This document shows, in pieces, positions 1 through 64,000 of a stretch of 64,000 nucleotides of DNA (positions are counted from its first letter, which is position 1; each line of letters opens with the position of its first letter). Origin of the DNA: Phoronis australis (Eukaryota; Animalia; Phoronida); contig NMRA01000258.1 of the NCBI GenBank assembly GCA_002633005.1, positions 124,001 through 188,000 on the forward strand, given 5' to 3'. The notes under the pieces were generated by a model, which saw nothing but the letters and a program-made list of their open reading frames with translations, searched no databases and was not told the origin of the DNA. Position numbers and translations under genes: made by a program.

Positions 1-708
1 ATCTGCATATCACCAATATTCTTTAGAAATTCAATGTTTCTGACAAAACTTAGCCCCTTGTTTGACTTTTTGTGTCTTACATGGTGTGTTTTATATTTTT
101 GTTAACTTGAAAGCAGATGGACAGATTCGACTAAGTACTGCTTTGGTTCCTAATGGCAGTTTGTTTTCTTTTACGTTTTTGCCTTATCTTTGGAGTTCTT
201 TAACAGAATGAAATTTGGCCAATAGTTTTGAGTATGATGTGAACAATGGACTTCTTTTTCGTAACGAAGGAGTCCTGTTCAACATACATTCACATCTAAT
301 ACTGTTGTTGCATCCTCATAAAGGATATGTCCCGAGTTGAATTTGCTGCAGTGTTGCGGTTTGTGGCGAATGTCTCATTCTTACCTTAGAGCCTATAATG
401 GCAGGTGTACCAAGATGAATTTACACAATGGATGACTTCCACATTTTTTAAAATTCATTGATAAATACAAAAGGTTGAATGTTATGCTGGATTTGTTTGT
501 GTTATGACCCCACACCACTGCAGTAAATTAGCTGTTAACCTATTTTCAGACTATGTAGTTTTGATTGAAACTATGTACTAAGTTAACACCACTTGAATCT
601 TGCTCTATGAACACTTTATATTATATTAACATTGGCCACTAGTACTGTAATGTTGTTGTTTAAGTTTACATTTAATCATTTCATTGTTGTGTTTTGTTGT
701 CATTCCAG

Positions 709-3700
709 CTTATGTTCTCCAAGTTATGTTTGACAAAGCTGCAGGTGTGAACATGTATAATGAAAAACAAACGGCATATCGTGAGCAACTGGTGGATGAA
801 GATGTCAAGGATGTGACGTAAGCTATCATCTGTTTGCACATTACTGTGTTAGGTCCAAAAACATTTAACTAAAAATATTTATTTTCTGTCGATTGTTAGC
901 AGCCGCTTATCGGCTTTTCATCGGTTGGTTGCAAAGTTTTAAATTAAAATCATGACACAATTTTACAAGTTTCGCCAATGAATATCGGTCAAGTTGATTC
1001 CAAACGAAAGCAACTAATGAATTCCTCTTTATGTTCCAAATACAGTATCTGCCTTTTTGTGGAAATCTTAACACACAAGACTCAAAAACTTGTCATTTTT
1101 TGTTAACAGTTCCACTTGTGACAAAGGTTCAATCATGATACAATGCGTTGTTTTGTGGACCACAATTACACTCCCCTAATGAAGAAGGTTTTAGACACCC
1201 AAAACCAGCATGAGATTCTTTGGAGGTTTGAAATTGTTTTCATTCAGAAATAATTATTTTTTTCAGTTCTTCTGACTTTGATGCTTGCATTGGTCTTCCT
1301 ATTGAGTATGAATGTAAAGAGATCGATGACTCGACTAACCCTGTGGAAAGAGAACATATCAAGGATGTACTGAATGTCAGTGAAATCAGTCCCAACAGTC
1401 ACTTCCTGAAAAATAAGGTCAGTTTTGGAGTGAAGTCAAGGTGACACAGTGTTCAAATCATATTTGACTGTTTGAACTACCTTCCACATACAGGTCACAC
1501 AAAACCTTATTGTACAAAATTATGGAGAATATTCCACGCCTTCAAACTTACACAAGTGCAAGTGGAACTGTCAAAGTAGCTGGAATGAAGAGTCATGGCA
1601 GGTCATTTCTCATGATGACTGGTCATTACTAGTGATGATAGGTCATAACTTATCATGAAGGTCATTACTCATCATGAGGGTCAATACTCATCATAACAGG
1701 TCATTACTCATCTTGAGAGGTCATTACTCATCATGAAAGGTCATAACTGCTCATCTTGACAGGTCATTGCTCATCATCACAGGTCATTACTTATCGTGAC
1801 TGGTCATTACTAATGATGATAGGTCATAACTTATCGTGACAGGTTATTACTCAATCATGACTGGTCATTACCCATCATGACAGGTCATTACTTATCATGA
1901 CAGGTCAATACTCATCATGACTGTCATTACTCATCATGATTGTCATTAATCATCTTGACAGGTCATTGCTCATCATCACAGGTCATTACTCATCCTGACA
2001 GTCAGAGAACTGAAGTTTTGTCCACTTGGTTTTGGCATGTACTGTATTATTATCATCATGGTGAATCCATGTTTGACTTGTACTGCTATCATTGGTGGTG
2101 AAGCTATGTTTGACATGTCGTGCCAGTAGTTAGTCTCTCCGTCCAAGAATCAAATTTGTTATTGAGACCACGTACCGTAACTGTGTAAAATTGGTATCAG
2201 CTTTTTCCTTATTACTCAGACAAGAAGAGATTACTTGGTTTGCAGAGAACTGGCAGTTGACTCTGCTTTGATTCCGTGCTTGGTGCATATATTGGCACAC
2301 CTTGACAAGACAACTAAAAAATCCTCGCGCAATAATGATATGTCAGTTCTTTGGAAGGCCTGAAATCTACTCTACTTTGACTAAGAAAAGTGTTGATACT
2401 AAGGATGAGTGATTTAGATCAAAACTTGATTTTTGAGCTGGAAGGCAGGTTTACTGCTAAGCTGCTCCTGAGGTCCATAACACTTTCTATTCAAGGTTTC
2501 TAACTACCTATTTCCTTTATGCAGGACAACTCTAAGTTCCTGTTATATCCTGAACTTGTCATTGATGTAAAGAGAAACAAGAACAGTAAAGACATGTGGC
2601 CGGGTGAAACACAGACATGGGTGATATCTAAGGTATACACATTATTCTGTTTTAGACCAGAGGCCTAGACCTGACATTTGATGGTAAAGTATTACTGAAT
2701 GCATTAGATATTGGTCCATGTGATCTTGGGGTTGTGACTCTTAAAAGTGCTGTTAGTTGCTGATTTGTTTAATTGTGTTTTTTGTCTTGATCTTGTGGTC
2801 GTAAATACTTAAATTTTGTTTTTAATATATCGTGGAGCTGAGAATTTAGGATTAGAATTGGATTTCGTTATCTGTTAACAGTGAGTAACACCCGCTTGCT
2901 CAACCTATTTTGAGTACCACAACAGATAGCCATTGGAGATATTGCACCGGCATTGTTGTGTCAGAAAGAAAATTAGTGCAAAGCTTTATTCCTAGTAAAT
3001 TGTGTATTAGTGGAAAACTTGCGTTTTGAAAATCATACACCAAAGAGTATTTCTGAAGGTTTTATGTGTTGATTCAGCCAGGTACACTGTGCTTTACTGC
3101 CATCTATTGTAGACTGGTTACATCTACACCATGGCCATGTCACAGCTGGTCCTGTCAGTTACTGAAATAGAGGTGACTATCCCCCTCAAGACTCCGAAGG
3201 CTACTGAGGTGGAGGGGTTCCTTGTCACTCTGCAGAAGAAGATGGTGGGTAACCCCAACCAGAGGTGGGGCTTCTCCACTGATGGATTCATTTATTGCCT
3301 GGTGAGTAGCAATCCTCCCTTGTGTCAAGCGAATGGTTCTGTTAGAGAATTTTCCCATTCGCATGGTTCATTGTTTTTGACTACCACCTCTCCATGTTGT
3401 TTAATCATATGTTTGATGTTGTTCTGGACTTCCGTATCTCCTTTTAGCCTCACTGGTTTTATTAATAGATATTTCATTTTTTATTATTAGGGTCAACCTG
3501 AGCTGGTTCTTACTCATCTGGGTCCACTGTTCGGTGATGAAGAGAACCAGATCACAAGTGAAAATGGTCCCAAGGGTCATCGAGCCTATGTAGCTGTGTG
3601 TGAGAAAGTGGATGGCAAGGACGGAGCTCAGCAAAGGTAGGCAGTGTAGCTGTAGTGGACAACTAATGCGCCACTTTGTGCTCGCTGCAGACTATATCAT

Positions 3701-6700
3701 GGGCTTGTTGGCACTGTGCCAACTGTGCAATTCTTTGTGGGTTAGCCTGGCCCTTATGGGAAGACTGCAGGGCTTTCTTGTCCTCTTATGTGTTTTTAAT
3801 AAAAACAACCTACTCTAGTTGGATTTAAACCGGCTTGACATGTTTTGCCGTTTATTGAAACACCATCATCAGAAGAAAAAAAAACAGTGGCCACCTATTT
3901 TCTTTTCCTTTTTTATTTTTTTTTCTTCTGATGATGGTGTTTCAATAAATGCCAAAACATGTCAAGCTGGTTTAAATCCGCCATTGTTTTTATTAACATT
4001 ATGCTGCAACTTGCTGTCATGGAGCTCATAATATGTGTTGGTACTAGCAGAAGTCTGGTCATAGAGTTGGGCCCGTTACATGGAACAATTGATTACAAAT
4101 CATCAAACCTCTAAGGTCATTATTATGATTATCAACCATTGCTTAGTAACTAATTGTAATGTGAAGCAAGATGCCAAGTTGTCAAAATGAAGAATGTGTT
4201 ATCATGAGTTGAAATAAGGGTCGTCTTGGCAACAAGGCCTAATTGGTAGTTGATAGATTTCATTTAATATGATCATTTTTTGAAACCTAACAAGTGTAAC
4301 GTTAATAAATTGTGTACCATGTTGTGTTGTGTGTGAATGTTGTAGGTGGGCTGTTAAATAACAGAGACCAATTGACAATCTTGTGATGTGTGTGAACCTT
4401 GCATGTGGGCTGTTAAATAACAGAAACTTGGCAATCTTGTGATTTGTGTGAATGTTGTAGATGGGCTATTAAACAAGAGAGACTTGACAATCTTGGCCAG
4501 TGGAAGCATACTCAGGGTACAGACCAGGAGTGGAAGAAGAGAGCATACTCTTGGCCTGTCACTGAGGAGGGAAACTGGAATGAGGTGTGTGAATTGGGAG
4601 AAGGGAATCAAAATAAGCGGCTGTGGGGGTGTTCAGGGTAGGTTGGGACACCGGGACAGGTAGGTTGGGACACCAGGACAGGTAGGTTGGGACACCAGGA
4701 CAGGTAGGTTGTCTCAGATGGAAGAAAGGAGGCTAGCCTTCTTTTAGTCCATAGCTGAGGACTGGGTGACTCGGATGAGATGTGGACACATCAGGGAAGT
4801 GTGGAAGAGTTCTGGGTAGGAAAGGGACGGTACCGTTATAAATGAGAATCAAGAATGGAAAAGGAACTGCCCATTATCATAAAGTACGTGAACAAAAAAT
4901 AGGGTGAGATCACAATTATCTCGAGGCTAGGGAAAATCCAGGAGATTTAGAATCATTCTGTTTTCTACAATATATATAGTTGTTTTGGGAATCGATTCCT
5001 GTCACAATTGTAGCAACGGTACTTTTTTACTGAGCTAGTTCCAAACTGAGATTGAGTTCTTATTGTACATCTCAGACACATATTATGTTTAAGTCATTAC
5101 TACATCTTGTCAAGCTTCCAGTTGTTAACCAGAGTGTTCATCTTGAATGACTGTTTAAGTGATAAGATTGGGAAGCCTACTTGACATTGTTATTCATTCT
5201 TATGACCACTTTCAGTTGGTTTCTACTCACTACAGTTAATTGTACTCTCCAACCTGATGTATGCTTCACCTGTTGTATGCTTCACCTGATGTATGCTTCA
5301 CCTGTTGTACTGTCTTTAGTAACCAAAACCTCTCAAAATATTCCCTCGTTGAACTAAGTTAAGTGACGCCATGAATAATTACTTGAGAGGTCAATGGGGG
5401 TATAAAATCATATTTTAATGTAATTTAGTTTACAAATAAAGATTTTATATGAAATCACATTTTTTTCACAATTTTATAAAGCAGTGTATGTTTATTTCTA
5501 AGTTGATTCCTATTGGCTAACACACAAGGAATACTCTGTTGATGATGTCACAGCACAGGCATAGTTCTTTTTTCTGTTTGTAAATGGTTTACTTTGGTTT
5601 GTTTTCTTCTGAGTTTACTCAATGGTACAAGAATTTTTACTTTGTGACCTTGATGATCATCCTTCAATAACATTGTGAAGAAAATTTTAAAATTTAATAC
5701 TTTCAATTGATATTGCTTAGTCTCCTTGCCTTGGTCAAATGTCATTTGATTTGTTGCAGGACTTCGATTGGCCTATGGAGGGCTTCTTAATACCCGGAGT
5801 GCCACCTATTAGAAAAGTGCAGAAAGATTATGGAGGGCGTAAGTTGAAACTTGAATTTTTATTATTCATCTTGATACTTGTTTGCATTGTCATGTATTTA
5901 GAGTATCATGCACTGTTCAATGCACTGTTCAGTGTCACTTCAAATGACAGTGTCTTGTCTTTTCTAGATATTCCACTCAGACTGATGGTGGTAAAAAATG
6001 GTGAGAAGCAGACCAACATGGTTATGCCAGTGGTGGGACCCAATCTGACTAACGTATGTGCAACTTAGCTCTCAGTTAAATGTAATAGTATTAACTAAAG
6101 ATACAGTTGGAATGAGAGTTTACAACTGAAAGCAAATGACTGCCAGCGGTTAACTGTACTGTAGTTAGTGAATGTTTGTCCTTTAGGTGGCAGCACTGGC
6201 TATAACTGATGGACTGATTGCTTAACAGCTACTATTTCAATGGAGTTCAGACGTTTTTTATGAAATTTTATTCTTCTATGTTGGAGAAAATAAAATACGT
6301 CACATTTTCATTCAATTGTTCAGATGATGAAGGACCTGAATAAGACTGCGCAAAATGGCAAGCGCCACATGGGACACAGCCCAGTACAGAAGAGGGGACA
6401 GAGTAAAGTTAAGCATGACCACAGCAAGTGTGAGGGAGAGGACAAGGGTGACTCTGTGGCCAACGATACTCACCTGCACTGCGAGGAGATGACACTTCCT
6501 CAACTAGAGATGTTACTGGTGAGTATCACTAGCCATTCACTGATACTGGTACCACTAACCATTCACTGATACTGATGAGTATCACTGATACTGGTACCAC
6601 TAACCATTCACTGATACTGATGAGTATCACTAGCCATTCACCAATACTGGTGAGTGCCACTAGCCATTTACTGATACTGGTTCCACTAGCCTTACATTGA

Positions 6701-9700
6701 TACTGTTGAGTATTGCTAGCCATACAACTGCTTAGTGTCATTAGCCATTCACTGATACTGCTTTGTATCTCTAGCTTTTCGCTGATACTGGTGAGTATCT
6801 AGTCATTCACTGATACCTATGAGTTTCACTAGGCATTCAGTGATACTTCCATGTATCACTTGCTATTCACTTACTGCCGAGTATCACTAGCCATTCACTG
6901 ATGCTGGTGAACATGAGCTGTCATTTTCTATTCACTGATATTTGTATAATAGATACTCATGTAGTGACTATTCGATAGATTTTACTGGTCTGAATCACTA
7001 TAAGATTTTTCCTGGTATTAGTGTAATGAGGTAGTGAGCTTTTTTGGAAGTTTTCAGAAAGTCAATCATTAAATAAAATTTAATGTTATCGATACACATC
7101 TGGCAAATTTGTTGGGACAGTAGTTATCATGATTTTAAAATCGGAGAACGCATTGACCTGACTAATCTAGTTGTTACCGTTTTTCCTTCCTCCAGTTTCT
7201 AGAGAGGTGCACTGGACTTTTGGACCTACCATTTGCTGCTCGACGACTCTTTGATGAGACTGGACGAGAACACGTGACCTTGGCTGAGTTGCAACGGGAC
7301 CAGCTTGTATTTGTTTCATGTGGTGAGCCATTTAATGATCCATCACTGAGCAAGAAGGAGCAACAGAGGCGTTTCCTACTGGCCAACTTGGCAGGAGATG
7401 TGGCACAAATCAGGCAATTTGTGGCCCTCAGAGATCCTCAAGGTATGTTGACAGGCTTTCCCTTGTGTCACCGTATGCATCTCTGCTACGCATCACTGAC
7501 TGTTCAGCACCAGTTTCTATAGCCAGGTTGCTTAACTCGTTTACTATACTTCAGCTGAGTCAGACATTAAAGGCAATATCTACAGGCATCTTCCTCTCAC
7601 TGTTCTTAACTTTCTCAGTTTAAGCTGACACTTCATGGATGTAGAAGTCTCTTGAACTTGATGTGCAGTGTCAGAGTTAATTGTCAAGTGATTGCTGAAA
7701 CTTTTTCTTAAGAACTACCATTATTGAGTTTTTGTAATATCAGTCTTGTTCATAACGTGATCATTCTTTACCATAACTTTGTAATAGTCATCTTGTCAAT
7801 AATGTGCTCATTCGTTTAGCTTTACTGTGACTTTGATTGTAGTCAGTAACTGTGTGTGTTGTGACAACATTTTCCAAACTGTATTCAGACTTAGCTGTGG
7901 CTCATTTTGTGATTTTGCAGACTTTGTGCTTGAAGTTGAGGGTGCTCTTGTGCCCAACGCTAGACTCATTGTCAACCAGTGTTATCTCCCCCCCGAGTCG
8001 CATGATGACCAAGTCAGTGGGGATGAGGATGAACAGACGGAGAATGACGATCAGGGTACCCATCCATCCATGGATGAAATTCTGGAGACTACGTGAGTTA
8101 ATTATTTTGTGGAAAGTCCACTTAATGGAGTTCTGTAGGCTCAAAAATTTATTGTTTAAGACAGTATAACTTTGAAATTAAAAAGTATTTTTTATATTTT
8201 CTGATTCTCTAATGATTAATGCAGCCCGCCTTACATCACAAAACCCAACTTTTGATTTACGGGTCGTTATGAAATTTTTCTCATATTGTCCCTTAGTCAA
8301 ATTGAAGGTGACTTCATGGCTTCAAAGAGCCGTGACAGTTCATTATTCCTTGAGACCAGGCTCTTCAAGTTCACTCGTTATCATTTTATGTGCCGAATTT
8401 GGTTTCAAGAAATAACGAACCCAGAAATCACTTCTCACTGGGTAAGGAACAAGGTGAGAGTAAATGATCTTCTTGAACGAAAAATGAATTTATAGCTGAA
8501 GATAATTTAATTTTATTAATAAATAAAACTTGCCTGTGGACTGCCCAATTCTGTTTTCTTGCAAGATGTTGTAACCATTTTTGTTACTCTTGTTTAGGTC
8601 AGATACTCATTCCAAAACTAGTAGCAACAGGTAGAGTGATGTACATTTGTCTGATTTCTATCACACACCATTTCAGCATTATAGAACGTTTTTCACAACC
8701 AGTTGATTGTTTCATATCATTTTTTATTTTTATCATTTCGTATTGCGATCAATGGTCGTGAAAAGCATGGTTGGTTGCTGTTTGCCATTTTAGTTTAAGC
8801 GCACATTGTGTTGTCCCGCCTTTTTCATTTTGTAACCAAGGTTACAAGTAAAGAATATTAACTTTACATCCTTGTAATTAATGCTGACTATTGTAAATAT
8901 AGAGAGACTAAAATTATTACAGCAATACTTTAGGTTAAGTCTTCATTCTCAGTGTTGGGAGTGTTTTGTTGTTTCTGTTTTAATGTACTTTGCTTGTGTC
9001 ATACTATTATTCAAAAGCCATTCAGAGAGCTGTGAAATTATCAGTCTTGTCAAATTGTAGCACTGCCCACGAGAGAGCTCACATGAGATCAGAGAACAGG
9101 CTGGAAAAAATGAAATGGCCATGGGAACGAATTGCTAATGAGGAACTTACGGACACGTTTGAGGAACATCCGGTGTCACCTACAGGGAAAATGACTGAAT
9201 CGCAACGGAAAAGGTGTGCTGTGATTTATTTTCCTTGCAAGAAAAGTTTCAGTGTGGTCCTGCAATTCAGTTGTAAAGCATGGCAATGTCTCATGAAGTT
9301 TCATATGATCTTGTGTTTTCGTGACATTCTTGCATCTACCGAGTGCGACTCGGGCAAAACACCTCTTGTGACCTACTTAACATTTGAAATTTACTCGTTC
9401 TAGGTCAAGATCACGATCACCAGTGAAGTCACCCCGAACTCCCGGGATCCACCTGCAGATGTTTGTGTTCAACAATGGCTTCATTCAGAGTGCTAACAAG
9501 GATGACTTGGTTCTCGGGGTAGCAGAGCAAGAGGGCAGGGTAATGGAAGTGACACTGATGAAGAAGCGAGCAGACAACATCTACCAACAGTGGGTCATGC
9601 AGGAGAATGGGTATGTTGGCTATACCTGATGAATAGAAACACTCTGAAACTTCTGATTACTCTTCTGAAACAGACATCCGAATCTAAGCTCAGGCTCAAC

Positions 9701-12700
9701 TCGGGCTCAGAGTCGGGCTTCGAGTTAAGAGAGTTTACCCAGGACCCTGAAGCTCAATACATTATGAAACTTGTGGTGAAAAGTTTTGATAACTTGATAT
9801 CTGACATCAGTTTTTCATTTTTTATGTCTCAGCTATTACAAGTTACAAAATTCTCACTTAAAATTTTTCTTTTGACTTTAATTCCTGGCAGTCCTATGAT
9901 AGAATTGCATCAGATTTGCAGTAACCTTAGAATAATACCCATTGCCCAGCATTTAATGTTGAGCTTCCTGTGTTTTGAACACGATAGTTGCTAATTGTTT
10001 TGATTGATTTATCCTACTGCTATTCATGTTTGATTTCCAGCATAATCCGTTCCAAACATAACCCTCAGCTAGTTCTAAGCGTTAGTATGCCAAGTAACCT
10101 GCGTAAAGAAGACACAGCTATGCCTCTCTCCTATGTGGGCGCGGGCGTCAGCCTTCAGCCTAAGAAGATTCATCAGTTTGGACAAGCCAATCAGAGGTGG
10201 CGGTACGACCCAGAGACCAAAGTCATCTCGGCGTTTCACACAGACTATGTGGACAAAGAAGTAACGGCAGCCAACAAGGCCAACGTGTGTACATATGCTG
10301 TGACACAAGAAGAGTTGGATCAACCGGTGAGTCATGAGTGAATCTTGTGCTTTTGTGGAGCAATGGTTTTCTTAGAGTCTAGTCACGAACCACTGTTGGA
10401 TTCTTTTGTTTTTAATAATCATTCTTTTGCTGTTTGCAATTTTCTACATAACTCTCAATTAAAATACTTTGAGAATTTTATAAATTAAAAGAAACAGTCA
10501 TGAAACTGAGTTCTATGGTGTAGTTTAATTTAGGTACTTCAGAAAGGATTGAACATAGACAGTTCTATTGAACATAGTTCTATTGAACATAGTTCTATTG
10601 AACATAGTTCTGTTAAATACAGACTAAATGACTCAGTAATATAAATATACACATTTTCATTACCATTGTTTGTATGTCTATGATTCTTTTCTCAATATCA
10701 ATCTATTGTGAGCTTTGTTTGTGTCAGGGCTACACTACAGTGATCCCAGCAGAGGACAACAAATCCCAGCGTATCTTTCTTTGCACGTCTTGTGCTCGGG
10801 CCATGAGAGGGCGCCACAAGCTGGAGAAGATACCTCATGCTGTTGACTTCTCTTGTGCAATGGGCCGAGGTAAACATGATCACCATAGTGTAGAATAGCC
10901 TTAGAATTGTCAAACAACTGTTAGTTATCGATAATCTATTACAAATTGCTGGTCTCCTTTCAAGTTAAACTCCAGCTATGATAATTCCAGGATTTGTTGA
11001 CTCAGTAGTAAAAAAGCTTAATATGTCATGTGTTGTGTTTTGAAGGAAAGTGTTCAGGTTACTCATTTTTCCATGTCAAAATCAAGAATTCAAATTGTGC
11101 TTTGATCAAACAAACATTATTTCTGAATGCAGTAGGTCCACTGTACAAAATTCAGCTAGACTAAGAGTTGAATATTTAATTTTATTTCTCAGCATGTAAT
11201 TTGCATTTTATAGACTTTGTTTTTCTGGTTTGTTTTTGTTGTTATTTTGTTACTGCCTCACATCCATGTGATGCTAGACTGAGCTTAAATCTATTTAGCG
11301 AAACGAATGCATTTTGTACAGCAAGTCTTTTGACTCGATCAGTCCATCACTTTTGAAATTTGTATGTTTGTTAATTTGCAGCCAAAGATTATGGCATGAA
11401 ACAGATTGGTAGTTTCCAGTGCCTCAATGGCAAAGTTGACCTTTCAACTTTTGAAGCCAAGAACACATTGAATGAATGGGAGGAGACACTGGACATGCTG
11501 CGTCAAGAGACGAGTGTTCGGGTGATCGCACGTCACATCTCGGCCACTCGTACGGTGACGACAGTGAAGATATATGCTTACAGAAATGGTGAAGGTCGTC
11601 TGAAGCCAGGAGAGCTTATTGTGGGGTCCAGCATTGTTGGGGTAGGTTTTGTTTACTTTTAATTAAGGATTATTTTAATTTTGTATAGTCACTTGGTTTA
11701 TCATTACTATTTGGTTTTAGTATTAAGATTCCTGAGGTGTCAATGGTTTACAGTGATTGTAATTATGGATGTCAGTGTTAGGGTAAAAGTATTGTGTGTG
11801 CATTAGGATATTGTAAGTTGATGAAGTAATTATTCTTGCATATTGACAATGAGCTCTGAGTTCTTATTGAAAAATATTGACTGTGGCACAAAAACGGTTG
11901 ATGGGAAATACCTATTGAAAGACAGTTTGTTTATTTGATTGTTACGTTTTCAATTCCATGGAATTTTATCTGGTTGTTTTAAAAATAGGACTTCAAAACA
12001 ATAAGATTGCTAAAAACAAAAGTTTCAATTTTATGTTTAAGTTCCCTGGTGTCTCCATCTTTCAGCTGTTGGAACAGTGTACATATCGGCTTCAGATGAG
12101 CAGTGCAGCTCGTAGGTTATTTACTGCAGATGGCACTATGATCTTAGACATGGATGACCTCATCAACTGGGCGGTGCTTCACTACATGAGTGGCATGAAG
12201 CAAACGCATAAGAAGAAGGTCAGGCAAGAACCAGACGGTCAACAAGCAGCTGAGGGTATGGTGGCTTTCACCTAAACACGGGGTTTTCACGCTGTCTTAA
12301 AGCAGCATTTCTGAAACTATGTTTTATCCAAATGCAAAGTTTGATTTAGATTACAGTAAAATTGGTCACAAAACTCAAATAGGATGAGATTTCCAAAGAA
12401 CTGACAGTTCATTTTTCCTCGAGGCCATGCTTGGAACCGTTACTTGTAGAGCTTGGTCTCAAGCATTAGCGAACTGTCAGTGCATTCAAAGCCTTAACAT
12501 TTACCAAAGAACAATTTTTGAATGATGGTAAATGAAACTGTTTTTGGTACTGAAGTATTTTGACTTATAGTGACCTTAAAACTATGGGAACTGGGTGACC
12601 TTATAGCTAACTCATTAGATGCTCAACTGAGAGGTTGAGGAATCTGTTCGTTGGTCAACTATTGCTGCCAGCACAACTGTTCTCAAGATCATAGACGCAG

Positions 12701-15700
12701 CTTTTCTCATTTTGTAATAATGGCACCCCTTCTTCATGGAGATTTTAATGAAGAAATAAAAACAAGGCATTACGCGCTAAATTGGCCCAGATTTAAGAAA
12801 TTGTGGGACTATCTTAATTCATACTGAAGAGTACATTGTAAAAACTACATCTATGTTTTGTATAACAGTTAAACCTACTATTAGTATATTTATCACAGGG
12901 CTATAATTTTGTAATTAAAATGTTGTTTAAGGTTTCTTAGTTTGAAAGCAACCTTCATTGACAATAGCGTGCTATGTTGTCAGGTTTGCCTGTTCGACAT
13001 GTTCTTAGCTGTTAGTTGTTTTGTTTCATTTTGTGAAACTAATGCGCAGACCTCTTGGCGGTGCCTCTTCATTGCTTTGTGTAGAGATTTCACTCGACCA
13101 GTTGTGGCATCTTGATCAAACTATTTCATTTTCATTATTAAATTACAGCCTTCAGTCTTCAATAAACTTAACAAATTGAAAGTTAAGCATTGATAGTGGA
13201 CCTTTTGCATTTTTTCAATTTTGCAGTGTTGCATTCTGTTCAGTGTCCCACTGTTGGTTTAAATTTTTCCGTTTTCTTATTTCAACCCAAAGTGAAAGTT
13301 GAGGCAGTCAAAATTATAGTCGTAACAAATTCTATTTTGCCCTATCCAATGTGTGGAGAGTCTGGCTTAACATTTCCCATCATCCTATTTATGCCTTCCT
13401 TTACCTTTTGTAGATCAAGCAGACAGTGTTGTTGGCTCTCAGCAGGAAAGCCAAACAGGCTCGCAGCAAACAACTGGCAGTAACGTGAGTGGTCCTACTG
13501 AAGTAAACAAGTTGTTTGACAAGAAGGAAAGTGACAAGGAGGAGGAGTCAAGTAAGCTGATTTAAACCAATGTTGAATCTGATTGGCTTACTGTTTGAAT
13601 AATGCAGCTGCTGTAGATGTCTGGTAGCTTTCTCATTTTGAGAGATGTTCATATCATCCGTGTAGAGATATATGATCATTAAGAGGCACACTCTTAGCTT
13701 TTTTCATGGCCCAAGTCACCCAAAGGACTGTCCTGAGATGGCCTACACGCTGTGCTGTTGGTGATATCTGACTTTTTGTATCACTGATAGCTTTACTGAA
13801 TGATCTGAATGTTTTAATGACAAGAAACTGACTTAAGATCATTTTTGACTTAAGTCTAAGATTTGTCTCAAGATCCAAACCTTGAAACTTCCATATCTGG
13901 TAAGTTTGTCAAAATTAAGACAAAACTTAAATATTTAAAAACTTAAGTAATACTTACGATCTCTTACTTCAAACGGACTTGGGACAAATTTATGTTTTAT
14001 CTTAAAATTGGCTGAAACTTATGATTTGTCTTTAGTTCAGTCAGTTTTCTTGGAACGGGGCCCAGTTGTTCTCTTGGAGATATACTTATTAATATTAGGC
14101 AATACTTCTCAACTAAAGGTGTTTGCTGTAAGATTTTCAACTTTTGATCATACTCCTATTTGGACTTGCTGATGTTTATTTTTAATTATGTTGCTCACGG
14201 TGTGCATAAACCGTCAAAATCTAGTAATTTGATTTAGTTTATGATAATTACAATCCACCTTTTTCTACATTCTAGGAATTCCGTGATCATGATAAGTATT
14301 GAAATTGTTTACTAAAAAGCAAACTATTTGTAAAAATTCAGTCATTGTTGACTGAGTCAGTGTTAGTTTTTGTTCCTGCTTTTCATGTTTGCCAATAACA
14401 GTTCTTCATTTTAGCTTTAAAAAATCTCTTTTTTAAATAAAAAAGTGATTTTAAAGGTCAATGTGGACTATCAACTGCATTATCTGGTAGAAAGTTTGTA
14501 AGCCTTCTATAGCATGTGTGCACTTCATATTCCTGTAACTAAGGTTGTTCTCTGAAATTTTGTCTGTTGTTCTATTAACTGTAAGTTTTTGATTGGCCCC
14601 TTGTCATTACTCAATGTTTCCATTTTTAGAGCCTGGCGAACCAGTACGGGAACGCAGACCTTCGTTAGATCGTCGCAGCAGTATAGACAAGACAGAACCC
14701 CCTCCACTGGAAGTAATACTCAGGTATCCTGTGGAGATTTGGGCATCAACCGCCGATGTGTTCGTCAAGCCTGAAGGTAGGTGTCTCTGCTGTATCCCAA
14801 TTTTCACCAAGATTTTGCTTTCATAGTGTTTTAAATTGATGTGGTGCTTTTTGTGGGGCATTCTGGTAAATGATTTTGTTTTGTAACTTTCAGATGTTGA
14901 AGTTAAGTACTTGGAACAGCTCCAACAGAGGGAGGAAAGATCTGCTGTGACCTTTGAACTTGAAAAAGAAAAGCATGTCCTAAGGCAAATGCAAGGTGCG
15001 ACAAATATTTGGCAGATATGAAAGAATATACCATCTGTCTCATCATTTTATTGTTTTCAGTATTTGAATATTAGCTGGTAAACAACAGTTAAGTTTAAAA
15101 CTCCATTTTGGAATAAATCAAGTTAACACAGTGAAGGCTTCCGAAATCAGCTCCATTCAGTTTTTGATGTTTTATACATAATTATTTAAAAACTAGCTAA
15201 CTTACCGTGTTGAAAAAAATACACCAAAGGGTTCCACCCCAAAACACCAGTCAGAACACACCAAAGGGTTCCACCCCAAAACACCAGTCAGAACACACCA
15301 AAGGGTTCCACCCCAAAACACCAGTCAGAACACACCAAAGGGTTCCACCCCAAAACACCAGTCAGAACACACCAAAGGGTTCCACCCCAAAACACAGTCA
15401 GAACACACCAAAGGGTTCCACCCCAAAACACAGTCAGAACAATGGCTCTCTTAAGTGACGCTGCTGATTGTGGCTTTTTTTATTAATTAATTAAGTGGCA
15501 AATTCTGGCAACTTTTTCTCGTCTCGTTGCTGTTGCATGCACAACAATAATTGTACCTAGAAAGTCAAATCAATTTAATGTGTCATGGGTGTTATTCTTT
15601 CCTCAGGCCGCCGACTAGAAGAGATGAGCCCTGGAGAGTATCGTTCAACTAGGAGTCCAACACAGCCCGTTGTCATAGAGAACTCTTGGCAGGAACCGAC

Positions 15701-18700
15701 CGTGCAAGAGCAGGAGACACATGACAAGGTCCACCTGTTGGAGGTTGGTGGAGTCAGTTAACAGAATGCTAGCCAACAGTTATTGAAATCAGGGCTGTGT
15801 TTCTCAGATGCAAGAATCTCGTGAGTAAAGCGAGTGTGATCACATGCTTCACTTGGAATGCATGTAGAGATCTCATGAGTCTTGCATTTTTGCGCGATTC
15901 TTGCATCCACAAATCACTGCGAAGACATTGGTTATTTCTTTGCTGTGCATATTTTGCTCGCTTGTTCCTGTAAAGTATTCCATGGTTTAGTTCACCCCTT
16001 ATCACTTATCAGGTATCTGAGCTTGACTTTGCCTCCTGAAAGGTGATGCTTGTGGCATTATGAAATTTTCGCCAGCACTTCATGAATGTTATGAGATTTT
16101 ATTAATATTTTGCTTGAACTTTTTCCTGCATTATTTCTTGTTTAAGACATTAAGTGTAAAATTAACTGTGTCCATTGTTTTCAGACCCACCTAGCTGAAG
16201 TGAAAGCATCTCAGTCGGAGAACCCAAAAACTAGAGAGTGTAACACTAGCTCAACACGACGACTGTATCAACAACCTGCCATGGTGAGACTAATCTATTG
16301 GTTTTCTCTGGTCTCCTTATTGTAATTTTGATTTGCGTAAGCACTACTCAATGACATATCTTATTCAGATTTCAGTAGGAAGTGGTCTTATTTGTTGCAG
16401 TTTCCACTTTTTATTCATTCAGTTCTAAATATCCTCTTCTTGTCTGGGTTAATACCTAAGGTCGGCTTACCTCCCACTGACCCCTATTTCCAAATTTTCA
16501 CTTTTAAGCGCGTGTGCTGGACTTACCGCCCACTCCAAATTTACAAGACAAGGACTTCCCTTAAAGTACCTGAATGTGTCTTGTATGTGAATGCTCGTCT
16601 CATCTGTATTTTAGCTCATAAAAAGTACACAAATTTTGCTAACCTTTGAGTAACAATCAACCATTTTCATCTGAACCTTGCTTTATTTGTGTGGGACAAT
16701 ACCCACACTCTCCCTCTCTCTACTGAAGGGAGACATAAAAGGGTACTCAATGTGTTATCCAATCAAAGTCATTTGATGTTACACATGACACTTGTGCAAA
16801 AAACTATGAAGCATTTGCGTGTGGTCACCTCATAACATCCGCATAACATTTTGCATTAATTTGAAGATGCACTGCATAAAGACTTGTCATGCTACTGAAC
16901 TACTGTAAAGGATCACTCCATTATAGATGGTAAGCCTTGAAGTACAATCCAACTAGTATGTTTTATTGGACTCTTGCCCGTAAACTCCTCTTACCAGAAC
17001 AAATGATCAGGTTAACGCCCACCTCCACTTCTCAAAAGTTCAGTTTTAAGTGCCATGCTTGACAACGCTACCTCTTTGAGTACCCTGGGTAGTAACCAGG
17101 ACAAGTATGGTAGAACATTGAAGTCCATTGACCAATAAAAGTTATTTTTCTAAGTAAAATACTGTTGCTCTTCCATTGTCATTACTTTCTGACTTCTATC
17201 TTTTAGAAACGTGTTCTGATCTTCCCAAATGGTGAGTCCATGGATAGAGCTTGTTATGTGTGGGGTGAGTCCATACATCAGCTGTTGGATAACGCATCAC
17301 AAAGACTGAACCTGAGGAAGCCTGCTAAGGTCTTGTTTACTCTCGATGGTATTCAGGTAAGTACCTAGTCTATTTTTCTGGAAATTTGGCCCTCCATCAG
17401 TCTCTTTTACTTTGTCTGTCAGTGCGTGTATGTCTATCTGTTAGTTTTGGTGTAGAACAACTGTTGGTAACGGAGATTTTACTTTTTAGTATCGATGCTT
17501 TGGAGCAAGGGCGCGATACAAATTGTGATTTGTCCTTACTTGAAACCTCAAAGGGACCTTACTTTTGTCGGACTTTACTGTGAAATAACAGGGTTGCAAA
17601 CTAAAAAACGTACTAGTTATATTAAAATCGCACTCATCTGTAACATTGTTACCTTAGGGGATTTCCTTGTGCATGGAATGTTTGAGATTGGCCAACATCT
17701 GACTGTTGTATTTCTTCAAGCAGTCATAGCCAGTCTGGATGTTAGCAATGTTTTGATCACTGACATGCATTACTCGGAAAAGTTGTGATGCATGTTTTGA
17801 AATAAGTTTTCTGAAATTTACGTGCAGTCGGGACGTTTGGCCCTTCAGAGTATTTACTCTCACAGTATAGACTTGTCAGAGTAAGGACTTCTCATGATAT
17901 TTTCAGATCAATCAACTAGACTCCTAAAATCACATTCAAGTTTTTGCTGAGAATAAACCCAGTCGCATTTCTATGTTCATCAAAGATTTCTTGGGTTGAA
18001 AATTAAGTTACCAGATTTGGAGAAAAGTAGCACTTGATAGCAAGTGCTGGCAGTTGGATTAAATATTGCATTTTCCTCTGAAGTGAATATTTTCCATCTT
18101 CTTTATGTTCATCTTCTTTTCAAATTTTAATTCTGTCACTTGCATTGTTCAATTTAAAATAATTATTATGTACTTGTTCCTTCTTGTCCATTGATACAGA
18201 TCAAACAGTTTGATGAGATTGAACGTGATCAGCTGATGTGTGTGTCATACGGTCGCCCGTTTGTTCGACCAAAGGACAGTCATCAGACAATAGAGGTGAA
18301 AGCTAACTGGTCCCGTGCCCGTCGGCAACATGGCCCCCATGCCACGGAACTAACAGTTCAGCGACAGAAGAACGCAGCTGTTGATGTAAGTTGTCAGTAG
18401 TCTTGTGAATCTCATTATCTTCATACTGGTAAATTTGGTGTAAATTTTGGAATTTACTATTTGGTAAACTTTTCCCAAAATCACACCCCATGTTTCACTG
18501 TCCTTAAAACTACATACTTTTAAATAATAATTTTGTCCTTAAAACTACATACTTTTAAATAATAATTTTGTTTGTGAAAATTGGATTTCGACATCAAACA
18601 GGACGTAAATATGGTTATAATTGTACAGTTCTCAATATGTAGTAGAGTTCAGTTAACAAAAATTACATTTTTGTCCCCATCTGGGTGTGAAGTCACAAAA

Positions 18701-19842
18701 CCAACCAATACACTTGCAGGGTCTAAAGACCCTTTGAGTAAAAATCAAGGAAAGTGTCCTAGCAACTACCAGTTTTTCGAGGAGGCAGTGTGTGCGCCTA
18801 ATGGGCTGAGTGTCCACTTCCTGTTCTCAGTGATGTGGGTTCAAATCTCACTGGAGTCAAGTCTCTTGCGCTTCATTAATTTGTGTGCATCAAAAATGGA
18901 TTTGGGTGTTTGGTGCAATGGGCCTGGCATCTCATGCGATGTGTGTCAGACCACCTACACTAAATTTTTACCCGTTTTATGTTTGAAATTTACCCCTGGC
19001 TTTACACTGTGTCATTAATTAAAGGCCCTGTCAAACCTAATTAGTTCTCAGAAAGTCCAAACTATTCTTAACATCCTGATGAAATGGACTGGGAACTGGC
19101 GCAAAATGGCTACATTTACCACAGCATGTCTCAACACGTTGCGCGACATTATTTCCTAGGTTGTACATGGTAAATAGCTCATTCTCAGTTTTTCCCATTT
19201 TCAGTATAGTACTGAGAACTGGCTTGATTTGACTGGGCTCGTAGTCTGAGATCACTGACACAATATATGCTATGTTACAGGGCTGGCTAACTAAAACATC
19301 TTAGTTGAGGTAGCATATATCACCACACCTGCACTCATGCACTTTTATTTGACTTCTGTTGCCATTTAAAATTGAATCTTTCTCTTCCATAATCATCAGA
19401 GTTATAATTTTGTAGTCTTTAGCCACACGTTCTGACTCACTGTTATTCTTCTTTGATGTAGGTAGTATTTTGTATAAAGTTATGATTTGGTGGTCAACTT
19501 AGTCATCTTTTCACTTTACCCTGCAGTGTTATGCACAATAAAACTCATGCAGTATCATGCTCTGTTTCAACTGTTTGTTAAAACATGGTTAACAAGAGAT
19601 CTTTTGGATAATAGGCCTTAATTTGTTGCGATATCCGTAGATATCAGTGATAGTTTAAACCTTAATTAACATTTAACAGTTTCAAGAATCTATCTGGACC
19701 TTTGCACTAGTACCCGCAGTCATTGACTCTATGTCTCTTTCAGGTTGATCCATTTGGCCCACCAATCCTAGCAATAACAGACGGACAAGAGAACAAAACT
19801 AAGAAACCTCCTCTTCCTAGAGATTACCACTCTACAAGGTGA
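709..19842 (+). CDS. DCDC1: Doublecortin domain-containing protein 1-like (DCX plus ricin-B lectin domains), 5'-partial, about 26 exons
   Basis: GT-AG exons read by hand: 709-817, 1267-1417, 2525-2632, 3113-3301, 3491-3636, 4461-4584, 5760-5838, 5968-6053, 6324-6518, 7196-7442, 7921-8092, 8598-8630, 9061-9213, 9404-9610, 10041-10326, 10728-10869, 11382-11641, 12066-12255, 13414-13551, 14630-14776, 14894-14995, 15607-15743, 16185-16283, 17207-17356, 18200-18385, 19744-19842 (TGA). DCX motifs: LERCTGLLDLPFAARRLFDETG..LVFVSCGEPF; LLEQCTYRLQMSSAARRLFTADG; LLDNASQRLNLRKPAKVLFTLDG..MCVSYGRPF. Ricin-B QxW motifs: NQRWGFSTDG, YQQWVMQENG, NQRWRYDPET. The DCX plus ricin-B combination is characteristic of DCDC1. 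Confidence 0.85.
1590..2002. repeat. Intronic minisatellite, about 20-bp unit CAGGTCATTACTCATCATGA, about 20 degenerate copies
   Basis: Unit is directly visible in tandem. Confidence 0.9.
3821..3979. repeat. Inverted repeat with arms of about 60 bp; each arm resembles a degenerate minimal hammerhead
   Basis: GGATTTAAACCGGCTTGACATGTTTTGCCGTTTATTGAAACACCATCATCAGAAGAAAA is the reverse complement of 3921-3979 with about 3 mismatches. Confidence 0.9.
4326..4495 (+). repeat. Three tandem copies (about 57 bp) of an intron-exon acceptor junction
   Basis: TGTGTGAATGTTGTAG-RTGGGCTRTTAAA...TTGACAATC is repeated; only the last copy opens into the 4461 exon. Confidence 0.75.
4636..4711. repeat. 22-bp G-rich minisatellite GGTAGGTTGGGACACCAGGACA, about 3.5 copies
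   Basis: Direct tandem copies visible. Confidence 0.85.
5253..5309. repeat. 16-bp tandem repeat CCTGWTGTATGCTTCA, about 3.5 copies
   Basis: Direct tandem copies visible. Confidence 0.8.
6514..6940 (+). repeat. About 30-bp minisatellite starting at an exon-intron donor (ACTGGTGAGTATCACTAGCCATTCACTGAT)
   Basis: Degenerate tandem copies begin at the 6518/6519 splice donor. Confidence 0.85.
10548..10612. repeat. 15-bp tandem repeat ATTGAACATAGTTCT, about 4 copies
   Basis: Direct tandem copies visible. Confidence 0.8.
15221..15440. repeat. 37-bp minisatellite ACACCAAAGGGTTCCACCCCAAAACACCAGTCAGAAC, about 6 copies
   Basis: Near-perfect copies; the last two have a 1-bp deletion. Confidence 0.95.
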
Positions 19843-20238
19843 TCAAGATCACTAAGTCACATTCATTACATGGAGACAGAGGTCATGTTGGATCAACGAA
19901 ATCACACGGCCAAAGTTGTCACTGGAATGTGTGTGCCATTGATTGAAAGGATACTAAGTCCTGTTTAGGTTATTTTAGCCAATTCTCGTCCTGTTCACCT
20001 AACAAATGAAACAATGTACCTTGATGTCCCACTTGAGTGATAAAAGCAAGAGTCAACGAAAAACTTACTTTGTCACACATAGGATATTATGTTGCTTCAG
20101 TTGGTGGGTGTTCTTTCCCAACAGTTGCTATGTAACTTGCCTGAAGCATAGGTCTTGCTTACCCATTTAATAGACTTTCTAAGGAATTTTTTTTAGTTGA
20201 GGGTTGTCGAGGGATACAGAGCATTATTTTATTTCTGA

Positions 20239-20416
20239 GGACTAGTTAGGAACATTATTCTCAATATCTGTTGATAAGCCAAAACCGGACTAGTTAGGAA
20301 CATTATTCTCAATATCTGTTGATAAGCCAAAACCGGACTAGTTAGGAACATTATTCTCAATATCTGTTGATAAGCCAAAACCGGACTAGTTAGGAACATT
20401 ATTCTCAATATCTGTT
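20239..20416. repeat. 48-bp perfect tandem repeat, about 3.7 copies, in the probable DCDC1 3' UTR
   Basis: GGACTAGTTAGGAACATTATTCTCAATATCTGTTGATAAGCCAAAACC starts at 20239, 20287, 20335 and 20383. Confidence 0.95.
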
Positions 20417-21654
20417 GGTATCCTTTCCAAATAAAATGTGGGCATTGCCATTAGCAGAAAATAATTGCAGGATTTCTTTATATATTTCATCTGTCCAAAT
20501 GTCATGGCCAAAGACATATATTTTTGTGAAAGTTGTCTTGAGAGTCTGGTTGTGCAGCATACTCGTACCTTACACAGCGCCTATGTCTACTTCTCCATGG
20601 TCATGTCGTCTGCTTACTTTAGCATTGTTTTATCTTAAATGTTCCCCAAACCTGCCTTCAGCTATGTTATATTTCAAAATTATTAACTTAATTATTAATT
20701 ATTAACTTAATAGTTGGACCACTTGTAACAAGAAGCTTTGTCTCATCTTGTATATTAGTAAAACTAGGAGTAGTTTTTTAGTTTGGAAACTGACAAATAG
20801 TTGTTACCCAAGACTGATTTCAAACGAATTTACGGCTTCGGTTTCCATATGTGCGCAAACTGCAGTATGGCTGGCTGTCAAATTGGAATATACACTAGAG
20901 AAAGCTGGTTGTTGGTGCTAAACAACTTAAACTGGTACTAATTTAAAGTCAAAAAGAATAGGTTGTGAAAAACAATGTTACTCTTGTGCATTCGGTGAGC
21001 AGAAGGTTCCAGTTTTGCAATTTTACAAAATTTAAAAAAATGTACACATTTTTGCTATGACTTATTTACAATACATGGTGATTTTTGGCAGCAGCTTTGA
21101 TGATGAAATTCGTACTTATACACATATGTACACCTCCTAAACTTGGTTTTGATTTTATGTTTTTGTTGCCATGTAAAACTGAAGCTACTTACGATGGGGT
21201 GTCTCATCCTTCTCAGTGGTGCAGGTCTTACCATCTGCTGGGGAAGAGTGGATGTCAGATACATAATCCATATGCACAAAGTGGTTGTAGGGTTAAAATT
21301 TAATGAATGCTTTCAGTTGCCAATTACTTGAAGTTGCTAACCTGATGTCAGAAGCTACCTTCTGGTATTCTTGACTGGAGACGGTTTTTACAGCAACTTT
21401 GCTTATTACCTCCCCAATGTTTAACTGCACAGGGAATTCGGTTTTTATTCATCTCCAGTTTGTGTGGGTGTTAGTGAAGCTTTTCCGTGTAGCTGGGGTT
21501 ATTTTGTATATGTTTCAATTTTTTGTCTAATTTCTTTATAATTTTGGAGGATGACTAAGTTTACATGCAATTTAGAAATATTTGCTATCTTGGACTTTTT
21601 CCTGCTTAGCTTACTTGTATATTCTGTAGTTTCTTTTAATTGTTTATAATTTGC

Positions 21655-21660
21655 AATAAA
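21655..21660 (+). terminator. Probable polyadenylation signal of the DCDC1-like gene
   Basis: AATAAA follows a T-rich UTR-like stretch and is followed by GT/T-rich sequence. Confidence 0.5.
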
Positions 21661-21805
21661 ACATTTACTGGTTTGTTATTCTGTTCTTTATGAATTTTTA
21701 CGTTGTTATGGATTAATATCTTAAAATGAATTATGGGTAAGTAATGTATATGTGTGTATCGTCCTCCTGAAGTACATAACATTTTGAATTGGGTGATCAT
21801 GATGC

Positions 21806-23002
21806 TTATTTCGACGACCCTGTGCAGCGCAGTGGACCAACTCTGATATATGCCGATTGGTCTTTGCCAGCAGTATCCCCCAGGGCCACCTTAGTTACGG
21901 GTAGAGTAGAGATATCCTTCAACATTCCGCGGTCCACCTGCCATGAGAAGTCCCCTACGTCACAGGAGCACGTCTTCGACTTTTTGAAGCAGTTCCCCGC
22001 TTTTGCGCATCCACACGTACCCGAGCCAGACGACGAACCGGCCCAGTAATCTTGCTTCACGTTATCGCGTGAATACCACGCGCCGAAGCCTCCTTTCAGA
22101 AGTTTGGCACCGTAGCAGTCATAAACTAGTTCCTGTTCGCAAGTGGCGGACGATTTCATAAGGGCGACTATCTGATCTTTTGATACGGAGTATGTGAAAT
22201 TTTTCTGGAAGCAAAGAGGGTCTTTGCATTTATCCACGTCGTATCTTTTCTCGGCGTTGTGATGTAGGTTGGTGAACACTCGCTTGTCCTTGGGGTCATA
22301 CGGGTTGGAGAACTGGCACTCGACAGTAAAGGCTTTTACCCCGCCCAGACCGTCTGGATCCACGGTATAGTCTCCGTCGGTTGAGTAGCCACCATTATAC
22401 CATTCTTGGCAGTTTCGAATGGATTTGGGCACTGAAAATTAAAGTGTCGGTTAAGAAATGCTAACATAGATAATGTTTTCATTTCAAGAGAGGGTGAACT
22501 TAAAATTCATTCCATCTCGCCGTGTGGCCAATATTCATTCAGACCGATTTCATAGTAGCTAACAAGAAATAGGATTGGTTTATGTATCGGGCCTGGTGCA
22601 ATACATTAGATTGTACCCTATGTTGAACATAGTCGCTATTTCGAATAGCAGTAAAAACTGCCCTGAATAGTTTTAATAAAAAAGACTGTGTACCCACCTA
22701 CTACTTGATTGTACACCAGAATGTGAAGTAATTGTACCTTTGCATCCAGTTGGGTTGTCGATGGACTTGACTAACTCTTCGGCAGCCCTTAGCTTCTTGT
22801 GGCAAGCTGACGCCAGGGAACCTTGTTCCGCCACTTCTTTCTGCAACCTCTCTCCCAACACCTCTTCTGTACGAACCGACTGTTCTAGCAACTTGGCGCG
22901 GGCCTCAAGGGAGGCCAGGAGTTCCTTTGGGTCGGTGACGTCGCCCGTGTTGGCATAGCAGACGGGCAGAGCCAAGGCGAGACAGAACCATAAGTTGAGC
23001 AT
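21806..23002 (-). CDS. Secreted coiled-coil plus Caspr/neurexin-IV-type fibrinogen-like domain protein, copy A (2 exons, about 296 aa)
   Basis: Exon 1 (23002-22738) encodes signal MLNLWFCLALALPVCYA and heptads. A phase-1 GT-AG intron follows. Exon 2 (22431-21806) encodes CQEWYNGGYSTDGDYTVDPDGLGGVKAFTVEC...CEQELVYDCY...YWAGSSSGSGTCGC...CSCD...DRGMLKDISTLPVTKVALGDT...VGPLRC, matching the fibrinogen-like module of CNTNAP/Caspr. Confidence 0.85.
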
Positions 23003-25689
23003 GGTCAGTTTGAGAGACGATACTGAGAAGTTATCGTATAATCTCATTCATTTGCTTGGGAACTCGGCCATGTGTTATCTCTCGGCGCCGATATGGCAAT
23101 TTTGCGTCAGTTACATACGCTTTAAACCTGCGTTCCATACGAGAAGTAAACTTTTGCTTTAAACCACAGTTACCGCTATAAAATTGTTCTGAATTTGTTC
23201 CAGCCCAGGAAAGGAGTAATTTCTGAGTTTTTCAAAAGAACTGGCAGTTCGGTATTTGTTGAGACCATGCTCGCTACGTAAAATAATCGCTAGCACGCCG
23301 TGACAAGTAAACTTTTAGACTTTGATATAAAAGCACTAACGTACTGCCATTTTCTTGGAAGCTCTAAAATCGCACTCAAATTGTATAATGAGCAATTTCA
23401 TGCTAATTTAGCAATGGAAAATGCCGTGTAAATAAAAATTAGTTGTCTTTTGCTGTATGATTATTTCGTGAACTAGTAGGCTACCTACGGAATTCCGGTA
23501 GTGACTACAAGATATCGTGACGTCCTTGGACAATTAAGAATACATGTACATGTATATGTTTCAATTCAAACAGTGGAAAAACATTTCAAAAAAGTACTCT
23601 ACCCACAGCTCACAAAACTGTGTTTCGTTCCAAAGTAGAAAATATGAAGAAGTTGAATAGAAACCCCAATGTATGTTCGAGGCATAAACTTCCCAACTCT
23701 GATAACGTTTTCAGGCACGTTATTTGCAGTAACCACATTGGGATAACTTACTCATCGCGAAGCGTTTAAAGATAAGTATTTCTTCACTTCCGAGACACCG
23801 TGATCCAAACGTAGAGCAAGTTTTATACTTAAAAGGATGCCAAACGGCGGTTTTCGTCTATTAACAGATATTTAAAACGACTTTCCCACCGAGTTTTCTG
23901 AAACAAAACAATGCTTTAAAATCTTCGACAACCCTCAAATTTTGGAGAAAACTCCTTTAAAAGTCTTCTAAACGGGCAAGCATCACCTACGCACATGTGA
24001 GGAAGGAAAGTCCACCATGAACCGTAATATTTAAACTGTGACATAGGGAGTATGAGTTTTTTGTTGATTCCTTCTTTTTTTTCAAGATTGGCGCCAATGA
24101 TGCATTAGCCGGTGACAGGACGAGGACTGCTTGAAATTATCAAAAAAGGGTTTAGTACCCTTTTAATAAAGCGACCATAAACCCTCCATTCATCAAAAAG
24201 TTATTATTTTTTATTTATACTACTCATCATTATGAAACTAGTATCAAATTGCTCCTTAGTAAAATTTGAGATTTCATGGCTTTGAAAGAGCCAGTGTGAT
24301 ACCGCCTGAAATCAAGCTCTACAAGTTGCTTGTTACGGCGTGTTTCTTTTTAATAACCGAGCAAGGTCTCAACGAATAGCAAGCTGCCACGTCTTTACAA
24401 ACCCATGATTGCGCCATATGACTCGGGAAATAATTAACACCAGTTGTATAGCGGTGTGTACAGGCATAAAGCAAAAGTTTGCTTCTTGGACGGAACACGG
24501 TATTGAAGTGCTACTTACACTACTAGAACTATATATTGCCTCTACGGTTATCGTTTTCGATCGCAATGGATGAACAAGCTTTGATATTCAACCTACGTAC
24601 ACTGTATTTAGTGTAGCCTATATGTGATTTCCATGGATAAAGAAGTGCTTAATATTATTGTTTGCTTTTTATATTCGCGTGGACGTACCAGGCACAGCGT
24701 AACTTTAGGTACACTCCCGTACAAACATCTTTCTTTGTAAAATCAATATTATCGATTGAATATCAATTCTTTTTGTTTGCACAAGCCTGAAAACATGAAA
24801 TATATGTAGAAACAGTTGTGTAGAAAACAGTACTTTTCCATTTGATTTACATAAAATATTAATACTGTCACATCACGTGACACGTTTTATATTGGATTTT
24901 TTCAATTTGCGACTCTTTCGAAATAACTAAGATATACCATAAACAAGATTTATTTATTTTCTGCAATATAAATTTGACTATCGTCAGTTTTTACTTATTA
25001 AAATATTTGTTCAGGTGATTATGAAATTATGGGCCGAACCAAATTATAGAATGCTATTTACATGTATGCAAACTTAAGACAACCAAGTTTACTTTTTCTT
25101 TTCAGTAACAATCCTGATAAAATACAGGTGTGATGTACGTTTGTAAGTGCGCATTGGTGTTCCCTTATGTGTAAATATACACTGATCAATAGTAATTGAA
25201 AATTTTGTTTAGCCTAGTAATTGGTCACAAAGAAAGCTACTTTACAGGTTAATTCAGAAGAGCAGAAGAGGGAACTCACACACACGTTTGTAAAAGAGTT
25301 TTAATTCGTTTGGAAAGGACAAAAATATTGAAAATACGTTTCTAAAATTTATAGGATTAAAATAGCTACAAATTCAACTTTTTCACGAAAAACAACTTTG
25401 ATTTAATACACATACCATTGTTGAATTTGTCTCAAGTTGTAGTCAAATCGGAGATTGTATCATGGCTCCCGAAGTACTACATTTTGTCATTATTTGAGAC
25501 CAGACTCGGTGAGTCATTTCATGTGGTTGAATCGGTAATAACGAACAGTCAGTTGTTTGAATACCCAGAAACCCCACTTCTTGTCTGCTTAGAGACTCAA
25601 TTGAGGCCAACTTTGTTGTGGTAGATGGTCTAAATCAAAGGTTCGCTTCTTGAGCGCAACACGGTTTTTTAATATTTATTACGAACTCT

Positions 25690-26110
25690 TCGGTACAATG
25701 AATATGCATTGCTCATAATGCGCCAAGAGGCGTTGTATCTTTGTTAAATAGATACAAAGAAATCTATATACAATTATTATACACAAATACATAAATTAAA
25801 AAACTGATGTTAAGATTACGATGGCATCTGATTTCGAATGCAAATAAATCACTTTCATATACAATAAGTTATTTTTGCATGTATACAATTCCAACCACTC
25901 ACACAGAGAGATTTAATACTAAAAAGGAATTTTGATTCTATTTCGATTAAAACCATATTTTCATTTGAGTTGAGGCCTTGACATCCATATAGAAAAAAAT
26001 TAATTTTGTTATGCATTTGATGAAAATCAGAATATTTATTGTAAACATTGGGGTTTTGTTCGAGTGTCTGGAATAGCTGTATCCTCAGCTCCCTGCATAC
26101 CTCACAAGTT
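25690..26110 (-). mobile_element. 5'-truncated 3' end of the same LINE family as 34780-36840
   Basis: Aligns by eye with 34815-35185 (GCGCCAAGAGGC...CTATATACAATTAT...GTAAACATTGGGGTTTTGTTCGAGTGTCTG...CATACCTCACAAG). Confidence 0.75.
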
Positions 26111-26582
26111 TGATTCTTGAGAGGAACACGGGTTTGTAACCACTTTTGTTAAAATTTCGGGGAATTGATACATGCATTTTGGGTCACTCTGTATTTTGTG
26201 ATTGATTCAGACATTTTAGGTTACATTTTATTTTGTGCACGCGCCTTGCATGAACAAATGAGGTAATTTGACATTGTGTCAAATTTGAACTAATGCAAAA
26301 GCTGCACAGGCAACCAAGATTAGAGACAAATTAGTATTTCCTGAACTTTTTGTGATTACAATTGGATTGAAGCAGCGACGACGTTAATTTTTGTTCAAAC
26401 TTCCAAGGCGAAGCAATGTATTTTTTGCATAACCCATCACTGGTCAAATCTGCGACACAGTTATCATGTTCCAGTATCAGTGTCCTGGGAATCCAGCCGT
26501 ATGTGATAGTGACGTAGAAACTCGATCAACACCTAATCAACAGGTGTTACTGAGGTGCCAGTGGAACAGCCTGTCTGACAAC

Positions 26583-27974
26583 ATGGTGTCCATTCTCCTG
26601 TACGTCTGTGCCCTGGTTACAGGCGCCTTGGGACAAACACCAACTAGTTCCACATCTAAGTTGAACACCTTAAACAGTCTTAAAACCCGTGCAACACTTT
26701 TGGAGACAACGTTGAAGCGAGAGCAGACGATACTTAGTCAAAGGCAGGTGGAGGTTTCCCGGATGTTGGCAGACATTGGTTCGCAAGGATCGGCATGCTA
26801 CAAAAGATTGAATGCGATTGAAGAGTTTCTGAAACCTCAGAATCAAACTCAGTGTTTTGGTAAGGATAGTTATCAATTTCGAATTTGAGCACTCGTTGCT
26901 GCAGGACTCTGAAATCGTTTTTACGTACTAACACTCACATGTCGATGCTGCTACTTTTGCTTGTATATGTAGCCTAATGGATAGCCATCGATCTACCAAC
27001 CGAATGGATTTTGCCAAGTTGAAAATGTTTTAATGAAAACGAATTACAATTATTCATTACTACTATTACAGTTACCATTGCCTTTGCTACCATCAATATG
27101 CTATTATCATTATCATTATCATTATCATAGTGAGTGAAACCGGGGCTAGTTCGGTCCCATTTTTCGAAAATTAAAAATTTCTAAAAAATCTTTTTTCACT
27201 CTTGCAAACTACTTAAAAACTCATAGAAAATTCCTGACACACCTCTTTGTTTATTTCACTAAATTTTCAATAGTGCAATTTTCAGGATTTTAGTCATCTT
27301 TATCACAGATTGAAACGAGACAGAAGGATGATGGTGTAACTTTGCATTTTCCAGTAAACCCAGCTTTGATTCGCTCCTGTTCAGACTGGTCACGGGCTGG
27401 CTACTGGACAAACGGTGACTACACCATCGATCCAGACGGTCCGGGAGGCCTGATGCCCTTTAGGGTGGAATGCAGACTTATCAACCCGAAGAACCCAAAA
27501 GACACGCGTCTATTCACCGTCATTCACCACGACTCGGAAATGCGCGCCGATGTCGGTAAATGTAAGGGGCAGTTGTGCTTCAAAAAAAATCTCAAATACC
27601 AAGCCTCGTTGGAGCAGATCAAAGCCCTGAAGAAAGTGTCTCACTGGTGTAACCAGGAGACGCGTTACTATTGTTACAGCTCTAGACTGCTGAAGGGTGG
27701 ATTTGGAGCCTGGTACAACCTTGACGGAAAGAAGATGAACTACTGGGGAGGCGCCAAGAGCGGGAGTGGCCAGTGTTCGTGCGGTAGACACAACAACTGC
27801 ATAAACAATTCCACCACGTGCAACTGTGATGTTGGCGCCAACTACTGGAACATTGACGGTGGATACGCTGCCTCCGTGGACGTACCAGTCACTAAACTTG
27901 CCTTCGGAGATACTGACGGTCCGGACAAGGCGGCTTATTACACTATCGGCCCCCTAAGGTGTTACGGCAGATAA
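26583..27974 (+). CDS. Secreted coiled-coil plus Caspr-type fibrinogen-like domain protein, copy B (2 exons, about 298 aa)
   Basis: Exon 1 (26583-26859) encodes signal MVSILLYVCALVTGALG and heptads. The phase-1 intron sits at the same position as in copy A. Exon 2 (27355-27974) encodes SCSDWSRAGYWTNGDYTIDPDGPGGLMPFRVEC...IGPLRCYGR. AATAAA lies at 28009. Confidence 0.87.
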
Positions 27975-28254
27975 CTAGTATTCGAATTTGAGTGCTATTT
28001 TGAAATGAAATAAATTCCAAGACTGAGGACATATTAAATAAAAATTCCTGTTAATCGTTTTCCATACAGATCGAGTCATCATTAAATTTTGACCCCTAAT
28101 AGACCGGCAGCCCAGAGCACTTAGCATAGATGAACGAGGTACCAACATCTGACCACGGGAGCATTTAGGGTCCACCTCAGTATGTACAGAAATGTACGTC
28201 TGCCGTTGTCTGCTCTCTGGGAGTGACCCCTGGGTGCCTTACAAAGGGCCCAGA

Positions 28255-29290
28255 AAATGAGCTAGACTAGATATTCGAGGCACCGGCGAAAACTGATTTG
28301 AAACGAACAATAGTACCGCACTGAATACCGAATGACCCATGACAGACAAATTGTACTCTGGAATGGGTATGGCAGAAACCAAAAAGGACCCCAAAAATGA
28401 GCCAGCACATACATTCGAGGTACCCAAAAAAACCAATTCCATGTAATTCAACACATGTCACAGATCACTAAATGCCCTATGACAGACAAAATACACTCTG
28501 GGTTGTGCCCGGCAGAAATCCCCAAAAATCTCAACCACGGTATGCCATCAAAACTTTGAGCTAAACTAGATTTTCGAGGTACTGGCCAAAACTGATTTTA
28601 AACGAACAATAGAACCGCAGTTAACACCAAATGACCCATGACAAACAAATTGCACTCTGGAATGGGTCCGGCAGAAACCAAAAAAGAATCCCCCCAAAAT
28701 GAGTTTGCACATACATTCCAGGTACCACACAAAACCAATTCCATATGATTCACTACATGTCACAGATCACTAAAACACCTATGACAGACAAATTACACTC
28801 TGGGTTGTGCCCGGCAAAAAGTCAACCACGGTAGGCCTATGTCGTCAAATTTTGAGCTAGACCAGATTTTCGATGTACCAGCCAAAACTGATTTAAAACG
28901 AACAATAGTACCGCACTGAACACCAAATGACCCATAACAGACAAACTGCACTCTGGAATGGGTTCGGCAGAAATTAAAAGAGACCCCCCCCAAAAAAAAA
29001 TGAGGTAGCACATACATTTGAGGTACTACAAAAAACCAATTACATGAGATTCAATACGTGTCACAGATCACTAAATGCCCTATGACCGGCAGACAAAATA
29101 CACTCTGGATTGTGCCTGGCAGAAACCCTCAAAAATCTCAACCACGGTATGCCATTTTTGAGACCGTTAGACTTTCAAGGTATCGGCTGAAACTGATTTA
29201 AAACCAACAATCGCGCTGCACTGAACACCCAGTGACCCATGACTTTACGACAAATTTTACTCTGGAAATACTCGGCCAGAAACCCAGAAA
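28255..29290. repeat. About 297-bp tandem repeat, about 3.5 copies, with an internal sub-repeat
   Basis: Unit starts GAGCTARACYAGATWTTCGA at about 28259, 28558, 28854 and 29160. ATGACAGACAAAWTRCACTCTGG..GGCAGAAA occurs twice per unit. Confidence 0.85.
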
Positions 29291-29669
29291 GGACTTTACA
29301 AAACTATGCTATGTCTAATAAAATTCTCTAGATGAGTGACTTTCCTTACTTTATAACGAACCCCTCCCCCAGGAATACCAGATTATAGAGACCCAACTAA
29401 CATGAATTACCTATTCTGACCGTAAATTCGTAACCTTGCATTGGACTAAATATTGACATCTAGAATGAATTTTATTTGTTGAGATCAGAAACACAAAGTA
29501 CACATTCTCAAATCACTTTTAACCTGTTTCAAATATTTTGATTCAGATCTTAAATAAGTTGGGTAGTAAGATTATTAGTTTCTACATATAAACATGAAGA
29601 TGAATTGTCAAGTAAATTCCGCCTTAGAAAAGTAGTTTTGTCTTACTAAAATATTTCTTTGACTATTTT

Positions 29670-31760
29670 GTTACAGGTGAGAGAAAACGACTGAAACAAG
29701 CCGCTTTACCGTCTATTTTACCTTTTAGCGAAGTGAAAAGCAGACTTTCAGCAATAACATGAGGGAATTGAACCTCTCAATTCAGAAAATCAGCCCTTCC
29801 ATTGGGAAAATTACAATTGTTTTCAACAAATTATGTTGTTTCGTTGTATGTATGTGGTTTTTCAGTTTGCCATTTTGTTTTTAAATACATGTACACTGAT
29901 TATTGTTTATTCTTAAATCTTGTTTATAGCAGGTTCTTATCCAGCTAGCAGCGATTGAAAACATACTTTGCTTCTAAGTGAAATTTTTGTTATAGACAAG
30001 TTAACACAAAACTTAAAACTGTTCAAAGGCCTTCTTAAGAAAGCTCTAAAATTAGTTTCTTACAGCAAACAAATCAAATGCAATCAAAGGGAATACTTCG
30101 TTTTGATCGCCCGACATTTCTATAAGTCAACAGGAAAATGACAATTCGCAAGAGTAATCTGTAATCACTTCAGCTTTATAAAGAAGCAGCACAACTGCAC
30201 CGTATGGGGAATTAAAAATGAAGAAATATTGTGGTTTGAATAATAAGTGACAAACTTACCTGTTGATGAAAACTTTATTCGATCATCAAAGTGTAACATT
30301 AACAGGTCTTTTTACTAACAATAGCACAATCGATGCAGTTCCTGAGTGTCATTTCCGCATAATGCGTACCAAGTTGAAAAGTTTTTACCATTAGTATGAA
30401 GCCTTTCATTTTGAAAGGAAAAGTTAATGTCACTCAGTGAGAAAGGACAGATATTTATACCAGATACTTTTGGTTTTCATTTCACCGGTATCGAGTTTCA
30501 ATGGCCTATAGAAGCGCTTGTAAAAAAGGCCAGTTTCGACACGTGGCTTTCCTTCATGTAACTTCATTCAGCCTCATTAAAGTTCACAATTACCGTAGAT
30601 CCTTGAACGTAAACACAACATCATATCAATATTGACTTCATTTGTGCCCAGAATCTGACTCGGAACTTAGGCCAAAGTGTTATTGGGTCTTCTTTAGCTT
30701 CAGTCGCTCATGAATCTTCCAGGAAAGGAAATAAGCCATTGTTGTCCATGCATGACTCATTACCTAGGAAAGGGCATCGTCACCAATGAGGCTGGCTGGT
30801 GTAGCAGTCAGATATAGTTCTTCTTCACACGCAAACAATCCATTGGCACATGTATGGTAACTTAGTACTGCGACTCACATTTCTGCAGGACCACTGGCTT
30901 GTATACATTGTGCCATGCAGCACTGCTGGTGTGTGGACGACATGCTGCGGGAAGAGAAATGAGTAACAAAGCTTGTCTATGTTGCCACTTAAATTGGCCT
31001 TAAAATGTCACTGAACCTGGACCAAATATTGAAATATGAATAATTAAGTACGTCAGGTTGGGTCAAAAATGTTGCCCATGTTTTTCAAAAATATGATATG
31101 GTAACGGCTTTACAATTTCACACAAAATTAAATAATTACTATTTCCAGAAACCAAGGGTGTATATAAAATAAGAATTGATTTGTATAGAACTGTGTCTTT
31201 ATTTTTCCTTCCTAGCCAGAACAATGCTTTAAACGCATCACTTGTCTGAAAAATATGCAAGTTATATAACTTAAATATTTGAGACAACTTCAAGTCTTTA
31301 TTGCCCATTTTCAAGCCTTTTGATTTTTGATACTTTCAGCAATTATAAACACTGGTTACAGTTTCATGGGTATGTCTTACCTCACTAACAATTCGAGTTG
31401 ACAGCATAAACATTCTGCATTGATTGATGTAATTGTCACTGATAAACTTGTCAGAAATCACTCCAAACATTAATAATACTGCTTTGATATACGCAAAAAT
31501 CCCGAGTGCTGTGTCAAGTATCGCAACACACATCAGTCATCACAACAAACAATGATTAACTGACTATGGCAACTGTCGCGAGGTCGACATCGGCCAGTAC
31601 CTCAATTAACAGGTATCAGCATTGTAAAATAATTGTTTAAATAATAACAAAACATACCTTTGTTTAAAGTCATGCTTACTTCCCCTCGTAGAAGCACCCT
31701 TTTAATGCAATCTCAGATTCAGTTGTCCCGGCTGCAAGCCATTTCACCATGTATTTAAAG
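29670..31760. mobile_element. Possible highly decayed DNA-transposon remnant
   Basis: (+) 29676 reads GERKRLKQAALPSI, like the THAP C-terminal box. (-) about 31660-31700 reads KGASTRGSKHDFKQR followed by a GT donor, SAP-like. Both are short and interrupted. Confidence 0.25.
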
Positions 31761-31849
31761 GGTTCGCGCAGTCGAGGTTGCTAATCTATCACCACTAGTA
31801 CACGCGCGCCCTCTAGTAATGTAAAGATTGTCGAATAGGCTCATTGACC

Positions 31850-33420
31850 GATTGTTTTTTGAAATTTGAAAATAAAAGAAAATGCTTTGATAGAAAAAAA
31901 ATAAAAATTTCAACGAACAAACCCTAAAAATACCTGGTGAGCAGATTGAATTCTGTTTCAGTAGCAGAGAACCACTTTCAATATTGCATGTACTGTTTAT
32001 GATGTTCCAGGTCTCTTTTTAACGCACGTTTATCTATTAAAATAGATAAACGTGCATTACGATTTATCGTTAATAGCGTCGCAGCACATCTATAACGCGT
32101 ACGATTTCAATTGGTCACATTTTCGATAGAACGTAACGCACGTGCTACCCTTAATAGCAAACTAACCCAGTGTCTGATGTGGCCGCGTAATCCGAGTTTC
32201 CGTAAACGCAAACCTCTCAAGTAACATTAGAGCTCATCTGTTCGTATTTTGTATAATCGGTGCTACGAAAGCGGGTGATTCAAAGAGTATCTAGTAATTG
32301 AAGCGTAGCTACTAATGGACTAGCATAGGCCTAATGCCGCCGGACTCATAAAAAATTGATAATACGAAACAATGTGCTGGAATTTAAAGTTGTTGACATC
32401 CAATAAATATTGATATAGTTCGATGAGGACATGATAAATAAAGAGAGCACCTTCATCGACTTCACCAGTCAGCTATACCTGCGCTACAGCTTTGTTCAGG
32501 AGAGCTATATCCCTGTTAAAGATGCTTTCATTTCTGGTCTTAATATCTATGCCACAGAACTTGGGTAAGTTTTCACAAAGAACCAACGTTAATGAGTAAT
32601 GCTCAGATTTTTTTATTTATTATGAAAGAAAGTAACAATATGTTTCGCCCATCCTTTTTCTAAACAAATGTTGAATTGAAATCTAATTAAGCAATAGTAA
32701 GTCGACCCATATAAGGCTGCTGCTAGAGACAAGCTCCGACCATTTCTGTTCATCCTCGCCCCATGCGGTTTCTTTTTGAGAAACCATCTGACATAATCCA
32801 TTCTACTAATAGATGACGTTGTACAGAATATCAGGTTGTAAAATGTGGATGAACCGTTAGCGAAATCTTTCTTGCTCATCAAATATTCTAAATGGCAATA
32901 CCTTTGCAATTAGTGGAAGTTATTGCCTCTAATTCATTCAGTTTCACCATGATGTTTTATAGTCACCGTTTGTTTGAACACATGTACATGTACAAATGCG
33001 ATTAGACATATTGTTCTAGCCAAACACAGTAATCCAACTTGTTTGTGTAGAGTCGGAAATCCTTACAAATTATGCTGCACGTTTTTGAGGCTCTTGCGTT
33101 GGCAAGTAGTGGAAGGTTTATATCCAAATCCTTTAAATTAAAAGTTTTTAAACAATTTGAAGTATTAATCGAATAATTCAAAATTGTTATTTGTATTTTT
33201 GTTCTTGCCGACGTTTCTTCGTCGGTCTGAGGATAACAATTATAAAGATAAAATATTTTAATCACTTATCTGCATGTATATTCATTTGTTTAAAAACAAT
33301 TCATACATTGATTGATATTTTTTAATTTTTTGCGTAGGATTAGATAAGAAAGACTCAAATTTAGAGTGTTCTTGGACTGGTAATTGCTTACCTAATGATT
33401 GACCAATATTTTAAAATGTG
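31850..33420 (+). repeat. Segmental duplication block, copy 1 (receptor 5' region, first coding exon, intron start)
   Basis: Colinear high similarity with 62425-63725. Confidence 0.92.
32522..32564 (+). CDS. Putative signal-peptide exon [14 protein letters not shown](G)
   Basis: ATG to G|GTAAGT, phase 1. The duplicate at 62842-62887 keeps ATG, frame (3-nt indel) and donor. Confidence 0.6.
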
Positions 33421-36400
33421 GTTTTTGAATGTGGTAAAATTGCTATCAGTATTGTTGTTTTCGTAATTAAAACAGTAACAATGATCCTAAAGGTAATGAT
33501 AATATCAATGACAATGAATGTGATAATGATAATAACAATAATAATAATAATAATAATAATAACATATTAACTACTATTCAATTGGAAGAACACAATGAAA
33601 CGTGAAAACTGGCAAATAACACAAGAAGAGATATTATCGGAAGAATACTCAAAATAAAAACACGTAAAGTCCTTCACACTGCCTTCCCTGATTCAATGTT
33701 GAACTTAACATTTTGCATTTTATATGACATCAAGTAAACGCACTACTACTACTGATGTTGTATGGAGTTTTTACAAACCTGTCGAAAATGAGCAGAAGGT
33801 GGGTTGGTCATACATCGTGTTCATCCCTAGAAAAGACAAAATTTTATCTCAAAATATATTCAACCAAATGTACCAAACCATCACTTCCATAAACTCTCTT
33901 AACAACGCAAAATGGTGGCTATTCCTCACCGACGCGACGTGCATGTTTTCTGTTTATTTTCCCACTGTTTCAAAAGCACGACTGAACTTTTATATGGGAG
34001 ATATGGTCTATTTTCCGAACATACAGCGTACTCTTGTTTACTATGAAAAGTTCCCGGTGACATTTTAACTTAACATAAGTAGCTTTTATTTGGAGTTGCT
34101 GTGATAGCTTCATCCCTCTTTAAATCGTCGTTCACGATTATAATACGACTGTATCAGAGGTATTGCAAAGGCAGACCCATTGCACATTTCATAATTTTAT
34201 TCATTAGGTGCGTCTTGTGTGAATAACGACTACAGGTGCAATGAATGGGCCACAGCTGGAGAATGCGACAAGAACCCTGACTGGATGCATCCTAACTGTG
34301 CTCTGGCTTGTGGAAAATGTAGTAAGCACAAAATACGATATGATGTTCCGAAGTTACCCCAATTTGAACAATCCTGTAGATTACATGATGCAGGCAACTG
34401 TTGGATCTTGCGCGTGGTCGCTGGTTTCAGTGGTACTTCTTCGAAATATTTTCACTTTTGCAAAGAAAAAACAACTACTGATTTTACTTGCTGTCAAACT
34501 AATTCTTCTATCAAATATAAATCAACTACCAATCAGTTTTGACGATTTTGAGATCGTTTGCAAGATCGCAACTTAAAAATGAACGTTCAACAACGCAGTT
34601 AAAAGTGATGGCTTTTTGTCTTCCCCACGCTTATCTTTAAAGCGACATCTACAGGTGTAAGTTAGTAACTCGAAGCCATTTCGTTCCAGCACACTACTAT
34701 GTGTTTCTCTAGTAAGTGAAGTTGACGTAGCAGTTAGAGTCAGCGTCATTTTTGCTCAACTTTTTTAATTTACATTACGAAATCTTCAGAATACAATAAA
34801 TATACATAGCCCAGAAAGCGCCAAGAGGCATTAGATCTGGATTAAAAATACAAAATAAGTCTATATACAATTATTTTACACAAATAAATAAATTAAAAAA
34901 ACTGATGTTAAGATTACAATGATAAAATTACGAATGTAAATAAATCATTTTCATACACATGTATACAATTTTATCCACTCACACAAAGAGATTTAATGTT
35001 ATAAAGAAATTCTGATACTATTTCGAATAAAACCTTATTTTATTTGGGTTGAATTCTTGACATCCATATAAAAAATTAATTTTGTTTTACAATTGCGGAA
35101 TTTCAGAATATTTTTGTAAACATTGGGGTTTTGTTCGAGTGTCTGAAAAAGCTGTACCCTCTGCTCCTCGCATACCTCACAAGCATAGAAGACATGAGGA
35201 TATGTCTGGGTGTCTCCACAGGAACACAGAGGCGAAATATTATTGAAATTATATCTAAATTTCTCGTTGCTCAGGAATAGACCGTATCTTGATCTGTATA
35301 GGGTTATTTCATGGTTGCGAGGAAGTTGGAATGATGTCAATGGGACTGGCAAGTCTTGAGTAGTGGTATGCATTTTAAAGTTATTTTTGAGAGTGTCGAT
35401 TAAAGTTCTTTCTTTAATTTTGAATGGTAAGGAATTCCAGTTGTCAATATAAGTTAATATCGTTGATCTCCTGAAGGCTTGGCTGGTGGAAGATGGAATA
35501 GTGTGCATATTACTTTGTCGCAGTCCTGGTCTCGTGTTTGGTCTTTTGTAGGGTTCAAAGAGGATTTTATTAGAGTAATTGTTTATGTTGGTTAAGGCTT
35601 TGAATGTATACATGGGCAGGTGGAGTTTACGACGGGTTGCTAGTTTGCTCCAGTGAAGACTATTTAGAACCTTGATTGTGTTGGACCCTTTGCATGCACC
35701 AGTTATGGCTAAAGCTGCTTGGTATTGTAGTCTTTCTAATTGGAGAAGTATGCCAGCGTTTGCCGATTGGAAGATTATGTCACAGTAATCTAGATGTGGA
35801 AGTACAAAGACTTGAACAGAGTTTCAAAATACATAGAGTTGAGATAACGAGAGATAATTCTAATTGGATTAATTAATATTTGTACTTTATGAACGAGTTC
35901 TCGACAATGAGGAGTAAATGTAAGTTTATAGTCTAGTAGTAAGCCAAGATGTTTGTGCGTGAACTTATTGGGAATAACTTTCCCATTGAGTGATAACTCC
36001 AGCGTTGGATTTGTTTGGAAATGAGTATTATTAGACTTGGAAAATATAAGATCAACAATTTTTCAGGTTTAAATTTCATCTTCCATTGGTAAGACCAGTC
36101 ATAGAGTTTGTTTAGGTCAGTTTGCAATTGCAAGGAGTCATGCGGATACTCTTTTAAAAATGGGTGGAAAATTGCACTGTCATCAGCATATAAGAATGTT
36201 TTAGAGTTTGTTGTGTCTGGAAGATCATTGATATACAGTAAAAACAGTAAGTGGCCTAGTACGCTACCCTATGGTACTCCAGCATTTACGAAACCTGGCG
36301 TTGATGAAGGTGATAAGACACCCTCAATTCGGACTTTGTAAGTTCGATATTCCAGATATGATTTTAAAAGTAAGAGGAGAGTGCCAGAGAAACCGTAAGA

Positions 36401-39400
36401 TTGTAATTTATGTAGAAGCAGCTCACGGGGAACGACATCAAAAGCTGACGTAAGGTCTAAAAATACATACGGATCTCACGTTGTACCCTTGCTCAAACTG
36501 GAGGTGGATGTCGTGTACAGTTTCTGTAAGTTGGGACACAGTGCTGTTACCAGGCATGAATCCAAAGGTGACGATGTATGGGGTTTTGTGAAGAGAGGTG
36601 GTCAAACATATGTTGGGAACTGATTTTTTCTAAAATTTTGGATAAGGTGTAAAATAGAGTTATGGTGCGATAGTTGGCAATGACTGTTTTGGAGTTATTT
36701 TTATGTATTGGTATTATAACGCCAAGCTTCTAGTTCGAAGGAAATTTTCCAGATTGTAGTATTTTGTTATATAATGTTGTCAGAGGAACTGTAAGATCTC
36801 TTGCTATTATCTTGATCATTTTATTGTTTATGAGAGTGGTACCGTCGTTTTGTTTTCGTCAATGTTTTTACTCAACTAAAGCGTATTGACTGCACATTTT
36901 GTGTTATCTGTTATAAAACATACAAAATCGCATGAACAGCATCCAAGACTACAATATGAAAGTATAAGAGAGACTGCAAAGACAGATCTTGGCCTGTTCT
37001 CTTACAAATGTTTAACATTCCACCTTTATTCACTAGATGCGTCTTGTTGGAATAACGACTACAGGTGCAATGAATGGGCCACCGCTGGAGAATGCGACAA
37101 GAACCCTGACTGGATGCATCCTAACTGTGCACTGGCTTGCGGAAAATGCAGTAAGCGCAAAATGACACGTAAAATGTAAATGATGTTTAAAGGTATGCAG
37201 TGCGTACTGTGTAGAAATGCAACACACTTGTATTACTGGTAGCATCAGATGACAAGTAAACTTGAAATCTACTGGTGCTCTGTTTGTCGTCGTGACAAAC
37301 TTGCCTAACTAAATGTTGATCTACTATGTACAAGATAAACACTGGGCTCTGTCAATCTTATCATCGTCCCATGTTACGTTATTGTGTGAAGCAAAATAAA
37401 TGATATTCATTTTGTAAACGTCTGAATTAATTGGCGTTTTGTGCAACCAGTTCTTATGGTTAGTTTATATCCATCGAGCATTTCCGTATGTTTTCGTTCT
37501 TGGAAACAAATTTTCTTCTTGTGTTGATTTGAAGCTCTTTGATACTAGAATTAGGTCCTGCTTTCATGTGACTGTTTTTTCAAGGGTTTTCCAAATAAAG
37601 TGGTTGACAGCTAGCATACAAAAAGTCCCCCAAAGTCTTAGATTCTAGGAGGAGCGTCTACGACTTAAAATTAGGTGGCTAAACTGTTCCAGATTATTTC
37701 TTCAACCAGCTTGCAAGCGTCGCAGGCCTTACTTTGCCTGGATGATATAATACAATTAGTTGTCAAACATGTACATGTTACCCCATCTTGCAGTATTATT
37801 GACCCCTTTTCAAATTGTAAAGCCATTGATTTCTAGTCATATTAAATCACAGCAGTTCGCTGAAGGTCCGTGCGGCAGAGACATTATGTTGACAGATACA
37901 CAGTCTAAAACAAACATCGTTCTCTTAATCATAGCATTGCTTACTTTGTGCTTCCTTGAATCGATATCACTGTTAGTAATCTAAATTAGTTTGTTGTAAT
38001 TTTGATTGACATACTCTTTAAAATGCTCTCTGTGTCGAAACAATTATCTTAGCGCGCAGATTTGTTTTAGCACAAAATGATAAAATCTACACACCATCTA
38101 GACTGAAAATTAAACACTCAAACCAAAGGGAAGGTGGGATGGAGGGAAGGAAGGGAGGGNNNNNAACAGTACAAAAACCAAACGAACAAATATGTACATC
38201 CATTCATTCACGCATGCACACCTCAGGAGAGACCATTCTCGTATATCGTATAAAGTAAACAACCTCTACATGGAGTTAACGTGAACAATGAAATTTCGCT
38301 GAGAAGCTGTCATATACAAAATTTTTATAAGCAATTAATTTTTCAGCATTACAGTGCTCATAAGTATATATAATAAACCTGTGAAAATTAGGTATATTTT
38401 TGTGACATCTCCCTTGTAGATGTACTATTTGGTTATTAGAAGCAAAATGTTAAATAGAAAATTATGAGTCTCATAAAGTCCGTAACAGGGGACTGTTGGG
38501 AAGCTGAATGCGACACTTTTGCATTAGCTTTCCAAATTCCTTCCATAAATCTTGTTCAAAGCGACATTCCCAAAAACGTGTGACAGCGTCTCTGGAGCTT
38601 TATAACAAAAGGAACTTGAATTAGAATCCCGAACACAGATTTTGACTAAAAAGGTATTTGTTGCAATAACCCTTTGTAGTATTCTAAATTGAAACCATCC
38701 AATGTTGGGGTCCTTTGTAATTTCATAAGGCAATGCGTATATTTTCTTCCAATTTAAACTATCCCCTAACTCTATTTCCATTTACAATCTGACTTAGGTT
38801 TCTTAACGTCATTAAAGACTGAACAAATATGTCTACAACTCTTCAAATCTTTCTGTAAGTGAGTAATTGCTAAAGGCAAGCAAGAAGAGTAGACATTAAC
38901 ACTTTTAAATTTGCTTTGAAATAGACTTTTTTGAAACCTTCTTAGAACGGAAAGAACACCATTATATTCTACAAAGTTGGTTTTTATATCGAACTCATTT
39001 TTCATGGTTCAAACTAACGAAATCACTATCAGAGGTATACATATCTCTAATAAATCTTAAGCCTTTTACAAACCAAGCCTTATAAAAACACTTGTGTCCC
39101 CGAACGCCAAGTTACTATTAAACCACAAAGATTGATTAAAAAAGTCCTCATTACTCGCAACAATTATTTTCTTGAAGAAAGATGTCATACTTCCAAATAC
39201 GTCGAGCCAGTAGAAATTACCAATTAGAGTTAACTTCGACTTAATAAAGTCATCTCCAAATGAAGCAAAATTCTTTAAGAACACGTAGAGTGAGTACAGC
39301 AATTCACCACTTTCAGACACAGGGCTTTCAAGATATCTACGGGCCATGGCGAGTTTTAAAGCTTTGCTGGAAGTATGCATATTAACCATTTGAATTCCAC

Positions 39401-42400
39401 CTTGATCAAATCCTAAACAGGCCGTGGTTCGTTTAATTTTATTGTTACGAGTCTGCCATAAAAATCTAAAAAATATCGTATTCAATTCACTCAAGACTTT
39501 TACTGGTGGATTTGGTAACATTGGCAACAAAAAATTAAGTTCAGAACTAGCTAATGTTTTCATTACAGTTACTCTACCAAACGGCGATCAATTTCGTCGA
39601 CTCCAACTTTTTAATAAAAACTTAATCTCAGTTATTCTTGAAGTGAAGTTCTTATACGTCATACTATCCAACTGAGTGTCAAAATCCACCCCCAAAAAAT
39701 CTAAAAGATTTTTTGTCCAAGACAGACTTTCTTTAGTAGGAATCATGTCATCATTATCAGTTTTACTTCCAAACCATATGACTTTTCCACATTCACTTGG
39801 AGACTGGAGACACTAGCAAACAATTGTGATACATTCAATGTGCTAGTCAATGACAAATTCGACCCTTCCAACGTAGTAGATGTGTCGTCCGCATATTGTG
39901 AAATCAAATATTCCTTATTTCCTGCAACTACACCAGGAATATTGTTATTGTTCTTGATTAAATACGCCCAAATCTCCACGCACAATATGAAGGGAGACAA
40001 AGGGTCACCTTGACTTCAGTCACGCGAAATATTGAACCAGGAAGATGGGTGACCATTTAGGACAACACAAGACTTAATATTACTGTAAAAGACTTTCACC
40101 CACCCTCTGATAGACCAACCAAAATTAATGAAAGATAAAGTTTTTTGAATAAAATTCCACGGCAATGAATCAAATGCAATCCAGGTTTGTTAGTTACCTG
40201 GGCATAAAACATTAAATCATTTAGCACGCGGATATTTTCGTTCATATTTCTTCCAGAAATGAAACCTGTATGGTCCTTACTGATTAGTTTTCCCAAAACG
40301 GATTTCAACCGCTCAGCCACAGCCGAAGAAGCCAATTCAATTTATATGTCACCTTTAGTAAGGCTATGGATCTCCAGTTTTTCAAATAATGTTTACTTTT
40401 ATCTTCTCTCTTAGAGATGCAGGTAATCACTCCCTCTTTCTGTGTTGATGATAACTGGCCAACTGCAAAAACCAGTATTAAGTGAGCGAACAACGAAATG
40501 TCCAATGTCAGCAGAATTTTTTTTTTAAAATTCCAATGAAAAACCATCAGAGCCTGAGCTCTTGTTGTTTCATTTTTTCCAAGCACTGTGTGACTTCTTC
40601 ATATGTAAGAAGACCTTCTAATTTTTTTTTCTGTCTCATTCAGTTTGGAGACACAAACCTTATCAAGAAGAGTCTCTAAAGCAGTATTGTAAGAATGTCT
40701 ATATTTGATTTGATTTTCATAAAAAGTTTTGGTTTTCTGAATAGCCTCTTCTTCACTATTGGTTTTAGTATTGTCATATTTTTACAAAAAGGCATAACCG
40801 TACTTGTGCAATGTCTATTTTCCAAAAGAAGAAAATATTTGGAAGGTTTTTCACCCTCTTCAATCTATCTTGCTCTCGACCTACATGTAATCATAAGACC
40901 TCTTAACTTATTTTAACTTAGCAAGGCAAGTTGATTATTTTTTTGTTACAGTAAATCCCTATCAAGGCTTAGACTTTTTTCCAACAAACGTATTTCTTCG
41001 ATAAGTTGCTGTTCAGCTCTATCACTTTTTCTTTTTAAGTAAGTACAGTGCCAAAGGAAATTGTTTTGCCGCGAATCTCCATCAACAACGTTTCAAGAAA
41101 AAGTTGATCATTTATAGACAATTGTAAATCTGAATTACTTGTACTATCAACTGTCTGAATATTGTCCGTCATATACTGTTGTTAAACTAATTTAACAGTA
41201 TCCTTGACTACAGCAATATACTCAGAGTTTTTTAGGAGAGAGTTATTAAACTTCCAAAATGATTTCCTCCTCCTGGAACCATCACTTTAAAAAAAATCGT
41301 TACCATTAAATGATCGGACCGCTAACCAAATTCTCTTCTGGAGTCTTCAATATCGGCTGAAAGCTTTTCAGAAATTAGAAAAAATCTAGTCTGAATCGTT
41401 TACTTCCAGCTCCCCAAGGGTATTCTTTACTATTGGAGTTTAGTTCCCGCCACGCATCAGTAATAGACAATTCTGTAGAAATATCCGTCAACTTAATCCG
41501 TGACTTTGGGTTACTAACCTGTCGATAATTAAGCGTGTCCTTAGACTGATCGAGAACAAGATTAAAGAAGAATGCCACCCGATTTAATTAGTATTTTTTG
41601 CCGACCCTACCAGGTGTTAGGGGAATCTTTATGTACATTTACATTATTCAAATAATGATTGTCAATGTACAACTTAGTGCCGTGACGGTGTGGCCAAAGC
41701 AAAACCTGAGTCGCGGGCGCCGACGAGTAAGTAGATTTGCAGTTTTGTGGCTAATTCACCAACATAATCACGTGCATTTTACAGCTTGGGCTCACTAGTA
41801 TAGTATTTTCTTGATTGGAAGTTTAGTTTCCAACTTTGGCGGGTTTATGTTCATGATGTCTGATCGGCTTCCGAGCCACTGGCCAGGATAAGGAATCAGT
41901 CCGGCCGCGACGGGCCTGATCGGGTTCCGAACCACTGGCCAGGATAAACAGCGTTTAGTGTTNCAGGATAAACAGCGTTTTGTGTTTTTAGAACTCAAAA
42001 AAATCACGAGTCTAAACACAGATCTAGGTTCTCCTGTCTGTATCTCACTGAAAAAATACTTCAAATTTATCTCCGAACAGACCCCAAACTCCTGCTTTGT
42101 AGGCTACGGTGTGTCTAAACACCAATAAATCCGTAACAGCGAAATAAAACAACGCGTTTTCATAAGAACTCGGTGTATTTGTAAGGGTTTCACATCGAAG
42201 TTTGATGATTTATTGGTGTTAAACGATGAATTCAAGCAATAAGCTGACACCAGTAACCCCGTGTTGTGAACTGCTGAACAGACTGCGTGTGAAACCAATT
42301 ACGTCATTGGATAATTTCAATACCTCCGTCTGCCGTCAGGTAACACAACCGTTCGTGCCCTTATGGAGTAGAACTACTCGATCTAAGAAGTTTGTTTAAT

Positions 42401-45400
42401 GATGCAATTATATGTTCCTAATTTATCATTGCAATGTTTACAATGAGGGTAGCCCCATCAGTTCTCACTGGTTTCCATGGGGTCCCTCGTTAATTCTGCT
42501 GAGTGTGCAGCATAATTGGGCCAATTACCAAACCACCAGGCAGCAGTTGTAATTTTAATGTAGCCCAAGTGTCATCATACAATTCTTGGCAGGCAAGCAA
42601 GCAGGCAGACATGCTGGCAGGCAGGCCCAAAAGTGTCTTTTGATATTGGCCATTCATTGCTTTTAAACTGATCTCAAATCGTTCCTTAATCACAACGGAA
42701 ATGATTTCTGCACCTGGTCACATTAGACTGTTTGTTACTGCAATAAGTTGAAGCGACCTGTAGCAATAAAGCTCTGTTAGTTCTAAATCAACCCAGGATT
42801 CACCTCTTTTCTGACTCAAAACATTGAATGTGATTTGAAGACTGCGTACAAGCAAGCGCGAATAATGTTTTCGTTCATCAACACCTGTGTAGGAAGAGCG
42901 GCCAGTTGTGTATAGGATTAGTAAAATACCCGTATCTAAAAGGGGCGTGTCTTTGAAATAGGCGTATAGTTAAGAACAAAACTACTGAACTTGAATATTT
43001 TTAGAATCTACATGTATAAAGGTGGTGTTGTCACATTTTCCCCTAATAACACTTTAACTACTACATGTACTTCAGCTTTGTTATGTATCTATAGCAATTT
43101 CTTTTTTCTACAGAAGGTACGTTTTAGGTAAAGATAGCCTGAACGTACCACCGTGACCCTAAACGCAATAGGGGGTAAGATGCAGGAGCCAAATTAGAGG
43201 ACCCTTTTCCTTATGGGAAAGGTGAAATTGAACCACGTGAGATGTTTCAGTTTGAAAGTCAAAAGCTGAAAAAGCACGTCATCTTTTGTCTGCAATCCCA
43301 TCTCTATCACACAATGGTGTTTCATTCAGTGAACCTAAAATATATTTTTGGTTGGGTTGCAACCTAAAAATAATATCAACATCGAAGTTCTGAATTTGAA
43401 TAAAAATATCGGATTTTCGTGCCTCACAAAGAATTTCTATTCCATATGTTGTTTGTTTTGTAGCGGTGCCATGTATAAGATAACTTTTATCACTTACTTG
43501 CTTTCTAATGTAATCTTTGACCCACAAAACATAAGCCCAGACATTTAGCACTTTCAATTATGTGAAATACTCGAGGAGATATTGCGAAATGTAGCAAAAT
43601 CGGTAACGGTGGCACTAATCTCCATAAAAAACACGTGTGGGTCATTTTTTTCGACTTGTTAACATCATATTGCCGTTTTCATACATAATTTTCTTCATAA
43701 AAAGGCAACTTTGATGTTGAGATCCGGGAGGTGCATGAGGGGCCATTTTTCGACTAGACTATCAGGCTCCACTAACTCGTCCAGAAATGGCAAAATGTTG
43801 CCGATCTCTAATTCTGAACAGAACGTCAATTTAGGTTCTCTTGAGTTTAAATACACCAAATATTTCTGGGCTGACTGCTGATTTTCAAATATACAAAACA
43901 CACTATCTGCATATGGTCGATAGAAATAGACATGAGGACCAGTGTACGTCTCAATCCATGTTTTCTCATGGTGACCTTAAAACATGCCGGGTAATATGGG
44001 AGCCAAAGGTGAATCCATTGCTTTACCATCAATTTGGTTAAAACTTCCCCATTAAATGCAGAATAGGTTTTGCTGGTGGCAAATTTGAATAGCTCCAGGA
44101 GTTCAGCTCGAGCAATCTTTACACTGGGATCGTTTATCATTAGACAGTCAGTAGCCAAAGATATACATTCGTCCACAGGTAGGTTAGTAAACAAACTCAC
44201 ATCAAAAAAAGCCATGAACCATTCCTGAGAATTTTACCCCTAACCTCAGAAACAAAGGATTATGTATCACCTGCTGTGTTATCCTCATTTATATGGGGTT
44301 TGAGTAGTTTGCATTGGTGCTTGGCAAGATTATAGTTGAAGATATTCACAGATGACACAATAGGTCTAAATGGAGGAACGGAATCCTCTGTCTGTTTCTG
44401 TCATTTCGGTAGACCATACAGTCTACCTGGCTATGAACCTTGTGGATACGAATAGTTGTACGTTTCAGTATCTAAACGACCATCTGTTCTTAATTTTCCG
44501 TAAAAACCTCTGTAGCTGTCCTTCTCTAGATAGCGTCAAAACTTCGACACCGCTTTATGGCTCTCAAGAACTTTCTTAGGACTTCCGTTGTTAATTTAAT
44601 GCCTCTATTGAAAAGAAATCGGTTAATTTTTAATCGTTTACGAATTTTAAGTTACCTACCACATGTAATTTCTTGGTGCTTCTGAAACATACTCCAATGG
44701 CCTTAAATCGTATCGTGGTACTATTTAAGGTCTCCGGCAGTGGTGAGACTTACCAACTGTTACGTTATGGTGGCTAACCTTTATTTACGCCTCGTGCGAA
44801 GGACAAAACACTTGGAAAAATGCAAAACAGAGAGAGTTCAATCCTTCCTAAAAATAAAGCTAATCAACGTCTTTCAATACTTAGCATTATAATCACCTAG
44901 TGTTTTAGTCACCTTGTTGCGGACGGACTGGATTTCGGCCATTTTTCTTGGTCCGGTAACTTCACCTTCCTATAGTGGTGGCTTTACTGCCATGCCTTTT
45001 TCCTGAGTACAGTAAGTGTTAAGTTTCACGGAAAATGCAACGGCAGGATTTAGGCACTGGTACGGGTTAGGGACAGGTTTAATACCTTCAAATTATTAAC
45101 CAGATGTCTAAATGTACATTACAGCGTCAAGCAGCTATGGTCAATGGGAAAACGAGTGCTCACCTTGCGCCCATAGAACACGGCCTATATTGTGCAACAC
45201 TAATTCACAATCCAACGAGACCCAGACGTGCGGCAAAGATCATCAGACGTGTTTCTGTCCCACACGTGAATACGTGATGCATTTGCAAGGTTGAAATTTA
45301 ACAGGAATCATTACATTTGTTCTTGGCCAAAAACAGCATAATTGGTTATTATGGTCTGTCTGAGACCTGAGCCTTATTGTAAACAGCATAATTGGTTATT

Positions 45401-48400
45401 ATGGTCTGTCTGAGACCTGAGCCTTATTGTTTATGCACGATCTTATTTCAGCTGGTATCAAATGATGCTGAAAAAGGAACCCTACCCATTTCAGCTGGCA
45501 ACACGTGACTTTATTTTTGAAAATATGGTCAAATTTGAAAATACCGTATGACCGCATCGATCTTTAAATAAAAACCAATTATACTGTTTTGATGAGTCTA
45601 ACTTTTTACATTGTAATCACTGTAATGGGTTTCAGTACAGAGAGGCCTTTGTGACGAAGGGCAGCGTACATGTGAGTCGTAAAAATTTTGAGGGCTGCTG
45701 TGTGGTTGCTTCATAAGTCTAGTTACTTGCGAGCAGGAAAGCGAGAGCGCACAAAATCACACGAGTTCGCGTTCACTAGTATAACAGCGGCCGTTGAAGT
45801 GTTTGGTCCGTGAAACTGGAATGGTAAATCTTGATAGAAAATTCGTCCCATGAGCGAAATTCTCTTACCGTAAGTGCCTCGTGAGTTTCTTGTGGCGGAA
45901 ACTACCTATGGTTTACGTGGCAAAGTAAAACATTGTTGGCACGGCATGGTGTGTATGTTGATGCCGACGTCGACGAGGTGATATCTTCAAGGCTCAGTTG
46001 AGTGGGTCTGGTAAGTAGAGTATTATTAGTCCCTACATTTGCAGAGCTGCATTTCATCCTGTTAAGTTAGCTAAAAACGAAAATCGAATTACACTTTTTA
46101 TCCCTCATAAAATATGTCTTACCGTGGTCGCTGTAGAATTCCTTTTCTGTTACCAGTAACAACATTGAATCCATCAGCGACTCAAAAAAATCGCTTTAAA
46201 GATTATTAAGGCTGCCAAGGTCTAAAATTGCGATTTCGAAAATTGGGCAGGCAGGCAATGCCTATGACTTGAGTTGGGAAAATCAATGGAATCATATCAC
46301 GTAAGGAATCTTGTGAGATCGATTTCATAAGAGTAGCAGGGTTAGTTTGATTTCCGTTTCTAGCAAGCGTAGTAGGGCGAATGCACTTTAACGTATGAGT
46401 TAAGGCCGCGACATTCGCGGGTGTAACCAGATAAAATCACGTTTTTGCTTGTCACGTATGGCGACACAACGTCAAGACGCAGCATCCAGCCAAACTCGGA
46501 TTCAAATTCCGTCTTTTTCTCGCACCCTGAATCCTGGGTCTCATTTGTAACATGCTTAAACTATTTCTTTCTAGGTGTAAAAGGTTGTGATCAGATGGAG
46601 TTCCTTCAAATATTTTCTGTTTCCAAACGTGAAATATCAGGTCACACCATCAGTATTAACTCAATGTCCAGTGGATGGCAGTGTGCAGTGCGGTGCTTCA
46701 ATGATTCTACTTGCAAATCTGCTGATTTCACAAAACTCGATGAACACACTGGAATTTGTCACTTTAAAAACATATCCTGGGACACTACCAACGGAGACAT
46801 CAGGAATCTACAAACTTCGTTCCATGCCACTCATCACATGGAGATGAGATGTTTCAGTGAGTAACGCTGATAGTTATTTTCATCCTGACCTTTACGACGA
46901 AATGTTGCTTTCAAGAACATCCTTAAGTAAATTTTTAACTGCGAAAATTCCGGGATGTTTAAGAAGCAGTAGATTAAGAGCTTTTATTCCGTTTCCCTGG
47001 TAACATAGTTAATGTGATTTTCTTTCCATCCATATTTTCGTGTTTTTCCTACACCAAGTGTACCTTTCAATTTCAAATTTTAACTACCATAAGAATCATT
47101 AAAATGAATACAACTCCTAATAGTGGTATACTTGGTCTTGATTCTAAAGTGAGGCCGGACCATTTTGCTTCCTGTTGTTATCCCGAGTGTTCTCAACTAG
47201 AGCATTTGAGCACTGAATCGCTAATCACTTGGTGTTACAGTAAATATAAAATCATTTACACTTTACCAAAAACTCTCGTTTATCGCCAAACTCTGTTCTT
47301 GGATCATATTGAGTTAAACCCATTTCCTTGACACATAACATTTGTACAAGATGGCCAGTTGGGTGTCCACAATCGCCGTTAACTTACTAATAAGCTGTTT
47401 TAGGTTCTATAAATTAAGCATTAGACTTGTATTCCCCAGTTTACATTAAATGAAGAATGATCTTGTGTAGTAAACATAATATCCCCTCAAGCAAAATGAT
47501 GGCGCAAAATTGACCGATAGCTATTCAAACTGAGCTACAGTACTCAGACCAGCACGGCAAGGAATTTTACTACACGTTTTGTCTATGACATGCAGGCCCA
47601 TACGACTGCAAGACGAGCGAGAAGGGAGAAGACTACAGCGGCACCATACGGTCTACACTTTCGGGTATTAGTTGCCAGCGGTGGGACTCACAAAGTCCAC
47701 ATACACATGCAGCGACGCATCTCGGACCGGAGGAAAACTTTTGTCGAAACGTAACTCCAGATGTAGACCCGTATCCATGGTGTTATACCGTTGACGAGAA
47801 CAAACGCTACGAGATCTGTGACGTTCCATTTTGCCCTGCACATGAAGGTGAAAACCATTCGTTCTGCTAATTCTTTTCATTATCGACGTCGTTCGCATAA
47901 GGTCTTCGCTATGAAATTACTTAGAATTCTTGAGATTTTTTTTCAACGGACCACCTTGTACTTTGGAAGCATTGTCAGTGTAAGTGTGACTTTCAGATGC
48001 GAACAAAGCAGTCTGCAATAAGTTAAACTACGTAATGTTTGGTTTGATTTGGTTTCAGAAACGTTCCTTTGTCCTCCTGGATGGTACGGCATTACATCGA
48101 AATGTTACACGTTCTTTAACAAAGAGCATAACATGTATCGTTATGATGACGTTGTCGACTACTGTAATCAGAGAAATGGATATGTCCTTACGATGAAGAC
48201 ACTCGAGAAGTCGCTGGAAGTGGCGACACTTCTCACGAGGTGATGTGGGAGCTTTTTTGAAGAGATGTTTTCACTTTACTTATTTGTCAAAACGAAAATC
48301 TTGAACTAGGCCCCTCAATAAAGTACGTTTGAAACCTTTAGGTACCATGTCAGAGACGACTTTCAGTTTATTGGTAAGTAAAAAGTGTTAACAAGCCATC

Positions 48401-51400
48401 ACACTTAACAGGATTTGCTATTTCAACAGAAACAAATCTAAACCATTTGTTAATTGAAGTAAAATGACAAAATCAAGTAATGAGATTTTCTCTTATTGCA
48501 TCCGTCCCCACCTAGTTGTCTATGAGGAAATTGTTAGAAAACGGTCGCCGTGGGCGCATTTTCTCTCCCCGTCCACAAATGAATTCATCCAAAGGACAGA
48601 TACATGTGGCGGGATAAAGGTACCAAGAATAGATTTTTATGTTTTGCAATAGCTGATTTTCGAAATAACCGCGCCATATTCAAATTCACTATCCTGTCAG
48701 ACAGCGGCCAAGTCTTAGGTGGAGAGACGTTAAGCGCCGTTCACAAATCCCATGTAATACGGACTGGAGTTTACAACCTGCTGGTATCAACGGCATTTTA
48801 ACATATTTCCTCCTATCATAATACAGGCAAATTTTCATGGATATGCGGTGGGACGTATTTTAGGTATACAGTAAAAGGCCAATCTCTTGAAACGTCCATG
48901 GATGAAGGACACCGTATGCCCTGTGCATTCATAATTGCAAAGAAGAATACGCGGCTGTAGTCATTGGCTGCGATTCTTGAAAAGGAAAAATTTCGATCCC
49001 TGTCGGTGTCAAGACTCTGAAATATTGAATAAGTGAACTTGACGTAATCAAAAAATGGAAGAAGTTGACATTGGGATTTTAACACTGATTTGCTATCAAT
49101 ATGAGAAGGCTTAAGACAATTTAAATTGCGGCACCATATGATTATATAGTAGCCAATTTCATTACACGGCCGAATCTGAGTTGGGATCAACCTGGAGTCG
49201 CTTTCTTGCTCTCATTACTCAGGAGAGCGCCACTATGAAAAGTTCTCAATTGATTGTAGTTTCTACATAAGCAGCAGCGTGTTTAAGAAAAAGAAGTCTT
49301 GGGATAAGTTGGCCTGTGTGAACCTGTCTTAAGTGTTTCCAAATTACTTTACCGGAATATTCTATTACGCATGCGCTTGCTTGTAACTTCGTGGTTCCAT
49401 TAGCAGGCATGTTGCTCCGGGTTGACAATCCATAGCTGTGAGGAAGTTATATCAATGTGATTTACATTTTCTACGGATGCTGTAAGTTAATATTTAAAGA
49501 CTAAATTACCAAAACTGATGCCATATGACTTTTTCGAGTCAGCCGCTTTCTCATTCCCATTTATATTGTAAGAAAACATTAAATTGCCCAGAAAAAGTGG
49601 TCTCAAAATGCATCATCCATAATAGATCTGTTTGTCGGGACTCAGAGTCACGCACAAAGGTCCATTTCCGGTGGCAAAACCACTTCGCGACTTATCACTT
49701 ATACAATTTTTTCATGGTAACAAAGTATTTGTTGGTGCAGGAGTCAACTTAAACGGTTCCGTTTTGAATAATGCCTAAGTTTTGTTTATACAAACCATTT
49801 TGTGGCTTTTAACGACCGCGCATTGTTTGTATGCTATATTTAGGTATGCCAGTATATTGCCACCTCGTGACACCTTTTGGCTTGGACTGACAGATGAAGA
49901 TGCATCTGATGCAAGGCAGTACACTTGGTCTGACGGCTCGTGGCTGGCTAGTTTCGCGCTCTGGGATGACTTTCATCCTTCGAGCGATGAACTAAGACAC
50001 GTCGTAATAAAGGTCGGAACTGACTTCAAATGGCGCAGTAATGCTGGTGAAGATCAGCACGGTATCATTTGTGAAAAAGATGCTATCGGTAAGCCAAGAG
50101 ATTTATATTTTAAATAAGTTCATTTCGCCTCGTTTTGGCCTAAGATACGACATTAAACGGTGCCTTGGGTTCATTATACACCCGTGACGCAGTGTGCTTG
50201 CATATGGTCACAAGAAAGGGAAGGGAAACTTTTAAAGCGGCTATAAGGCCCCTTTCCTGTAAAAAATAACTTATTTTGTTTAAAACACTTATCGATAGAA
50301 AATTGGTGTCGATATCTCCATTAGATACAAGCGACGTGAAATCTGTGCTTTTGGAAAGTTATTGCTTGGGGACTAGACTGTAAAAGCGGACTCGTCGTGG
50401 AGTGTCATGTAATGCGTTGAACATGTTCTCGAGCAATGGCGAAATGACATCTCTATAAGATCCAAAATCATTTTCCATCCCAGTAAGGAACTAGTTGAAA
50501 CAAATTATATAACGGCACTACTTTTTGGACGCAATGGAGATTCACTGCATTTCTTGTTTTGATACGAATGGAGCACGATCGCTACTAAAAGTGTTGGAAC
50601 CTCACATCTAGTTTAGTGTTGGAAAATCTCCGCTAGTATAGCGTTGGGATACCACCGCTGGTATTAAAGCGTTCGAGCACCACCGCTAGTATAGTGTTGA
50701 GACACTACCGCTGGTATAATGTTGAAAAACCATCGCTAGTATAGTGTTGGAGCACAACCGATAGTATTGTGTGTTGGAGCACAACCGACAGTATTATGTG
50801 TTGGAGCACAACCGTTGATTAAGTGTTAAAATACATGTAAGTAATCTTTGTAGTGGCTTTTACTGATCTTATGTTCCCCCGTTTTATTGTAAGTTCTCCC
50901 CGGATGTTATGGTCAGTGGTCGTATGGCTCCATGGTAATCTATCACAACGTGACGCAGCAACAGTGTCGTTGGACGTGTGAACAACAAGGCTACTTGTTT
51001 GCCGGACTTCAGGACGAGGAGGATTGCCGCTGTACAAATAGCCTGGGTGACTATAACTCGAGGAACAGGTCGGAATGTAGCACGTGTCAAGGACAATTCT
51101 GCTACTCTTGGATTTTGCTTGCTAAAGGTTTGGCAACGCCACTTTACATTCCTGTGACCCGATTGTAACATTCATTCTTCTAAGCATACATATTCATGAT
51201 AACGTTTCTCAAGGCAAGTTCAACATGTCAATCAAGATAAAAATTTCAGGTACTCAGGGCGCGTGAACAAGTAAATACAATAATTGTCCGCCATCTTTGT
51301 CCAACAAAGAGAACCTGCCAACAAAAAAGTAAAGACGGTTTTAGGATATCCTTGGATAGAGTGAATAAAGAAAATACATATCACTGATAAAAAGTTGTCT

Positions 51401-54400
51401 CAGAGCACACGATCAACTGAATACACACCTTCATAAACAAACACAAAGTGAAAAATCTCCATTAAAACATCCCACACATGTTTTAAACTAATGTGGACCA
51501 TATGCGGGTGACAGCGCACGCGACCTACGGAAACATGACTTCATCAACACAGAATACATTTTCCATTGGATTACCCTGTAAATGTAACAACCGTTCCATT
51601 TTACTTGTTTGTTACATTTTACGTTGGTAAGCCTCTCCTAAAATATAACAAGTTGTTACATTTTACGTAATTGTTACACTTTACGTCGAATTTACATGCA
51701 AGAAATGTACCATTGTGGGCTCGGACAAGAATTGACCCATTTATCAAGTAACTTTGGGTAAAAATTCACATTTTCACCAAGTTCCCTTGAATAAATTCAC
51801 AAAAGGCACCCTTTTATATAGTATTTTATCTAAAATTGCTGCATTTCGGGGAGTACTTTTTGCTTTGAGAAAAACCTTTTAGGCGGCACTTTTCGTATAC
51901 CTCTTTTATCAGAATACCATCCGGGTTGTCACGGCATGAATTTCGCTAACTATTATCATTATTAGTAGTAGTATCACTAGAGCGAGTTTTGTTACAAACA
52001 TATTTAAAGGGGTTGCTGGGTTCAACCTTAACGATATTGTGAAAAACGTCTTGATAGCTGTGGATGCAGAGTAGGTCTACTTTTTGGAAACGAGGAGGTT
52101 GAGACAAAAAAATCTTGTTTAGACGTGCCCCAATTTTATGTGGAAATGACCCGTATATTCTTAAAAGAACACAGTCAGGGATTTAAATTAGGTTTCGTTG
52201 AAAGTGGGTTGTGCGGAACAAAAACAGCTATCAAATTGGGTTCCGAAATTGAATTCTCCGTGAAAAATTTGTGGTCGATTTTCCCAAAGAAGTGCGATAA
52301 ATATTATCCTAAATACAATTTTTTGTTTCTGCTGTGCTTACCAAGGGAGGCCTGTATACTGTAATGCCGGATAGACACTTGGTTTATGACCTGTGAGCGC
52401 CAACAAAAGATTGCAAGAACGCTTGAACAATAGCAAACCTGTTAGCTGATACTGGAAACTCCTTTCGTCTGGAGTTGAAAATGTGGAGGTATATTTTTGA
52501 CTACACCAAGAAACCATTCATTTTTAAAGCAACAGATTGCACGTGGGGACGCATTTGGCAATTCGAGCTGGCACATTTGACAAAATCTTATTCAAATAAT
52601 CCAAGAACAAAAGAAGCCATTAAGTGTTTGAACCGTTTTCCTCAGTGTAATAAACACCATGCAAAATCACGAAACATGACGTCGCTTTCGTGAAATGTAA
52701 CAATGTTACTTAACTTGTAAAATTACAGAAGATATAACACCATGTTACACTTTAGGAGAGGCCTAGCAAATTAAACTGTAACAATGAAGTAAAATTTCAC
52801 ATTTCACAGCGTATCAATGCTTACATGTTATGTCACTTTCAGACGACATGTTTGACAGCAGTGAATCGACTACACCAAGTTCCGCAAATGTCATGTTAAC
52901 TACTTTACCAGCGACTTTGGACATTGCTTCAAATGCAACAACAGTAGCGACCACCAGATTTTCAACAAGCTCATTGGAAACTACAGAAAGTCCAATGGAC
53001 AATCAAACGACCTTATCAGTAACTTTGGAAACGCCCTCCACATCTTTAACAACTTCACTTGAAACAACAGAAAGGTCCATCAGCAATCACACGACGAGAC
53101 CTCAAGCTACACAAACAACTGTTACGTATACGAACGGCTTACCACAAACAACTGGAAGTGCTACAAACAATCAATCGATAAGACTAGAGACTGTAGACAC
53201 GACTACTACATTTTCGATTAGTTCACCTGAACATCCTATCACCCACCAAACGACGAGCCAGGAGGCTGCAATATCGACCACTATATTTTCGACTAGTTCA
53301 CCGAAAATAACTGAACGTTCTATCGCCAATCAAACAGCGGTAAGAGAAACTTCAGAAACGACGGTCACATTTTGGAATAGTTCACCAAAAACAAATGAAC
53401 GCCCTACCATGAACCAAACGTCGAAAGAGGAAAATCAAAGAGCGACCACATTTTCAAGTGAAAGTCCCAATAGCAATCATACGACGAGACCTCAAACTGC
53501 AGAAAGGACCACTACGTATTCGACTCACTTACCACAAACAACTGGAAGTTCCACCACCAGACAACCGACAAGAACAGAGACTGTAGCTACGACCACCACA
53601 TTTTCGACTAATTCACCAAAGAATTCTATCACCAACCAGAGGACGAGCCAGAACAATGCGGCTGCCACCACTACATTTTCGATTAGTTCATCTGAAACAG
53701 CTAAACGTTCGACCATCAGTGAAACAGCCACAACTGACACGAGCTCCACGTTCTCGACTAGTTCATGGGAAACAGCAGAAAACCCGAACGCTAGTCAACT
53801 GACATGGACAAAGACTATTGAAACAACCACATCATTTTCGACAAATTCACCTAAATCGACAGAACGTCGTAACACCAATGGGCAAACAAAAACATTTTCC
53901 ATGTCAATGAGCTCGGGAACAGTGGTAAGATCTGAATTGGCCACGGCTGTGACAACATCTGAGAACAAGACACAAACGACAGAAATTCCGACATCAGCAC
54001 ATGATCAGATGACTAAATCTGCAGGAACCGCTCTCGTGACCTCTACAACAACTTTACCTCCTTATGAAGTTACCCATGAGCCATGCACGCGACAAAGTAA
54101 GTTGAGTGCGAGGCTGGGACCTGGCGCTCTTATGTTTTGTTTAACACTATCCCCATGCAATTCACAATCTTTGTCGTCCGCATTATTAAAGAGCGAACTG
54201 TCAAACTTGAGTCGAATTTTCGAACCAGTGTCACACTGAGTGTGCAATAGTTTGAAGAGAAAAGGCCAAAAGCCAGATAGCATTTTGATATCACCTTCAG
54301 AGAATTTTATTTAATCTGATTCGGGCTTACTCTACTTTTGATCCGTTACCTCTGTGATATAGGTACCCAGAACTAAACACCGTAGGACAGTTCTGACAAA

Positions 54401-56216
54401 AATTGTGTTCATTTCGCTTGATTTTAAAAGCACACTCGCTTACATTCACCAAATTAGAACACAAAATAAGTTTTGTCAGTTGAAAGATCTCACTAAAATA
54501 TAAACATTTCGCAACTCACAGCCCTGTTTGTATTTGCTTTATCTCATTATTAATGTTTTATCTTTTTAAAGTGAGCGAGGAATCCGGTGAAACCTGATTA
54601 CATATGGCGGTAATTGAGTGAGTGCTCATACTGCATGAGGCAGCTGTCACTTACTATGCTCGCCATTTTAGGTAGTGTAGTACTAGAATAAAAAAATCAT
54701 AAAAAATTCAGGTAATTTTGAAAATATTTGGTGTTGTATTGAATGCGTATTATTTTTTAATAAACCAAATCCGTTTTACGAAGTTTTAAATTATAATGAA
54801 GCAGAAAGACTACATTTAAAGGATACCCAACCTCGTTTTGGCACCGAATGTTTCACATGAAGCCTGTGCTTCTCAGTACCAACTGTTTCTTAAATTTACG
54901 TGGTCAACATATTGATCTGCTCCAGTTGAACCTCTTCACGAGCAACGCCTTACATCTCAGTTCCTTAACAAAACTACAACTGAAGATGATCACTTCAAGA
55001 CTACGCATGTGACATGTGACGTGAACAGTACGACCAACGTGCATATGACTGTTGTGTTCGGTTGTTCAGTCGCTGGAGCTGACAAAGGCTTCATCTTGTG
55101 GGATATTTCCTGTACTGGTAAGTATACAGCTCTGCAAAACAGGTTGTTTTGGTTCGCTAATGTTGGTTTTTTGTTATGCACTTTATCTGAAGGTTTGGGT
55201 GTTGAACAACTGGTGAAATCTCTGAAGAGATTAATGGAAAGTTGCGCACCAGTCATTCTGCCATTGGACAAATAAGATGGATGTTTTAGCATTGCCGCGT
55301 TTTGTCCTGAAGTCTGCACTTTTCGAGGGGATTCTCGTTTTGAAAGGATTGAAAGTCATGCTTTTGACACTTTTTGTAACAAACAGCCCCATTGGGGAAT
55401 TGAGGTACATGTATTCTATTAGAAATGAGGTCAATTTTGAGTGGGTGTTACTTATAACTGTTTTCTTTGTTAGACAATGCGACGTAGGTCACATTAATGC
55501 CCGACTCATCTCAATCATTTGCAGCTCGTCCCAGGAGAAGGAGGCCTCCAAAAGTAACCGGACCTGTGTTCCCCCGACCTAAACGAGCTCCATACGAAGC
55601 TCCGGCGGCTGAAGTAGTTGGCGGTTTTCAGTTGGTGATACTACTCGCCATTCTTGGATTTATCGTTTTTCTGGACCTTGTTACCATTAGTAAGAACTTG
55701 CACTTCATGCGAAGAAATCTTCGATGGACGAAAAGAGAGCGCTCTCGCCCTAGGAACAACAAACGATGGGTGAAAAATGCGAAGAATTTGCAGACCATGC
55801 GAAAGACTCTTCGACGCTTGAAGGTCATAAAAGCTCGCTCAAAGCTCAACAACATTCAAACTAAGCAAAAGACTCTTAAGCGGTTAAAAGATTTGAAAGC
55901 CCATGCAAAACCCAGCGAACAACCACCTTTGAAATGCAATACAAAACAAATTAGCCATAGACGCTTAGACCCTGTGACACCTGTGGGAAAATGTAGACAA
56001 CACCCTTTAAAACTCAATAGCTGGATGGATCACGTTCCTTTTAATCTTAGGCTAAACATAAACAGTAGACAAGCACGAAGTCGTAACGCTGGAGCAGAAG
56101 AGAAAGCTCTAGGCAAGCGTTTAGTGGTGTTGTATCCTTGGCCATCGCTGACAACTGCCGCTGAGTTGTCTTCGTCTCACAAGCACAAGAGACAGAAGAA
56201 GATTTATGTTGCTTAG
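32522..56216 (+). CDS. Predicted mosaic type-I membrane protein (about 1247 aa): SP-ShK-ShK-TSP1-like-PAN-Kringle-CTL-WSC-mucin-TM
   Basis: Exons 32522-32564, 34208-34321, 37037-37150, 45125-45265, 46575-46856, 47596-47847, 48059-48239, 49844-50088, 50894-51127, 52843-54096, 54926-55117 and 55525-56216 total 3744 nt in one frame with GT-AG junctions. The PAN-to-TM part is well supported; joining the ShK and TSP1-like exons is inference. Confidence 0.6.
33520..33563. repeat. (AAT)n microsatellite
   Basis: Direct reading. Confidence 0.9.
34208..34321 (+). CDS. ShK toxin-like domain exon 1 (phase 1-1)
   Basis: [35 protein letters not shown] has the six-Cys ShKT pattern; TTAG acceptor and GTAAG donor. 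Confidence 0.9.
34780..36840 (-). mobile_element. Decayed non-LTR retrotransposon (CR1/L2-like reverse transcriptase)
   Basis: Minus strand reads [48 protein letters not shown] and C-terminal [16 protein letters not shown], with stops and frameshifts. Confidence 0.88.
37037..37150 (+). CDS. ShK toxin-like domain exon 2 (phase 1-1)
   Basis: [35 protein letters not shown]; 107/114 nt identical to ShK exon 1. Confidence 0.9.
38160..38164. other. Assembly gap (Ns); a single N also occurs at 41963
   Basis: N bases in the sequence. Confidence 0.95.
38170..41590 (-). mobile_element. Decayed Tx1/L1-clade LINE ORF2 (APE endonuclease end, RT, C-terminal zinc knuckle)
   Basis: Fragments [48 protein letters not shown] and [27 protein letters not shown]; many frameshifts. 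Confidence 0.9.
43290..44570 (-). mobile_element. Decayed Penelope-like element (RT remnant)
   Basis: [42 protein letters not shown]-like [10 protein letters not shown] and [21 protein letters not shown] are typical of PLE reverse transcriptases. Confidence 0.75.
45125..45265 (+). CDS. Cys-rich exon, thrombospondin-type-1-like (phase 1-1)
   Basis: [42 protein letters not shown] shows a W..CS.C..RTR...C pattern; ACAG acceptor and a weak GTGAAT donor. Confidence 0.5.
45331..45430. repeat. Exact 50-bp tandem duplication
   Basis: AAACAGCATAATTGGTTATTATGGTCTGTCTGAGACCTGAGCCTTATTGT occurs twice. Confidence 0.9.
46575..46856 (+). CDS. PAN/Apple domain exon (phase 1-1)
   Basis: [44 protein letters not shown] has the C-x3-C-x5-C...C PAN pattern. 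Confidence 0.8.
47596..47847 (+). CDS. Kringle domain exon (phase 1-1); absent from the supplied ORF track
   Basis: [35 protein letters not shown]...[35 protein letters not shown] is a canonical kringle. Confidence 0.95.
48059..50088 (+). CDS. C-type lectin-like domain in two exons (48059-48239 and 49844-50088)
   Basis: [15 protein letters not shown]...[10 protein letters not shown] / FWLGLTD...YTWSDGS...W...IICEK, joined by a matching phase-2 intron. Confidence 0.88.
50590..50815. repeat. About 28-bp degenerate minisatellite (AGTGTTGGAGCACAACCGCTAGTAT)
   Basis: About 8 degenerate copies upstream of the WSC exon. Confidence 0.75.
50894..51127 (+). CDS. WSC domain exon (phase 1-1)
   Basis: GCY...[29 protein letters not shown] matches the WSC pattern T...C...C...GY.FAGLQ....C.C. 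Confidence 0.85.
51575..52800. mobile_element. MITE-like element with imperfect terminal inverted repeats built of TGTAACA/TGTTACA motifs
   Basis: ATTTTACTTGTTTGTTACATTTTACGTTGGTAAGCCTCTCCTAAAATATAACA at about 51598 matches the reverse complement of 52742-52797. A related sequence lies at 61860-62245 in inverted orientation. Confidence 0.6.
52843..54096 (+). CDS. Thr/Ser-rich mucin-like stalk exon (418 codons, phase 1-1)
   Basis: Long open frame with repeated TTTFSTSSPxxxERSIxNQT units and many NxT/S sequons; TTTCAG acceptor and GTAAGT donor. Confidence 0.88.
54926..55117 (+). CDS. Membrane-proximal Cys-containing exon (phase 1-1)
   Basis: CCAG acceptor and GTAAGT donor; 64 open codons including [21 protein letters not shown]. 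Confidence 0.65.
55525..56216 (+). CDS. Terminal exon: transmembrane helix and basic cytoplasmic tail
   Basis: TTTGCAG phase-1 acceptor; [25 protein letters not shown] is a hydrophobic helix followed by a K/R-rich tail. Confidence 0.8.
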
Positions 56217-59200
56217 ATGGTTTACAAATTCAGAGACATTGCCGTATATTACAAGCGAAGCACACTAGCTTCAATAGTGAGATGCTTGCGTCTATGGTGT
56301 TCTGCCCAGATTACCACCTATGAGTGAAACAACTTTTTGTGATTCGCAGAAGCGGGTGCATCTCAGAGCTTAGATTTGTGGGATACAAGTCCCCCTAATC
56401 ACTATTATTGTTATATGCTATTAGTAATCGCGCGTCGCACCTGAACTGTGGTCCCGGCACATTTTCCGATAACATTGAAATAGGAGGCACAGAACAGTTC
56501 TCACTGGGTTTTGCCTAGCAAAACACACATCACTTGATTTGTAACCTTTTCTTCACTCTGTCAAAAACAGGATGCAAAGAATGGCATGTTTTCAATTATT
56601 TCACATAAAAAGCCCAGCAGATGAGCACAGAAACTTTATTCTTTCTTGTATTTTTGACCATTTCATTCCCACTGACAACCAAGCTAGACTAAGAAAAATA
56701 AGGGCAAAAAAATGCAAAATCGGCACTTTTCACCCGAAAAACACCACTTCCCTGCCGATGCACGACTAAAACCAACCTTAGAGTCTGAAAGCAAATTTCC
56801 TACCGATTCAGAAAATGTGGTCCAAAAGTGCTGTCAACCAACTAGTTTTTTTGCAATTCTGGCTTGTTTGAGGGCTACCTAAAATCACAGCCAATTTCTC
56901 GGTCGCTACCCAACAATGCACAATTGCAGCCGGGGCCGCCATCTTGAAGAAGAGTGCAGCTACAGCCAAGAAAGTGGCCTTTTTTATTCACAGCATGTTC
57001 ACAAATACAAACAAACCACATTCACTGAGCCTACGTGCAGTGCCCACCTACAAAATGCCCCCAAACTTGGCCTACCCCAAAATTTCTATATTTTGGCAGT
57101 GCAAATTGGCCGCGGCCGCAGCCTAACTATTCAGTGCCACCGTAGCAGTCCAGTGAACTCACTGAGAAGTTAAACACAATATGGCTGCCCATAGGCGACA
57201 ACGTCACCTCGTGAACAATAATGAAACTAAATAACTTCAGTAGCGATCAACTGAGTACTGGCACAAGAGAATCTTGTGACAAATTTATGGCATCTGCCAG
57301 AATAGAATCCGTTACGACCTCAGGTTTTTCGGTTTTCAGGGGTATGATCGTGACGAAACTGTGAAGGTTGGTTAAGAGACGACGATGGGGATTATGCATT
57401 CGGCAAACACTAACCTCCCAAATTTCGGACTTTAGCTCCGTTTAGGGGAGAAATGAATCTTTATTGGGATGAGGTACGTGATACCAATGAGCCATATATA
57501 TGGAGACGACACGTCACTGCTCTCAAGCCAGACAGCGCTTGCCACGCGGTCCGCCATATTGGTAGTAAGAAGAAATGTAAACAAAAGCACGATGGCCTAA
57601 TGGAAGCCGGGAAAGTTTTAGAGTAACATTTGAATTGTAAATCTGTGACCCACGCATTGCTTTAAGGGTCATACAAGCCATTGCACAGACAAAATTCCTA
57701 ATGCTTCTGCTGAAATTCTCATGGACTTTGGTAGGGCCTGGGAGGTTTCGCCGGCTCAGTTTCTTTTAACAGTGACAAATTTATTAAAACACATAAAAAT
57801 ATAATGCTATAAAATTCAGCCCGGAAACCGCAGTTAGCATTATATCCGGCTCAGTCGAAAGGGAAATCATTGAAATGTATGCTTTTTATAAAGTTTGAAA
57901 ATATTTCCTTTGTAATTAGTGAGAATATGCAGTCATTAACATTTTTCTTCGTTGTATGTGTATAGAACCTATTGTTCAGTTGTTTACAAACCGACTAGAC
58001 GATTTGCACGAACCCAATTTCCCGAAAGGTGATTGGAATTGTCTATTTCAGGTTTTACTAAAGACTAATAATTACATCGATATGCAGATTTTTTTTTCAC
58101 AAATAAAGCGCATGTAGGGGGTGCTGGGGTGTCTCAAAAATGTTACTTCAGTGATAAGCTACGTTTCTGTAACTCTTGTCCTAGTACAAAATTCCTCTTA
58201 CCGTGGTGAACTTGTTGTTTGTACAGTTTGAAACTACATAGTCTCAAAATTCAAACCGTTGTGTCATAGACTCTGTTGTAAAAAACACACACTACGACTG
58301 CAATACAAGTACATAGGCGGATCTAGGGTTTTTTAAAAAGGCGTTCGCAATATAGATTTTTATACCTGTCCAATACGACCATTATGTGTGGAAGCCCAGA
58401 TTTTGTTCAGTCAATAACAAGAACATATTCAATCTGATTGGCCATCCAGAAGAGCAACAAAAGATTTCACACTTACAGACACCACAAATTAAGATGCGGT
58501 AACCATTTCGAACAATAAAGTTTCGCTTTATTTCAAAATAATCATCATCGCGCAGTAACAACACACCGTGACACAAACAGGATACGTCATATCCTGTTTG
58601 TGTCTAGTTGGGACAAAATTACTGTACCTGTACATACACTCCACTTCAGCAAAAGTCAGATTTCAACCAACTCAAGTGAAAAGTTGAACAATTGTTTCTG
58701 CGACCGGATCATTTTATTTCAGTTTCAATTTTAAATCACGAAAGACCAAAACTTTATGTCATTGGTTCTGGATCTAATCTTTGTGCTGGAAACTTAACTT
58801 TATTTTTGATGTTCTCTGTTATAGTTTAATACAAACTAAAGATAGGAGTCAAGACTCTCTAATTATATGCTCGAGTATATACAGTATATGTAATGATTTT
58901 CATGGATGGTTTTCTAATAATCTTAGGTTGCACTTGATGACCTTCGCATTAAAGCTATGGATTTTTTTTCGAAATCACGTGTTGTTACTTGAGTTGTACC
59001 TAGAATCTTGGGGTCATCAAGAGTGAGTTTAGATTAGAAACTTGTGCACATAAACTATAATTTACTTGAGCCAATGAGACATAGAACTTATAAACACTGT
59101 TTATGTATTCAAAGTAAATTTACGGCGGGCTGTTTCGAAAACCAATAACTCCCTTTTTAAAGAAAAATGATTCAAAGCAATTTCAGCTGGCATCAGGTAA

Positions 59201-59404
59201 CAATGGGGAAAAAGAGAATCTAAAATAATTTCAGCTCACATCAGACAATGTTGGGAAAAGGATAGCGACCGATTTCAGTTGGCCTTTTCTATTTGAAAGT
59301 TTGGACAACTAAACACTAGCGCATGACCACTTCAATTTTAAAAAAATCACAGACTACAACCATATGCTATTTTTTACATAAAAGTCATGAATTCACCAGT
59401 TCTG

Positions 59405-59845
59405 CGTCTCACTGGTAAAACCAGTAGACGTGTTATGATTGTTACGGCTCTAGAAGAGTGGCTTTCGAGCCTGGTACAAACCTGACGGAAAGAAGATGAA
59501 CTACTGGGGAGGCGCCAAGAGCGGGAGTGGCCAGTGTTCGTGCGGTAGACACAACAACTGCATCAACATCTCCACCACGTGCAACTGTGATGTTGGCGTC
59601 AAGTATTGGAACATTGACGGTGGATACGCTGCATCTATGGACGTACCAGTCACTAAACTCGCCTTCGGAGATACTGACGGTCCGGACAAGGCGGCTTATT
59701 ACACTATCGGCCCCCTATCATGTTATGACAGATAACTAGTATTTGAATTTGAGTGCTATTTTGAAGTGAAATTCCAGGACTGAGGACATATTAAACAAAA
59801 ATTCCATGCTAGCCATTTTCCGCGTTCTTCCAGTCGTCATTAAAT
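59405..59845 (+). pseudogene. 5'-truncated pseudogene copy C of the fibrinogen-like gene B (end of exon 2 plus 3' UTR)
   Basis: Near-identical to 27637-28090. The upstream part has stops (TGT>TAA, GAG>TAG) and a deletion; exon 1 and the first half of exon 2 are absent. Confidence 0.88.
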
Positions 59846-61604
59846 TGCGAGTCTTAAGGTATTACTAGATCTTCTGAAGCTGACACAAGACTTTAACGAG
59901 ATATTTCAATTTTTAGACCTACTGCTCATTAGTTCCCTTCAATTAAAACACTGTTTTACCACCGGGGGGTGTAGCCCGTACAGTTTCAACTCCAGCCGAA
60001 AGGTGTTTTCTTGCAATCTTTTGTTGATGCTCACGGGTCATGAACCAATTGTGTATTCGGCATTACAGTAAACAAACTTCCTTTGGTAAGCACAACAGAA
60101 ACAATGACATCGTATTTTGCTGATATTTATCGTATTTCTTCGGGAACAAACGACAATAACAGAAAAATTTTACTCGGAGAATTCAATTTCGGAAGCCAGT
60201 TTGATAGAAACAACACCTGTTTCAGTCCACATTGTGGAAGAAGGAAATAAAAGCACGCAGGCGGGCAGGTTGACAGATTTTGCCAGTACAACAGCAAAAG
60301 ATCGCCTTTGAGAAGGGCGAGCCAATAGTTTAGAAGGTGGCGGCTTAGTAACGTGTTTTAAAGAGCTTACAAAATATCATTGTTCCTATGATGTCAAACC
60401 TGTCTGAAATAGTGGTGGTAACAACAGATCAAACTGTGACGCGTATGCGTAAACATGGGAGGCCTAGCTGAGAAAACAGAAAGAAAATATTTTGGCACTC
60501 TTAAAGGGCATCATCATTTTGCTCCAACCGGGTCGAGGTCGATAGTTTAAAGGAGCTCTAGTCCAAAAAACCTGACTGCCGGCCTTTCGGACAACACAAA
60601 CATGTACTTTCTCTTTCTATTATCTTTTACCATAAAATATGAATTAAAAGTACTATTTGGTCATTGTTCGTTAGTTGAAAGCACATATAAATAATGACAA
60701 AGATTGGACATTCTACTATTAATGGACGTGAAGTCACGTGTCTCATGAGGCGCCATTTATTGTGTTGCAGCTCGTTGTCAACAACACTCGTGGTTGTAGG
60801 CAGCTAGGGAATTTGGTACATTAATCGTTTTGATACATCGCCGCATAAAAAGCGGATATCAAACATCGCTGACGTTGACGTTGGCCGTTTTTTGTTTCAT
60901 ACAATTCACTTTCAATGGAGCCTAGTTGAAATCACTCAGTTAAATGTTTTTTAAGAATATTGGGGTCCGTTCCACATAAAATTGTTGGGTGTTTTGTATG
61001 TCCGTTATCAGCTATTCTAATGACGCGGTGACCGTTGCCATAGCCGACTAGTCGGTAGTTCTCGAAGAAGGTCTGCCTCCAGGGTGAAACTTGGAGCAAT
61101 TTTTGAACTTACATCATCGTGGACCGACCCCAGTTCTTTGAAAAGGAATGTTTTCAAGGGAGACAAAAATAATTACAGGGTGGGTATCCTCAAGTTTAGA
61201 AGTAAGTCGCAAGTAAATGAATTCAGTTCTTCGTGGCAAACTACAGAAGGATATTTACAAACAATACCGTGCTTGCAGACAGTTAAAAAATTATCAATTT
61301 CTGAAGTTGACGCACGTCTAAACAAGACATTAAATCTCAACCTCCTCGTTTCCAAAAAGTAGGCCAACTCTGCATCAACAGCTGCCAAGACGTTTCTCAC
61401 AATATCATTAGGGCTGAACATAGGAACCACTTTAAAATCATTTTGAAATAGTTGTCCACTATGGAAAGCCCAGTGAAAACATTGAGCCATAAGCGAGACG
61501 ATTCTAAAATCTTCTAGGACCATGTCGTATTAGCATTTTGTTAACGTCTATTGTGCATATTGCACTGTGTCCTAGTTAAATAAATCCAAAATATTAATAT
61601 TAAA

Positions 61605-61725
61605 AATAATGATAACGATAACGATAATGGTAATAGTAGTAATAGCAGTAATAGTAGTAAAGGTCGTAATAGTAATAGTAGACATAGTAGTAATAGTAAT
61701 GTAATACTAATAAAAGTGATAATGG
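61605..61725. repeat. Degenerate (AAT/AGT)n low-complexity tract
   Basis: Direct reading. Confidence 0.8.
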
Positions 61726-61859
61726 GTAGCCAAATTAATGCCTTGTCAGCCCGGAGGGCATTCCTTTAGAAGAGGTATACAAAAACTGCCGCCCAAAAAG
61801 TTTTTCACTGCAAAAAATGTCGAACTCCAAAATGGTGCCATTTTCGACAAAATTCTATC

Positions 61860-62245
61860 TGAAAGTGTGCCTTTTATGAATTTCTGGAACTGAACTGTGC
61901 AAAAATGTGAGTTTTTACACAAAATTAGTTTCTAAATGGGTCACTTTTTGTCTGAGCCCACTCTCCAAACTGGTAGGTATCCAAATTTTTCGAGCGGCAC
62001 TCCTCGCCCAAAAATAATCCTCTACCCCCGGCCGTGTCAGATACCACTCCATCGTGATTTTGGTCATTTTCCTTGTAATATGACGTTGGTTTCGTAAAAT
62101 GTTACAATGGTACATTTCCCGCATGTGCATTGAACGTAAAATGTAACAACTACGCAAAATGTAACAATTTGTTACATTTTAGGGGAAACGTAGCAACGTA
62201 AAATGTAACAATTACGTAGAATGTAAAAACTGTTACACTTTACGG
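61860..62245 (-). mobile_element. Fragments of the same repeat family as 51575-51830
   Basis: Reverse complement matches GACCCATTTA..AAAAWTCACATTTT..AAATTCAYAAAAGGCAC and the TGTTACATTTTACG array. Confidence 0.6.
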
Positions 62246-62424
62246 CGTATCAAGGCGTTCACAGTCAGTTGCTTGAAGTCGCTTGACGTCAAAGGTCACA
62301 TTTTCTATATAAGAAAGACAAGAAAGACATGCTACAGTACGTCTGTATCTTGCAATACCAAATAAAGAGATGTGCTTTGCCCTGTGGGAGAAAAATCGAA
62401 GAAGTGGCGAGTAATTGGTCGACT

Positions 62425-63725
62425 ATTTTTTTTGCTTTTGAAATCTGAAACTAAAAGAAAAATGCTTTGATATGAGCAGAAATTAAAAATCTCAAAGAAA
62501 AAAACCTAAAATAGCTGGTGAGCAGGTTGAATTCTATTTCAGCAGCTGAGAACCTTTTTCAATATTGCAATTTTGAGCTCATCCATTAACATTTTCAATA
62601 ATCGGTGATGCGAACGCGGATAATTGAAGCGTGGCTACTAATGGACAAGCATAATGCCGTCGGATTCATAAAAAATTTATTATACAAAACTATGTGTTGG
62701 CATTTAAATTTGTATACATCCAATCAATATTGATATCGCTCGATAAGGATACGCTAAATAAAGGGAGCACCACCGCCGACTTCACTCATCAGGCACACCT
62801 ACTCTACGGATTTGTTCAGGAAAGCTGTGTCACTGATAAAGATGCTTTCATTTCTAGTCTTAGTAATATCTATGCCACAGAACATAGGTAAGTTTTCACA
62901 AAGAACCAACGTCAATGAGCAAAGCTCAGATTTTTTTATTTATTATGATACAATGCAACAATATGTTTCGTCGATCTTTTTTCGAAACAAATATTGACTT
63001 GAAATCTAATTAAGCAATAGTAAGTTGACCCATATAAGGCTGCTGCTAGAGACGGGCTCCGACAATTTCTGTTCATCCTCGCCCCATGCAGTTTCTTTTT
63101 GAGAAACCATCTGACATAATCCATTCTACAAATGGATGACGTACTACAGAATATCAGGTAGTAAGATGTGGATGAACCGATAGTGAAATCTTTCTTGCTC
63201 ATCAAATATTCTAAATGGCAATACCTTTGCAATTAGTGGAAGTTATTGCCTCTAATTCATTCAGTTTCACCTTTATCGCCACCGTTTGTTTGAACTCATC
63301 TACATTTACAAGTGCGATTAGACATATTGTACTAGCCGAACACAGTTACCCAACCCTTTTGTGTAGAGTAGAAAATCCTTACAAATTATGCTGCACGTTT
63401 AGGGGGCCCTTGCGTTAGCAACTTTTGGAAGGTTTATATTCAAATACTGTAAATTCAAAGTTTTTAAAAATTTTGAAATATTAATCGAATGATTCCAAAA
63501 ATGTTATCGGTATTTTTGTTCTTGTCGACATTTATTCGTCGGTCTGAGAATAACAATTATAAAGGTAAGATATTTTAATCATGTATATTATTGTTCAAAA
63601 ATAATTCATTCTTTGCTTGAAATGTTTTAATTTTGATTGCGCAGGATCAGATAAAAAAGACTCAAATTTAGAGCGTTCTTGGACTGGTAATTGCTTACCT
63701 AATCATGGGCCAATATTTTAAAAGA
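62425..63725 (+). repeat. Segmental duplication block, copy 2
   Basis: Colinear with 31850-33420 but lacks an insert of about 220 bp present in copy 1 at about 31990-32225. Confidence 0.92.
62842..62887 (+). CDS. First coding exon of a second receptor/ShK paralogue; the gene would continue beyond the window
   Basis: MLSFLVLVISMPQNI(G) followed by GTAAGT; homologous to 32522-32564. Confidence 0.55.
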
Positions 63726-64000
63726 AATTATTAAATTTATGAATTTTCGACATTTTATTAAATATATGATCTGTTTTGTTATGTATTCTGGCAACTCGGT
63801 AAAGTTGTTGCAATGTTTATATAAAATTGAAACAAAGTGTCAAAGTATGTCTCAGTACATATAATTTATAATAACTTAGGAGTGTTCGTGGTGCAAATGT
63901 TTTGAGAAATCAACAATGATTGATTCATATTGCGTTAACGGTTTCAGATGAAATAAAACTAATTGACCGCCGTGTGAACGCATTTTATTTTAGTGTTTGC

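What the first reader, a model, noticed from the sequence alone, without database searches (positions are those of the whole stretch)
32522..56216. Exon-shuffled mosaic receptor: ShK x2 + TSP1-like + PAN + Kringle + C-type lectin + WSC on a mucin stalk
Seen: twelve + strand exons join into a 3744-nt frame, and every inter-domain intron is phase 1, the classic signature of exon shuffling. Known: PAN-Kringle is the N-terminal pairing of plasminogen/HGF, Kringle with WSC occurs in Kremen, CTL/WSC/PAN are glycan- or protein-binding modules, and ShKT occurs in channel-blocking toxins and in proteases. No protease domain is present here. I do not recognise this combined architecture. Inference: it may be a lineage-specific pattern-recognition or adhesion receptor that holds several ligand-binding modules on a stalk of about 420 aa. 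I found no stop-bearing exon after the ShK exons and no signal exon before PAN, so each half supplies what the other lacks.
Basis: partly seen in the sequence, partly recalled or inferred. Interest (0 to 1): 0.85.

Follow-up and report, generated by a model that had tools for sequence, protein, structure and literature searches.

The report
Multi-module receptor on conserved membrane anchor
An invertebrate gene stacks several common binding modules (PAN, kringle, lectin-like, WSC, and likely two ShK modules) on a predicted sugar-coated stalk above a membrane anchor shared with mussel and ribbon-worm proteins, so it is likely one more shuffled cell-surface binding protein: a combination I did not find described, but built in a well-known way.

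Summary
The exons are real: all GT-AG, one open frame, Pfam hits for ShK x2, PAN, Kringle and WSC, a weak C-type lectin hit, a 43% Ser/Thr stalk and one membrane helix. I get 3768 nt for twelve exons (reader: 3744), plus a probable thirteenth 42-nt exon (1269 aa). 'TSP1-like' is not confirmed. Sparse RNA reads (about 25, sense strand) cover PAN to the membrane exon; no splice junction was listed and the 5' exons had essentially no reads, so the ShK-to-PAN join across an 8-kb, gap-containing intron is unproven (about 60%). The claim that ShK2 has no stop of its own is wrong: read-through stops after 9 codons, with AATAAA downstream. New here: the membrane anchor is shared with Mytilus lectin-mucin proteins and a Tubulanus sushi protein; the kringle keeps most lysine-binding residues of plasminogen kringle 1; the lectin-like domain lacks the calcium/sugar site; the ShK modules lack a Lys-Tyr pair. 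Best reading: a shuffled adhesion/recognition receptor that likely binds protein ligands. Phase-1 shuffling is the norm for such modules, so interest is modest.

The parts
32522..32564 (+). Probable first coding exon, short signal-peptide-like stretch (14 codons, phase-1 donor)
   Evidence: Second most hydrophobic of 17 ATG-to-phase-1-donor candidates on the + strand, the first being its own duplicate at 62842; CpG o/e 1.5 in 32001-32500; no RNA depth
33338..33379 (+).
   Evidence: Only symmetric candidate in intron 1; open with intact splice sites in the duplicate near 63645, but exon identity (93%) is no higher than intron identity (90%)
34208..34321 (+). ShKT module 1 (6 Cys)
   Evidence: Pfam PF01549 E 2e-8; nearest PDB 2mcr, 2k72
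37037..37150 (+). ShKT module 2, recent duplicate of module 1
   Evidence: PF01549 E 5e-7; 107 of 114 nt identical, 4 of 5 changed full codons synonymous
37151..45124 (+). 7,974-nt interval: the unproven linking intron, with retroelement fragments and two assembly gaps
   Evidence: Ns at 38160-38164 and 41963; zf-RVT and RVT_1 fragments on the - strand; one weak signal-like candidate at 37769-37865
45125..45289 (+). Six-cysteine module of unknown family (TSP1-like only by eye)
   Evidence: Open phase 1-1 exon; no Pfam, NCBIfam or PDB sequence hit; no sense RNA depth
46575..46856 (+). PAN/apple module (6 Cys)
   Evidence: PF00024 E 4.5e-5; sense reads in X1
47596..47847 (+). Kringle (6 Cys) keeping D-x-D, W, Y and R-Y of the plasminogen kringle 1 lysine-binding site
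   Evidence: PF00051 E 1.9e-20; alignment to 4a5t; sense reads in X1, X2
48059..48239 (+). C-type lectin-like domain, first half (phase 1-2)
   Evidence: UL45 lectin-like hit E 1e-4; sense reads in X2
49844..50088 (+). C-type lectin-like domain, second half (phase 2-1); EPN position reads HPS, WND position reads WRS, inner Cys pair absent
   Evidence: PF00059 E 5e-4; alignment to MRC2/Endo180 5ao5; sense reads in X1
50894..51127 (+). WSC domain (8 Cys)
   Evidence: PF01822 E 1.6e-8; Cys count; sense reads in X1
52843..54096 (+). Mucin-like stalk, 418 codons, 43% Ser+Thr, internal repeat 53070-53338 / 53460-53728
   Evidence: sense reads in X1, X2
54926..55117 (+). Small membrane-proximal module with 3 Cys, predicted all-beta, family not identified
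   Evidence: No Pfam or NCBIfam hit; single-sequence model pLDDT 66, four strands
55525..56216 (+). Last coding exon: conserved juxtamembrane + transmembrane anchor (about 55566-55724, helix about 55632-55688), then a 174-aa basic tail and stop
   Evidence: Hydropathy; anchor homologues in Mytilus and Tubulanus; tail 27% K+R, 5% D+E with a 22-aa tandem repeat at 55782-55913, 12 of 22 identical
62436..63723 (+). Duplicate of the gene's 5' end (signal exon 62842-62887, 42-nt exon near 63645-63686); runs to the window's edge
   Evidence: 86% identity to 32295-33416; in-frame 3-nt insertion in the signal exon

Best explanation
The locus holds in-frame phase-1 exons for PAN, kringle, lectin-like, WSC, mucin and membrane-anchor modules, and it likely makes one type I cell-surface protein of about 1,270 residues headed by two ShK modules, predicted to hold protein-binding modules away from the membrane for adhesion or recognition. 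Shown: exons, frame, domain identities, anchor homology, weak sense transcription from PAN to the last exon. Inferred: the signal-ShK-to-PAN join (about 60%); O-glycosylation makes the stalk an extended spacer; the kringle binds exposed lysines of a protein ligand as plasminogen kringle 1 does; PAN, WSC and the lectin-like domain add binding surfaces without the canonical calcium/sugar site; the conserved anchor and basic tail tie the receptor to a membrane or cortical partner. The ectodomain was built by class 1-1 exon shuffling onto an older anchor that other lineages use under different ectodomains.
For: Frame, splice sites and phases; Pfam. The signal exon and its duplicate are the two most hydrophobic of 17 candidates, and only one weak candidate locus lies in the 9.3 kb before PAN. 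ShK2 keeps the same GTAAGC donor as ShK1. A predicted amphioxus receptor, P0083, also starts with ShK followed by lectin and kringles (a gene model, not shown by RNA). About 25 sense reads on 3,042 exon nt in runs X1 and X2, none in the exon-free bin 48646-49286. Anchor: 4 hits among 1.84 billion representatives, E 2e-8 to 2e-5, named as Mytilus lectin-stalk proteins and a Tubulanus sushi protein; 14 invariant columns in 5 sequences. Kringle residues match Asp55, Asp57 and Arg71 named in PMC8618066. Lectin motif loss.
Against: No exon-exon joint listed in either lay (6 of 6 joints shown, 15 of 28). No sense depth on the signal or six-Cys exon, and at most 2 reads that could be ShK; about 3 were expected, chance of none 0.04-0.20. 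ShK2 can end on its own. The link crosses two N gaps. In X2 about 301 nt of sense reads fall in 46268-46722, more than two reads can fit into the 148 exon nt there, so one fragment may reach upstream of the PAN acceptor. The signal peptide is short and no predictor was run. The kringle lacks the Arg34/Phe36 stretch. Run X3 shows no sense depth in the exon bins from PAN to WSC or in the last two exons. No function was tested; no full-length orthologue was found.
Confidence: 0.5

Rival explanations
1. Two genes: a small secreted two-ShK protein (about 113 aa, ending by read-through after ShK2) and a separate PAN-kringle-lectin-WSC-mucin receptor whose first exon lies in the 8-kb interval, in a gap, or just before PAN.
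For: Stop 9 codons after ShK2 and two AATAAA; N gaps; reads on the 3' half but essentially none on the 5' half; one X2 fragment possibly upstream of the PAN acceptor; weak signal-like candidate at 37769-37865; documented false fusions in lancelet models (PMC4967905); multi-ShKT peptides exist (PMC5793123).
Against: No strong signal exon found before the six-Cys or PAN exon (the scan covers first exons of 12-40 codons only); ShK2 donor is intact; read counts are too low to mean much; short exons are hard to lay reads on.
Confidence: 0.3
2. One transcription unit with two products: intronic polyadenylation after ShK2 gives a secreted ShK pair, and splicing on gives the full receptor, possibly skipping the symmetric ShK or six-Cys exons.
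For: Both a donor and a read-through stop with poly(A) signals sit at ShK2; all these exons are 1-1 and skippable in frame.
Against: No read shows either product; AATAAA is common in 35% GC DNA.
Confidence: 0.15
3. The receptor is a Wsc1-like mechanosensor: WSC grips the matrix, the Ser/Thr stalk acts as a spring, the tail signals.
For: An 8-Cys WSC domain sits directly on the stalk above one helix, as in yeast Wsc1, described as a nanospring (PMC9024836 passages).
Against: The Mytilus and Tubulanus anchor relatives have no WSC hit; a further module lies between stalk and membrane; the same layout fits any stalked receptor.
Confidence: 0.08
4. A classical calcium-dependent lectin pattern-recognition receptor for microbial sugars.
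For: Lectin-fold, WSC and PAN modules; fungal WSC proteins bind glucan; clustered single-pass snail proteins affect parasite resistance (PMC7494358); the locus is duplicated.
Against: EPN/QPD, WND and the inner disulfide are missing; no immune expression data; glycan binding by WSC or PAN remains open.
Confidence: 0.12

Closest known systems
Unnamed lophotrochozoan anchor family: Mytilus coruscus CAC5400389 ('MRC'), M. californianus XP_052062816, Tubulanus polymorphus XP_074657347
   Same: Homologous juxtamembrane and transmembrane segment, 39-48% identical over 63 residues; Mytilus members have lectin domain + Ser/Thr stalk + anchor + basic tail
   Different: Those carry one lectin domain or three sushi repeats; none of the 8 profile hits has a PAN, kringle, WSC or ShK entry; their tails are short, here 174 aa
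CTLD group 14 (thrombomodulin, CD93, CD248, CLEC14A)
   Same: Lectin-like domain, mucin-like stalk, single pass, adhesion roles, some ligands bound without calcium or sugar (PMC6852297 passages)
   Different: No EGF repeats, no confirmed sushi, lectin domain internal with 4 Cys rather than N-terminal with 8; no sequence link tested
Plasminogen / HGF family
   Same: Adjacent PAN then kringle; kringle 1 lysine-site residues largely kept
   Different: One kringle, no protease domain, membrane-anchored; PAN+kringle also occurs in an oyster model with a sushi between them (P0103), so the pairing is likely independent
Kremen 1/2
   Same: Type I protein with kringle and WSC
   Different: Kremen is kringle-WSC-CUB; here a lectin-like domain separates them, CUB is absent, WSC match to Kremen only E about 0.8
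Yeast Wsc1 cell-wall sensor
   Same: 8-Cys WSC above the membrane helix on a Ser/Thr stalk (stalk recalled)
   Different: Five further module types N-terminal to WSC; animal; no evidence of mechanosensing
Branchiostoma belcheri model P0083 (ShK-lectin-kringle-LDLa-7TM)
   Same: ShK at the N-terminus with lectin and kringle in one predicted receptor
   Different: Seven-pass GPCR; no PAN, WSC or single-pass anchor; itself an unverified, partial model

Membership tests
Class 1-1 exon-shuffled modular proteins | Modules flanked by phase-1 introns | tested here: met
   11 of 12 introns phase 1 in the 13-exon model, the exception inside one domain; chance about 5e-5 at equal phases, but expected for such modules
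Unnamed Mytilus/Tubulanus anchor family | Conserved EAP...G / LDL.TI...N-R juxtamembrane and transmembrane segment | tested here: met
Plasminogen/HGF | PAN directly before kringle | tested here: met
Plasminogen/HGF | Several kringles and a C-terminal trypsin-like domain, secreted | tested here: not met
   One kringle in the window, no protease hit in any exon, membrane helix
Lysine-binding kringle | Asp55, Asp57, Arg71 with aromatic lining (Trp62, Tyr72 recalled) | tested here: met
   Identical to plasminogen kringle 1 at these columns
Lysine-binding kringle | Second cationic residue Arg34 and Phe36 | tested here: not met
   Aligned to a gap
Kremen | Kringle-WSC-CUB in series | tested here: not met
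   Lectin-like exons between kringle and WSC; no CUB hit
Calcium-dependent C-type lectin | EPN or QPD, WND, inner disulfide (motifs recalled; seen in the aligned MRC2 domain) | tested here: not met
   HPS, WRS, and no inner Cys pair; 4 Cys in all
CTLD group 14 | N-terminal 8-Cys CTLD, sushi, EGF repeats | tested here: not met
   against the description
CTLD group 14 | Mucin-like stalk and single pass | tested here: met
ShKT domain | Six-Cys framework | tested here: met
   PF01549 above cut-off twice
ShK-type potassium-channel blockers | Lys-Tyr dyad | tested here: not met
   The K-Y of 2mcr aligns with D-W here; the anemone toxin itself was not among the hits
Thrombospondin type 1 repeat (exon 45125-45289) | Profile match, W..W and CS..C motifs | tested here: inconclusive
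   One Trp and a CS.C-like motif; no Pfam hit; shuffle p about 0.04-0.06
Sushi/CCP (exon 54926-55117) | Four Cys and an invariant Trp | tested here: inconclusive
   Three Cys and a Trp, a fourth Cys at the end of the stalk exon; best of three sushi comparisons 44 of 2000 shuffles, others random
Wsc1-type mechanosensor | Force sensing through the stalk | not testable with these tools
   Layout only
Single gene (ShK joined to PAN) | Spliced reads across 37150>45125>46575 | tested here: inconclusive
   None listed; depth about 1x

The most novel reading that the evidence does not exclude
The conserved transmembrane segment is an undescribed lophotrochozoan receptor anchor with its own partner, onto which lineages plug different binding cassettes; this gene is its most elaborate member, a single protein headed by an ShK pair and carrying an independently assembled PAN-kringle unit that captures lysine-bearing ligands at the cell surface as plasminogen does in vertebrates.
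Probability: 0.2. Interest if true: 0.55.

Novelty: new variant of a known kind. Interest (0 to 1): 0.3.

Why it matters
The domain string alone is one more product of phase-1 exon shuffling, which is routine for extracellular modules. Two points could matter. The membrane anchor is conserved between this animal, mussels and a ribbon worm while the ectodomains differ completely, and it has no Pfam or NCBIfam model, so it may mark an unnamed receptor family and a handle for finding its signalling partner. And an invertebrate surface kringle with most of the plasminogen lysine site gives a cheap binding test on where that chemistry was used outside vertebrate fibrinolysis.

Tried and rejected
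No whole genome is held, so paralogues outside the window were not counted. Run search: no RNA holder listed; three RNA runs and one contig set were offered by species label. Word-index search with the whole last exon found nothing; HMMER with its first 80 residues did. Kringle search: 103 hits of 120 candidates, best local identities 37-58%, none listing PAN+kringle+lectin+WSC; one lists ShK. Six-Cys exon: model pLDDT 58, no fold match at Z 2 or more. Membrane-proximal module: best Z 3.6, generic beta sandwiches, no Foldseek match at E 0.001; neither excludes any family. A TSP1 profile could not be built (motif found 0 segments). PAN exon: no meaningful PDB sequence hit. Atlas, run with the Mytilus homologue, gave mollusc-rich unnamed and Lectin_C clusters, leads only. 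Conservation of the 5' exons in the duplicate as proof of coding was rejected: intron 90%, exons 93%. No inverted repeats of note around the ShK exons. Phase compatibility as proof of the join was rejected. Paper searches listed no title describing this architecture; the library lacks most subscription journals and I read no supplements, where domain tables of invertebrate genomes could hold it. No SignalP, TMHMM or CDART is available; hydropathy and Pfam stood in. The spliced protein was not searched or folded whole, only exon by exon. No complex prediction was run.
Full report
Question. I tested the exons, the domain calls, the single-gene join, the relatives and the likely mechanism. No genome is held; the animal is unnamed. 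Anchor homologues (below) and an earlier unchecked note on this genome (e1-10581417) suggest a marine lophotrochozoan; that is inference.

Exons. A 42-nt phase 1-1 exon at 33338-33379 is the only such candidate found in intron 1 and extends the model to 3810 nt, 1269 aa. Eleven of twelve introns are phase 1; the exception splits the lectin-like domain. Pfam confirms ShK twice, PAN, Kringle and WSC above cut-off and Lectin_C just below; the six-Cys exon, stalk, membrane-proximal exon and last exon have no family hit. Cysteine counts are complete for ShK (6, 6), PAN (6), kringle (6) and WSC (8). The stalk is 43% Ser+Thr and there is one membrane helix. 'TSP1-like' stays unproven.

One gene or two. 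For: the signal exon and its duplicate at 62842 are the two most hydrophobic of 17 ATG-to-phase-1-donor candidates on the + strand; the 7,974-nt and 1,285-nt introns before PAN hold one weak candidate locus; ShK2 keeps its donor. An amphioxus model starts with ShK before lectin and kringles. Against: ShK2 read through stops after 9 codons with AATAAA 245 and 444 nt on; the long intron has two N gaps and retroelement debris; my scan misses first exons longer than 40 codons; phase match carries no weight because nearly all shuffled extracellular modules are class 1-1 (PMC8001218, passages); and false fusions of neighbours are documented in lancelet models (PMC4967905, abstract, introduction and section 12).

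RNA. Three raw RNA runs (about 18% of each read) and one contig set were laid on 32100-51400 and 44800-64000. Orientation was calibrated on the neighbouring + strand gene, whose reads lie on first-mate minus. In X1 and X2 about 25 sense reads fall on bins holding PAN to the last exon (depth about 1.2 on 3,042 exon nt; bin 52492-53132 left out because a short repeat swamps it), with none in the exon-free bin 48646-49286; X3 and X4 add nothing. The signal exon, its duplicate and the six-Cys exon show no sense depth; the ShK1 bin is explained by a short repeat, and at most 2 reads fitted two places, as ShK reads would. About 3 reads were expected on the 5' modules; the chance of none is 0.04-0.20. 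No exon joint reached the listing threshold of 3 reads (6 of 6 joints shown; 15 of 28). One X2 fragment may reach upstream of the PAN acceptor; it could be nascent RNA, a repeat or an alternative start. So the 3' half is weakly transcribed and the join is open; I put one gene at about 60%.

Relatives. The kringle search gave 103 hits of 120 candidates, none with this architecture. The first 80 residues of the last exon found 4 proteins among 1.84 billion: a Tubulanus sushi protein, a Mytilus lectin-stalk protein and two unnamed fragments. Their alignment has 14 invariant columns, including EA, G, DL.TI and N.R around the helix; a profile search returned 8 proteins of 5,934 candidates, all Mytilus-like or the Tubulanus one. 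The family is therefore small in these searches and rests on two outside lineages. It has no Pfam or NCBIfam model. The same anchor under three different ectodomains is the most useful new fact. An unchecked note on another gene of this genome (e1-10581356) describes a similar anchor-and-cassette theme in a type II protein, and e1-10594279 another mosaic receptor; neither was tested and neither is support.

Module chemistry. The kringle matches plasminogen kringle 1 at D-x-D, W, Y and R-Y, but not at the Arg34/Phe36 stretch; Asp55, Asp57, Arg71 and Arg34 are named as the lysine site in PMC8618066 (passages). Lysine binding is thus predicted, not shown. The lectin-like domain has HPS and WRS where the aligned MRC2 domain has EPN and WND, and lacks the inner Cys pair, so canonical calcium-dependent sugar binding is unlikely. 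The ShK modules resemble protease-borne ShKT domains (2mcr, 2k72) and have D-W where 2mcr has K-Y; ShKT domains occur in thousands of non-toxin proteins and the dyad matters for channel block (PMC5793123, passages). WSC is itself a PAN/apple fold used for protein and carbohydrate binding (PMC9024836, passages). The tail is 174 aa, 27% K+R, with a 22-aa tandem repeat and no Yxx-hydrophobic motif.

Mechanism. Most likely a stalked, single-pass binding protein that works like CTLD group 14 receptors (PMC6852297, passages): an O-glycosylated spacer lifts several protein-binding modules above the glycocalyx, the kringle engages lysine-bearing ligands, and the conserved anchor with its basic tail links to a membrane or cortical partner. 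Each functional step is inferred. An immune role like the snail single-pass clusters (PMC7494358, passages) is possible but has no support beyond local duplication.

Novelty. It is not a member of the plasminogen/HGF, Kremen or group 14 families: each fails a defining feature. Five paper searches (listings only, plus two irrelevant passages of PMC4581086) showed no description of this architecture, and the scan's own index had none. Unique strings of class 1-1 modules are, however, expected in marine invertebrates, as the kringle hit list itself shows. Verdict: new variant of a known kind, join unproven, interest 0.3.

Noticed in passing
window 26580-27975 (+) and 21809-23005 (-): Two divergent two-exon genes for secreted proteins: signal-like start, a helical stretch, then a fibrinogen/COLFI-like domain (weak hits); 68% alike in DNA. 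The + strand one or a close relative is well expressed in X1 and X2: reads laid at 59453-59783 have loose ends matching 27662 onward.
   Followed up: partly
window 59406-59846 and 62436-63723: Tandem segmental duplicate of 27638-28088 (truncated exon fragment) and 31857-33416; between them lie inverted copies of the repeat at 51572-52419 instead of the 28.1-31.8 kb segment.
   Followed up: partly
window about 1200-21300 (+): Multi-exon DCDC1-like doublecortin gene, CpG-poor compared with the mosaic gene, which suggests a methylated gene body against an unmethylated, tissue-restricted neighbour.
   Followed up: no
window 55782-55913: Two tandem 22-residue basic repeats in the tail, each with an [IL]Q...K pattern that recalls IQ-like calmodulin sites (recalled, untested).
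   Followed up: partly
P0104 residues 394-455 and 475-531: The Tubulanus protein carries two copies of the anchor in tandem, either a two-pass protein or a mis-joined pair of alternative last exons.
   Followed up: no
window about 30250-31760 (-): Exon-like stretches with donor-like ends and low CpG on the minus strand, head to head with the signal exon; no clear reading frame.
   Followed up: partly
window 35038-36870, 38500-41600: Decayed LINE-type retroelements on the - strand inside the ShK introns; repeats at 41560-42550 and 56340-57150 attract hundreds of RNA reads from elsewhere.
   Followed up: partly
window 28258-29294: Tandem array of about 300-nt units, 75-80% alike.
   Followed up: no
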